Below are positions 1 through 64,000 of a DNA stretch of 64,000 nt, in pieces; within the stretch, counting starts at the first letter, position 1, and the number at the start of each line of letters is the position of its first letter. Where the stretch lies: contig NC_090393.1 of assembly GCF_036365525.1 (NCBI RefSeq), positions 54,886,488 to 54,950,487 of the forward strand, written 5' to 3'. The translations under genes and the position numbers were made by a program. The notes beneath the pieces were generated by a model. It searched no databases. It worked only from the letters and a program-made list of their open reading frames with translations, and was not told where the DNA came from. This DNA is from Heterodontus francisci. Lineage: Eukaryota.

Positions 1-295
1 GCTTTGTATTTTACTACAATTACCACTCTCTGCTTTTTATTCTATGACATCTTTGTCATAACCTCTCCCGCCCTCTGCCCCATCACAGAACTTCCCTTTT
101 GTTCTTCCCCCTCCTCCCTCCTTTCACTTGCTCAAAGCCTATTACATTTCGAACCTTAGTCAGTTCTGATGAAAGGTCATTGATCTGAAATGTTAACTCT
201 GTTTCTCTAGCCACAGATGCTGCCTGACCTGCTGAGTATTTCCAGCACTTTCAGTTTTAATTTCAGATTTCTAACATCTGCAATATTTTGCTTTT
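1..295 (+). mobile_element. Penelope-like element 3' end (pLTR) with hammerhead motif
   Basis: Same sequence as the 3' UTR of the GIY-YIG elements at 25342 and 32000-32335; CTGATGA...GAAA at 162-198. Confidence 0.8.
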
Positions 296-869
296 ATCCC
301 TATTTTTTTTTATTTTCTGGCCATAGTTGGTCAAAAGTTTGTCCTCTGTGTATTAATATAAAGATCAATCCTTTTCTATCTATAGTATATAGTGAAGGAT
401 CTGGCATCATTGAGACTTGGAACATACAGAGTAAAGAACTTAATTTCTCATGTTAAATACTTTAAAAGACTTCTTTTCCATGCTCATCTTTAATAGAACG
501 ACATCTACATAAATGCAGACAGTGGACAATAAAGTCATTAACGGCCATTAAAACCACATCAAGAAAACCAGAAAACTGCTGGATCAATTTTTAAAAATAC
601 ATTTACCAAGCTGTTTAGACTCTGAAGAGATGTTATCTCCAAATTGAGTAAATTGGACAACTAAATCCGTTTTTCCCCTATAGCCTGATGATTATTGTTA
701 TTGCATTTGGTTTTCATAGAGCTTTTCTTGAGGTCATTGACATATTTATGACAATCTTGACCATTCTGTTGAATTTATGAAACTGTTGAAATTAAGTACT
801 GTCACGATCCAAGCTTTCTTGTGCCTTTTATGATGGATAAGTTAGATTTTCTGACAAAGAGAGCATAGA

Positions 870-1340
870 AGTAAGGAAACTTTATGACACAGAAGGAGTC
901 CATTCAGCCCATTGCGTCTTAGCCTGCCGTAAAAAAGCTATTCATCCTAATATCACTTTCTAGCTCTTGTTCTGTAACCCTGTAGGTTATAACATTTCAA
1001 GATCATATCCAAATTTTTGTTAATATGATGGTTTCTGTCCCTACCACCCTTTCAGTCTGTGAGTCCCAGACCACCACCCTCTGGGTGAAAAAATTCTCCT
1101 CAACTCCCCCCTCAACCTTCTGCCAATTAATTTTAATCCAAGCCCCCTAGTTATTGACCTCTCAGCGAAGGAAAATAGGTCCTTCCTATCCACTCTATCT
1201 AGGCCCCTCTATTTTATACATGTCAATTACATTTCCCCTCTGCCTCCTCCGTTCCAAGGAAAACAATCCCAGTCTATCCAATCTTTTCTCATAGCTAAAT
1301 TTCTTAATTCCTGGCAACATCCTCATAAATTTCCTCTGTA
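870..1340 (-). mobile_element. CR1 LINE 3' fragment
   Basis: Reverse-complement similarity to the ORF2 C-terminus/3' UTR of other CR1 copies in the window. Confidence 0.75.
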
Positions 1341-1648
1341 GCTTACCACTTGATTACTGTTTGACAAGCATATGTAGTTGATTTTCAGACTTATACTTTG
1401 ACCTATATTTTCTGCCTTTTACACTCCTGTGCATTGACGTGATAAATCTGAACAATTCAAAGTAACATATGATTAATTAAACACCGTCGGTGAAATGCTG
1501 TATTTCAGAATATGCAGTGTTGATGGTTGGACATTAGTTATGAATTTATGTGTTATGTAACTATCAAAATGCCGAAATGTCCAATTGTCAGTAGGCTGAA
1601 GAGGACATTCCTAAGTGAGACGGTGATGAGCAAGTGACTGAGAGTATT

Positions 1649-2015
1649 GGCCCGTATTTTGCGGTCCCAATAGCACCGAACGCTGGGATGTCCATCGCTA
1701 TTGAGAATCAGAAGGAAACTGCAACTGCCTCCTGGGCTAGGTCTGAGTGCAGGGGCTGAAGATGTGTCCTTCTCTCAGTCTCCGAGTCAGTCTCGCCTCC
1801 TGTTCTAACAGCAGCAACAGTTGGTTCTTCCGCTCGTGTCTGGTGGCTTTACCCCAACCCTGAACACGCAATACCTGACTTTTGGGGCTGATCCTCATGG
1901 CGTTGGTCCTCTTCAAGCCCGAGGAGAGGTAGACTGGCTTGCTGCTGCTGTGTCTCAGGACCCCACTTGACCGCCTGTCATCTCTCAGACCCCGCAGCTC
2001 GATCAGCTCCGTCAT
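1649..2015 (-). mobile_element. Harbinger-like DNA transposon relic with coding remnant (copy 1)
   Basis: Terminus GGCCCGTATTTTGC; homologous in inverted orientation to 7900-8567; open 92-codon frame ending FSPCTQT*. Confidence 0.5.
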
Positions 2016-2399
2016 GGGGAAAGGGGCAAGAGGTTAGGAGAAGGAGGGAGGTAGAGAGTTTAAACTCCCTGGGGGAACAGCAAGTGATAATTGGGCTGTA
2101 GTTCAGATAAAAGAGATGCGGCATGGACTCGATGGGACGAATGACCTCTTTCTATGATGTAAATGACTCTATGAGAAAAAATATCATAATTTATATATGA
2201 ATCTCACAGGCAAAAAACACAAATGAAATTAAACCGAGCTGTTAAAACTGCAGAAGCCAGAGGAGAAAATAAATTGTAAGTCACGCTGAAATGTTCTGAG
2301 CAATGAAAGTTTGTTAAAGTGTTTAAAAGCATTTAAAAGTTTTAAAAAGCTTTAAGATTGTTTGAAAGTAATTAAAATTGCACATACACCACCCACCCC

Positions 2400-5300
2400 C
2401 AACCCACACCAGGGACCTCTGCTCCTGCACCCACTTTAGAATTGTACCCTTTATATGCCTCCCTTGATGTTGCTACCAAAATGAATCACTTCACACTTCT
2501 CTGCATTAAATTTCATCTGCCACCTGACCACCTAATCCATCAGCCCATCTATGTCCTCTTGAGGTTTATCACTATCCTCCACACAGTTCAAAGTGCTTCC
2601 ATGTTTTGTGTTAGCCGCAAATTTTCAAAATGCGCCCTCTACACCCAAGTCTAGGCCATCAATAAATATCAATAAAATCAGGTACTAACACCACCCCTGG
2701 GGATTTCCTTCTATATACCTTCCTCGAGTCCGAAAAAACAACTGTTCACTCTGACCCTTTTATTCCATGGGCTCTAACTATGCTGACAAGCCTATTATGT
2801 GGCCCTTTAGCAAATGCCTTTTGGAAGTCCACATCAACTGCATTACCCTCATCAACCCTCTGTTACTTCATCAAAAAGCTCAAACAAGTTATCAAAGCAC
2901 AATTTGCACTTAACAGTCCATGCTGGCTTTCTTAATAGATCCACATTTGTCCAGGTGAATGCTAAATTTGTCCAGAATTATCATTTCTAAAAGCTTTCCC
3001 ACCACCGAGGTTAAACTGACTGGCCTGTAGTTGCTGTGCTTCTCATTATATCCCTTTTCAACAAGAGTGTAACACTTGCAATTCTCCAGTCCTCTGACAC
3101 CACCCTCGTATGGCCACTGCCTCAGTAAATTCTACCCTACTTCCCTCAGTATCCAACCATCCTATCTTGTACCTCGTCTTGAGGAATATAAAGCACTTAA
3201 GGAATATAAAGACAGTAGGAAGGAACTTAAGCAAGGAGTTAGGAGGGCTAAAAGGGGTCATGAAAAATCATTGGCAAACAGGATTAAGGAAAATCCCAAG
3301 GCTTTTTATACATATATAAAGAGCAAGAGGGTAACCAGGGAAAGGGTTGGCCCACTCAAGGACAGAGATGGGAATCTATGTGTGGAGCCAGAGGAAATGG
3401 GCGAAGTGCTAAATGAGTCCTTTGCATCAGTATTCACCAAAGAGAAGGACTTGGTGGACTTGAAGGGAGTGCAGATAGTCTCAGTCATCTCATTATCAAA
3501 AAGGAGGCGGTGTTGGGTGTCTTGCAAAGCATTAAGGTAGATAAGTCCCCAGGGCCTGATGGGATCTACCCTAGAATACTGAGGGAGGCAAGGGAAGAAA
3601 TTGCTGGGGCCTTGACAGAAATCTTTCCATCCTCATTGGCTACTGGTGAGGTCCCAGAGGACTGGAGAATAGTCAAAGTTGTTCCTTTTTTTAAGAAGGG
3701 TGGCAAGGATAATCCAGGAAATTATAGGCCGGTGAGCCTTACGTCAGTGGTAGGGAAACTATTAGAGAGGATTATTCGGGACAGGATTTACTCCCATTTG
3801 GAAACAAACGAACTTATTAGCGTGAGACAGCATGATTTTGTGAAGGGGAGGTCGTGTCCTACTAATTTGATTGAGTTTTTTGAGGAAGTGATGAAGATGA
3901 TTGATGAAGGAAGGGCAGTGGATGTTATCTATATGGACTTTAGTAAAGCCTTTGACAAGGTCCCGCATGGCAGACTGGTACAAAAGGTGAAGTCACATAG
4001 GATCAGAGGTGAGCTGGCAAGATGGATACAGAACTAGCTCGGTCACAGAAGACAGAGGGTAGCAGTGGATGGGTGTTTTTCTGAATGGAGGGCTGTGACT
4101 AGTGGTGTTCCACAGGGATCAGTGCTGGGACCTTTGCTGTTTATAGTATATATAAATGATTTGGAGGAAAATGTAGCTGGTCTGATTAGTAAGTTTGCGG
4201 ACGACACAAAGGTTGGTGGAGTTGCGGATAATGATGAGGATTGTCAGAGGATACAGCAGGATATAGATCAGTTGGAGACTTGGGCGGAGAAATGGCAGAT
4301 GGAGTTTAATCCAGACAAATGTGAGGTAATGCATTTTGGAAGGTCTAATGCAGGTGGGAGGTATACAGTAAATGGCAGAACCTTTAGGAGTATTGACAGG
4401 CAGAGAGATCTGGGCGTACAGGGCCACAGGTCACTGAAAGTGCAACGCAGGTGGATAAGGTAGTCAAGAATGCATACGGCATGCTTGCCTTCATCGGTCG
4501 GGGCATAGAGTATAAAAATTGGCAAGTCGTGTTGCAGCTGTACAGAACCTTAGTTAGGCCACACTTAGAATATAGTGTGCAATTCTTGTCGCCACACTAC
4601 CAGAAGGACGTGGAGGCTTTGGAGAGGGTACAGAAGAGGTTTGCCAGGATGTTGGCTGGTCTGGAGGGCATTAGCTATGAGGAGAGGTTGGAAAAACTCG
4701 GATTGTTTTCACTCGAACGACGGAGGTGGAGGGGCGACATGATAGAGGTTTACACAGTTATGAGTGGCATGGACAGAGTGGATAGTCAGAAGCTTTTTCC
4801 CAGGGTGGAAGAGTCAGTTACTAGGGGACATAGGTTTAAGGTGCGAGGGGCAACGTTTAGAGGGGATTTGCGAGGCAAGTTTTTTACACAGAGGGTGGTG
4901 AGTATCTGGAACCTGCTGCCAGGGGAGGTGGTGGAAGCAGATATGATAGCGACGTTTAAGAGACATCTTGACAAATACATGAATAGGAAGGGAATAGAGG
5001 GATATGGGCCCCGGAAGTGCAGAGGGTGTTAGTTTAGGCTGGCATCAAGATCGGCGCAGGCTTGGAGGGCCGAATGGCCTGTTCCTGTGCTGTACTGTTC
5101 TTTGTTCTTTGTTCTTTGGCTTTATCAATTGTGAGCCCATCCAGTGTCTCAATTACCTCATCTTTCACTATGATTTGGGCAGCATCTTCTTCTTGGTAAA
5201 GACAGGTACAAAATACTGATTTTGTACCTCAGTCATGCACCCTGCCTCCGTGCATAAATCCCTTTTAGGTCCCTAAACGGTCCCACTCCTCCATTTACCA

Positions 5301-7560
5301 CCCTTATACTGTTTACATGCGTATAAAAGACGTTTGAATTATTTTATGCTAGCTGCCTGTCTCTTCTCATACTGTCTCCTTGCTTTTGTTATTTGTTTTT
5401 TCATTTCCCTTCTGAACCTTCTATATTCAGCCTGGTTGTCAGTTGTATTATCTACATGGTATCTATTGTATGCACACTTTTTCTGCTTCATCTTACTCTC
5501 TCTCTCTCTTTCATCATCCAGGGCACTCCGGATTTGTTTGCCCTACATTTCACCCTTGTGGGAACGTACCTTGAATGTATCTGAACTATTTCCTCTTTAA
5601 AGGAAGCTCTTTGATCATTTACAGTTTTGCCTGCCAATTTTTGATTCCAATTTACCCGAGCCAGATCTGTTCACACCACATTGAGGTTGGCCCTCACCCA
5701 TTGAACAATTTTTACTCTGGACTACTTCTTGTCCTTTTTCCTAGCAAACCTAAACCTTATGATTTTATGATAACTGTCCCCTAAATGTTCCCAGACTGAC
5801 ACTTGAGCCATTTGACCCACCTCATTCCCAGAACCAGATCCAGCAATGCCTGCTTCCTTGTTAGACTAGTAACATACTGATGTAGAAAATTCTCCTGAAC
5901 ACACTCTAGAAACTCTTACCGCCCTCGGCCCTTTAGACTATTACTATCCCAGTCTATATTAGAACAATTAAAGTCAATTATCACTACTCTATAATTCTTG
6001 CACTTCTCTGTAGTTTCCTTGCAAATTTGTGCAATATCTTTTCCACTAATTGTTGGCCTATAGAATACTTCCAGCAATGTGATAGTTTCTCTGTTGTTTC
6101 TTAGTTGTATTATCCACGTGGCATCTATTGTATGCACACTTTTTCTGCTTCATCTTTCTCTCTCTCATCATCCAGGGCACTCTGGATTTGTTTGCCCTGC
6201 CTTTTACCCTCGTGGGAACGTACTTTGAATGTAATTGAACTATTTACAGTTTTGCTCCAACCAAATAGAATATGTCCTTGACACCTCTAGGACATCCTCT
6301 TTCTCAAGCACTGCAACGTTCTCCTTAATCAATACTCCTTTCTTTCCTTGTCTTTCGTGAACACCTTGTATCCAGCAATATTTAGTGCACAGGCCTATCT
6401 TTTTTTGAGCCACGTCTCTATTATCGCCAGGACATCATATTGCCATGTGGTTACCTGCAGCTCACCACCTTATTTACCACACTCTGTACCTTCACAAACG
6501 TGCACCGTAAACCTAATTTAGATCTTATTACATCCCCTGTTACACTGACCCCACCTAATACTTTACTGTTTCCTTCTCTACTGTTAACTGTCTCTCCCAA
6601 TTCTCTGTGCCCCTTAGTTATCCTCTCTGATATGATCTCCTGGTTCCTGCACCCCTGCCAAGTTAATTTAAACCCTCCCCAATAGCACGAGCTAATCGCC
6701 GCACAAGGACATTGGTCCTGGCTCTGTTCAGGTGCAACCCTGTACAGGTCCCAACTCCCCCAAAACCTCTCTCAATGTCCCAGGAATCCAAAACCCTCCC
6801 TTCTGAACCATCTCTCCAGCCATCTATTCTTCATCTCCATTCTCCTATTTCTATACTCACTTGTGCATGGTACTGGGAGTAATCCAAACATTGCTACCAT
6901 TGAGGTCTTGCTTACCAGTTTCTTTCCCAGCTTCCTAAACTCTACCTGCAGGATCTCATCTCCTTTTCCACATAAGCCGTTGGTGCCACTATGGGCCACG
7001 ACTGCTGGCTGTACACCCTCCCCCCTCAGAGTGCTCTGCAGCCACCCAGTGACTTCCTTGACCCGAGCACCAGGGAGGCAACATACCATCCTGGATTCAC
7101 GTCTGCGGCCGCAGAAACACCTGTCTGGTCTGCAGACTATTGAATCCTCTATCACTATTGGTTTTCCAATCTTGCTCCTGCCCCCATTATACAGATGAGC
7201 CAGCCGTGGTGACGTGGACTTGGCTCTGGATGTGCTCCTCATAGGAATCACACTGTCATCAGCATTCAGAACGGAATACTGGTTGGGGATTGAGATGCAT
7301 CATGGTACTCCTGCACTACCTGCCAGGTCCTTCTTGCCTACCTGGCGGTCACCCATTCCCTCTCTGCCTGCATACTCTTAAACTGCGGGATGACTACATC
7401 TATAAGCATGCTATCCACGAAACTCACAGCCTCACAGATGTGCCGCAGAGATGCCAGCTGCTGCAGCTGACGATATTTCCTGCACGCATGGTTGTCTAGG
7501 ACACGAGGGAAATCCTGGAGTTCCCACATGGAACAAGATGTGCTTCCATGGGACCAAGCT
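2400..7560 (-). mobile_element. Old CR1 LINE (ORF1 esterase plus decayed ORF2), split by a younger CR1
   Basis: SGNH-esterase-like ORF1 6772-7251 (IVIEDSIV, CCLPGARV); APE motif DFN near 5970; RT remnants 2400-3170. Confidence 0.85.
3181..5117 (+). mobile_element. 5'-truncated CR1 LINE (HER1-like)
   Basis: RT motifs KSPGPDGI, YRPVSLTS, DFSKAFD, GVPQGSVLGP, FADD; frameshifts; (TGTTCTT)n-type tail. Confidence 0.95.
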
Positions 7561-7899
7561 GACCTTAAATTTATTACTTAAATAAAGACTCAGCAGCTAC
7601 TGACTAACCAGCTGCTTCTCTTTGTGCTGATGTCGCTTTATTTTATAGGGAGGATAAATGAAATGTTTCACCTAACTGATTATCTAACAAAGTTAGATTT
7701 GAATTTAGTAAAAATTCCATAACTCTTTAGTGTTCCTATCTCTTCTTTAGTTTTAACTTTATTTCCTGGATCTAATTAATTAATTGAGCATTGATTGTAA
7801 TTTTATGATAAATGATCAAATTGGCTGCCGTTTTTAGTTTTTATACTCATTCATCAATCAAGGCTTTGGTTATAAAAAATACTACACTTGTATACTTGA

Positions 7900-8567
7900 G
7901 AAAAGCATAAAAGAAAAAACTGTTACTGTTGACCATGGAACAACGACCAGGACCCAAGACTGACCGAGAAACCGGGTGAAGAGCATGACTTCAGCCCCTG
8001 TACCCAGACTCAGCCCAGCCGGTGTAACCTGTACAGCGAGGACGTCATCTGGGGGTTGAACAAGCAGAGTCTGAGTGTGCAAGTAGGTCAGAAATAAAAC
8101 ACAAACACACACATAAGTATCTCAATATTGTACAAACATGCATTTTAAAGGCTCAAGTCAAAGCCAAATTAATATGAAATTGAAAAGAAAACAGAAAATG
8201 TTTCGGAAATGGCATCATTAACAGCTGGAGGGGACAGATAACAGAGATGTGTAATGCAGTAAAGAGATTTATAGCATCCATTCATCAGCAGGCTTTATGC
8301 TGGCTTGTACCAGTTTCAATTTAAATAGTGCTAAGTCCAGCATTGCTTGGGGGCAATCAGCCCAAATTCCCACAGCACAGGTCCCTGCCACTTTACAAAG
8401 CGGCCCGATGGGACTATCATCGGAGGCTTCTCCGGAGTCTATTCAGGTGCACTGCAACTTCTGCTTTTCAGCGCAGGTGCGATCACCAGAAATTGCGGTC
8501 CTGTTCCAACTCTCAATTACGGCGAACGTCTCAACATTCGCCTTTATTGAAACCGCAAATTCAGGCC
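7900..8567 (+). mobile_element. Harbinger-like DNA transposon relic (copy 2)
   Basis: Ends GCAAATTCAGGCC; shares its terminal ~80 bp and the ...RLT...FSPCTQT coding remnant with 1649-2015. Confidence 0.5.
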
Positions 8568-8669
8568 ACTTAGGCAAAGGGGGAGTTCAAGTTTCATATT
8601 TGTTCAATGATAATTCTCTGCCCCACAAGGTATGGATTCAAACTCTGCTGCAAGACTTGACCTTATAAT

Positions 8670-8800
8670 GCAGACTGATGTTTCAGTGCAGTGCCGAGGG
8701 GGTGATGCATTGTCAGAGGTGCCTTCTTTCACTTTATTGGTTAAATCACGAGCCCTTTAACTGTTGAAATCAACCAAAAGAAATCCCACAACAATATTTC
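8670..8800 (+). mobile_element. DeuSINE-like central domain relic
   Basis: CAGTGCAGTGCCGAGGG...TGCATTGTCAGAGGTGCC resembles the Deu domain as recalled. Confidence 0.5.
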
Positions 8801-9107
8801 TTTGATTTCAATGGAAATGATAAAGAGGCTCTTTCTTTAACGGGTGCCCATCCGCAACGCCAATTTTGAGCCAGGACGGCAATTTCAAATTGACCTCAAA
8901 GTGCTCCCTGTCCATTCCAGCTGCTGAAGATGGGGTTGTTGCACATAAACTTGATTTTATCCTCACGGGATATCCATGCATGGGCATCTCTAAGAGAGCA
9001 CAGCGACCAGAAGCTGGAACTCTGACCAATTATTGCCTGGCTATCACAAAAACATCGGATGGTTTAAGCGATCATTCCACGCCTTGACTGTGATTAAATT
9101 AACATGC

Positions 9108-10930
9108 CCAACATGATCACGTTCTGGCACTCACCACCTACATCGAAAATGGCTTCCAAACGAACCTGAAGACTGGCATAGTGCTACTGGACCTCACAGC
9201 TACCGATGATACAGTGTGGCACATTGACCTGCTCCTGAAGCTGTCCAGAGTGCTTCCAACCTGGGTCGGGACAGCTGTTGAAACAGTCCTTCACAACAGA
9301 CGATCTAAAATCCACCTTGGACAAGGGAGAAGTGCATAGAGAACACCAGCCAACGGACTACCACAAGGCTCAGTGCTATCCCCCACGCTGTTCAACATAT
9401 ATACCTGCCAAAAACCACATCTCGCAAGTTCATCTAAGCTGATGACATGATTTTTTTTAGATTTAGAGATACAGCACTGAAACAGGCCCTTCGGCCCACC
9501 GAGTCTGTGCCGACCATTAACCACCCATTTATACTAATCCGACACTAATCCCATATTTCTACCACATCCTCACCTGTCCCTATATTCCCCTACCACCTAC
9601 CTATGCTAGGGGCAATTTATAATGGCCAATTTACCTATCAACCTGCAAGTCTTTTGGCTGTGGGAGGAAACCGGAGCACCCGGAGGAAACCCACGCAGAC
9701 ACAGGGAGAACTTGCAAACTCCACACAGGCAGCACCCCGGGTCGCTGGAGCTGTGAGGCTGCGGTGCTAACCACTGCGCCACTGTGCCACCTAAGCTCCA
9801 CCCTTCTGCATCCTGGACCAGATCCTGAATGAAGATGTTACAAAGCTGACGGACTACTGCAGCACATGGCATCGCACATTGAATCCCTCTTAAAACCATA
9901 TCCAGTGTATTCCACCTCCACAATGCCAGTGCCAAAAAAGAATTGCGTGTCTACATGGATGGTCAGATCCCAACCCAACATACTTGCTAGTGACTCTGGA
10001 TAGGACTTTTTCCTTCTGGGAACATCTGAAGAAAACAGCAGCAAAGGTCAAAACCAGAAACAACCTATTAACCAAACTTGCTGGATCTATGTGGAGCACT
10101 GCTGCCATAACACTTCTGACCTCCACCCCTGCCCCATCATACTCAGCAGCAGAGTACTGTGCACCTGTCTAGCATAGGTCATCACACCCACACATACACA
10201 TATACACACACACACATACCTTTTTGATACTTAATTGAATGCAACAATATACATCATAACTGGAACCCTCCATTCAATGCCCCTCCCCTGGCATCCTGTC
10301 CTTGCAAACATCACTCCCCCACACATCAGCCGAGTGATGAAACCATCCATGCTGCACTTCACTTACCACTCCATAATGACAGGTTCAATCTACGTACTGC
10401 CTGCCTTCCATCTTGACGCTCCATATGAGCAACCTTTCTGAGCAAGGTCTACCAGCAGACATCCTTTGGATCAAGAAGTGGGAAACACAGGAAGTCACTA
10501 ACAAGTTCCTTGTGAATCTATTGAATGGCAGGTTTCGAACTACCATGGCAAGAATGGTTCTTGCTAAACAGGTTCAGGACAAACAAGTTACAGTTTGCCA
10601 ACCTGAAAATGAGCCACTTATCACGACTTTTTGTTTCCTGGTTGTCAGTCACAGTCTGATCATAAAACATATATAAGAAAACAGAAGAGGGAAGAGAGAC
10701 GCTGTAATTAGAAGTGCCAAGTTTGCTTCCCAGTTTTGTGCATGTTTGTATTTATTTAGCGAATGCAAATCCCAGGAGCCAAGTGATAACCTCATTTGCT
10801 GAGTTTAAGGTGGTTCGTCCACCTCTTAGTCTGTAAGGGGGCATTCCTTGGTAATGTGCAGCATTGTTTGTGTCTTTCCACAAATGCATACGGGGTTTGT
10901 ACTGAGGCCCTAGTGGTGGAGGTTGATTGA
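9108..10930 (+). mobile_element. RTE-X-like LINE, 3' end inverted
   Basis: NGLPQGSVLSP; decayed (Y)ADD at 9435; LAGSMWS...YSAAEYCAPV; LNRFRT; C-terminal CICGKTQTMLHITKECP and (AAAT)n tail on the minus strand 10747-10930. Confidence 0.8.
9451..9791 (-). mobile_element. V-SINE (HE1-like tRNA-derived SINE)
   Basis: A-box TGGCGCAGTGG; V-domain GGGTTTCCTCCGGGTGCTCCGGTTTCCTCCCA; CR1-type tail (GGGCCGAAGGGCCTGTTTC) and oligo-A. Confidence 0.85.
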
Positions 10931-12709
10931 TTATTAGAATTCGGACTGTTAATAATTCGGATTTTATCCTTCCTGTATTGAAGTGGTACATTTAGTATAC
11001 GCTGCAATGCAATATTGTAGGTGACAACAGACAAAGCACTTATCGCAGATAACAATAACCGCCATGAGCGGACCGCAACTTCCTCTTTTAGATCCATTTG
11101 AACGTCAAGATTTTACTGACTTAATTTTTATTTTCGATTAATCAAAGAAATCTAAAAATGTATCAACATCAGGTGAAACGAGCAACTGAACGGCGTGGTT
11201 AATACATGTTGTAATGCAATACAGTATCGTGGTGAGAGCATCCGAGTGAGCGAAAACTCGGCATAGATTTCGTTAAGCAGAATGAGCATAACTTTCAGTA
11301 AAGCTATCGTGTATCGTGTTTGGACAACTGGACTACCGCTATATATGTCATTTCCCCATGTCATTTTGCACTTTGTATTTTGGATCTAAGCCGTTTAACT
11401 CGACAACTACCTGTAGAAATGTGTAACTTTCTCCTGAGAAGTCACTTTAAAGATAGTACATGGCAAAGCACGTTAAAGTCCGTTAAAATACTTTGCGCTC
11501 ATCACGGTAAATTAACGTTAGTGAAGGTGGAGGAGGGGAAATTTCCTTTCGGCACTTAGGAAGAACAGGTTCGTGATTTCGTTACACATATTATACTGGA
11601 GAAATCTGCCACTATATTTCTTGTAATACCCTTCAAGTAATTTTCATACAGGTCGCTGGGATTCATTACATTTCATACAAGTTTTTTTTCTTAGTAGATA
11701 TATTGCGGGATGTCCCCTGGGAAGAATACTGATCTTTCACTACGGGTGTCAACACCAAGGGTTCCCAAATAAGAAATAAATTCGATTCAGAATAAACCTT
11801 CTCTGCGGAGTCTAAAAATGTATATTGCCATTGTTAACGTGTGGGTGAAGGTTCCATCTATTCCACAGTCCTATTGGACTTTTCTGTCCGTTTCAATATG
11901 TAGAAGCAATTCTGGCCCTTCATTCCTACTCCTCGACAGAACACAACAAAAAGCATGCAGTCTTTTCTTTCACTCAGACCTCGTAAGGAGGTAAATAGGA
12001 GGTACAGAACAACCATGTCCTATTTGAAGGGCGGAGTTGGTTCAAGGTGCAGAATGGCGAATGTTCCGACCTTCTTTCTATTTCTCAGTCCTTAGCGAGC
12101 TTTCTCGTCTTAATAGGATAGAACAAACGCTCCTCGCAATTTTCCTGTCTTGTTTCTCCTAAGTCGTGAACACACTCCTCTTACGTTCATGAATAATCGC
12201 TGTGTTAAAATCAAAACCTATCGTACAGTCCCCTTTTCCAGTTCACTTTTTGTATTGATTTTGGAACTGTGAAACTCAATTGTTGTCTCAATCTTTCTTC
12301 TCGCTTATAATCTTCAGGCTATTGAATCCTAGAATGATTGTCACCTAGCAACTAATATAAAAGTAAAATACTGCGCATGCTGAAAGTCTGAAATAAACGC
12401 AGAAAAATGCTGGAAACATTCACTTGTCCATTCCAGCTGCTGAAGATGAAGTCATTGCATCTAAACTTGATGTTATCCTCATGGGGCATCTATGTATTTG
12501 TGGGCATCTCTAACAGAGCGCAGCTGGAACTCTGACCGATTATTCTGTCGCTACAGCAAAAATATCCGGTGGTTCAAGCGATCATTCTGTGGCCTCGACT
12601 GTGAATAAATTAACATGCACAAAACTGGGAATCGAACTTGGCATGTGCTAATTATACTCTCTCTACCTTCCTGTTCTGTTTTCTTATATAAGTTATAGGA
12701 TCAGACTCT

Positions 12710-13785
12710 GATTAACTAACTAACAGGAAACAGAAGGTTGGGATAAATGGCTCAATTTCAGGTTGGCAAACTGTAACTAGTGAGGTGTCACAGGGATCCG
12801 TGGTGGGGCTTCAATTATTTACAAACTACATTAATGACTTGAATTAAGGGACCGAGTGCACTGTAGCCAGGTTTGCTGATGATACAAAGATAGGTTGGAA
12901 AGCAAGTTCGAAGCAGGACACAAAGTGTCTTCAAGAGGATACAGATAGGTTAAGTGAGTCGACAGAATTTAGCAGATGGAGTATAATGTCATAAAATGTG
13001 AGTTATTCCACTTTGGTAAGAATAGGACAACAAAATATTACTTAAATGGAGAAAGACTTCAGAATACTGTGGTACAGAGGGATCTGGGTGTCCTCATACA
13101 TGAAATGCAAAAGGTTAGCATGCAGGTACAGCAAGTAATTAGGAAGGCAAATGATGCTGATCATTACTGTAAGGGAGATGGAGTCTTGCCACAACTGTAC
13201 GGGGCCTTTGTGAGACCATATCTAGAGTACTGCAGACAGTTATGGTCTCCTTATTTAAGGAGGAATATACTTGCATTGGGGAGCAGTTCAGAGAAGGTTC
13301 ACAAGGATGATTCCTTGAATGAAGGGATTTCTTAGGAAGAAAATTTGAGCAGGTTGGGCCAATACTCATTGGAATATAGAAGAAATAGAAGTGATGTTAT
13401 TGAAACATATATGGTTCTGAGGAGTCTTGGCAAGGTAGATGCTGCGAGGGTGTTCTCCCACGTGAGGGAATCTATAACTAGGGGGCATAGTTTCACAATA
13501 AGGGCTCGCCCGTTTAAAACGGAGATAAGAAGCAATTTCTTCTTTCAGAGGTTCATGAATCTTTGGAATTCTCTACTCCAGAGAGCTAGGGAAGCTGACT
13601 CATAGAGTATAACCAAGGCTGAAAGAGACAGATTTTTGAAACCTAGGAAAGTCAAGTGTTATGGGGAAAAGGCAGGAAAGTGCAGTTGAGGCCAAGAGCA
13701 GATCAGCCATGATCTTATTGAGTGATGGAACAGGCTCGAAGAGTCGTATGGCCTACTCTTCCTCCTATTTCTTATGTCTCTTATC
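12710..13785 (+). mobile_element. CR1 LINE 3' part
   Basis: Decayed PQGS/FADD; RPYLEYC; WNSL; CR1 3' UTR. Confidence 0.9.
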
Positions 13786-14781
13786 TGCCTTGACTATTAA
13801 TAATTCGGATTGTATCTTTCCTGGCTCCTGTATTGCAAGTTGTACATTTAGTACCAGCTGCAATGCAATGTTGGAGGTGACAACAGACAAAGCACTCCGT
13901 GCATGAGCGGACCGCAACTTCCTCTTTTAGATCCATGTTCGCGTCAATATTTTACCGACTTCATTTTTATTTTCGGTTAATCAAAAAAATCTGAAAAATA
14001 TATCAACATCACGTGAAACGAGTAACTAAACGGTGTGGTTAATACACGCTGTAATGCAATTCAATGTCATGGCGAGAGCATCGAAGTTACGCTGAGGGAA
14101 AACTGCGCATAGATTTAGTTAAGAAGAATGAACATAGCTTTCAGTAAAGCTGAGTGTATCATGTTTGAACAACTAGGCTACCCTATATATGTCATTTCCC
14201 CATTCTATTTTGCACTTCGAATCAAAGCCGTTCAAGCCGACAGCTACTTGTAAAAATGTGTAACTTTCTCCTGAGAAATCAAAGCATGTTAGAGTCTGTT
14301 AAATTACTTTGATCTCATCACATTGAATTAACGTTAGTGAAGGTGGAGGAGGGGAGATTTTCTCTCGGCGCTATGTAGACAGTTACTTAGGAAGCTCACG
14401 ATTTCATTACAGGAGAAATCTGCCACTATATTCCTTCTAATACCCTTCAAGTAATTTTCCTACATGTCGCTGGGATTCTTTAAACATCATACAAGTTTTT
14501 TTTAATTGTTATGAAATACAATTTGGGATGTCCCCTGAGAGGAATACTGATCTTTCACTATACGGTGTCAATATCAAGGGCTCCCAAAAAAGCGACAAAT
14601 GAGATTCAGAATAAACCTTCGCTGCGGAGCCTCAAAATGTATAGTAGCATTGTTGATGCGAGGGTGAAGGTTCCATATATTCCACAGTCCTAGTGAACGT
14701 CTTTGTCCGTTTCAATAAGTAGAAGCAATTCTGACCCCTCATCCCTACTCCTCGACAATACAACAAAAGTCCTGCTGCCTG

Positions 14782-15021
14782 TTTCTTCATCCAGAGAGTG
14801 GTGAGCCTGTGGAATGCGCTACCACAGAAAGCAGTTGAGGCCAAAACACTGTATGTTTTCAAAAATGAGTTAGATATAGCTCTTGGGTCTAAAGGGATCA
14901 AAGGGTATGGGGCGAAAGCCGGAATAGGCTACTGAGTTGGACGATCAATCATGAGCATAATGAATGGCGGAGCAGGCTCGAAAAGCTCAATGGTCCACTC
15001 CTGCTCCTAGTTTCTATGTTC
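14782..15021 (+). mobile_element. CR1 3' fragment
   Basis: RVVSLWNALP plus 3' UTR; absent from the matching site in duplication unit 1. Confidence 0.85.
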
Positions 15022-15686
15022 TTTAACTTCGGTCTCCTACCCATATAAGGAAGGTAAATAGAGTTTAGGTACAGATAAACCGTGTCCTATTTGAAGGCCG
15101 GAGTTGGCTCAAGGGGCGGAATGGCCTGCTCCTATTCCTAACTTCTTTCGACTTCTCAGTCCTTAGCGAGCTTTCTCGTCTTAATGGGGATCGGACCATT
15201 GTTCCTCTGAACTTTCCTCTCCTGTTTCTCCTAAGTCCTGAATATAACCCTTCTTTTGCGTCCGTGAATCTCGTTGTGTACAGTCTCCTTTTCCAGTTCA
15301 TTTTTGTACTAATCTTGGAACTGTGGAACTCAATTTTTGCCTCAATCTTTCTTCCCACTTGCAATCTTCAGCCTATTGAACCATAGAACGAGCATCACCT
15401 AATACTGAAAATCTGAAATAACCGCAGAAAATGTTGGAAATCCTCAGCGGGTCTGGCAGTATCTGTGGAGAAACAGAGTTAACGTTTCAGGTCGAGGACT
15501 TTTCGGCAGGACAGTATTTCCCGCATTTTCTGTTTTATTCACCTGACAACTAATTATTAGTTCAACTCTTTTATTTTGCCCCTGTTCTGCCCTGCCGCTA
15601 TCCTATTTCAGTTTTCTGATATCTTGCTTTCCCAGATTGAAATATTGACTGGAATGTGCCTTGCTGAAATGTCAGTCATCATATCA

Positions 15687-15767
15687 CCAATGGTCGGTTG
15701 ACACGTGAATTATATTTGCATAAATAATGATTGTAAAATGACGTTGCAATGCCCGAAACCTCTTAAA
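15687..15767 (+). promoter_or_regulatory. Ig light-chain V promoter (octamer)
   Basis: ATTTGCAT octamer in light-chain orientation at 15714-15721, about 120 bp before the leader ATG; CCAAT 15687-15691; E-box CACGTG 15702-15707; TGACGT(TGCAAT) 15739-15750; TTAAA TATA-like near 15763. Confidence 0.85.
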
Positions 15768-15842
15768 GCGAAGTTCAGAAACAGCCGAGGTAGGTTGCAG
15801 CCAGGAAACATTTTCTTTCTGATCTTCGCCAAGATTTCCACA

Positions 15843-15891
15843 ATGACTGCGTGGGTTGGAGTTCTTGCCGTGCTGGTTCTCTGTCTCCACA
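15843..15891 (+). CDS. Ig light chain leader exon (exon 1)
   Basis: ATG...MTAWVGVLAVLVLCLH + A, followed by canonical donor GTAAGT at 15892; phase-1 intron of 149 nt ending TTTCGCCAG at 16040. Confidence 0.95.
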
Positions 15892-16040
15892 GTAAGTACA
15901 GGGCTGTTCAAACCGTCCATATTTCAGCTTCTGATGTTCCACTGATTTATTGTTTACTTAAGTTGGATGGATCCGAATTGCACTCAGTTCTCACTGTTGC
16001 ATCGAGTGTGATTGAACAAAAAAATTTGTTATTTCGCCAG

Positions 16041-16370
16041 GTTCGAACGCGGATGCTGTCTTGACACAGCCAACATCCATCTCAACTTCCCCGGGGGAAA
16101 CCGTAAAGATCACCTGCACCATGTCCGGAGCCAACATCGGAAGCTACTACACCAGCTGGTACTGGCAGAAGCCCGGCAGTGCCCCTGTGCTTATTTGGAG
16201 TGAGAGAGATGGCAAACCTTCGAATATCCCTGGTCGATTCATGGGTTCTGTGGACGCATCGAGCAACAAGATGCATTTAACCATCACAAAAGTACAATCG
16301 GAGGATGCGGCTGATTATTACTGTTATGCAGCTAGTATCTTTGGTAAAGGAACCAAGCTGAATCTGAGCA
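16041..16370 (+). CDS. Ig light chain pre-joined VJ exon (sigma-cart/type I, NS5-like)
   Basis: (S)[25 protein letters not shown]...[14 protein letters not shown]...[42 protein letters not shown] then A|GTAAGT; both V-set Cys, the conserved Trp and the FGxG motif lie in one frame with no RSS in between. Isotype assigned from recalled similarity to shark type I/NS5 chains ([20 protein letters not shown]). Confidence 0.95.
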
Positions 16371-19300
16371 GTAAGTAATTTAGTTACGCTGTACACCTTG
16401 TGATCTTCAATTATCCGGTTTCGATTCTTCTTTCAAGGTCTGGCGTAAAGGCATTTGTGTCCAAGCATTTTGTTCCATTTGCGAAATGTCCGTCGAATGA
16501 TTTATACGAAACGTAACTTGAAAACTATACTTTTTGGTAGATTGTATTGATTTTCGTCAAGTTAAGCCTAAATAAGTGTATTTACTTAAAATACAATAAC
16601 GCAGCATCAGCCACAAAGAGACGGGTAGCCCGTTTGAATTGACTTACTCCAGTGTCTATCGCCCCACTACTGTCAAGCGTTAGAGAAGGTTTAAGATGTA
16701 AAGGGCAAAATCCCAACTGAATTACTGGGATGAAAATCGAGTCTGTTCTGCAACTGAGGGGCAATTAACTCCACTAGATTACCGCCCAGTCTGTGAAGGG
16801 AAAATTACTGCAACTATCGTCAAAGTCTCTGAATTAAGCGGAGCCACACAGTAATAAGATGTTCTCAGCCCTATATTTCACATGAATCCATTATTTCTGT
16901 AGTAACCAGGCACTTGTAGCAGTTTTAACGAGTATTTATAGTACATATGGATTGTATATACAGTGAAATAACTCACACTGTTTGACACGATGCCGATATT
17001 GTAAAAACTCACAGAACTTTACAATCAAATCCGAAAAATAAAATAGTGCAGATGCTAGAAATATGAAATAAAAGCAGAAAATGCTGGAAACGCTCAGCGG
17101 GTCCGGATTGCTAAGGTTTTATACATAAATATTCGCTAGGTTTCTGATGAAGGATTTTATATATATATGTATGTATATAATTTTTTTTAAACTTAACCTT
17201 TTTCCGTGCCATCAAATCGATATATTTTAGTAAATAATGCTTTGAAATACATTTTCAGTTTTTATGTTGTTTATTCTGCATTTCTGCTAACTAAATGTGC
17301 TCATTCGGAAAACTACCAATACAGATAACTGCAGATGTTCGGTCGGCATTTTAAATCAGTCATTCTGCTGTATTACGGTCCAGTCGTCTAGAACCCAAGG
17401 AATAAAGCAGAGACTCCACCATTTGCAGCGGTCCCACCATTAAATCCACTGGAAATTAGATCCAATCATAGCGTAATAGTGTAAATAGATTGGGGGGCTT
17501 CAGATTCGAACTTAATATATATATATATGAGCTGCTAGCAGCATTTGCTCAATAAACCTACGGGATTCCAGAGATTTCTGTCCCAAACTGCTCTGTGTCA
17601 AGGTTGATAAATCCGTGTTACTGCCTGGTCTTTACACCACTTGTGACACTTTTATAAAGTTCTTTTAGCATTTAAGTTATAATTCAAGGGGGACGCATCA
17701 AGATGACGGTCTCATAGCCAATACACTAGATTTCGAACAAGTTCTTCTTCTTGACAAGCTTATTTTGGTGATGCCACTATTATAACTAACGCAGTACCTG
17801 GTGTCAATTTGCAGTCTGCCTGAAAGACTGCCGCTGCGTAAATTATCCTTCCCAAATATTTATTGGTGCTGATCATGAAGTGAAAGTAATAAATACAGTG
17901 TGAAAGGAACAACTGCTTCCACAGAGCGCGAGACATTCATTATACCGAAGAGTGAATGCCCCAGCTTTTAAGTCCTTTTCATTATAATAAACCTATTTTG
18001 TTATTACTTCCGTGCTTGATCGACAGCTTCTAGGGGATGTAAACATGTTGATACAAGTAGTCCTTCTTTTAGAGCTCATTTTTGTGGCAGTTCATCTTCA
18101 TTCTTTGACATCGGTTATATTTTAGAATTAGAATCCTAGGAAGGTTTATTTTAAATATGACTGAAATTATTATCGTAATTGCTTTGAATGATGTTATTGG
18201 GAAATCATAACTTTAAGAATTATTTTTCCATAGCGATCCTTATTTATTTTTGCTATAAATGACTTTAAATATTGACACTGGAGAACATGTTGATTACCAT
18301 ATTTTGAGCATGAAATCTTATTCCGACAGTGTTTTCAAGTTCTTAACGCCGCTTAGTCACAGTCAGAAGGGACAGAAAATTGTAGAAAGGGCGGTTCAAG
18401 CACAGCGGCCAAGAGCAATAATAATTCCGAACATAAAATCTTGGTTAAAGTTTTCCAACTTGATTGAGGAATATTGTGAAAATTGCTCACAGAGGCGGCC
18501 AATCCAGACGCGTAATGAATTAAACAGGCTGGTATTTTTTTTGTGGGAATAATATTTTTATTCTCATGATCCGAGTATTTGTCCTTTCGAAGAAGCTTCG
18601 CCAAAATGATCATGCGTTAATACTTGTGGAATAAGGAGAAAATCAGGGTTAAATAGATTATAATGAACTGATGTAGCCAAAAAACTAGCATTGATACAAG
18701 CACTATTGGCACAATGGCATCCTTGGGTGATGTAATGTCTATAAATCTACGACTGAACCTAAATTAGATGCATTCTGAGTCTGGTGGTACCTCGCATCAA
18801 ATGATTGTCCTTTGCTAATGTGATTATTAAGTCTGATTAAATTCGAGACCTACATTTTCTTAATCAGCGGTTTTAATCCTCAGTCATAGAGTGATAGATT
18901 CCGTGATTCTTAATACTGAAGCATTGAGTGGCCAGTAAGTCAACCCGATCGTAATCCCGTCAGGTTCCATACTTACTGGGCACAGTTTCCGTGAGAGTTT
19001 ATCCGATCTCATTGGTGGCAGCTCGGCAGTTTCTCCAGGGAAACAGTTTTAAGTTGTCCCCGATATTCAATGAAATTACAAGAGCTCTATAGGAATTCCA
19101 CCAACCGATCAATTAGAATATACACTTGCTAAATTACGTAGGGCGGCTATTCATTACTTTATTGAGCCTCGAAATTATGCCCGTTCCTGAGAGATACCAC
19201 TGTGAAACGGATGCGTCTGCTAACAGTTTTTTGGTATAGTTCAAAGTATGGTTATTTGAATTGGACTATGACATCGTGCAATATTCACAAGTCTTTAAGA

Positions 19301-19599
19301 AACGTCATTAAAACACAAAAATGTTTACTCTCAGCCTGTGCAATATTCCTGCAAATAAATATTTTACCATCAGTTAGGTCCTTACAGATATTTTTCCAAG
19401 TTATATTTTTAACTTTCGAAACTGCGAGTCCCATACGTGTTTGCTGAATGTTCTTAAGCCATCATTGTGAAGTATTTCTAATCCGTGTGTACAATTGAAT
19501 GTTAAAAGGTAACAAAAAGGCAAGACTTTGGTTTTCGACAGCCAACATGCGACTCTGAGCGACTCTTCGCTCACTCTTACATTCTTTTCTATTTTCCAG

Positions 19600-19922
19600 A
19601 TCCGAGAGGCCCCTCGGTGTCCGTTCTTCCGCCTGCATCGGATCAAATTGCAGCAAAGAACACGGCGACCCTGGTGTGTTTGGTGAGCGGTTTTAACCCG
19701 GGAGCTGTGGAGATTGAGTGGACTGTAGATGGCAGTGTGAGAGGGAATGGTGTTGAGACCAGTCGGATCCAGCAGGAGACGGACAACACGTTCAGCGTGA
19801 GCAGTTATCTGACTCTGCCAGCCTCAGAGTGGAACTCACACGAGCTTTACTCCTGTGTGGTTAAACACGAGACTCAGGCAAACCCGCTTAAAACAAGTAT
19901 TGCTAGGTCCAGTTGTATCTGA
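19600..19922 (+). CDS. Ig light chain constant exon
   Basis: Acceptor TTTTCTATTTTCCAG|AT (phase 1, matches the J donor); (N)PRGPSVSVLPPASDQIAAKNTATLVCLVSGFNPG...W...YSCVVKHETQANPLKTSIARSSCI*; C1-set Cys pair and penultimate inter-chain Cys. Confidence 0.97.
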
Positions 19923-19973
19923 TTCGAGACTCTTTTATTGACCTGTTATACTCGTAGCAAATGTTTATTTTTA

Positions 19974-20134
19974 AATAAAGTCCTTCTTCAGATATTACAT
20001 GTTTGATTTTAAGAGTAACACTTCAAATCATAACAGATGTTCAGTTTGAAAAGATCCCGCTGACTATAACAGCGTGTTCAATCTGAACTGGTCGAAGCTT
20101 CAATGTAACGGTACAAATACTGCAGAGTAATAAA
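19974..20134 (+). terminator. Ig light chain polyadenylation signals
   Basis: AATAAA at 19974-19979 and 20129-20134; the second is also present in the paralogous pseudogene flank near 41564. Confidence 0.65.
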
Positions 20135-20369
20135 ATTACTTTTGCATTAACTCATGTGCAGTTAGTCTTTTCTATCCGATACCTCTGCACCAATTCGTAG
20201 CCATCTTCTAATTGTAACTAAAGGGTGAGGTTTTATTCTTTGTGATTGTATGGACATTTAGTGGAATCAGTCAGAACAGTGACTTTAGAGACACGACGAT
20301 GACTATTAGTTTGACATTTCGGGGAAAAATCTTACAATATATATTTAAATGCAAATTTGTTTAAATTCA

Positions 20370-21075
20370 TAGTGTAACACTGAATTTACAGCACAGAAAG
20401 AGGCCATTCGGCCGAACTGGTCTATGCCATTTGGTATCAAGTTCAGGATATTAACCACTCACTGGAGAAACACGCTTTTCCTGCATTTTTTATTGGATTT
20501 ATTAGCGACTTTCATGTTTATGGCCCTGGTATTGTATTCCCCACAAGTGCAGCCGGCTTTTCTAAAAATACCATATCAAACACATTCGTACTAGGTCATG
20601 CGTCAAAAGAAAAGAGCCCCAGGCTATTCAGTATTTCCTGATAGTCATACCCTCTCAATTGTGATATTGTTATCGCAAATCCCTTTTGCCCGGTCTTCAG
20701 TGCCTCTATATCCTTTTTGTAATTTGAAGACCAGAACTGTACGCAGTTCTCTAAAATGCTGGCTAACCAAGATTCTGCACAAGTTTAACTTAGCTTCCCT
20801 GCATTTCAATTATATTCCTCTAAAAATGAACCCCAGTGCATAGTTTGCATTTTATGTTCTTGTTAACTTGCGTTGTTACTTTTTATGATTTGTGAATATG
20901 TACCCCTCGATCCCTTTGTTCTTTTGCACCATTTAATCTCTTATTTTCCGAGGAGTATGTGGCTTCTGGATTTCTCCTATCAAAAGGCACCATCTCACTT
21001 ATTATATGGAAAATCCTTCGTCTTTTACATGTTTATTGATGGTTTCATGTATTTTGTCACAGTCTTCAATATTCT
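20370..21075 (-). mobile_element. Old CR1 3' fragment
   Basis: Reverse-strand CR1 tail (CAGCACAGAAAGAGGCCATTCGGCC) and decayed ORF2 end. Confidence 0.7.
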
Positions 21076-21078
21076 TCT

Positions 21079-24000
21079 GGAGTGCACATCCTGTGCTATG
21101 TGGGAACTCAAGGACACTTCCCATGTATAGGAAGTGTCTTCAGTTGCAGCAGCTTAAGCTCAGGGTTTCGGAACTTGAGCAGCAGCTGGCATCACTGCAG
21201 TGTATTCTTTAGGTTGAGAGCATGTTTATAGATGTGGTCACCCCGCAGTTTAACAGTATGCAGGGAGAAAGGGAATGGATGAACACCAGAAAATCAAGTA
21301 GAAATAGGCAGGTAGTGCAGGAGTCCCCCGAATGCATCCCACTCTCCAATCGGTATTCAGTCCTGAATACAGATGAAAGTGATGTTTCATCTGGAGAGTG
21401 CAGCCAGAGCCAGGTCAATGGCACCACAGATAGCTCAGATGTACAGGTTGGTACAAAGAAGACTGGAAGAGCACTAGTGATAGGTGATTCGATAGTTAGG
21501 GGACACGTGTTCAATAGTTAGACACGTGTTTCTGTGGCTGCACAGTGAATCCAGGATGGTACATTGCCTCCCTGGTGCCAGGGTCAAGGATGTCCTTAAG
21601 CAGCTGCAGAGCACCCTGAGGGGAGACAGTAAACAGCCAGCAGTCATGGTACACATTGGTATGAATGACATAGACCGAAAGAGGAATGTGGTCCTGTAGT
21701 CAGAATTTAGGCACCTAGGTAGGTAATTAGCAAGCAGGACCTCAAAAGTAGCAATCTCTAGATTACTCCCAGCATCCGTGTGCAAGTGGGTATCAAAATA
21801 AGAGGATAAAGCAAATGAAAGTGTGGCTGGAAGAATGGTGCAGGAGGGAAGGATTTAGACTCTTGGGACAATGGGACAGGCTCTGGGGGAGATGGGACCC
21901 GTACAGGATTGCACCTAAATAGAGCTGGGACTGAGCTCCTTGCAGGGCAGTTTGCTCACGCTACTGGGAAGGATTTAAACTAAATTGGCAGGGGTGTGGG
22001 AACCAGGAGGAAATATCAGAGAGGAATACCAAGGTGTTCAGAATACTGGGAGAGATAGATAGCACTAGAGTGGGAATAATAAGTTATTAGGTGGAGTCAG
22101 AGTAAGGGAGAAAGTAATAAGGCCTAAATCAGGGTTAATGTGCATGTATGCAAATGTACGGAGTGTGGTTAATACGATTGGTGAATTACAGGTGCAGATT
22201 GACATGTGGGAAATGATGTTATGGCTATAGCAGAGACCTGGCTCAAAGAAGAGCAGGACTGGGTGTTAAATGTTCCTGGATGCAAGATGTTCAGGAAAGA
22301 TAGAAAAGGAAGGAAGTGGAGAGGAGTGGTTGCATTGAGTAAGGAGAATATTGCAGTGCCAGAGAGAGAGGACATCCCAGAGGGTCAAGGATGGGATCTA
22401 TTTAGCTAGAGCTAAGGAACAAAAAGGTGCAATTACATTGCTTGGTGTAGTCTATAGGCCACTGAATAGTAGAAAGGATGTGGAGGAACAAATTTGTAAG
22501 GAAATTACAGAGATATAATGGGGGACTTTAATTATCCAAATATAGACTTGGATAGTAACAGTTTAAATTTCAGAAAGGGGCAAGAGGTCCTAGATTGTGC
22601 TCAGGAAAATTTTTGGCCGTATGTTTCCAGTCCAATGAAAGGAGATGCACTGCTGGACTTGGTTCTTGGGAATGAGGTGGGCCAAGTGGATCAAATATCA
22701 GTAAAGAACATTTAAGGGACAGTAATCATCGTACCATAAGGTTTAGGTTGGTTATGGAAAAGGACAAAGAACAATCTAGAGTAAGAACAAGTAACTGGGG
22801 GAAGCTAAGTTCAATGGGATAAGAATGGATCTGGGATGAATAAATTGGAATCTAAGGTTGTCAGGAAAAACAATAGCTGAGCAATGGGCCACCTTCAAAG
22901 GAGAGATGGTTCAGGCACAGTCAAGGTATATTCCCTTGAAAGGGACAGGTAGGGCAAACAATTCCAGAGTTTCCTGGATCACAAAAGTGATAGAGATGAA
23001 GATAAGAAGAAAAAGTGTGCTTATGACAGATGTCAAGTAGGTAATACAATAGAGAACCAGGCTGAATATTCAGAGGGGAAGTGAAAAAGCAACGAAGAGA
23101 AGCAACGAGAGAATCTGAAAAGAGACTGGCAGTTAACATAAAAGGGAATCCCAAAGTCTTCTATCGGCATATAAACAGTCAAAAGGTGGTAAAAGGAGGT
23201 GTGGGGCCGAATAGGGACCAAAAAGGAGTTTTACACATGGAGGCAGGGGAATAGCTGAGGTATTAAATGAATATTTTGCATCCAAGGAAGAAGATGCTAC
23301 ATAGGCCACAGTGAAACAGGATGTAATTAATAAACTAGAAGGATTTAAAATTGATAAGGAGGTGATATTAGATAGGCTGTCCATACTTAAAGTTGATAAG
23401 TCACCTGGACCAAGCGAGATATTGAGGGAAGTGAACGTGTGGAGGAATTGGCCATAATTTTCCAGTCTTCCTTAGACTCAGGGGTGGTGCCAGAGGACTG
23501 GAGAGTTGCAAATGTTACACCCTTGTTCAAAAAAGGATGTAAAGGTAAGCCCAGCAACTATGGACCAATCAGTTTAGCTTCGGTGGTGGGGAAACATCTA
23601 GAAACAGTAATTATGGACCAAATTGTCAGATGGACAAATGCAGGTTAATTAAGGAAAGCCAGCATGGATTTGTTAAGGGAAAATCATGGTTAAATAACTT
23701 GCTGGAGGTTTTTGAAGAGGTAACAGAGAGGGATGAAGAGGGCAATGCTGTTGATGTGGTGTACACGGATTTCCAAAAGGCATTTGACAAAGTGCCGCAC
23801 AACAGACTTGTGAGCAAAGTTATAGCTCAGGGAATAAAAGGGATGGTAGCAACATGGATATGAAATTGGCTGAGTGACAGCAAACTACTGAGTGATAGTT
23901 GTGGTTAATGATGTTTTTTGGGCTGGGGGAAGGTTTGTCGTGGAGGTCCCAGGAGTCAGTGTTGGGACCCATGCTCTTCCTGATATACATTAATGACCTA

Positions 24001-25340
24001 GACCTTGGGGTACAGGGTACATATTCAAAATTTTCGGATGATACGAAACTTCGAAGCATTGTGAACTGTGAGGGGGATAGTGTAGAACTTCAAAAGGACA
24101 TAGACCATTTGGTGCAATGGCAGATAAGGGACAGATGAGCTTCAATGCGGAGAAATGTGAAGTGATTCATCTTGGTAAGAACAACATAGTGAAGCAATAT
24201 AACATAAAGGGTACAACTCTAAAGGGGGTGCGAGAGCAGAGGGACCTGAGTGCATAAGTCATTGAAGATGGCAGGATAGGCTCAGTGCAATTAACAAAGC
24301 ATACAGTATCCTTGGCCGGAATTGTACAGCCCTCCAACGAGTGGGCTGGTGGCGGGCGGGGGGGGAGGGGTCTGAGTAAAATTGAGTGGGAGGCAGGGGG
24401 CCAATCCCGAACACCTCCCACCCCTGCTGCAATTTGACACAGGGTGGCGGCGGCAAGAAATGGCCCGCCCATCCCAGGCCAATCAAGGCCCTTAAGTGGC
24501 CAATTAACTGCCACTTAAGGGCCTCCTCCCGCTACCACATGTATTTTACCCTTGGTGGCCAGAAGGCAAAGGCCTCAAGATTACCGCCTGGTAAAATCAG
24601 GCGGCCGTCCCGCAGGTTGGGAGGTGCCTTTCTGATTGGGCACCCTGTGCCCCAGAGAGGGATGCCCCCGAAGGCCCAATGGCTCCAACGCACAACACTC
24701 TTCCCCAAACCGGCCCCCTCCCTTGCCTCACCAGGGCCCAGCCAATTATCTCCAGCGAGGCCCTAAAAGCTTATCTGAGTTCCTCTTGTCTCTGATGGTT
24801 GGGTGCAGTCCCAGCAGTGGCCAGCACTCCCAGCGGTACTGCAGGGTTGAAGAGCTGCCAGCTCGCTGATTGGCCAGCAGCTTCATTAGGCTGGGCCTCC
24901 TGTCTCAAGGAGGTGGAAGTCCCACTCAAGCCACCTAAGGGCCTGGGGAGTGAGAAATACCAGCCTGGCTCCACAGGCCCAGCAGAGGCAGACTCACCCC
25001 CAACTTTTCAGCCAGTGGGTGGAGCCTCCCGCCCAACGTAAAATTCCAGCCCTAGGCTTTATTATTAGGGGCATAGTGTACAAGAGCAAGAAGGTTATGT
25101 TGAACTTGTATAAGACACTAGTTCAGCCTCAGTTGGAGTATTGCATCCAGTTTTGGGTACAGCACTTTAGGAAAGATGTGAAGGCATTGGAGAGAATACA
25201 GATTCCAGGGATGAGGAACTTCTGTTCTGAAGTTAGATTGGCGAAGTTGGGACTGTTTTCCTTGGAGAAGAGAAGGCTGAGAGGAGATTTCGATAGAGGT
25301 ATTCAAAATCATGAGGAGTCTGGACAGAGTAGTTAGGGAG
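21079..25340 (+). mobile_element. Near full-length decayed CR1 LINE
   Basis: ORF1 Cys motif/zipper and IGDSIV esterase; APE (AETWL, GDFNYP); RT (DFQKAFD, FSDD); interrupted by a MITE. Confidence 0.92.
24314..25051. mobile_element. GC-rich MITE (Harbinger-like TIRs)
   Basis: GGCCGGAATTGTAC ... GTAAAATTCCAGCC termini interrupting a CR1 reading frame, which resumes immediately after. Confidence 0.8.
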
Positions 25341-25341
25341 A

Positions 25342-27131
25342 GATAAAAACAAGAAATGCTGGAACCACTCAGCAGGTCTGGCAGCATCTGTGGAAAGAGA
25401 AACAGAGTTAACGTTTCGGGTCAGTGACCCTTCATCAGAACTGACAAATATTAGAAAAGTCACAGGTTATAAGCAAGTGAGGTGGGGGTGGGGCAAGAGA
25501 TAACAAAGGAGGTCCAGATTGGACCAGGCCACATAGCTGACCAAAAGGTCACGGAGAAAAGGCAAACAATATGTTAATGGTGTGTTGAAAGACAAAGCAT
25601 TAGTACAGATTAGGTGTAAATACACTGAATATTGAACAGCAGCAAGTGCAAACCTGAAAAAAAACAGTGGGTAAGCAAACTGAACAAATTAAGATGAAAT
25701 GAAATAAATGCAAAAAAGATTGTAAAAAATGTAAAAAAAGAATGTTAAAAAAAGGAAGAAAAAATAACTAAAAATGAAAGTAAAATGGGGGGCTGTCATG
25801 ATCTGAAATTATTGAACTCAATGTTTAGTCCGGCAGGCTGTAGTGTGTCTAATCGGTAAATGAAATGCTGTTCCTCGAGCTTGCGTTGATGTTCACTGGA
25901 ACACTGCAGCAATCCCAGGACAGAGATGTGAGCATGAGAGCAGGGGGGAGTGTTGAAATGGCAAGCAACCGGAAGCTCAGGGTCCTGCTTTTGGACTGAG
26001 CGGAGATGTTCCGCAAAGCGGTCACCCAGTCTGTGCTTAGTCTCCCCAATGTAGAGGAGACCACACTGTGAGCAGCGAATACAGTATACTACATTGAAAG
26101 AAGTACAAGTAAATTGCTGCTTCACCTGAAAGGAGTGTTTGGGGCCTGGGATAGTGAGGAGAGAGGAGGTAAATGGGCAGGTATTACACCTCCTGCGATT
26201 GCAGGGGAAGGTGCCCTGGGACGGGGACGAGGTGGTGGGGGTAATGGAGGAGTGGACCAGGGTGTCGCGGAGGGAACAATCCCTTCGGAATGCTGACAGG
26301 GGAAGGGAGGGGAGGATGCAACTGGTAGTGGCATCACGCTGGAGGTGGCGGAAATGGCGGAGTATGATCCTTTGGATATGGAGGCTGGTGGGGTGAAAAG
26401 TGAGGACAAGGGGAACCCTGTCACAGTTCTGGGAGGGTGGGGAAGGGGTGAGGGTAGAGGTGCGGGGAATGGGTTGGACACGGTTGAGGGCCCTGTCAAC
26501 CACAGTGGGGGGAAATCCTCGGTTGAGGTAAAAGGAGGTCATATCAGAAGCACCGCCATGGAAGGTAGCATCATCAGAGCAGATGCGTCGGAGACAGAGA
26601 AACTGGGAGAATGGAATGGAGTCCTTACTGGAGGTAGAGTATGAAGAAGTGTAGTCGAGATAGCTGTGGGAGTCGGTGGGCTTATAATGGATATTAGTAG
26701 ACAACCTATCCCCAGAGATGGAGACAGAGAAGTCGAGGAAGGGAAGGGAAGTGTCAGATTTGGACCATGTAAAGGTGAGAGAAGGGTGGAAATTGGAAGC
26801 AAAGTTGATAAAGTTTTCCAGTTCGGGGCGGGAGCAGGAAACGGCACCGATACAGTCATCAATGTACCTGAAAAAGAGTTGGGGGAGGGGGCCTGAGTAG
26901 GACTGGAACAAAGAATGCTCGACATATCCCACAAAAAGGCAGGCATAACTAGGACCCATGCGGGTACCCATAGCAACACCTTTTACTTGAAGGAAGAGCA
27001 TGGAGTTGAAGGAGCAGTTGTTCAATGTGAGAACAAGTTCAGCCAGGTGGAGGAGGGTGGTGGTGGATGGGGACTTGTTGGGCCTCTGTTCCAGGAAGAA
27101 GCGGGGAGCCCTCAAACCGTCCTGGTGGGGC
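25342..27131 (-). mobile_element. Penelope-like retroelement, 5'-truncated (RT plus GIY-YIG)
   Basis: ORF 25796-27130 with GVAMGTRMGP, RYIDD, FLD, and GIY-YIG VVYCIRC..CGLLYIGET..RFAEH; 3' UTR with intact hammerhead motif. Confidence 0.95.
25406..25442 (-). ncRNA. Minimal type I hammerhead ribozyme motif (best copy)
   Basis: AGUU-CUGAUGA-A-GGGUC ACU GACCC-GAAA-CGUU-AACU: stem I AGUU/AACU, stem II GGGUC/GACCC, palindromic AACGUU in place of stem III. Confidence 0.75.
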
Positions 27132-27560
27132 GTACTCCCATTTGAAAACAAACAAACTTATTAGCGAGAGACAGCATGGTTTTGTAAAGGGGACATCGTG
27201 TCTCACTAATTTGATTGAGCTTTTTGAGGAAGTGACGAAGATGATTATGAAGGAAGGGCAGTGGATGTTATCTATATGGACTTTAGTAAAGCCTTTGACA
27301 AGGTCCCGCATGGCAGACTGGTACAAAAGGTGAAGTCACATGGGATCAGAGGTGAGCTGGCAAGATGGATGCAGAACTGGCTCGGTCATAGAAGACAGAG
27401 GGTATCAGTGGATGGGTGTTTTTCTGAATGGAGGGCTATGACTAGTGGTGTTCCACAGGGATCAGTGCTGGGACCTTTGCTGTTTGTAGCATATATAAAT
27501 GAGTTGGAGGAAAATGTAGCTGATCTGATTAGTAAGTTTCCGGATGACACAAAGGTTGGT
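27132..27560 (+). mobile_element. CR1 RT fragment (same subfamily as 3181-5117)
   Basis: Near-identical to about 3789-4217. Confidence 0.9.
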
Positions 27561-27734
27561 GCTGTTGGTGCAGCGGTCCATGGAGGCCCAAATAATGCTG
27601 CTAGGTCGGTTCAGAACCTATTGGATTTCACACAGTGGCAGTGCCACACAACATGATGGAGGGTGTCCTCAATGCGAAGGCGGGACTTCGTCTCCACAAG
27701 GACTGTGCAGTAATCATTATAACTGTGGCTTCCT

Positions 27735-28057
27735 GGACCATTTCAGTGGGCAGTTAAGAATCAACACCACTGCAGTGGGTCTGGACTAACATATAGACTA
27801 GCCCCAGTAAGTTCAACAGATTTTCTTCCCTAAAATGCATTAATGAACCAAATGAATTTTTACAACATTCCAATAGTTTCATAGTTACCATTACTGATAC
27901 TAGTTTTGTATTCTTAATGTATTTATTGAATTGAATTTAAATTCCCCAGCTGCTGTAGGGGGTCGCGGGGTGATGGGCTGTTGAATTTATGTTACAGGAT
28001 CCTTAGTCCAAACTTCAGGATTACTAGTCTACTAACATAACCACGATGCTACTGTTC
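27735..28057 (-). mobile_element. tRNA-derived SINE, second family, decayed
   Basis: Homologous to 43340-43716 and 56765-57090. Confidence 0.7.
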
Positions 28058-29469
28058 CCATAAATGGCATGCAGATTGCAAGAAATGAATCTCAGTTGTC
28101 TAAATATTTAACTTTAAAATCGTTTTAGATCTAATTAATTGCCCAGAATATTTATATTCTTACATTTGCCCCTTGGTTTAATCACATTGGACCTCCATCC
28201 CCTCTGCAAATAAATTCCCACTCTCGCCAAATTTCCATTGCTTCTCTGTATAACAAGCCATTTCATTTAATGGTTTCTCCCAGCTCTGTGCCCACAACTC
28301 TGTGTGCAGCAGATATTCTTCGCATATATATCTTTTAAAAACAGCCTAGTTTTAACTGGTCAGTCAATAGCCACAACAATTAACACCTAGCCAGGTACCC
28401 ACATACAGCTGATTGACTGTTAACTGTTAACTGCCACTGAATTTCAGTTTTAAAGTCAAACTTTAAAGTAAGTATTTGAAATTTGAGCTCGATAAAACTC
28501 ACTCTCTGTCTGTTAACCCACTATTTATCACACTTCTGAAATTCACATTACCACTCTGTTTAGCAAGCTACTGAGTTTAGTAGATTATAGGAACATAGGT
28601 ACATAGGAATGAAGGAACACAATTACGCCATTTAACCCCTCGAGATTGCTTCATTTTTCAATGATATCATGGCTGATCTGCTGCCCCTGCACTGTCGCAG
28701 TTGGGGCACCCTGTTGAGGTGCCCCCACTGGCACTGCAGTACTGAGGGCAATCACCACAGGCAGCTCAGCCTCATCCACACACAAGTGAGCTGCCTGCCT
28801 CCGCCTCAGACTCTTTTACAGGGGGAGAACCCCATAGGCGTGGCCAGGAATGGAGGCCTCCACATCAGTAATCTTACAGTTTGGCTCACTTGGGTGACAC
28901 TTATTATACTTTTAAGATGTTAGACTGATCCAATGTACTGCAATGATCAATCAATGATACATAAAATCACATTCATTGCCTGCCGGTCAGTGTGCTGCTC
29001 ATGCATCCACTCAGTGTGATGCGGCATATGGCTTTCCAAGAGTTTGTCCACTCTCTCAGTGGATGTGCACATACACTAATAAGCCTGAGACATGGACTCC
29101 TTCATTCTCTGCCGATGACTCCACAAAGCCTCTTGGAATTCTAACATTTGAGCACACATGTCCCACTCTTGCTCAAGGAAGAGACGCTTTGTGTAAGACA
29201 GCCAAGGCTCGTCATCTCTGTCTATCTGAGCATAGTTGTGTCTGTCCTCCATCCTTCAAGGGGGAATTCCCACAGCTGCCTTTGCCTCCTTCACCTCCTC
29301 TGTGATTTGACACTCACCCTGTGCCACCCATTCTTTGTGCACTTGAGGTTCTACTGAGGTGATTGTGTCTGTGCTGGTGGAGGGTGTGCTTGATTCGTGT
29401 GATGGTGCACCATGCTCGCTTCTGCTTTCTCTCCAGATGACACTAGCCCTGTTGCTCTGGCCTGCATTC

Positions 29470-30861
29470 CCTCCCCCTCCCCATGTGTCTCTGTTGTCCT
29501 GTATGCATTTTTAACTACTTTCATATCCCGCCCTGCCATCTTCAACAATTTGTTACCCCCAGGTCTTTCTGCTCCTGCATCCCCTTTAAAATTGTACCAT
29601 TTATTTTATATTGCCTTTCCTCATTCCTTCTACCAAAATGTATCACTTCATACTTCTCTGCATTAAATTTCATTTCCACGTGTCTGCTCATTGCACCATT
29701 GCAGCATGTATTTTTTGAAGTCTGTCACTATCCTCCTCACTGTTCACAATACTTCCAATTTTTGTGTAATCTACAAATTTTGAAGTTGTGCCTTGTACAC
29801 CCAAGTCTCAGTCATTGATGTATATCAAGAAAAGCAGTAGTGGTAGCATGGTCCCTGGGAACTCAACTGTATACATTCTTCCAATCTGAAAAACAACTGG
29901 TTACCACCACTCTCTGTTTCCTGCCATTCAGCCATCTTTGTATCCATGCTGCTACTGTCCCTTTTATTCCATGGGCAAATTTTCTGGCAAGCCTATTATG
30001 TGGCACTTTATCAACCCCTTTGGGGAGTTTATGTACACCATATTAAACACGTTACGCCCATCAACCTTTTCCCTTACTTCATCAAATAACTCAATTACGT
30101 TAGTTAAACATGATTTGCCTTTTTAAAAAAACCTGTGCTGGTTTTCCTTAATTACTCCACACTTGTCCAAAAGACTATTAATTTTGTCCCAGATTGAAAT
30201 CCTCTAAAATCTTTCCCACCAGTGAGATTAAACTGACTGACCTGTAGTTGCTGTCCTTACATCCTTTTTAAAACAAGGGTGTAGTATTTGCAATTCTCCA
30301 GTCCTCTGGCATCACCCCTGTATCTAAGGAGGATTGCAAGTTTATGGCTACTGCCTTTGCAATTTCCACCCTTACTTTCCTCAGTATCCTCAGATCGATG
30401 CCATCCAGTCCTGGTGACTTATCAACTTTAGCCTTTCTAGCCTTTTGACTACCTCATCTTTAACAATTTTTAGCCCTCCAGAGTCTCCACTACTCTTCTT
30501 TCACAATGACTGCAGCAGCATCTTCTTCCTTGGTAAAGCATTAATTTAGTACCTCAGCCTTGCCCTCTTCCTCAATGCGTACATCCCCTTTTTTGTCACT
30601 TGTCAGCCCCACCCCTCCTCTTACCTTTTTCTATTTATATGTCTATAGAAGACTTTTGGGTTCCCTTTTCTGTTGGCTGCGAATCTCTTCTCATACTCTC
30701 CTTTTGCCTCTCTTATTTCCTTTTGCACTTCCCCTTGATCTTTCTATATTCAGCCCGGTTCTCACTTGCATTATCAACCTGACATCTATCATATGCTACC
30801 TTTTTCTGTTTCATCTTACTCTCTATCTCTTTCATCATCCAGGGAGTTCCAGCTTTGGTTG
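29470..30861 (-). mobile_element. Decayed CR1 fragment (resumes 33466-33530)
   Basis: Reverse-strand RT remnants; interrupted by a PLE with a target-site duplication. Confidence 0.8.
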
Positions 30862-33465
30862 AAATAAAAATAGAAAGTGCTGGAAATACTCAGCAGGTCA
30901 GGCAGCATCTGTGGAGAGAGAATCAGAGTTAACATTTCAGGTCCGTGACCTTTAATCTGAACAGTCATAGACCTGTCTACTAATATTCATTATAAGCCCA
31001 CCGACTCCCGTGGCTGCCTTGACTAGCCTTCCTCACGCCCTGTTTCCTGTATGGTCTTCATCCCATTCTCCCAGTTTCTCCATCTCCAACGCATCTGTTG
31101 TGATGATGCAACCTTCCACAACAGCGCTTCTGACATGTCTTCCTTTTTCCTCAACCGAGGATTTCCCCCCCCCCCCCCCTTCACCCCACGCTCCACATCA
31201 CCACACCCCCCCCCCCACTCCACATACCCCCCAACACCCACCCACCCCCCAACTGTGGTCGACAGGCCCCTCAACCATGTCCGACCTATTTCCTGCACTT
31301 CTGCCCTTCACCCCTTCCCCTCCCTCCCAGAACTGCAATAGGGTTCCCTTGTCCTCACTTTCCACCCCACCAGCCTCTACATCCAAATGATCATCCTCTG
31401 CCATTTTCGACACTTCCAGCTTGATGCCACCACCAAACACATCTTCCCCTCCCCTCCCCTCCCCTGTCAGCACTTTAAAGGGACTATTTGCTCTACGACA
31501 CTCTGGTCCACTCCTCCATCACCCCTGACACCTCATCCCTTTTCCACAGCACCTTCCCATGCAATCGCAGGAGGTGTAATACTTGCCCTTTTACCTCCTA
31601 TCTCCTCACTATTCAAGGCCCCAAACACTCCTTCCAGGTGAAGCAGCGATTTACTTGTACTTCCTTCAATTTGCAGAACACTTCCACTCAGTCTGAAAGC
31701 ATGACCCCGAGCTTCCAGTTGCTTGCCATTTCAACACCCCTCCCTGCTCTCATGCCCACATTTCTGTCTTTGGCCTGCTCCAGTGTTCAAGTGAACATCA
31801 ATGCAAGCTCAATGGGCAACACCTGATCATTCAATTAGGCACTCTACAGCCTTGCGGACTCAACCCTGAGTTCAGCAATTCCAGAGCATGACTGGCCTTT
31901 TCTTTATACTTTTCTTTTTATTATTATTTTATTTTATTTTTAACCATTTGCCTGTTTTTTCATGTGGACAGAGCTTCTCAGTAGTCTTCCATTAACACTC
32001 TCTCGACTAATGCTTTGTCTTTCTCACAAGTATTAATATGCTCTTTGTCTTTCTCCCATGACAGCTTTGTTATTTAATCTCTCCAGCCCTCTGCCCTATC
32101 ACACACCTTCACTTTTGTTCTCTTCCCGAACTACACTCACCCCTCCCCCACCCCCGCCCCACTCACTTGCTTAAAACCTAATTCTTTTCTAACCATTGCT
32201 AGTTCTGATGAAAGGACACAGACCTGAAACGTTAACTCTGCTTCTCTCTCCACAGATGCTGCCTGACCTGCTGAGTATTTCCAGCACTTCCTGTTTTTAT
32301 TTCAGATTTCCAACATCTGCAGTATTTTGCTTTCAGTTTAGTGTTTAATTCGCTGCCATTTCTCTTCCAGGAATGCCTACCATGAAGAAGTTCTGCTCTT
32401 CCCTTCAACAGAATTTCTATTTGTCTCTTTTACCTTGTTCATCTTCATTGCTTTCTATTTTCCTACTGGTGTATGATAAGATGTCTACCAAAACTTGTTT
32501 CTGCAACCACATCTCCTTCCTCAGCAACTGTCTCTGGCTCCAACTTATTCCACGTGGATTCCAACTGAAATTCCGTCCTTCATGTTTTGAATCCACCCAG
32601 GATTACAGATATCTCCAAGAAATACAACTTTCCTGGGTCTATTACTCTCACCGCATCCTGAGATCAACACTCAGTGCCATGTGCTGCCATATGTACACAC
32701 TAGACATCTCTCTCCAGAAGCACCACCTCACCTTATCTCAAAGCTGTTCTGCTCCACTGTTTCATTTCATTCTTCGTCTTATCTGACACATTAACACAAA
32801 ACTCTTTCTCCTTCTTTCAGGTGTGAAGGAATGCAAGCTCCAGCAGCTCATGGGGACTAATGCTCCTCCAGATCATTCTTCCCCTTCACTTCCCTCTAAC
32901 CCCATCCCTTCTCCTAATCTTCCCCCTTGCCCTGTATTCACAATACCCTCTGACCTTCCTATCTCCAATGCTGAATGATCTGTACTTAACAAAGGATTCA
33001 GTTTTATTCCCTTATGCCCCCACCTCAATGAATTTCACTCTTGGCATGACGTTGAGCTGTTCTTCCATCGTCTTCACCTCCAGGCTCACTCCTTTGGCCA
33101 GGAGTCCTCACCCCCGCCCTGACCAGCGGACACTTTCACTCGCCTCCAGTATTCTCCCTCCACCCGGACCCCTCCCTCTGGCCTGTCACCCACTCTTCAT
33201 CTTTTCATTAAGAACTGTCGGCGTGACATCGGCCGTCTCAATTTCTCGGTTCCCCTCGTTCACTCTAACCTGTCTCCCTCAGAACTTGCTGCACTCCGTT
33301 CTCTCAAGTCTAATCCCAACATTGTGATCATAAGTTCTGATGAAAGGGCAGACCTGAAATGGTAACTCTGCTTTTCTCTCCACAGATGCTGCCAGACCTG
33401 CTGAGTATTTCCAGCACTTTCTGATTTTATTTCAGATCTCCAGCATCTGCAGTACTTTGCTTTTA
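30862..33465 (+). mobile_element. Penelope-like element, partial-tandem structure with inverted 5' segment
   Basis: Inverted pLTR piece 30862-30962; RT-thumb/GIY-YIG remnant about 30975-31890; pLTR with hammerhead 32201; further ORF-like region 32373-33325; second hammerhead 33333; TSD TTCYRGCTTTGGTTG at 30847-30861 and 33466-33480. Confidence 0.85.
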
Positions 33466-34194
33466 TTCTGGCTTTGGTTGTCTTAGTTTCCCCCTTCGTA
33501 GGAATGCACCTCAATTTACCAAACTATCTCATGTTTTAAAAAAACGCGAATGCTCAATATTCACTATTTTAGCTTGGTTATTCGGTCACATCACACCGAA
33601 CTGGGCCAACATACGACTTAGAACGAAAATAACGTTCTATATTATTATTAGTTGTCCCTTTAAAAACAAATCTGTTACAAATGTAGTACCACTGTAGAAC
33701 TCTTGTGTTTGGAACATAATATCAACTGATAGTAAAATCTGCTCAATAATCCCACCAGACTCCAGATATTTCAATGTCAGAATGTACAGCTAAACTCGGG
33801 ATGATGCAGAGAGACTATACAAACTGTGATAATTGAGGTTGGCCACGTCACTTGTCTGACTACTCGCAGTTTCAGCCTCCAAATTATAATGTAAAGAAAG
33901 CAAGGCGAAGTTGTAAGTTCCAAGGCAAACCTTTCAGAATTGCAATAGATTGTTCAACCGACCCGGGAATAACCTGTGAGACGCGCCGATGTAGATGAAA
34001 CCATGCCTCGATGCCAGGAACAATGGTAGTGGCACAGCCTCCACTCCCATGACTGAAAAAATAATGCTTCAGCCCTTTCTTCGGTGCTTTACAATACATA
34101 AACCATTATACCAAGGGATTGCATTAACAGCTGATGCTTGTAATTGGTCATTTAAAAGACAGGCGATTGTGAGAGTCCGGTTTCAATCTTCTTA

Positions 34195-34291
34195 ATCTGA
34201 AGAAGGGTCACTGACCTGAAATGTTAACTCTGCTTGTCTCTGCACAGAAGCTGCCAGACCTGCTGAGTATTTCCAGCATTTCTTGTTTTTA
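34195..34291 (+). mobile_element. 97-bp PLE-derived hammerhead mini-element
   Basis: CTGAAGAAGGGTCACTGACCTGAAATGTTAACT...; perfect direct repeat TTTCAATCTTCTTA at 34181-34194 and 34292-34305. Confidence 0.85.
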
Positions 34292-34364
34292 TTTCAATCT
34301 TCTTATACCGTGTTGCATATTGTTGTTACTATCATGGGAAATTGTCTATTTTATAAGAAAAAGT

Positions 34365-35380
34365 ACGAATTTACATTGATTTGAGCCACCCACGATCTCA
34401 GGCCATCTCAACACTCTTCACAGCCAATTCAGTACTTTTAAAGTATAACAACCCTTGTAATGTAAGAAACGCAGCAGCCTATTGAAGCAGCAGCAAAGGG
34501 ATAATGATCAGTTTTAGCGACGTTGGTGAGGGATAAATATTGGTCAGGACATTTTTGGCTTTGTTACTTGCATATTGAGGTTATTATTGAGATATTATAC
34601 GATCTAAATATAATTGTTTACAATAACAGACGTTATTTGTTGGAAGCGGTTTCTCTTCAGCGAGGATGTATCACTTGTGACACGCTGACCACAGAGATTT
34701 CTCCAACAGCGTATTTCGAATATGATAGAATAGTCTTCTCAAATTTTAAACAATGTAGTCACCGTCAGTCATGGCGGGAAATCCTGTGCCAAAGAGGACG
34801 CGAGAAGAGCGGCTGTGGCTGTGATTGTAAATCCAAATAACAATTCAATATTTACCACTTCCGTGCAAAATTGGAGACAGGAGCAAACAACCGAGATTAA
34901 CAATGACTTGATTAGAATACTTTAAATATTACATAATCGTTGCTGTCCGCATTTGTTCCAATGTTTATCTAAATTCTGATTTAATGCTTTTTACGTTTAT
35001 TTTAAATCCTCAGTTCCTGGGACATTGTCCACGACAGACTGCGTCAAGCCGGCATATTTGAACATAATGCTATGTCCATGACATTTTTTTTGTTTTGTTT
35101 TTATTATTTTCTGATCCTATTATTTCCTTTAGATTGAACTTCATTTTAAGAATTAAACTTCCCTTTGAAGAATTTTTATCTGTTCCCTTCTATGGGGGAA
35201 AAGTAGGAACATCCTAACTTATACATTTCTGGAAACTTGGGCCTCATTCATTGTACAACTGGCACTAATAAAAAAAAATCGACATTTATATAACGCTTTT
35301 TGAGGCCACTGGACGTCTCAAAGTGCTTTACAGCCAATGAGGTACTTTTTGAAGAGTACTCACTGTTGTAATGTAGGAAA
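34365..35380 (-). mobile_element. Two DeuSINE/L2-tail relics (34365-34555, 35280-35380)
   Basis: Shared ...CAGCCAAT..GTACTTTT..TTGTAATGTA.GAAA; minus-strand GTAAAGCACTTTGAGACGTCC..TATATAAATG tail. Confidence 0.55.
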
Positions 35381-36371
35381 TCTAATCAGGTTCCGTTCTG
35401 TTCGGTTTCCTTAAAAACTGATATCCAATGTTTCAACGTTGACCCGTGTTGGTGGCTAACTTTATTCGACACAAGCAAGATTTGACACATTACAATATCT
35501 GAACAGTAGTTTTCAAAGTATAATTCAGAGCTACATTACTCGGTTTATGCCTTGGTTAGAGGCCCCGACGAAAAATGCTTGTCCTGATGGTCTCTTGAAT
35601 TGCCTCAATTTTCTCGGAAGTCCTCTACACCTCTTGTACGTTCAGAGCAAACCGCCCGCCCTCCTCCGACCTCGCCTCCTTCGCCCACCAACATCCCCCC
35701 ACCCCCCAAAATACCCTTTGCTATAATTGAATGAGTGACATTTAGTCATTTCCAATCATTGGTTCGCACCCATCTTTTCATTGTTGAATTAAAGAAATGT
35801 CACCCACACCACGTCCCTATTTGGTCAGGTTTCGAGTTTATGTCTCTCTGACATCACTCATTTTGACTGTTGGGCTGTTATCAGTGCAGTTGCCGTGACA
35901 CAACTGAACATACCTCCACACTGACGAGATTTGACGTCCTTGATCACAATCAAATTGGTTAGGTTACCTGCCGATTCTTGGTTCCCATAGGAACATTGCT
36001 GCCTCTGCGAGCTATCCTATTCTTTCTTCTGCTAGTAGTGTACTTTCAACAATTTTAGTCAGGTTACTCAGAATAGTTTTCTTTATTTGCCTTGCTGCGC
36101 TTTCTAACCCTGTCAAGTTTGCTTCCTGACCAGCAGTAAAAGTTAGCAATGGTGTAAGGCACTATAGCATATACATGTTTCGATTAAACATTTAATCTTA
36201 TTAAGCAATTAACAAACAAGAAGATCCTCAGGTAATCCCATCAATTATGCTAAATTCCTCATAGCTTTCTAAAGTGACACCAAATTCTAAAAAATTTGAA
36301 AAAAGTAAGATAGCTATACACACTTTTATTATAGTTGAGATTAAATCTTTCATTTGTTTCTGCTTTGTCAG

Positions 36372-36667
36372 ACCTACTAGTTCCCTTGGTGCCTATCCTT
36401 TTGCCTTCATCGGATCAAACCACAGAAAAGAACACGGCGACCTTGCTATGTTTGGTGAGCAGTTCTAACCCGGGAGCTGTGGAGATTGAGTAGACTGTAG
36501 ATGGGAGCGTGAGTGGGAATGGTGTTGAGACCAGTCGGATCCAGCAGGAGACGGACAACATGTTCAAAATGAGCAGTTATCTGACTCTGCCAGCCTCAGA
36601 GTGGAACTCACACGAGCTTTACACCTGTGTGCTTCAAACAAGCATTGCGAGATCCACCTGTATCGGA
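36372..36667 (+). pseudogene. Orphan Ig light chain C pseudo-exon
   Basis: Collinear with 19600-19922; acceptor TTTGTCAG retained; TGG>TAG at 36491-36493; 27-nt deletion removing VKHETQANP; stop TGA>GGA; no V or J recognised upstream. Confidence 0.93.
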
Positions 36668-36708
36668 TACAAGACCATTATGTAATGATCTGTTATACCA
36701 CCGGTAAA

Positions 36709-39700
36709 TAAAAACAGAAAGTGCTGGAAATACTCAGCTTGTCAGGCAGCATATGGGGAGAGAGAAGCAGAGTTTCAGGTCTGTGACCTTTCACCAGAAA
36801 CAAGAAATAGGAGCAGAAGTAGACCATATAGCTCATCGAGCTTGCTCTGCCATTCAATACGATCATGGCTGATCTTGGGCTTCAATTCCACTTTCCTGAC
36901 CATATCCCTTGATTCCCTGTGACACCAAAAATCTGTCTATCCGAGCCTTAAATGTATTCAATGACGGAGCATCCACCACCCTCTAGGGTAGAGAATTCCT
37001 AAGATTCACAATCCTTTGAGTATAGTAATTTCTCTTCATCTCAGTCCTGAATGATTGACCCCTTATCCTGAGACTGTGTCCCCATGTTCTAGATTCCCAG
37101 ACCAGTGGAAACAATCTTCTATCCTATCAAGCCCTTTCAGAATCTTGTATATCTCAATTAGATCACCTCTCATTCTTCTATACTCCAGAGAATATAGGCC
37201 CAATTTACTCAGCCTTTCATCATAGGACAACCCTTCATCCCAGAGACCAATTTAGTAAATCTTCGTTGCATTGGCTCCAGTGCAAGCATATCCTTTCTGA
37301 AACGTGGTGACCAAAACTGCACATAGTATTCCAGGTGGGGTCTCACCAAAGCCCTGTACAATTTTAGTAAGACTTTTTTATTCCTGTACACCAATCTCCT
37401 TGCAATAAAGGCCAACATGCCATTTGCCTTCCCAATAGCCTGCTGCGCTGCATGTTAACTTTGTGCATTCCTTGTCCAAGTACTCCCAAGTCTCTCTGAA
37501 TATCAACACTTACCAGTTTCACACCTTTTAAAAATATTCTGTTTTTCTATTTTTACGACCTAAGTGAACAACCTCACACTTCCCTACATTTTGCTCCATT
37601 TGCCAACTTGTTGCCCACTCACTTAACCTGTCTATATATCTTTGCAGCCTCTCGATGTCCTCCCCACAGCTTACCTGTCCACCGAGCTTTGTATCATCAG
37701 CAAACTTAGATATGTTACTCTCTGTCTCTTCATCTAAGTCATTAATATAGAGTGTAAATAGCTGAAGCCCCAGCACTGATCCTTGCGGCACCCCACTATT
37801 CCCTGCCTGCCAACTTGAAAATGCCCCATGTATGCCCAATCTCTGCTTTCTGTCTGTTAACCAATCCTCTATCCACTCTAATATATTACCCCCAACACCA
37901 TGAGCCCTTATCTTGCCTATTAATCTTTTATGTAGCACCTTATCGAATGCCTTTTGAAAATCCAGGTGTACTGCATCTACTGGTTCCACTTTATCTACCC
38001 TACTAGCTAATAAATGTGTCAAACAGGATATCCCTTTAATAAAACCATGCTGACGTGTTCTAGTCATACAATGTTTTTCCAAGTGCAATCTTAAGACTTC
38101 TTTAATAATAGTTTCCAGCATCTTCCCAAGGACTGATGTTAGGCTAACTGGCCTGTAGTTCCTTGTTTTCTCGCTATCTCCTTTCTTGAAAAGCGATGTA
38201 ACATTTGCCAATTTCCAATCTGACAGGACCATTCCTGAATCTAAGGAATTCTGGAAAATCGTGGCTAGTGCATCCACTATCTCTGCAGCTATCTCTTTTA
38301 GAACCCTAGGATGTAGGCCATCTGGTCCCAGGAACTTGTCAGATTTTAGTCCATCAAGTTTCTCCAATACGTAGTCTCGGCTGATATCAATATCCTTAAT
38401 TTCCTCACTCTTTTTAACCTCTAGGTTACTGCCTATTTCTGATATGGCACTTGTGTCTTCTATTGTGAAGACAGATGCAAAATACTTGTTCAATGCCTCT
38501 GCCATTTCCTCATCCCCCGTGATGATTTCTCCTGTCTCTGCCTCTACGGGACCAACATCTACTTTAGCTACTCACTTACATTTTATGTACTTATAAAAGC
38601 TCTTACAATCTGTTTTTATATTGCTGGCTAGTTTACTCATTTTATTTTTCCTTTTTTATCAACTTTTATGTTGGCCTTTTGCTGATTTCTAAAACATACC
38701 CAATCCTCAAACTTGCTACTATTTTTTGCAACATTGTCAGCTTCTTCATTTAATCTAATACTCTCCTTAACTTCCTGAGTGAGTCACGGAAGGTTCTTTT
38801 TTAAGGAGTTTTTGTTTTTGAAGGGAATGTACTTTTGTTGAACCCTTTGAATTATTTCTTTAAATGTTTCCCACTGTCCATTTACTGCCATACCTTCCAG
38901 TCTATTTACCCAATTAGCCATAGCCAGTTCTCCCCTCATACCTTTGTAATTGGCTTTGTTTAAGTTTACGATTCTTGTTTGTGATTAAAATGTGTCACTT
39001 TCAAACTTAACATGAAATTCAATGGTATTATGATTACTATTTCCCAGTGGATCTTTTACTATGACATTGCTTATCATTATAGAATATGAGATCTAAGATA
39101 GCTTTATCCCTAGTCAGTTCTACAACATATTGCTCCAAGAAACTGTCATGAAAGGATTATACAAATTCATCTTCTAGACCACTGTTGCCAATTTGATTTT
39201 CCCAGTCTATATGCAAATTAAAGCCCCCCACAAATAATACATTACCTTTTTTACATGCTCCAATAATTTCCCATTTAATGTTCTGTCCAATAACAAAACT
39301 ACTGTTAGGGGGCCTGTAAACTACCCACACCTGTGTTTTCTGACTCCTGCTGTTCCTAATTTCCACCCAAACTGATTCTAGTTCATGATCTTCTGAGGCC
39401 AGATCCTTCTTATTATTGTCCTTATGGCATCCTTTACTATCAGGGCTGCCCCTCCTCCTTTGCCATTTTGTCTGTCTCTCTAAATATTGTGTACCCTGGA
39501 ATATTCATTTCCCAACCTTGATCTCCTTGTAATCACATCTCGTTAATGGCAATTAGATCTAGATCATTTACCTCTATTCACAGCATTAGTTCATTTATCT
39601 TATTACAGATGCTTCATGCATTCAGATAAAGGAACTTTAATTTTCATTTTTCCCCTCTATTCGCTGCAATGACCTTATTTGCCAATGTACAATTTTTAGT

Positions 39701-41374
39701 AAACTCTCTGTCCCTTCCTGTCCCATTCTGTTGGGAGTTACCCACATCACTATCGTGCTCTGATGCCCTGCCCTCTCTCTATGGATTTCTAAATTTCCCT
39801 TTACCCAAACCCTCTACCACCACCCGCCACTCCCCCCCCCACCGCCCCCGCTCCCTCACCACCGCCCCCGCCCCCCCCCCCACTACCGCCCCCCATTAGT
39901 TTAAAGCCCTGTCCACAGCCCTAGTTATGCAATTGGCCAGGATACTGGTTCCAGCCAGGTTCAAGTGAAGCCCATCCCAACAGAATAGCTCCCTTTTCCC
40001 TGAGTATTGATGCCAGTGCCCCAAGAATCGAAACCCCTTCTTGCCACACCACTCTTTGAGTCACGCATTTAGGTCTCTAATCTGCTTGACCCTGTGTCAA
40101 TTTGTTAGTTAACAATCCAGAGACGATTACCTTAGATGTTCTGCATTTTAGTTTGGAGCTTAACTCCTCAAATTCTCTAAGCAGAACATCATTCCTGGTT
40201 CTACCTGTGTCATTGGTTCCTATATGGACCATGACAACTGGATCCTCCCCCTCCCACTTCAGGTTCCTCTCCAGCTGCGAGGAGATCTCTTTAACCCTAG
40301 TATTGGGCAGTCAACACGGCCGTCGGAGCTCCCAGTCACGGTTACAATGAACAGTATCTATCCCCTTGACTATACTGTATCCTATCACTACTACATTTCT
40401 CTTCACTCCCCCACTGGAATGGCATCTTTCACCATGGTGCCATGGTCAGTCCGCTCATCCACCTTGCAGTCCTTCTCTTCATCCACACAGGTAGCAAGGA
40501 CCTGGTATCTGTTGGACAAGGTCAGAGGCTGAGGCTCCTCCATCCTACATGCTGATTCCCTCTATCTGTCTCACTCATAGTCACAGCCTCCTGTCCCTGA
40601 CCATTAGCCATCTCTAATGGCCTCTCTGCTCTAAGGGGTGTGACTGCCTCCAGGAACACAGTGTCCAGATAACTCTCCCTCTACCTGATGCTACGCAACG
40701 TCTGCAACTCAGTCTCCAGCTCAGCAATTCTGAGATGAAGTTGCTCAAGTTGCAGACACTTACTGCAGACATGGTTGTCTGGGATTGCAGTGCATTCCAC
40801 AGATTGCCACATGATGCAGTTGCAGCACACCACCAACCCTGCCATTTCTGTACAACCATTTTTTAAAATTAGTCAATTAGTTAATAATTCAAGCTGAAGT
40901 AATGGGAAGTTGCACACACCTACCTTGGAGTCAAAGGAAGAAGACTCACCAACTACTGGAGGATGAAAACAATAGGAAAATGAACCCCTCTTTCCCCCTC
41001 TGCACCGAATTCCCACGTGCACCAAATTTCCAACTTCATTCTGGCAAATGTCTCTTTTCAACTGCATCCCCTCACTGCAGGTTAGGCGAGATCCCATGAC
41101 AGCTGTGTTATTTAATCTCTCCTACCCTTTGCCCTATCACACACCTTCCCTTTTGTTCTCTTCACCACCAACACCACCAACACCACCACCTCCCCCTGCC
41201 CCCACCCGCTCTTCACTTGCTAATTATTTTCTAACCTTTGCCAGTTCTAATGAAAGGTCATAGAGCTGAAATGTTAACCGTGCTTCTCTCCCCACAGATG
41301 CTGCCCGACCTGCTGAGTAGTTCCAGCACTTTCTATTTTTATGTCAGATTACCAGCAGCTGCAGTATTTTGCTT
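36709..41374. mobile_element. Composite: PLE-derived termini enclosing a near full-length CR1 (about 36800-40860, minus strand)
   Basis: Inverted pLTR 36709-36799; pLTR about 41090-41374; degenerate 16-bp TSD TTATACCAyyrGTAAA at 36693-36708 and 41375-41390; CR1 RT ORF 37528-38505. Confidence 0.85.
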
Positions 41375-41810
41375 TTATACCATTAGTAAAGTTACTTTAA
41401 AAATGAATTGCGTGATCAGCTATTACGTTTGATTTTAAGTGGAACATTTCTAAGCAGAACAACAGTCGTGCAGTTTGTCGGCTGGATTCCGCTATCTATA
41501 TTTTACAGTGTGTTCACCTTAAGTGATTAAAGTTTCAGTGTAATGTTAGAAATAATGCAGTGTAATAAAATTACTATTCCGTCATCTCAGGTGTTGGCAT
41601 CTCTTCTGCCCATTACCCCGGAAACAATTGATAGTAACTGCTTAAATGTGACTAGGTAGTGACAAATTATTCTTTGTGGCATTCTACACATTTTATGTAG
41701 TCTGTGACATCAATCGGAATAGATTAGGTACACGATGGATAAGGTTAATTCAACATTCCGTGAAAGTAATTTTACAACATAATTTTAAAAATAAACCTGG
41801 CTGAACTTTT
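41375..41810 (+). pseudogene. Displaced 3' UTR/flank of the C pseudogene
   Basis: Alignable to about 19945-20370 (e.g. GTTTGATTTTAAG, TGCAGxGTAATAAAATTACT, TTATTCTTTGTG); separated from the exon by a 4.7-kb insertion. Confidence 0.8.
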
Positions 41811-42369
41811 GTCTGTGTAGAGGAGGAGCTGAACTATATGCCCATGTTTATCACAAGAATTCAAAGCACGAGGTGTAAGTACTTACTAATCATCAGGTTA
41901 CACAAATTCAGGTGAAACCCTTGTAACCGCCTCCCTTTCGATACCTGGACCTAATGTGGTGCAATCTCTAATATTGCATGATTTTTTCAAAGCTATCGAT
42001 TACGTTAATCATTGGTCAATAATGGTTAATTTAAAACAAGTACTATTAGTATCAACTCAAAAGGCCATACCTCTAGATTTTGTGAGGCCTTTGACTGAAA
42101 ACAACTCAGAGAAGAGTCGAGCTTTTCAAATGCAGCTTCACATTAATCACAGACCCGGTAAGGTAACACTTTAGCACATAGTCTTCTTCTTCAGACTGAT
42201 TTAGGACTACAATTCATAAATTTCTACAAGTATTAACACAAGTTGTTAAGGGCCATAAAGAGTGCAAGGAAAGTGTTCTTTTATTTCTGGAGAAATAGTA
42301 TACATTTCCTGCATCCGCACCTACCATAGAGCAGTTTGCGTCACTGACCAGTCTCTTATCACCAGTATT

Positions 42370-45120
42370 GTGAAGGCGCACCCCGCAAAAGTTCCATAAC
42401 TCCAAATAAGAGAGCCCGCCACGCACCAACAGCCCTTGCACAAGCAATGATGCCAAATAACCAGCACTTCTCACTGTAGCTAGAATGCTTGCTACCCCCC
42501 AAAGCTTTAACAGGAAGCACCAATGCTGGCATCGATGAAGCTTGGAAGTCACTAAGCTCAATCATCTATGAAGCAACAGAAGCATCATTTGGTAATGGAG
42601 GAACCCTCAACAAGCGCTGGTTTGAGGCCTACTCAGCTGAGATGATACTATCATTGATGTATATAACAAAGCCAACATGATGCACAAAATAAAGCCAACA
42701 ACTAAGACACTGCATGACCTGAAAGTAGCTAAGACAGCTGCGCAAAGGAGAGGGGAGATACTGCACAAACAAGCACTGCATCTGCTTATGTCAAGAAATC
42801 CAAACTGTATGTGACAAAGAAAAACTATAGCTATATGCGAAAGGATCAAGAGGGTGCTTGGTCCTGCCATCACTGAAGTTGCTCTCCTCAAGTCGGCAGA
42901 TGGTGAAGTACTCACCAGCCAAAATAAACAGATGTTCCACCAGGCTGAACACTACTGTGAGCTGTACTCATGAAAGTCAGACATCTCCCAGTCCGTGCTC
43001 AACGCTGTCCCGTAACTTTCTGTCATGGATAAGTTAGATGAAGAACACTGATCACTGGAGCTTGAGAAGGCCATAGACTACCTAGTGAAGAGAAGGGCAT
43101 CCATCAAGGATGGAATCTCCGCTGAACTGCTCAAGTATGGAAAGTCCCTGTTATTGCCACAACTTTATGACCTCCTCTGCTGAAAAGTAGACTCTGTTCC
43201 ACAGGAGATGTGTGATGCCAAAATCATTACATTATACAAGAACAAAGGTGACAGAGGAGACTGCAACAATTACACAGGCATCTCACTCCTTAGCATCACA
43301 GGGAAGGCCCGTGCTAGGGTCATTTTTAAAAGACTCCATTTTTATAATTCAGTTGTAGGATGTGACTACTGACTAGGCCAGCATTTATTGCCCATCCCTA
43401 TTTGCCCTTGAACTGAATGACTTGCTAGGCCATTTCAGAGTCAACCACATTGCTGTGGGCCTGGAGTCACATGTAGGCTAGACCAGGTAAGGACAACAGA
43501 TTTCTTCCCTAAAGGACATAAGTGAACCAGTTTGGTTTTTACAACAATTGACAATGGTTTCATGGTCACCATTAGATTAACTTTTAATTTCAGATTTACT
43601 AGTTGAATTCAAATTTCACCATCTGCCAAGGTTGGATTTGAATCCATGCCCCCAGAGCATTAACCTGGGCTCTGGATTACTAGTCCAGTGATATTACCAC
43701 TACGCCACCACCTCTCCTTGCAGACTGAGTGTGCCCAGAAATGCAGTGTGGTTTCCGTGGCAGGCGATCTGCCGTGGATGTGACCTTCTCCATAAGGCAG
43801 CTGCAAGAGAATTGTAGGGAACAGGGTATATCCCGTTACCTTACTTTCGTAGATCTCACTAAGGCATTTAGCACCATCAGCAGAGCAGGGCTTTACAAGA
43901 TTATGGGAAAAATTGGCTGTCTACCGAAGCTCCTCAGTTTCATCTGCTCCTTCCATGACAACATGCACTGCACTTCACAGTTTGATGGCTCAACTTGCGA
44001 CGGCTTTGTAGTGAAGAATGGAGTGAAGCAGGATTCTGTCTGAACCCCCAATCTGACATCTTCTTCTCCATGCTCTTGACCTTTGCCTTCTCTACAGATA
44101 TGGAAGGAGTTGACTTGCACACTAGGTCAGATGGCAAGCTCTACAATCTATCACAGTTGAAAGCGAAGGCAAAAACATATGACATCCTGATCAGAGAACT
44201 CCTCTAGGCTGATGCTGCTGTGCTAGTTGCTCATGCCTGTAATTTGTTCACCCTGACTATAAGCATCAAGAAAATCATGGTCATGGGACAAGGTGTTGCA
44301 TCTCCTCCCCTGATCACACTAAATAATACCCCACTGGAAGTGGTTAGCAAATTCTGCTACTTTGAGTCCATGGTGACAGACAATCTGCGGAGCTTGATTC
44401 ACACATAGGGAAAGTAGCTACCACCTTTGGCTGACTTGCAAAACGCTGCTGTAATGACACCAAGCTGACCCTTCGGACCTAGTTGATGATTTATAAGGCC
44501 TGTGTTCTCAGCACCTTGCTACATGGCTCTGAAATATGGGCAACTTACAGCTACCAGGAAAAGAGGCGAAATAGTTTCTATCTTTGCTGTCTGCAGCACA
44601 TATTGGGTATATCCTAGCAGGACAAAATCACAAATGTGGTAGTCCTCTTAAAGGCAGAGCTCCTATGTGTGTTGGCACTAATCAAACAGAGGTGGCTTCG
44701 GCGAATCGGACACATCTGCATGATGGAAGGACCCAAGGACCTTCTGTATGGTGAGGTAGCTGGGGCCAGGTGACCAGTGGAACATCCAAAGATCCGCTTC
44801 AAGGATGGTTGCATGTGTGACATGAAGGCCCTAAATGTCAACTGTCACAACTGATAGTCACTAGCTGGTGAAAGAGGGAAATGGCGACACATCCTGTGGA
44901 CTGGTGTGCACTACCACGATGACCCATTGCTACAGCAGCTTGGCAATGGCACCAACGTCAAAAACAACAACTCACAGCGTCACTTGGCAACTTCACGTGC
45001 AGTACTTGTGGCAAAACCTGCCTCTCAAGGATTGACCTTCACAGACATCAGCACAGGTGCACCAAGAGAAGACGCCCCACTTAAATGGATTCAAAGATGG
45101 AAGGATGCCAATTATAGTAT
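42370..45120 (+). mobile_element. RTE-clade LINE, decayed
   Basis: PEMQCGFR; RQLQENCREQ; FVDLTKAF; GVKQ; C-terminal Cys/His remnant. Confidence 0.88.
43340..43716 (-). mobile_element. tRNA-derived SINE inserted in the RTE LINE
   Basis: Head TGGCGTAGTGG (A-box) ... GGATTCAAATCC (B-box); tail GGATGGGCAATAAATGCTGGCC. Confidence 0.82.
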
Positions 45121-45129
45121 TCAAAAACA

Positions 45130-45975
45130 GAGGATTAGTGCTAGATTTGTACAGAACTGTGCTCAGTTTTGGTCACCATACCACAGGTGTTATATTGAAG
45201 AACTGAAGTGCAGACAATATTTACACAGTTGTTCCTAGAAATGGGATGATACAATTATCAGGTTGGACTCTTTTCTCTGGAAAAGAAAAGACTAATGAGT
45301 TTTGACAAAGAGTGAGGCCAGAACAGGGAAGTTTATGAGATAGTCGTCTATAGATCAAATGAATAGTGTTTTTGAAGATATTGATTGGTAATTGGTTGGG
45401 AGGTAGGAAATGGAGCATAGGGATAAATGGCTTGATGTGAAAATCGACCTTCCTTAGTGGTCCCGGGACCTCAGCTTTTCGTTTTAATGACTTGGACGAA
45501 GGCATAGCGAATTGTATGTACAAGTTTGCAGATCACACTAATTTGGGAGACACAGTACGTTGTTTAAATCTGTGATGGAAGTTATATAGACTAAGTGAAT
45601 GGACAAAATTATGTCAATGTCGGAAAGCATGAGGTGATCCATTTTAGACCTGTGAATGACAAATCAGAATATTTATTTAATGCCGAGGGACCAGAAGCTA
45701 TGAGTGAGAAAATGAATTCCGGTGCTCGCGTGTACAAATTACTAAAAAACAGTGAACAAGTGCAAAAGGTGATCAAAAAGATGAATGGAATTTTGGGCTT
45801 TATCACAAAGGGATTGAAATTAAAACAGGAAGAAATGTGCTTCCGTTGTACACAGCCTTGGTCAGACCCCATTTGAAGTATTGCTTTCAGCTTTGGACAC
45901 TGAACCCCAAGAAAGATATATTGGCCGTTGAAGGGGTAGAGTGCAGATTCATCATAATGGTACCAGGGTTCCATT
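45130..45975 (+). mobile_element. Highly decayed CR1 fragments
   Basis: KFADHT, EVIHF, ILGFITKG remnants. Confidence 0.7.
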
Positions 45976-47024
45976 AATGGTTCAATTATGACGACAGATT
46001 GCAGAAACGTGATTTGTATTACCATTGCTGTCAGTGGCGGGTGCTCACGACTGATATTGAATAAATCACCGCAGGAACCAATTGTGATCACCGTGGTGAG
46101 AATTTCCACTGCCTTCAAGGGAGGATTCCGTCCCTGCGTGGGTTGCGGTGAGCCCAGCAGCGCCGGCCAATTCAGGTAATAAAGGCAGGAAGTTGTGGGC
46201 ATAGCTTATAGCCACTACACCACAAAGAGTGTTGCTGCAGCAAAAAGGCGTTGGAAATAAAGAGGCATTGGAAAATAACATTTTAGTAGACAAAACTTTA
46301 CAAAATTAAAACGTAAACATTGATTTATTTTAAAAAGGCTGATAAATCATGCTTAAAGAGACATAGATTTCATTTTTAACATGATTTAACAGATTTTAAA
46401 AAGTTTCATGTTAATAATTGTTTTTAAAGAAATCAAGCCATTTTCACTTTTAAAATGGTGTGGGCCTCCTTATTAAGTATTCATGAATTGAGAGGAGTCC
46501 CCTTATGCCTGAAAATGCAAATGTAAAATTTAAAAGTGTAATTAATTCAAAATTAGAAGGCAATTAGCCCAAAATCATGCTGGTTCCTTCGTTGATACTT
46601 GAAGTGGCGAACCCTTGAGAGTAGCATTGGTTAGCCCACAGTATTTTCAGATTAGCATATGTACACTCCAGAAATTGTGAGGCCTCTCTGATGTCCATTA
46701 GCCAATCATAGAATCATAAAATAGTTACAGCACAGAAGGAGGGCATTCGGCCAGTCGTGACTGTGCTAACTCTTTCCAAGAGCAACTCATCAAGTCCCAC
46801 TCCCCTGCCTTTTCCCCTAGCCCTGCATTTTTTTTCCTCTTCAGATCCAGTTCTCTTTTGAAGTCAGAGAGAGAGAGAAAACAGCAGGAGCAGAACTGGG
46901 GAAAAATCCAAAAGTGCCATTAGAGTGATGTCATAGTCGATGAGCGAGCAGGGAAACAGAAAGCAGCCGGGTTTTGTATACAGGTAAGCTTTTAATTTAA
47001 CTTAATCTCAATCAATCAATTATA

Positions 47025-47160
47025 AAATAAGAGCAAAATACTGCAGATGCTGGAAATCTGAAATAAAAACAAGAAATGCTGGAAATACTCAGCAGGTCTG
47101 GCAGCATCTGTGGAAAGAGAAGCAGAGTTAACGTTTCGGGTCAGTGACCCTTCTTTGAAG
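47025..47160 (-). mobile_element. PLE-derived hammerhead mini-element
   Basis: Near-identical to 25342-25432; ends at a degenerate hammerhead core. Confidence 0.8.
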
Positions 47161-50100
47161 AATGCATTCATGAGGATGAGAGCAATGTGGATGGCATGTT
47201 TATAGATGTGGTCATCACACAGCTTAAGAGTATGCAGGGAGGGAGGGAATGGGTGACCACCATACAGTCAAAAAGAATCAGGCAGGTAGTGCAGGAGACC
47301 CCTGAGTGCATCTCACTCTCCAACAGGTATTCAGTTCTGAATACTGAGGAAAGTGATGCTTCACCTGGGGAGTGCAGCCAGAGCCAAGTTCATGGCACCA
47401 TGGGTAGCTCAGCTGCACAGCTGGGTACAGAGAAGACTGGAAGAGCCATAGTGATAGGTGATTCAATAGTCAGGGGAACAGACAGGCGTTTCTGTGGCCG
47501 CAGATGTGAATCAAGGATCGTGTGTTGCCTCCCTGGTGCTAGGGTCAAAGATGTCACTGAGCAGCTGCAGAGCATCCTGAAGGGGAAGGATGAACAGCCG
47601 GCAGTCGTGGTCTACATCAGAACCAACAACATAGCTAGAAAGAGGGATGTGGTCCTGCAGTCAGAATTTAGGGAGCTAGGTAAGAAATTAGGAAGCAGGA
47701 CCTCAAAAGTAGTCATCTCCAGATTACTCCCAGTGCCACATGCAAGTGAGCATAGAAATCGAAGGATAAGACAGATGAATGCATGGCTGGAAAGATGGTT
47801 CAGGAGGGAGGGCTTTAGATTCCTGGAACATTGGGACCAGCTCTCGGGGAGATGAGACCTGTGCAGGACAGATGGATTACACCTGAACAGAGCCGGGACT
47901 GAATTCCTCGTGGGATGTTTTGCTAGTGCTGTTGGGGAGGGTTTAAACTAATTTGGCAGGGGGATGGGGACCTGAAGATAGGCTCAGGTGGGACAAAGTC
48001 AGAAGTGAAAATGAAAGGCAGTAACTTAATGGATGAGTCTGGAAGGCAGAGGAAACAAAGGTTAGAAAATAAAAAAGAGAGTTTGGCAGTGCTCAAGAGT
48101 ATCTATTTCAATGCAAGGATTATAGCAAATAAAACAGATGAGCTGAGGGCACAGATAGATACGTGGCAATATGATATAATAGCTATTACAGAAACATGGC
48201 TTAAGGAGGGAAAGGAATGGCAGCTCAATGTTCCTGGCTACAGGGTTTACAGACGTGATAGGGAGGGGGATAAGAAAGGAGGAGTGACAATTTTGGTCAA
48301 GGGAACTATTACAGCTGTGAGGAGGAACGATATGTTGGAAGTTTCATCAAATGAGACTATATGGATTGGCTAAGGAACAAAAAAAAGGGTAATCACACTG
48401 CTGGGAGTGTACTATAGACCCCCAAACAGTTAAAGGGAAATAGAAGAGCAGATATGCAGGCAAATCTCTGAGAAGTGTAAGAACAATAAGGAAGTAATAG
48501 CAGGTGATTTTAACTACCCCAATATTACCTGGGATAGTTTTAGTGTGAAAGGAATTGAAGGAGCAGAATTCTTGAGGTGCATTCAGGAGAACTTTTTTCC
48601 CAGGATATGGCAAGTCCAACAAGAGGAGGCGCAGTTTTAGACTTAGTTTTAGGAAATGAAGATGGGCAGGTGGAAGGAGTGGCAATGGTGGCAGTGATCA
48701 TAATTCAGTCAGTTTTAACATACTTATGGAGAAGGACAGAGATAGAACAGGAGTTAGAGTTCTCAAATGGGGCAAGGCCAATTTTACTAAACTGAGGAGT
48801 GATTTCGCAAAAGTGGACTGGAAACAGCTATTTGAAGGTAAATCAGTGTCAAAACAGTGGGATGCATTCAAAGGGGAGATTCAAGGTATTCAGAGTAAGC
48901 ATGTTCCCACAAAGAAAAAGGGTGAGACGGCCAAATCTAGAGCCCCATGGATGTCAAGGAACCTATTGGGTAAGATAAGGCAGAAAAGGAAAGCTGATGT
49001 CCGACACTGAGAACTCAATACTACAGAAAGCTGAGAGGGCTATAGAAAGTGGAGGGATGAAATCATAAAGGAAAGTAGGAAAGCAAAGAGAGGGCATGAA
49101 AGAATATTGGCAAGCAAAATCAAGGTGAACCCAAAGGTGTTTTATCAATAGATTAAGAGTAAGAGGATAACTGAGGAGAAAGTAGGGCCCATAAAAGATG
49201 AAAAAGGTAACCTATGTGTAGGGATAGAAGATGTTGGTGTGGTTCTTAATGAATACTTTGTGTCTGTCTTCACAAAAGAGGGGAACAATACAGATGTTGT
49301 AGTTAAGGAAGAGGAGTGTGACGTATTGGATGTGATAAGCATAGGGAGAGAGGAAGTATTAATGGGATTAGCATCCTTGAAAGTTGATAAATCACCAGGG
49401 CCAGATGAAATGTACTGTAGGCTGCTAAAAGAAGCAAGAGAGCAAATATCAGAAGGTCTGACCATCATTTTCCAGTCATCACTGGACACAGGTGTGGTGC
49501 CGGAGGACTGGAGAACTGCTAATGTTGTACCTCTGTTTAAAAAGGGAGCAAACGATAGTCCGAATAATTACAGACCTCAGTCTAACCTCAGTAGTGGGAA
49601 AATTATTGGAATTTATTCTGAGAGACAGGATAAATGTCACTTAGATAGGCACAAGTTAATCAAGGATAGTCAGCATGGATTTGTTAAGGGAAGATCTTGT
49701 TTGACCAACTTGATCGAATTTTGTGAAGTAACAGGGAAGATAGATGAGGGTAGTGCAGTTGATGTGGTCTACATGGATTTTAGCAAGGCTTTTGACAAGG
49801 TCAAACTGGCAAACTGGTTAAAAAAATAAAATCCTATGGGATCCAAGGAAATGCAGCAATGTGGATACAAAATTGGCTCTGTGGCAGGAAACAAAGGGTA
49901 ATTTTTGACGGCTGTTTTAGCGACTGGAGGGCTGTTTCCAGTGGTGTTCTGCAGGGCTCAGTACTGGATCCCCTTCTTTTATAGTATATATTAACGATTT
50001 GGACATAAATGTAGGGGGCGTGATCAAGAAGTTTGCAGACAATACAAAGATTGGCCTTGTGGTAGATAGCGAGGAGGATAGCTGTAGGCTGCAGGAAGAT

Positions 50101-50950
50101 ATTGATGGTCTGGTCAGATGGGCAGAAAAGTGGCAAATGGAATTCAGTTTGGAGAAGTGTAAGGTGATGCATTTGGGGAGGTCAAACAAGGCAAAGAAAT
50201 ACATGATTAATGGGAAAATACTGAGAAGTGTAGAGGAAGTAAGGGACCTTGGAGTGAATGTCCACAGATCCCTGAAGGTAGCAGGACAGGTCGTTAAAGT
50301 GGTTAAGAAGGCATATGGAATCCTTTCCTTTATTAGCCATGGTATAGAATATAAGAGCAGGGAGGTTATGCTGGAACTGTATAACTCATTGGTTCAGCAA
50401 CAACTTGAGTACTGTGTGCAGTTCTGGTCACCTCATTACAGAAAGGTAGTAATTGCACTGGATAGGGTACAGAGGAGATTTCCGAGGATGTTGCCAGGGC
50501 TGGAAAATTGCATCTATGAGGAAAGATTGGATCGGCTGGGGTTGTTCTCCTTGGAACAGAGAAAGCTGAGGGGAAATCTGATTGAAATGTACAAAGTTTT
50601 GAGGGGCCTGGATAGAATAAAGGTGAAGGGTCTATTCACCTTAGCAGAGAAGTCAGTGGCATGGGGGCATAGATTTAAAGTGATTGGTAGAAAAATTAGA
50701 GGGGAGATAAGGAAAACGTTTTCCCCCAGAGGGTGTTGGGGGTTTGGAACTCACTGCTTGAAAGGGTAGCTGAGGCAGAGACCCTCAACTCATTTAAAAG
50801 GAGTCTAGATATGCACCTCAAATGCCATAATCTGCAGGGCTATGGACTAAATACTGCAAGGTGGGATTTGAATAGGTGGATCGTTTTTCAGCTGGCACAG
50901 ACATGATGGGCCAAGTGGCCTCTTTCTGTGTCTTAAACTTTCTTTGATTT
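47161..50950 (+). mobile_element. Near full-length CR1 LINE
   Basis: ORF1 esterase 47187-47855 (IGDSIV); APE (YFNAR, ITETWL); RT (DFSKAFD, FADN); 3' UTR. Confidence 0.93.
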
Positions 50951-51019
50951 CTAAGTCTTCAATTGAATCTGTGTTCATCACACTCTCAGCCAGTGCATTC
51001 CAGATCCTAACCACTCATT

Positions 51020-53500
51020 ACCTGGCAAATGAAATTTAATACAGAACAATGTGAAGTGATTCATTGTGATAGGAATAATGAGGAGAGGCAATATAAATTA
51101 AAGAGTACAATTCTAAAGGAGATACAGGAGTAGGGGCACCTGAGGCTATTTGTGCACAAATCATTGAATGTTGCAGGGCAGGTTGAGAAAGTAGCTAATG
51201 AAATGTACAGGATCCCAGCCTTTATAAATAGGGACATAGAGTACAAGAACAAGGAAGTTGTGATAAACCTGTATAAAACACTTGTTCGGCCTCAACAGGA
51301 GTACTGTGTCCAATTCTGGACACCACACTTTAGAAAGAGTGTTAAGGCATTCGAGAGGGTGCAGAAAAGATTCACAAGGATGGTTCCAGGGATGTGGAAC
51401 TTCAGTTGCATGGATATGTTGGAGAAGCTGGGGCTGTTGTTCTTGAGGAAGAGACGATTAAGAGGAGATTTGATTGAGGTGTACAAAATCATGAAGGGTC
51501 TGGAAAGAGTAGATAGTCCACCCATTCCACCAGCCTGTCTATGTCCTCTTGAAGTTTATCACTCTCCTCCTCACAGTTCACAATACTTCCAACTTTTGTG
51601 TCATCAGCAGATTTTGAAATAGTGCCTGTACACCCAAGTCTAGGTCATTAATATATGTCAAGAAAAGCAGGAATCCTAACGCTAACCCCTGAGGAACCCC
51701 AGTATATACCTTCCTCAAGCCCAAAAAACAACCATTCACCACTACTGCTTCCTGTCACTCAGCCAATTTTGAATTCATGCTGCTACTGTCCCTTTTATTC
51801 CATAGGCACTAATTTGCTGACAAGCCTGTTATGTGCCTTTATGAAATGCCTTTTGGAAGCCCATATGCACCACACCAACTGCATTACCCTCATCAACCCT
51901 CTCTGTTACATCATCAAAAAACTCAAGTAAATTCATTAAACATGATTTGCCATTAAGAAATCCATGCTGGCTTTCCTTACTTAATCCACATTTGGCCAAG
52001 TGACTGTTAATTTTTGTTCTGATTTATCATTCAAGAAGCTTTCCCACCACCAACATTAAACTGACTGGCTTATAGTTACTGGGCTCATGCATACACCTTT
52101 TTTGAACAAGGGTGTAACATTTGCAATTCTCCAGTTCTCTGGCACAATCCCTGTATCTAAGGAGGATTGGAAGATTATGGCCAGTGCCTCCAGCATCTCC
52201 ACACTTACTTCCCTCAGTATCCTTGGATACATCTCATCCGGTCCTGAAGACTTATCATCTTTAAGTACAACCAGCCTTTCTGATATCTCCTGTTTATCGA
52301 TTTTTAGCCCATTCTGTGTCTCAACTACCTCCTCTTTCACCATGATTGGGTAGCATCTTCTTCCTTGGTAAAGACAGATGGAAAGTATCATTTAGTACCT
52401 CAGCCATGCCCCTGTCTCCATGCATAAATCCCCTTACTGGTCCCTAATCGGCCCTACTCTTTTTGCTACCCTATTACTGTTTACATGCTTGTAGAAGACT
52501 TTTAGATTCCCTTTTATGTTACTGCTAGTCTCTTCTCATAATCTGTCTTTACTTCTCTTATTTGTTTTTCAGTTCCCCGCTGAACCTTTGATATTCAGCC
52601 TGGTTCTTAATTGTATTATCCATCTGATATTTGTCATATGCACCATTTTCTTTTTCATCCTACTCTCTATCTCTTTTGTCATCCGGGGAGCTCAGTATCT
52701 GTTTGTCCTATCTTTCCCCCTCATGGGAATGTACCTTGACTATACCTGAACTATCTCCTCTTTAAAGTCACTATTACAGACACCACAAAATTTAACCCCT
52801 TGAGTTTTAACAATCGAGAACACAAGAACATAAGAAATAGGAGATGGAGTAGACCATATGGCCCATCGAGCCTGCTCCACTATTCAAAACAATCATGGCT
52901 GAGTTTAGGCTTCAACTCCACTTTCCCGCCCACTCACCATATCCCTTGATTCCCTGAGAGACCAAAAAACTGTCTACCCCAGCCTTAAATGTATTCAACA
53001 ATGGAGCATCCACAACGCTTTAAGTGAAGTAATTTCTCCTGGTCTCCGTCCTAACTGATCGGCCCCTTATTCTGAGACTGTGCCCATGTGTATCAGGTTC
53101 CTCTACCAGCGGAAACAATCTCTCACTGTCTAGTTAGATTGTTGTTCGATCAAAGCATCAAGTGATATGGAACAAAGGTGGAGAAATGGAATTGAGGCAC
53201 AGATCAATCACATCAGTGGCCAGTCTCAGAATAAGGGGTCAGCTATTTAGATGGGGAGAAATTTCTTCACTCAAAGGGTTGTGAATCTTCGGAATTCTCT
53301 ATCATAGAAGGCTGTGAATGCTCAGACGTTGATTCTATTCAAGACAGAGATCATAGATTTTTGGATACTGAAGGAATCAAGAGTTATGGAAATTGGGCGG
53401 GAAATTGAAGTTCAGGTAGAAGATCAGACATTATCTTATTGGATGGCGGCGCAGGCGCGAAGGACTGAAACGGCCCACTGGTGATCCTATATCTTATATT
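51020..53500. mobile_element. Cluster of CR1 fragments in alternating orientation (+51020-51515, -51516-52770, tails 52820-53500)
   Basis: ORF 51152 (RPQQEYCVQFW) switches abruptly to antisense RT sequence near 51516. Confidence 0.8.
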
Positions 53501-54029
53501 CTTAACCATGATCTAGTTAAATGCCTGAACAAGGTCAAGGGGCTGAAATGGCCTGTTGCTCTGCTGTAGATTCTCTGCAATTACATGCAATGATAAACTA
53601 TTTAAATAACCGAATAGCATCACATTGTATTCAGCGCCAATAACTGATATTGATCTGACTTCAAATGCGCCGAGATCTCGAAATGTGAGAGTTGTTTTCA
53701 ATCATAATACGTGGTTATTTTGTCTCCACCTACGATAAACCCATAATGTCTGCGTTAGATTTTTTTTCCATTCAGTTAGCTGCACTCCCCAAGTGCAGGA
53801 AAACAGCGAACGATTTTGTTTCGCATCACCACTGTTGGGAGGTCGAATTGAAAAAATAATTCCCTCACTGACCAGCAGCATCGCTGTGGAGCAGATTTCG
53901 CGAAACTGCAATCTGTCTCCCAAATAACATCGAAATGAACCAAGGTAACGCTGGTTAAACTAAACTCAACGTATAAACGGGAAAACAAACCCATCGTAAT
54001 GCCATTGCAAGGAGAGATGCTCAGATTCT

Positions 54030-54775
54030 CTCTTGTTGGAGATGGTCATTGCCTGGCACTTGTGTGGTGCGAATGTTACTTGCCACTTATCAGCCCAAGC
54101 CTGGATATTGTCCAGGACTTGTTGCATTTCTACATGGACTGCTTCAGTATCTGAGGAGTCGCAAATGGTGCTGAACATTGTGCAATCATTAGCGAACATC
54201 CCCACTCCTGACCTTATGATTGAAGAAGGTCATTGATGAAGCAGCTGAAGATGGTTGGGCCTAGGACACTACCCTGAAGTATACCTGCAGTGATGTCCTG
54301 GAGCTGAGATGATTGACCTCCAACAACCACAATCATCTTCCTTTCTGCTAGGTACAATTCCAACCAGCAGAGAGTTTCCCCCCTGATTTCCATTGACTCC
54401 AGTTTTGCTAGGGCTCCTTGATGCCATACTCGGTCAAATGCTGCCTTGATGTCAAGGGCAGTCACTCTCACCTCACCTCTTGAGTTCAGCTCTTTTGTCC
54501 CTGTTTGAACCAAGGCTGTAATGAGGTCAGGAGCTGAGTGGCCCTGTTGGAACCCAAACTGGGTATCACTGAGCAGGTTATTGCTAAGCAAGTATTGCTT
54601 GATAGCACTGTCAATGACACCTTCCATCATTTTACTGATGATTGAGAGTAGACTGATGAAGCAGTAATTGGTCAGGTTGGACTTGACCTGCTTTTTGTGT
54701 ACAGGACATACCCGGGCAATTTTCCACGTTACCGGGTAGATGCCAGTGTTGTAGCTATACTGGAACAGCTTGGCT
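54030..54775 (-). mobile_element. CR1/L2-group LINE RT fragment (different family)
   Basis: QFGF; ALDIKAAFDRVWH; QGSVLGPTIF; MFANDC. Confidence 0.85.
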
Positions 54776-56003
54776 ATGGGAATATAACGTGCAGCGAAAG
54801 AGCATAAAAATCATTAAAGTGTTGTCTCTACTCTGCTAAGTCCTGATCGATTTATAGTGGGGTGATTACATTTCATAGTGAAGTTTTCAAGAGACATAGG
54901 AAAACTGCCATGTAGGAAAGATGGAAGTCACAATTTTAATATGTATCCATTTCAGCTGGAGAGACACGGACAGGCTTCCTCCTCCACCAAAATCTAAGGA
55001 ATGAAACAGGGTTGATAATCGCTTCTAGGTGCAATGGATTATTTTGTCTAATTTGGATTGCCTTACATTCTTTACCATTGACATTACAACATCAAAAGGC
55101 TGGACACGGTCAACAGATATTTCATTAACTTTTATTATTTTCGCACACTGCAATTGTTACCATCAGCTGCTACGAAATGACCGATATTTAGCATTGCTCA
55201 ACAGAATCTACATTAGTAAAAGCAGAACATCATGATTTCAGTACAACATTGGCAGAGCTTTTGCTGGGTTAACGAGCATAACAGAAAACAATCGTTATCC
55301 TACATTACCATGTACAGTCCAGAAGGTTAACTTTATTATCCATGTTTAAAATAACACTAAAAAGATTTCAGTGTTTTGGGTGACGTTATTGACAACCTCG
55401 TTCGTTAGGAATATTTTGCCTGCTTTATCAAAGGTCTTCATTCCTGCAGTGCGAGTTCCATTTCTGGATTCATTTTCTGCCAGGCATCATCAGTTGTCTG
55501 CCTTTCTGGTGTATTGTCCGTGATCCTATGCATTTGCAGTATCTCGATGTATTTGTATCATTTATACTAAACGTAGTCCCAGCTTCCATTTAATCTTCCC
55601 AAACCGTCGAATTACTGAAATGAGGTTCGGCCTTAAATACTTTTTTTCTTAACTATTAAATCATAACTTCAGGCAGTCTCGCCATTAATCAAGATAGAAT
55701 TCCAATTAAAACTGGCAATGGAAACGTCAGGGAGTGTACACAGACTCTCTAGACAATTCCAGGTAACCTTACATTTGCATAGATGTTGGGCAAATAAAGA
55801 CAGGCGGTTGAACTTTCCGCGGGCTTCCCCCCGTAAGAGATCAGTGGAGCTTCTGGAGAAATGGTAGTAGCAGCGCGGAATTTCAGCGCGGTGTGTTTAA
55901 AACAGAAGCCTTGCCATTATTTATGTCACTAATAAACGTTCAAGTTTGTTGAAGTTTCAACTGGACTCTACTTGGACGGTGTTGGGCCAGTAAGCAGTCC
56001 TCT

Positions 56004-56591
56004 TCACATTGCATTCCGAAAATGTTCTTCTTTCGGTGCTCGGATCGCCTCCTTCGAAAAAGCCTCAAATCTTCTCAGAAATATTATTACAAATATCAGA
56101 AGAATTGCCTGAATGACAATGAAGATGAAAAGCCCGATCTGCCACATCACAGCAAGGCTACAGTACCAGTCCTGACAGGTGGAAACAACTTCATCCTCCG
56201 TTAGATATAAGATCAGTCTGCCCTGGAACTCCGCCGGCGAGGAACATTTTATGTTCTTATATTGAGTTCGGTCTTCCTGTTTGAGAAGCCAGGATCTCAG
56301 GTATAAAATGTTACAATCACAGATCCATGGGTTATTGTCCAATGAAACTAATCTCAGGTACTGCAGAGGGTCAAAGAGGCCATTGGGGATGGAAGATAGT
56401 TTGTTGTTGTTCAATTTGATCTCAGTGACGGTGGCCGCAAAGTGCATGGGAATTGTGCTCACATTCAGCTCCCGACTGCTGCAGTCCATTGACGTCCCGG
56501 AACAGAGACACGTTACAGGACACTGGAAGACCGCCACGGGAACCAAAGAGAGAAACACAAGGAAAACATCTTGCTGTCTCGCTATTTGCAT
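56004..56591 (-). CDS. GP1BB: Platelet/thrombocyte glycoprotein Ib beta chain (195 aa)
   Basis: Signal peptide; LRRNT CPVTCLCSGTSMDC; single LRR; LRRCT NPWICDCNILYLRSWL...CSSPAEFQGRLILYLTEDE (compare human LRGRLLPYLAEDE); juxtamembrane Cys; TM helix; short basic tail. ATG at 56591 is preceded by an in-frame TGA, with a splice acceptor TTTTTTCAG at 56618-56626. Confidence 0.92.
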   Translation of the reverse strand: MQIARQQDVFLVFLSLVPVAVFQCPVTCLCSGTSMDCSSRELNVSTIPMHFAATVTEIKLNNNKLSSIPNGLFDPLQYLRLVSLDNNPWICDCNILYLRSWLLKQEDRTQYKNIKCSSPAEFQGRLILYLTEDEVVSTCQDWYCSLAVMWQIGLFIFIVIQAILLIFVIIFLRRFEAFSKEAIRAPKEEHFRNAM

Positions 56592-56764
56592 TGTTTGGAT
56601 CAAAATTCACGGGTTAGCTGAAAAAATAAGGCATTAAAAAGCCACTGATTGTGAGAAGTACAAAAACATGCACAAAAGACAATAAATGGAAAATACAATG
56701 CCTAGTAAAAATATAGCCCATGACACTTGTAAAAATGAAATTTAGAATCTTATCTGAACTTTTT

Positions 56765-57090
56765 AAAATTATTTTATGGGATGTGGGCATTGCTGGCAAG
56801 GCCAGCATTTGTTGCACATCCCTAATTGTCCTTGACACCTGAGTTAGGCCGCTTCAGAGGGCATTGCTGTGGGTCTGCAGTCAGATGTCGGCCAGACCAG
56901 GTAAGGACAACAGATTTCCATCTCTAAAGGGCATTACTGAACCAAATGGCTTTTTACAACAATTGATAGTTTCATGGAACCATTACTGAGACTAGCTGCG
57001 GTGATGGGATTTGAAACCATGTCCCCACGCCATTAGCCTGGGCCTTTGGATTATTATTCAAATGACATTTCCACTACACCAGCATTTCCC
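56765..57090 (-). mobile_element. tRNA-derived SINE in the putative GP1BB intron
   Basis: Homologous to 43340-43716. Confidence 0.75.
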
Positions 57091-57404
57091 CATTATAGTC
57101 AAAGTAATGAGACGTAATACCCAGACATAATGCAAGTCAAACTGTAACGCAGATATCCCAATGCGAGCTCAGGGGGGGGGGGGGGGCAGAAACCTCGCAT
57201 GGAGCACAAGTGCTCAATGCCACAAAGGGATAGGACCCAGCCACAAAGGTTATACTAAGTTTCATTCCTTCAAGTACAATTGCACGAATGTTTCATTACT
57301 TTATTTCAAAATATCGTAAAGGACACGAAGATTAAATTTTCATCAAAATGGCTTCAAGAAAAACATTTAAATACAAAACTGAGATATATTCCAACTATCG
57401 CAAA

Positions 57405-57710
57405 CCTTGTTTCTTCTCGGAGAGCTCCAACCCCAACAGCCTTTATCGAACAGTTACAACATAGTTACGTTTTTAGTTGCGATTTCTGATGTATTGCCTA
57501 TCGGACTGTCTACAAATTTATCTCACTGCTCTTCTCTGGTTTTGCTAAAACAATAAATGGGAGGATAATATAAATGAAACGTGAGTTTTGGCAGCTCAAC
57601 CCTCCTTGGAAAATGATGTCATTTGAGTCTCATTGGTTAAATGCGCCACACATGTTATCAAGCCAGGCAGAGCTGATACTTCCTGGATTGGGACTTACAT
57701 CTGTGCTGGG
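57405..57710 (-). promoter_or_regulatory. GP1BB: Putative GP1BB non-coding exon 1 and promoter
   Basis: Weak donor AAG|GTTTG near 57404; GATAAA near 57442-57447; AGATAA 57518-57523; TGATAA 57655-57660; ETS CAGGAAGT 57678-57685; CCAAT near 57632; E-box CAGATG near 57698. Confidence 0.5.
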
Positions 57711-59204
57711 GAGCTGTTCACAGCGTTTAGGCGGAGGACAGATACGAGTGAGCCAGTGTATGGTCTCGTCTCTCCAGTATATTGAGAAGTGCATCTATTG
57801 AGCGACTTCATGTGGAAATGGGTTTGGGCTGCATTTGCTCCTCCCTGGGCTCCAATACGTTTCCCAGTTATGAATTTTGAGAGTTATACATGAGGAATAA
57901 TCGCGTAGTCAAGATGGCAAACCATTTTGAAAGGCCACCCAGTCATAGGCATGCAATACAAAAGGTAGCCATTCAGCCACCGTGCTGGTGTCCGCTCTTT
58001 GCAAGAGCTGCCCAACAACTCCCACTCCTCGGATCTTTCCCCAGATACATGCGGTTCCTTTCCTATTCAAGTATATATCGAATTCCACTTTGAAAGTTAC
58101 TATTGAGTCTGTTTCCAGGCCGTGCATTCCAAATAATCAGTCGCTGCGTAATTATTCGTCTACTCATTTATTATTTACAGCCGAGAAAAGTGGCGAAAAT
58201 TAAAGGAACATGCAAATGAACAGAAGGTGAAATCATTACTGGGAGACTGGGACTCACTTTTCAACCACCCAATAATTGGCGACCTGCCAAATATGGGAGA
58301 AATGCATCAATAAAATGAAAATACCACAATTTCAGAGAAATAGAATAAGCCAATCACATTAGGGGGCAGAGTTTTACATTTGTAGCCACCAGTCAGAGCC
58401 AGAATTAGGGTGGCATTAGGCATAGTACTGATGCGATACTTCGTTGTAATGCTTCCCCAGCTTTTTTTTTTTCATAACCCATCGCTCTGGACATATATCT
58501 TGGATTGCTCACTCTTCCCTAAAATTCCCTGCTGCGGTGTCTTCTATCTCCTTCTATTACAACCCTGTAAGTCGTTTTGGGACATTTTTCTGCATGAAAA
58601 GAATTGCATAAAAAATGCACAGAAATTTTGCGGCGCTGCCACCCGCCCTCATGTGTTTGATTTGTCTGGAAAGTGGTACAAACCGGGAGAAAAGAAAAAA
58701 AGGTAGTTTTCCATGCCATTTATGGGGTGGGGGTGTCCATCGCACTCCCGTATAAATTACCAACAGACCGAGAAATTTCTGGGACCACTTGCAGGAAAAT
58801 TGCTTTATTATCCGTTATGGCTGCATTGATTCGAAAATAATAATCCGTTTTACTAACCTTAAATCTCAGAGACACCACGTTCGGAATATAACCAGGAGAA
58901 ATCCTCTTCATTCAACACTTCATTCCATATTTATATGTCCTTGGCAGTTATGCATGCCCACTGGTTACCAAAAACCAAGAATATATATTTTTTGAAAAAA
59001 AACCTGCCATAAAATATGACATATTAGATCGACTGAATGTCGCACGCGATCGCACTGATTACATTAAATGCCTCAATTACCTTTTAGTGTCTTCCAATAT
59101 GTATCGCCTTCCACAATAATACCTCATTCTTATCAGCTAAATTACGGGAAATCAAATTCATATTCTCCACATGTGCACAAATATTTACACTGATGTAATT
59201 CGAA

Positions 59205-59688
59205 TTTAGAATATTGCGTGCAATTCTGGTCGCCACACTACCAGAAGGACGTGGAGGCTTTGGAGAGGGTACAGAAGAGGTTTACCAGGATGTTGCCTGG
59301 TCTGGAGGGCATTTGCTATGAGGAGAGGTTGGTTAAACTCGGATTGTTTTCACTGGAACGACGGAGGTGGAGGGGCAACATGATAGAGGTTTACAAAGTT
59401 ATGAGCGGCATGGACAGAGTGGATAGTCAGAAGCTTTTTCCCAGGGTGGAAGAGTGCAGAAGGTTTTAGTTACTAGGGGACATAGGTTTAAAGTGCGAGG
59501 GGCAAAGTTTAGAGGGGATGTGCGAGGCAAGTTCTTTACACAGAGGGTGGTGAGTGCCTGGAACTTGCTGCCGGGGGAGGTGGTGGAAGCAGGTACGATA
59601 GCGACGTTGAAGAGGCATCTTGACAAATACATGTATAGGATGGGAATAGAAGGATGCGGTCCCCGGAAGTGCAGAAGGTTTTAGTTTA
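59205..59688 (+). mobile_element. CR1 3' fragment (tail resumes 63184-63255)
   Basis: Near-identical to about 4565-5037; remaining 3' UTR GGCATCAAGATCGGCGCAGG found at 63186. Confidence 0.92.
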
Positions 59689-62600
59689 AGAACAAGAACA
59701 AAGAACAAAGAAAATTACAGCACAGGAACAGGCCCTTCGGCCCTCCAAGCCTGCGCCGATCCAGATCCTCGATCTAAACCTGTCACCTATTTTCTAAGGG
59801 TCTGTATCTCTTTGCTTCCAGCCCATTCATGTATCTGTCTAGATACATCTTAAAAGACGCTATCATGCCCGCGTCTACCACCTCCACTGGCAACGTGTTC
59901 TAGGCACCCACCACCCTCTGCGTAAAGAACTTTCCACGCATATCCCCCCTAAACTTTTCCCCTCTCACTTTGAACTCGTGACCTCTAGTAATTGAATCCC
60001 CCACTCTGGGAAAAAGCTTCTTGCTATCCACCCTGTCTATACCTCTCATGATTTTGTACACCTCAATCAGGTCCCCCCTCAACCTCCGTCTTTCTAATGA
60101 AAATAATCCTAATCTACTCAACCTCTCTTCATAGCTAGCGCCCTCCATACCAGGCAACATCCTGGTGAACCTCCTCTGCACCCTCTCCAAAGCATCTACA
60201 TCCTTTTGGTAATGTGGCGACCAGAACTGCACGCAGTATTCCAAATGTGGCCGAACCAAAGTCTTATACAACTGTAACATGACCTGCCAACTCTTGTACT
60301 CAATACCCCGTCCGATGAAGGAAAGCATGCCGTATGCCTTCTTGACCACTCTATTGACCTGCGTTGCCACCTTCAGGGAACAATGGACCTGAACACCCAA
60401 ATCTCTCTGTACATCAATTTTCCCCAGGACTTTTCCATTTATTGTATAGTTCACTCTTGAATTGGATCTTCCAAAATGCATCACCTCACATTTGCCCGGA
60501 TTGAACTCCATCTGCCATTTCTCTGCCCAACTCTCCAATCTATCTCTATTCTGCTGTATTCTCTGACAGTCCCCTTCACTATCTGCTACTCCACCAATCT
60601 TAGTGTCGTCTGCAAACTTGCTAATCAGACCACCTATACTTTCCTCCAAATCATTTATGTATATCACAAACAACAGTGGTCCCAGCACGGATCCCTGTGG
60701 AACACCACTGGTCACACGTCTCCATTTTGAGAAACTCCCTTCCACTGCTACTCTCTGTCTCCTGTTGCCCAGCCAGTTCTTTATCCATCTAGCTAGTACA
60801 CCCTGGATCCCATGCGACTTCATTTTCTCCATCTACCTACCATGGGGAACCTTATCAAACGCCTTACTGAAGTCCATGTATATGACATCTACAGCCCTTC
60901 CCTCATCAATCAACTTTGTCACTTCCTCAAAGAATTCTATTAAGTTGCTAAGACATGACCTTCCCTGCACAAACCATGTTGCCTATCACTGATAAGCCCA
61001 TTTTCTTCCAAATGGGAATAGATCCTATCCCTCAGTATCTTCTCCAGCAGCTTCCCTACCACTGACGTCAGGCTCACCGGTCTATAATTACCTGGATTAT
61101 CCCTGCTACCCTTCTTAAACAAGGGCACAACATTAGCAATTCTCCAGTCCTCCGGGACCTCACCCGTGTTTAAGGATGCTGCAAAGATATCTGTTAAGGC
61201 CCCAGCTATTTCCTCTCTCGCTTCCCTCAGTAACCTGGGATAGATCCCATCCGGACCTGGGGACTTGTCCACCTTAATGCCTTTTAGAATACCCAACACT
61301 TCCTCCCTCCTTATGCCGACTTGACCTGGAGTAATCAAACATCTATCCCTAACCTCAACATCCGTCATGTCCCTCTCCTCGGTGAATACCGATGCAAAGT
61401 ACTCGTTTAGAATCTCACCCATTTTCTCTGACTCCACGCATAATTTTCCTCCTTTGTCCTTGAGTGGGCCAATCCTTTCTCTAGTTACCCTCTTGCTCCT
61501 TATATATGAATAAAAGGCTTTGGGATTTTCCTTAACCCTGTTTGCTAAAGATATTTCATGACCCCTTTTAGCCCTCTTAATTCCTCGTTTCAGATTGGTC
61601 TTACACTCCCGATATTCTTCCAAAGCTTCGTCTTTCTTCAGCCGCCTAGACCTTATGTATGCTTCCTTTTTCCTCTCAGCTAGTTTCACAATTTCACCTG
61701 TCATCCATGGTTCCCTAATCTTGCCATTTCTATCCTTCATTTTCACAGGAACATGTCTCTCCTGCACGCTAACCAACCTCTCTTTAAAAGCCTCCCACAT
61801 ATCAAATGTGGATTTATCTTCAAACAGCTGCTCCCAATCTACATTCCCCAGCTCCTGCCGAATTTTGGTATAGTTGGCCTTCCCCCAATTTAGCACTCTT
61901 CCTTTAGGACCACTCTCGTCTTTGTCCATGAGTATTCTAAAACTTACGGAATTGTGATCACTATTCCCAAAGTAGTCCCCTACTGAAACATCAACCACTT
62001 GGCCGGGCTCATTCCCCAACACCAGGTCCAGTATGGCCCCTTCCCGAGTTGAACTATTTACATACTGCTCTAGAAAACCCTCCTGGATGCTCGTTACAAA
62101 TTCTGCTCCATCTTGTCCTCTAACACTACGTGAATCCCAGTCAATGTTGGGAAAATTAAAATCTCCTATCACCACCACCCTGTTGCTCCTATATCTTTCC
62201 ATAATCTGTTTACATATTTGTACCTCTATCTTACGCTCACTGTTGAGACGCCTGTAGTACAGCCCCAACATTGCTACCGCACCCTTCCTATTTCTGAGTT
62301 CTGCCCATATTGCCTCACTGCTCGAGTCCTCCATAGTGCCCTCCTTCAGCACAGCTGTGATATCCTCTTTGACCAGTAATGCAACTCCTTCACCCCTTTT
62401 ACCTCCCTCTCTATCCCACCTGAAGCATCGATATCCTGGGATATTTAGTTGCCAACCGTGCCCTTCCTTCAACCAAGTCTCAGTAATAGCAATAACATCA
62501 TACTCCCAGGTACTAATCCAAGCCCTAAGTTCATCTGCCTTACCTACTACACTTCTTGCATTAAAACAAATGCACCTCAGACCACCAGTCCCTTTGCGTT

Positions 62601-63183
62601 CATCATCTGCTCCCTGCCTACTCTTCCCCTTAGTCATGCTGACTTCATTATCTAGCTCCTTACAGGCTTTAGTTACTGCATCCTTACTGTCCACTGTCCT
62701 CTTCATTTGGTTCCCATCCCCCTGCCACATTAGTTTAAACCCTCCCCAACAGCGTTAGCAAAAGCACCCCCAAGGACATTGGTTCCAGTCCAGCCCAGGT
62801 GTAGACCGTCCAATTTGTAATAGTCCCACCTCCCCCAGAACCGGTCCCAATGTCCCAAAAATCTGAACCCCTCCCTCCTGCACCATCTCTCAAGCCACGC
62901 ATTCATCCTGACTATTTTTTCATTTCTACTCTGACTAGCACGTGGCACTGGTCGCAATCCTGAGATTACTACCTCTGAGGTCCTACTTTTTAACTTGGCT
63001 CCTAACTCCCTAAATTCTGCTTGTAGGACCTCATCCCGTTTTTTACCTATATCATTGGTGCCTATGTGCACAACGACAACTGGCTGTTCACCCTCCCCCT
63101 TCAGAATGTTCTGCAGCCGATCTGAGACATCCCTGACCCGTGCACCTGGGAGGCAACATACCATTCGGGAGTCTCGTTTTCGA
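59689..63183 (-). mobile_element. Young CR1 LINE, 5'-truncated within ORF1
   Basis: ORF1 esterase C-terminal half intact (to 62730); ORF2 APE-RT 62730-59900 with one frameshift (near 60972) and one premature TAG (59900); (TTCTTTG)n-type tail. Confidence 0.96.
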
Positions 63184-64000
63184 CAGGCATCAAGATCGGC
63201 GCAGGCTTGGAGGACCAAATGGCCTGTTCCTATGCTGTGCTGTTCTTTGTTCTTTGAATAAAAACCCTTCATCTCTTTTTAATCTTGAGTGACCATGTCG
63301 GGCGCCCTGCCCGTTCCAGAGAGGGTTCTCTGCTCTCGCTGATAAAGGAGGCGAAGTAACCACAAACAACTCGTTGGCTGAAATAAACAGCCTTATCGTG
63401 TTAAGACGTACACCGAGTGTACGCTGCATCAGAACAACATGTCACAATACGAACTCACCAACAGGTCTTCGAGTTCTGTAGTCATTAGCAATTTAAGTTT
63501 TATTGGTTTGGTTGATTAAAATGAATGGGTTCATTTTTCCCGATTATAATTCACAGTAACTCGAGACTAAAGGGTATTGTTGCGTATTAATGCATAATAG
63601 GCATACCAGATACTGACCTGTACTGCCTTAAAAATGTGTAAAGCATTTTGATATGCATAAGAACTCGAGGAAAAAGGTCAAGAGTTAGAAGATAATCATT
63701 AGCTTCATTTAGCAGATCCTGTCAGTGCTTCACTTCAGCCAGCTTATCGTCGAACTGCACCTTGAACTCGTGCCTTTGACTCGACTACCTGGCAGGGTAG
63801 CTTATTCTAGTTGTTTATCGCTCCTTCTAGTAAAGATGTTTCCTTTAAGATTTGCTTTAAAATGTTCAGCAACGCGCTGAATACTATTGTTTACATAGAG
63901 CGGATTCACCTGCCACATGTTAAATGGGCATTCCCTATGTGCAATCCCGAAAAATGTTTCAGTGTGATCCGCCTCATTGACTACCATTTGCAAACAAATT

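What the first reader, a model, noticed from the sequence alone, without database searches (positions are those of the whole stretch)
15843..56591. Ig light-chain cluster about 36 kb from GP1BB, echoing human 22q11 (GP1BB/IGL) linkage
Seen: an intact light-chain gene and GP1BB in one window, convergently oriented. Established: human GP1BB lies in the SEPTIN5-GP1BB-TBX1 block at 22q11.2, the same band as IGL. Inference: either sigma-cart and lambda loci share an ancestral chromosomal neighbourhood, which bears on light-chain isotype orthology, or an Ig minicluster was inserted downstream of GP1BB, possibly in the GP1BB-TBX1 interval.
Basis: partly seen in the sequence, partly recalled or inferred. 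Interest (0 to 1): 0.7.

Follow-up and report, generated by a model that had tools for sequence, protein, structure and literature searches.

The report
Shark lambda antibody genes beside GP1BB
An intact, pre-joined lambda antibody light-chain gene lies 36 kb from the platelet gene GP1BB in the horn shark, on a chromosome the two genes share in other sharks and rays, which likely ties shark lambda to the human chromosome 22 lambda locus and not to the MHC-related chromosome 9 region where two recent papers place it.

Summary
In detail: an intact L-VJ-C light-chain gene (15843-19922, +) faces GP1BB (56591-56004, -) across 36,081 bp. An unreported broken C exon lies between them. The isotype is lambda (type II), not sigma-cart: V and J are joined in bulk DNA, and the chain is 86% identical to a named horn shark lambda. 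GP1BB, not GP9, is confirmed. The linkage is old. In 12 of 13 other elasmobranchs with both proteins on record they share a contig. In the chimaera, a published gene list shows mrpl40-ufd1l-cdc45-cldn5a-sept5a-(inferred GP1BB) followed 11.5 kb later by 11 lambda genes, mostly facing it, with gnaz, rsph14, top3b and mapk1 within 1.1 Mb. These include published flanks of tetrapod IGL. TBX1 is 8.5 Mb away there, so the insertion idea is not supported. Two papers (2023, 2025) assign this chimaera cluster to the huchr9 MHC paralogue. Their own table shows a two-part scaffold: lambda lies about 10 Mb inside the 22q11/12q24-type part, and white shark and catshark carry the two parts on different chromosomes. 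Known genes, conserved synteny, and a likely correction to a published argument.

The parts
15714..15721 (+). Ig promoter octamer ATTTGCAT, 129 bp before the ATG
   Evidence: role as Ig promoter element from established knowledge, not tested
15843..15891 (+). Ig lambda leader exon
   Evidence: joint 15891 to 16041 (GT..AG) in RNA-like contigs of runs X8 and X5
16041..16370 (+). germline-joined VJ exon of an Ig lambda (type II) light chain
   Evidence: DNA-run contig 15500-17080 spans the joint with 0 differences at depth 16.3, against 15.8 in the intron; best single-domain PDB matches are lambda V
16325..16339 (+). five-residue CDR3 (YAASI) at the fused V-J joint
   Evidence: 11 of 138 lambda relatives have a 5-residue CDR3, 124 of 138 have 8 to 12... 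see full report
19600..19922 (+). Ig lambda constant exon
   Evidence: joint 16370 to 19600 (GT..AG) in X7, X8, X5; 94% identical to the C of named horn shark lambda WKK30313.1
19974..19979 (+). candidate polyadenylation signal AATAAA
19923..56003 (.). repeat-rich interval; 48% covered by repeats that recur inside the window; holds reverse-transcriptase-like ORFs
   Evidence: element family names (CR1-like, Penelope-like) recalled from motifs, not tested
36372..36667 (+). orphan lambda C pseudo-exon (in-frame TAG, 27-bp deletion removing the second-Cys-flanking stretch, stop codon lost); no V found
56004..56591 (-). GP1BB coding sequence, 195 aa, single coding exon

Best explanation
The window holds one intact, germline-joined lambda light-chain minicluster and a broken second C exon facing GP1BB, and this is likely the GP1BB-proximal end of the tandem lambda array in a gene order likely inherited from the ancestor of cartilaginous fish. 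Shown: the gene is V-J joined in bulk DNA, so it needs no RAG rearrangement, and contigs of RNA-like runs splice it L to VJ to C. From established knowledge of the isotype, not tested here: an octamer promoter drives it in B cells and diversity comes from the several clusters and somatic hypermutation. Inferred: the array sits in the ancestral linkage block that became human 22q11-12/12q24, so chondrichthyan lambda is the positional orthologue of tetrapod IGL. Inferred: the closeness to GP1BB is conserved gene order without functional coupling. Inferred: the published link of this array to the huchr9 MHC paralogue comes from a fusion or misjoin particular to one chimaera scaffold.
For: Isotype: 86% identity over 211 aa to horn shark lambda WKK30313.1 and 82% to sandbar shark lambda AAC59643.1. 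All lambda genes are germline-joined and horn shark sigma-2 genes are split (PMC5192425). Pristis relatives XP_051887749/750 are next to XP_051887747, which PMC12227049 uses as IgL lambda. GP1BB: 42 of 51 hits are named GP1BB, 0 of 51 GP9; PDB E 7.6e-16 to GP1BB against 2.9e-4 to GP9. Chimaera scaffold NW_024704749.1: sept5a(+), a 1.6-kb gene LOC103188591(+), then 11 IgL lambda genes from 11.5 kb on, the first 10 on minus; mrpl40 0.24 Mb, top3b 0.69 Mb, gnaz 0.90 Mb away. Tetrapod IGL is flanked by MRPL40/HIRA and GNAZ/RTDR1 (PMC4762898). Gar and sterlet lambda lie by IFT81 (PMC5985310), which is on the same part of the chimaera scaffold at 7.49 Mb. No MHCpara-9 label in the rows for 0-16.8 Mb; the first row flagged 'in reedfish chr9' is at 13.14 Mb. 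White shark huchr9 markers run to 170.96 Mb on chr8, longer than the 146.98-Mb lambda chromosome; catshark chr21 is 71.0 Mb against 313.6 Mb.
Against: LOC103188591 carries no name in the list; calling it GP1BB rests on its place 4.8 kb behind sept5a and on the recalled human order. Contig-length matches give chromosome-level linkage only. Accession order is an indirect guide: 3 of 9 species show gaps of 64, 405 and 781 numbers. No tree with labelled sigma-cart, kappa or sigma sequences was built. All IGL-flank genes lie on one side of the chimaera array, unlike human and Xenopus. The same supplement lists 2 genes labelled IgL lambda on the lungfish chromosome that carries huchr9 markers, 2 lambda-variable-like genes and a gene auto-named TBX1 on reedfish chr9; these labels were not checked, and NCBI also names UrIg2 and sigma-prime genes lambda-like. 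The reads come from one sample that may be the source of the window, and their RNA status is a guess. The 36-kb interval itself was not tested with reads.
Confidence: 0.8

Rival explanations
1. The chimaera scaffold keeps an ancestral jawed-vertebrate chromosome that joined the huchr9 MHC paralogue to the 22q11/12q24 block. Sharks and bony vertebrates split it later, so lambda does descend from the proto-MHC/antigen-receptor region, as PMC10751288 and PMC12227049 argue.
For: Lambda genes and BRD3, RXRA, NOTCH1, PBX3, C5, PSMB7 are on one scaffold. Lambda-labelled genes occur on lungfish and reedfish chromosomes that carry huchr9 markers.
Against: The two gene sets do not interleave: the switch falls between ficd (13.05 Mb) and rgs3a (13.14 Mb), about 10 Mb from the array. 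White shark and catshark carry them on different chromosomes. ift81 occurs once in the whole supplement, only on the chimaera scaffold, so it is not on the listed reedfish or lungfish chromosomes.
Confidence: 0.13
2. The adjacency is kept by selection: GP1BB (thrombocytes) and lambda (B cells) share a blood-cell enhancer or chromatin domain. This can hold alongside the best explanation.
For: Adjacency appears kept across sharks, rays and, by inference, chimaera. GATA- and ETS-like motifs lie 5' of the GP1BB coding exon; such short motifs are expected by chance.
Against: The interval is about half repeats, the Ig piece nearest GP1BB is a pseudo-exon, the spacing differs threefold from chimaera, and long runs of gene order are kept all along the chimaera scaffold. 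Human GP1BB and IGL are megabases apart (recalled).
Confidence: 0.08
3. A light-chain minicluster was inserted next to GP1BB in this lineage, in the GP1BB-TBX1 interval, or the assembly is misjoined here.
For: The interval is rich in retroelements and was not bridged with reads.
Against: Same contig in 12 of 13 other elasmobranchs; next-number accessions in basking shark; same order and orientation in the chimaera list; tbx1 is 8.5 Mb away there.
Confidence: 0.03
4. The gene is sigma-cart (type I), so sigma-cart and lambda loci share an ancestral neighbourhood.
For: None found. Germline-joined sigma-cart genes exist in skates and nurse shark, so joining alone does not exclude it.
Against: 86% and 82% identity to named lambda chains, where C domains of different isotypes share at most 49% in sterlet. 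Horn shark type I genes are split. White shark sigma-prime is on chr27 with IgH/TCR.
Confidence: 0.02

Closest known systems
Cartilaginous-fish Ig lambda (type II, NS3) germline-joined light-chain clusters
   Same: L-VJ-C minicluster, V-J joined in frame without RSS, 80-86% identity to named sandbar and horn shark lambda chains.
   Different: Nothing of kind. CDR3 is 5 residues where most relatives have 8-12. The protein is already in RefSeq as an automatic 'lambda-1 light chain-like' model.
Tetrapod IGL locus flanked by MRPL40/HIRA and GNAZ/RTDR1 (PMC4762898)
   Same: mrpl40, gnaz and rsph14 (RTDR1; synonym recalled) lie within 1.1 Mb of the chimaera lambda array.
   Different: Tetrapod IGL is a rearranging translocon; the flanks are on both sides in human and Xenopus. 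In the chimaera both lie on one side and the immediate neighbour is the SEPT5-GP1BB pair.
Human SEPTIN5-GP1BB-TBX1 block at 22q11.2 (order recalled)
   Same: cdc45-cldn5-sept5-(GP1BB) order kept in the chimaera list; tbx1-gnb1l-txnrd2-comt-arvcf-tango2-dgcr8 is a second intact run.
   Different: In the chimaera the two runs are 8.5 Mb apart and lambda, not TBX1, follows GP1BB.
'IgL lambda in the huchr9 MHC paralogue' (PMC10751288, repeated in PMC12227049)
   Same: The same chimaera genes: its lambda proteins (69-70% identical to the window's chain) are on a 24,702,275-bp contig, and the scaffold's last gene ends at 24,701,768.
   Different: Their neighbours are 22q11/12q24-type genes. Of five huchr9 markers searched the nearest is 16 Mb away.

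Membership tests
Ig lambda (type II/NS3) of cartilaginous fish | V and J joined in frame in the germline, no RSS | tested here: met
   DNA contig spans the joint at bulk depth (sample may be the window's source)
Ig lambda (type II/NS3) of cartilaginous fish | single L-VJ-C minicluster, spliced | tested here: met
   both joints in RNA-like contigs, one 444-nt contig identical over VJ and the start of C
Ig lambda (type II/NS3) of cartilaginous fish | high identity to chains named lambda by depositors | tested here: met
   86% to WKK30313.1, 82% to AAC59643.1 over 211 aa; C 94%
Ig lambda (type II/NS3) of cartilaginous fish | groups with lambda in a tree that holds labelled kappa, sigma and sigma-cart | not tested
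   no labelled sequence of the other isotypes was returned; the trees hold lambda-family rows only
Ig sigma-cart (type I/NS5/sigma-2) | split V and J with RSS in the horn shark | tested here: not met
   joined, no RSS; feature from PMC2193156 and PMC5192425
Ig sigma-cart (type I/NS5/sigma-2) | location in the IgH/TCR alpha-delta complex (white shark chr27) | tested here: inconclusive
   white shark relatives lie on a 146.98-Mb chromosome with GP1BB; the length of chr27 was not seen, so a different chromosome is inferred
GP1BB | signal peptide, one LRR between N- and C-caps, membrane helix; best match to GP1BB over GP9 | tested here: met
GP1BB | directly 3' of SEPTIN5 | tested here: inconclusive
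   no septin-like exon seen in 56640-59220 or 63250-64000 (by eye); beyond the window not readable; in chimaera inferred for LOC103188591
Tetrapod IGL syntenic block | MRPL40/HIRA and GNAZ/RTDR1 near the lambda genes | tested here: met
   met in the chimaera gene list for mrpl40, gnaz, rsph14; hira is not named there; not testable in the horn shark
huchr9 MHC paralogous region | lambda genes lie among BRD3, RXRA, NOTCH1, PBX3, PSMB7, C5 and on their chromosome in elasmobranchs | tested here: not met
   16 Mb or more away and beyond a sharp switch of gene content in chimaera; different chromosome in 2 of 3 elasmobranchs listed, sawfish undecided

The most novel reading that the evidence does not exclude
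Ig lambda has stayed in one linkage block (human 22q11-12/12q24 type) since the last common ancestor of jawed vertebrates, with SEPT5-GP1BB as its neighbour throughout cartilaginous fish. The published chimaera evidence that lambda lies in the huchr9 MHC paralogue is then an artefact of one fused or misjoined scaffold, and lambda left the proto-MHC/antigen-receptor complex before cartilaginous and bony fish split.
Probability: 0.7. Interest if true: 0.6.

Novelty: new member of a known kind. Interest (0 to 1): 0.48.

Why it matters
Orthology of light-chain isotypes rests on trees that resolve C-kappa and C-lambda poorly (PMC5985310), and the 2026 VGP survey left cartilaginous-fish light chains unlabelled (PMC13320880). 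A fixed neighbour such as SEPT5-GP1BB gives a tree-independent marker for lambda in any shark, ray or chimaera genome and links it to tetrapod IGL. It also removes, if confirmed, one of the supports given for the origin of antigen receptors on the huchr9 MHC paralogue. It does not touch their other supports (UrIg, UrIg2, reedfish, lungfish). The genes themselves are ordinary.

Tried and rejected
No whole genome is held for the window, so flanks could not be read. Ten paper searches listed no paper that states a shark lambda-GP1BB or lambda-22q11 synteny; the search for GP1BB + immunoglobulin light chain + shark gave 0 papers. The library lacks most subscription papers, and Criscitiello and Flajnik 2007 and Ohta 2019 were not held, so absence from print is not shown. 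A C-domain search meant to bring in other isotypes listed 120 of 152 hits, all 71% or more identical; no isotype tree was possible. The PDB search with the C exon was dominated by multi-domain heavy chains and was uninformative. One origin of all 5-residue-CDR3 genes was tested on V frameworks and rejected: AU p 1.2e-4 for 8 elasmobranch rows, 9.1e-8 with the chimaera row (52 of 137 rows used, 2 near-identical chimaera rows left out, 91 columns only). A V remnant for the orphan C exon: none by tblastn or profile search. Rfam: 0 matches. The run search listed no holder on record as RNA. Scyliorhinus torazame has GP1BB and lambda on different short contigs (41 kb; 202 and 663 kb) and is the miss in the 12 of 13. 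Rhincodon and Chiloscyllium plagiosum returned GP1BB only; catshark and three skates returned lambda only; sawshark, spiny dogfish and sandbar shark had no contig lengths; these were left out of the count. Earlier findings of the scan: three look-ups, nothing.
Full report
Observation. The window has no N. A light-chain gene lies on +: octamer at 15714, leader exon 15843-15891, fused VJ exon 16041-16370, C exon 19600-19922, AATAAA at 19974. The exons give a 233-aa chain without stops. GP1BB is one 195-codon frame on -, 56591-56004. The two stops are 36,081 bp apart; 48% of the interval is covered by repeats that recur inside the window. No V was found for it.

Germline joining and splicing. No 12- or 23-spacer RSS was found. 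In a DNA run one contig covers 15500-17080, across the V-J joint, with no difference and the same depth as the intron (16.3 against 15.8), so the joined form is the bulk form and not a B-cell clone. Three RNA-like runs show the 16370-19600 joint and two of the three show the 15891-16041 joint, both GT..AG; one 444-nt contig is identical to this gene over VJ and the start of C. Limits: all four runs are one sample that may be the window's source, RNA status is a guess, and only 4.8 kb was laid.

Isotype. The chain is 86% identical over 211 aa to WKK30313.1, deposited as horn shark lambda light chain, and 82% to sandbar shark lambda AAC59643.1. C is 94% identical to that of WKK30313.1. Sterlet C domains of different loci share at most 49% (PMC5985310). 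[quoted passage not shown] Sawfish relatives XP_051887749 and 750 are numbered next to XP_051887747, which PMC12227049 uses as IgL lambda, while its sigma and sigma-2 chains have distant numbers. The best single-domain PDB matches of the V are lambda chains. Automatic NCBI names do not fix the isotype: UrIg2 and sigma-prime are also named lambda-like. A tree with labelled outgroup isotypes could not be built.

GP1BB. Of 51 hits, 42 are named GP1BB by a source and 0 GP9. The C-terminal 108 aa match human GP1BB at E 7.6e-16 and GP9 at 2.9e-4.

Linkage in elasmobranchs. For 13 other species both a GP1BB and a lambda protein came with a contig length. In 12 the lengths are equal: Heptranchias, Carcharodon, Cetorhinus, Mustelus, Hemiscyllium, Chiloscyllium punctatum, Pristis, Narcine, Mobula birostris, M. 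hypostoma, Hypanus, Hemitrygon. The miss is a fragmented Scyliorhinus torazame draft. RefSeq numbers were looked up for 9 species, 1 to 2 lambda proteins each. The gap to GP1BB is 1 (Cetorhinus), 3 (Narcine), 5 (Heptranchias), 6 (Hemitrygon), 9 (Hemiscyllium), 24 (M. birostris), 64 (Carcharodon), 405 (Pristis) and 781 (Mustelus). That close numbers mean neighbouring genes is an inference; numbering is not strictly positional.

Chimaera. Supplementary file 9 of PMC10751288 lists the genes of Callorhinchus scaffold NW_024704749.1. Its last gene ends at 24,701,768, matching the 24,702,275-bp contig of the chimaera lambda proteins that my searches returned. The order is rsph14, gnaz, rab36, top3b, ppm1f, mapk1, ypel1, ppil2, mrpl40, c22orf39, ufd1l, cdc45, cldn5a, sept5a (+, ends 2,876,096), LOC103188591 (+, 2,880,866-2,882,473), then 11 genes labelled IgL lambda from 2,893,968 to 3,153,971 (first 10 on minus), then rplp0. 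I infer that LOC103188591 is GP1BB from its place behind sept5a (human order recalled); the list has no gene named gp1bb. If so, orientation is convergent as in the window, at 11.5 kb. tbx1 is at 11.63 Mb, after cltcl1. Tetrapod lambda loci are flanked by MRPL40/HIRA and GNAZ/RTDR1 (PMC4762898), and gar and sterlet lambda lie by IFT81 (PMC5985310), which is at 7.49 Mb on this scaffold. Human positions of these genes on 22q11-12 and 12q24 are recalled.

Conflict with print. PMC10751288 takes this scaffold as evidence that lambda belongs to a linked huchr9/12/14 MHC paralogue, and PMC12227049 repeats that a lambda cluster is in the huchr9 paralogue, citing it. In the rows I read for 0-16.8 Mb there is no MHCpara-9 label, and the first row flagged 'in reedfish chr9' is rgs3a at 13.14 Mb, right after ficd at 13.05 Mb. 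BRD3, RXRA, NOTCH1, PBX3 and PSMB7 lie at 19.2-24.0 Mb. Part 94 (16.8-20.1 Mb) was searched but not read. In their table S1 the white shark huchr9 markers reach 170.96 Mb on chr8, which cannot be the 146.98-Mb lambda chromosome, and catshark chr21 is 71.0 Mb against 313.6 Mb for its lambda contig; sawfish is undecided. The simplest reading is a fusion or misjoin in the chimaera scaffold. Against this: genes labelled lambda also appear on the lungfish and reedfish chromosomes with huchr9 markers, and a gene auto-named TBX1 on reedfish chr9; none of these labels was checked.

How it works. Shown: joined VJ, intact frame, splicing in one sample. Established for the isotype, not tested: octamer-driven B-cell expression without RAG rearrangement, diversity from several clusters and hypermutation. 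Inferred: the window is the GP1BB-proximal end of the lambda array, with the outermost cluster decayed to a C remnant; the closeness to GP1BB is inherited gene order with no functional coupling.

Short CDR3. Among 138 lambda-family proteins, CDR3 lengths are 5 (11), 6 (2), 8 (26), 9 (52), 11 (36), 12 (10), 13 (1). The 5-residue form occurs in 8 of 23 species, among them galeomorph and squalomorph sharks, a sawfish and the chimaera; none of the 11 starts with A or G, against 117 of 127 others. The window's V groups with four other 5-residue genes and one 9-residue gene at 96/85 support, but one clade of all of them is rejected. Shared origin with gene conversion and repeated origin both remain open.

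Papers seen. PMC10751288: passages, section 12, supplement parts 90-93, 95, 96 of 98 and searches. PMC12227049: passages, section 15, searches of both supplements. PMC5985310: abstract and passages. PMC4762898, PMC5192425, PMC2193156, PMC4279169, PMC9614664, PMC13320880: passages only; their supplements were not opened, and the VGP locus table could bear on novelty. Criscitiello and Flajnik 2007 and Ohta 2019: not held, not seen. Ten searches listed no statement of this synteny.

Verdict. Real, conserved synteny of known genes. Interest 0.48, carried mostly by the likely correction of a published placement of lambda.

Noticed in passing
window 36372-36667: Orphan lambda C pseudo-exon with its splice acceptor kept, a TAG stop and a 27-bp deletion; no V found upstream. 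The flanking 33.5-36.4 kb is largely non-repeat and CpG-rich like the intact cluster's intron but does not align to it.
   Followed up: yes
window 16325-16339: Five-residue germline CDR3. The same length occurs in 11 of 138 relatives from 8 of 23 species; sandbar shark and sawfish share an identical one. V frameworks do not form one clade.
   Followed up: partly
   Followed up: partly
Callorhinchus scaffold NW_024704749.1, 13.05-13.14 Mb (supplement of PMC10751288): Sharp switch from 22q11/12q24-type to huchr9-type genes between ficd and rgs3a, a candidate fusion point or misjoin.
   Followed up: partly
Callorhinchus scaffold NW_024704749.1, 2.6-2.9 Mb and 11.5-12.0 Mb: The human DiGeorge-region genes fall in two intact runs 8.5 Mb apart: mrpl40 to sept5a, and cltcl1-tbx1 to zdhhc8b.
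   Followed up: no
window 25796-27157 (-): 453-aa open frame with reverse-transcriptase-like and GIY-YIG-like motifs, resembling a Penelope-type element (motifs recalled, not scanned); decayed copies at 31.0-32.0 kb.
   Followed up: no
window 59200-63280: Long retroelement 5' of GP1BB with open frames of 604 and 310 aa on minus, resembling a CR1-type LINE (name recalled).
   Followed up: no
window 57523-57698 (-): A GTAAGT donor-like site at 57698 and GATA/ETS-like motifs, and an acceptor just before 56617, suggest a non-coding first exon of GP1BB; not tested.
   Followed up: no

Follow-up and report, generated by a model that had tools for sequence, protein, structure and literature searches.

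It is probable, on the evidence taken as a whole, that the gene described here is an inherited, germline-joined lambda light chain gene of the horn shark (Heterodontus francisci), and that its CDR3 of only five amino acids stems from one short-loop ancestor that predates the split between sharks and rays. The germline-joined state on its own is textbook shark lambda biology and is not new; the novelty lies in a five-residue lambda loop that recurs across genera and in a split lambda-type neighbour on the same contig, and we are less sure that the neighbour has gone unreported. No report of a five-residue loop as a lambda lineage of sharks and rays, or of a split shark lambda gene, was found in the literature; older primary papers might describe either one, and the five-residue chain of the sandbar shark has long been present in databases.

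The gene lies in a 64-kb stretch of horn shark DNA, referred to here as the window, and its parts are collected in Table 1 together with the split neighbour. Spliced leader, VJ and C exons form a 702-nt frame of 233 amino acids across GT..AG introns, and the product matches XP_067911425.1 (Heterodontus francisci) in every residue. The initial annotation of this DNA had described V running in frame into J with no heptamer or nonamer, an unusually short CDR3, and an intact promoter, leader, splice sites, C exon and polyadenylation signals. All of this was borne out: the junction reads TGT TAT GCA GCT AGT ATC TTT GGT (C-YAASI-FG, with the Cys codon at 16322-16324 and Phe at 16340), the octamer and both AATAAA signals are in place, and a scan of the 64-kb window found no RSS at the V end or the J start. 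The scan returned two weak matches, at 12271 and 15325, both on the minus strand and with an 11-base spacer. The penultimate Cys of the C exon is the residue expected, from the sequence, to form the heavy-light disulphide. The J end (16361-16369) encodes N-L-S, an N-glycosylation sequon, where eight paralogues have NLD, NMD or NLG.

Table 1. Features of the joined lambda gene (window positions) and of the split lambda-type cluster
Feature	Position	Strand	Evidence and remarks
Ig promoter octamer, ATTTGCAT	15714..15721	+	Sequence; 129 bases 5' of ATG
Leader exon, 49 nt, MTAWVGVLAVLVLCLH	15843..15891	+	Splice joint 15891>16041 in X5, X6, X7
Single VJ exon, in-frame V-J join, without RSS	16041..16370	+	DNA contig X1 identical throughout
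CDR3, 5 codons, YAASI	16325..16339	+	Sequence; predicted two strand ends and 2-residue turn (AlphaFold)
Lambda C exon including stop	19600..19922	+	86% identity to sandbar shark lambda C; joint 16370>19600 in X5, X6, X7
Polyadenylation signals, two AATAAA, at 19974 and 20129	19974..20134	+	Sequence
Split leader-V-RSS23 / RSS12-J-C cluster	L040:929-4623 = G000:C23:55946928-55950622	minus	Sequence

A contig of the DNA run X1 covers 15600-17080 with 0 differences, and X1 is possibly the source of the assembly itself. Both splice joints are present in all three of the RNA-like runs X5, X6 and X7, and the spliced 233-aa transcript that the initial annotation had proposed to look for was thus traced in one animal; record 25 of X7 shows 0 differences over the whole VJ exon and the first part of C. 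X1, X5, X6 and X7 are one sample, with all reads from a single animal. No run is on record as RNA, and X5-X8 are treated as such, as a guess, because the splice joints are present there and absent in X1. An Ig gene that is intact and matched by spliced contigs is no product of chance: the gene yields an open 233-aa frame without any rearrangement, and spliced transcripts of it exist.

By sequence identity the gene is a horn shark lambda gene (type II/NS3) and not a type I/sigma-cart gene, since it matches the sandbar shark 'Ig lambda chain' AAC59643.1 at 86% identity in C and 77% in V, whereas its C is 43-49% identical to those of other light-chain families of the same genome. The type I/sigma-cart frame of the initial annotation was therefore rejected; the split V12/J23 family on contig C46, presumably type I, matches this gene at 43% in C and 41-44% in V, and in the V tree a branch with 99/98 support sets it apart. 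The automatic NCBI label 'lambda-1 light chain-like' was set aside for isotyping because UrIg2 and sigma-prime carry the same label, and sequence searches of the PDB matched many antibody chains without distinguishing the isotype. Human GP1BB and IGL both lie in band 22q11.2. About 36 kb downstream of the horn shark gene, an open reading frame on the minus strand (56004-56606) is GP1BB-like, its best solved-structure match being platelet glycoprotein Ib beta (E 1.2e-33), and this single neighbour is a possible candidate marker of synteny with the tetrapod lambda locus. The window also contains fragments of LINE-type and Penelope-like retroelements, by translations judged by eye, at 3417-5032, 25796-27157, 37528-38571, 47148-50769 and 59900-62754. 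Passages of two reviews state that lambda is joined in every cartilaginous fish species studied (PMC5192425, PMC4279169), and a 2025 paper, in the part available, again takes shark lambda as entirely joined and ties it to an ancient paralogous region (PMC12227049); the accessible portions of the supplements of PMC3964593 and PMC12227049 gave no account of lambda organisation.

All nine V matches to the DNA query, this gene included, are joined, over ~270 kb of contig C23, and the inherited joined state claimed in the initial annotation is judged very likely. Their CDR3s have five residues (this gene), nine (one) or 11 (seven). No unjoined version of this V turned up among the genome's 9 DNA and 63 protein matches; the nearest split V, that of cluster L040, is only 47% identical and is not the direct parent, and the split V and J ends of L040 fail to match the YAASI junction. 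Given this lack of a split parent, trimmed, N and P bases cannot be counted, and the proposed alignment to unrearranged paralogous V and J segments had no counterpart to work on. The reconstruction of the junction was dropped for the same reason, and the earlier view of a heavily trimmed join with little N addition and an AG microhomology found no support. A loop length common to rays, together with the absence of a close split V, implies that any joining signature is very old and has been overwritten; a deletion of 4-6 codons after joining is indistinguishable from trimming. The C exons of the locus are homogenised, at 90-96% identity.

Other lambda-like elements surround this family. L041 (G000:C23:55856062-55856391, minus) and L042 (G000:C23:55902298-55902624, plus) are joined VJ genes with the CDR3s AVWVGSITEYI and GWWSSDVLH, with a distinct C that is 57-59% identical to the window C, and they make up a second, unclassified lambda-like lineage. 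L043 (G000:C23:54572179-54572493, minus) is a divergent C exon (57%) with no V within the 10 kb examined. The window itself holds an orphan broken lambda C exon at 36383-36664 (plus), with an in-frame TAG, a 9-codon deletion and 89% DNA identity, for which no V or J was found in the window. L019, L022/L044 and L045 are further broken lambda C exons; a TAG interrupts the C of the L009 cluster, the C at G000:C23:54.855 Mb is frameshifted, and that at 55.912 Mb is broken.

Five-residue loops are not confined to the horn shark. The homologue set comprised 137 proteins, including the best 120 of 130 from one search, with the CDR3 parsed by pattern in 128 and by alignment in nine; among those listed, 14 have a CDR3 of five residues (13 by pattern, one by alignment), two have six, and none has seven or ten. 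With cluster members added to the homologues listed, five-residue lambda chains occur in at least 12 of the 21 genera sampled, namely Heterodontus, Cetorhinus, Carcharodon, Carcharhinus, Pristiophorus and Heptranchias, together with Narcine, Pristis, Mobula, Hypanus, Hemitrygon and the chimaera Callorhinchus. The loop was not seen in Chiloscyllium, Hemiscyllium, Scyliorhinus, Mustelus, Squalus, Rhinoraja, Leucoraja, Amblyraja (six residues) or Hydrolagus, and since 90% clustering hides members, these nine of 21 genera without a match are not proven absences. Loops of nine and 11 residues are likewise common to several species, which makes the five-residue loop one among a small number of old classes. 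The homologues are mostly gene models, and because a model can bridge a split gene, as XP_067911708.1 does across L040, the joined state in other species is a presumption.

The orthologous loops vary (YAASI, FTAKT, FIPNI, FAGRT, FAART, YAART and YSART), and the sandbar shark, Pristis, Mobula and Hemitrygon all share YAART. Trees were built on leader and V with the CDR3 omitted. In a 43-row tree of chosen rows (one short-loop row per gene plus long-loop paralogues of the same genera), nine of the 13 short-loop rows fall into one group at 93/90, a bootstrap of 93 being under 95; the group contains Heterodontus, Cetorhinus, Carcharodon and Pristiophorus as well as a ray clade at 100/98. An earlier 57-row tree under a mixture model placed five of nine short rows together (88/89), and the leader type of the horn shark gene recurs in the Cetorhinus, Carcharodon and Pristiophorus orthologues that have the short loop. 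An AU test ruled out a single clade for the whole set of 13 short-loop V regions (p 1.9e-5), which means that conversion or several origins are needed for the sandbar shark, Heptranchias, one Pristis and the Callorhinchus genes, and a grouping of the horn shark V with two paralogues from the same genome was not rejected (p 0.061). In Pristis two different frameworks bear the short loop, and in Scyliorhinus a related framework has a 9-aa loop, a mixture compatible with gene conversion and with several origins alike. Among the nine core sequences, identity is 0.49 in the CDR3, 0.67-0.75 in the frameworks and 0.73 in C; in these alignments loop length is conserved and loop sequence is not. The idea of a conserved loop sequence marking one fixed ligand is unsupported at such a low CDR3 identity. 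Batoids diverged at least 200 Myr ago, according to a section of PMC2193156, and the five-residue loop is likely to be more than 200 million years old, as a single short-loop lineage that arose before sharks and rays parted.

In lambda-type loci the RSS order is V23/J12. The split cluster L040, ~1 Mb from the joined gene, shows this order: its V ends ALWNNRH and is followed by the heptamer CACAGCG, 23 bases and ACAAAACTA (a nonamer with 6/9 matches by hand count), and ahead of its J stand AGTTTTTGT, 12 bases and CACCGTG. In C46, C34 and C8, the further split light-chain families that were checked, the V has a 12-base spacer, the reverse of L040, and the kappa order is given as 12/23 in parts of PMC5985310 and PMC5241823. 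Contigs C46, C8, C34 and C36 (L046-L053, L093) hold large arrays of other Ig/TCR-like clusters with inferred isotypes. L040 is single-copy among 23 matches, and its C is 90% identical to the window C. The DNA run X1 contains it unjoined in one contig with 0 differences. In X5 one contig (depth 151) carries the joint 3813>4119, which skips 305 bases in frame to give ALWNNRH-FV-FG and falls exactly at the signal end of V and 2 nt inside J; an X6 contig is spliced yet unjoined, and in X8 no L040 V-J joint occurs among the rows listed. The NCBI model XP_067911708.1 reads L040 as continuous with the same junction as X5, probably from the same data.

On the strength of this one junction in one animal, L040 probably rearranges, and if this holds, some shark lambda is still split and derivation of the joined family by RAG becomes the simpler reading. 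V regions related to that of L040 are present in many sharks and rays among the homologues listed. A search returning 150 rows at 50% clustering was dominated by multi-domain models; of ten high-identity relatives looked up, the six with organism names (seven with Varanus, whose lambda label is automatic) are lizard or turtle V regions. The V tree leaves the position of L040 relative to the joined family unresolved and the C tree is poorly resolved, and because the C exons are homogenised, C identity alone does not prove that the V of L040 is ancestral lambda.

The CDR3 is predicted to be a bare hairpin with a two-residue turn. The AlphaFold model (mean pLDDT 84, from an alignment of 13 sequences) has strand to residue 113, coil at 114-115 and strand at 116-117. 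Several RNA-like contigs differ from the DNA run. A T>A change at 16336, which replaces Ser by Arg in the CDR3 and converts YAASI to YAARI, matching the Arg of most orthologues, occurs in five X5 and two X6 contigs, and a G>C change at 16250, a base found in none of the paralogues compared, in five X5 contigs; both are absent from X1 and X7. In all, 25 contig differences were listed, and of the 23 besides these two many are probably paralogue-derived. The two changes suggest that somatic mutation acts on this gene; they may come from single expanded clones, that at 16336 perhaps from one clone at a hotspot. The fixed specificity that the initial annotation had proposed is weakened because orthologous loops differ and RNA-like contigs carry changes, including one in the CDR3, that the DNA run lacks.

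A history consistent with these observations can be proposed. RAG would have joined V to J a single time, in a germ cell of the distant past, starting from a V-RSS23/RSS12-J cluster that resembled L040; the joined gene would later have been copied and its frameworks shuffled with those of neighbours, the loop length being retained as the loop sequence drifted. In B cells the chain would offer a minimal L3 hairpin, the heavy chain and CDR1/2 would make most of the contacts with antigen, and diversity would come from somatic hypermutation instead of the junction.

Repeated in-frame deletion in joined lambda genes with 9-11 aa loops, converging on five as the shortest loop that folds and carrying no special function, is an unlikely explanation even though several of the findings agree with it. 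The 13 short rows are not one clade, the AU test tolerates this V with its own paralogues, CDR3 identity is low, the modelled loop is a bare two-residue turn, and L004 (9 aa) and L005 (11 aa) differ by 6 nt within a GCA-GCT-GCA repeat, which implies that loops can shrink after joining. However, nine of the 13 short rows group by leader and framework in a way that tracks the species tree, YAART is the same in four genera, and stepwise loss should have left some 7-aa loops among the 137 proteins. Nor is the joined lambda family at all likely to be the relic of a primordial unsplit VJ exon that RAG never joined, with L040 split later or provided with a lambda C by exon exchange. The treatment of lambda as entirely joined and linked to an ancient paralogous region (PMC12227049, in part) would agree with such a relic, as would the homogenised C exons and a V tree that fails to place L040 with the joined family; against it stand the V23/J12 order of L040, opposite to that of three other split families, the relatives of its V in many sharks and rays with lizard and turtle V regions as the named high-identity matches, and the ordinary J ends and split-like CDR3s of the joined genes.

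A recent origin by germ-cell RAG in the horn shark itself, with a heavily trimmed, microhomology-guided join like those of R4 and R7 in nurse shark NS4, is highly improbable. Such events are documented (sections of PMC2193156) and the genome has an apparently rearranging lambda-type cluster in L040, but every close V match is joined, the split V is only 47% identical, and the loop length recurs in 11 other genera. That the join in the assembly is somatic, picked up from a clone of lymphocytes, is scarcely credible: the sole DNA run examined, X1, may be the assembly source, yet the whole family is joined with no unjoined version among the DNA and protein matches, models from other species have the same loop length, and L040, which is genuinely split, was assembled unjoined from the same DNA. 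Descent of an old joined gene from one short-loop ancestor is the reading that we prefer.

The hard-wired five-residue L3, apparently kept in sharks and rays, defines an antibody class that is testable for pairing, ligand and ontogeny, and is of a kind that is rare in mammals and that vaccine designers try to elicit. Reports of lambda as entirely joined (PMC12227049, 2025, in part) have made it hard to test whether the joined genes are primordial or products of RAG; a split, apparently rearranging lambda-C cluster with V23/J12 order supplies the point of reference that was lacking, and existing shark genomes can now be used to test the origin. Chimaeras diverged over 400 Myr ago. A bolder interpretation, to which we give somewhat less than an even chance, is that L040, as a cluster that still rearranges, shows lambda to have been ancestrally split for RAG, that the joined genes are fossils of ancient germline recombination and do not go back to an unsplit ancestor, and that the five-residue chain has been kept for at least 200 Myr as a dedicated structural class, which would leave antigen contact to the heavy chain or would fit bulky, glycosylated antigens; its age would exceed 400 Myr if the chimaera gene with the loop KASDT is homologous.

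One of the closest known systems is the lambda (type II, NS3) of other cartilaginous fish, which shares the V-J-C minicluster and the germline-joined VJ, and the sandbar shark chain AAC59643.1 also has a five-residue CDR3 of its own (YAART). The difference is that the horn shark has a split, apparently rearranging sister cluster, where passages of PMC5192425, PMC4279169 and PMC12227049 describe all lambda as joined. Sigma-2/sigma-cart (type I, NS5) likewise forms light-chain miniclusters, of which some species have joined ones, and differs in the low C and V identities to the presumably type I C46 family given above. Recent in-frame germline VJ joins are documented in nurse shark kappa/NS4 (R4, R7 and R18; PMC2193156, in part), and like the horn shark gene they have an in-frame VJ and an intact octamer, the join being credited to germ-cell RAG. 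As that source describes them in part, however, the NS4 R-genes have split relatives up to 99% identical, readable P and trim signatures and expression mainly in pups, whereas the horn shark gene has an ancient junction and abundant contigs in RNA-like runs, and its genome lacks a near-identical split parent, the close matches being joined without exception. The length of the loop invites an analogy with human VRC01-class antibodies, which have the same minimal five-residue L3; such CDRL3s are rare in mammals, at 0.1% of mouse light chains in excerpts of PMC6936959. In the VRC01 class the L3 arises somatically and rarely, and it carries a hydrophobic residue at 91 and Glu96 (PMC6936959, in part), whereas in the horn shark chain the loop is hard-wired and has no Glu, nor does any five-residue loop among the homologues listed. 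By this analogy (PMC6936959, in part), a minimal L3 would move binding toward the heavy chain and CDR1/2 in the shark chain as it does in the VRC01 class.
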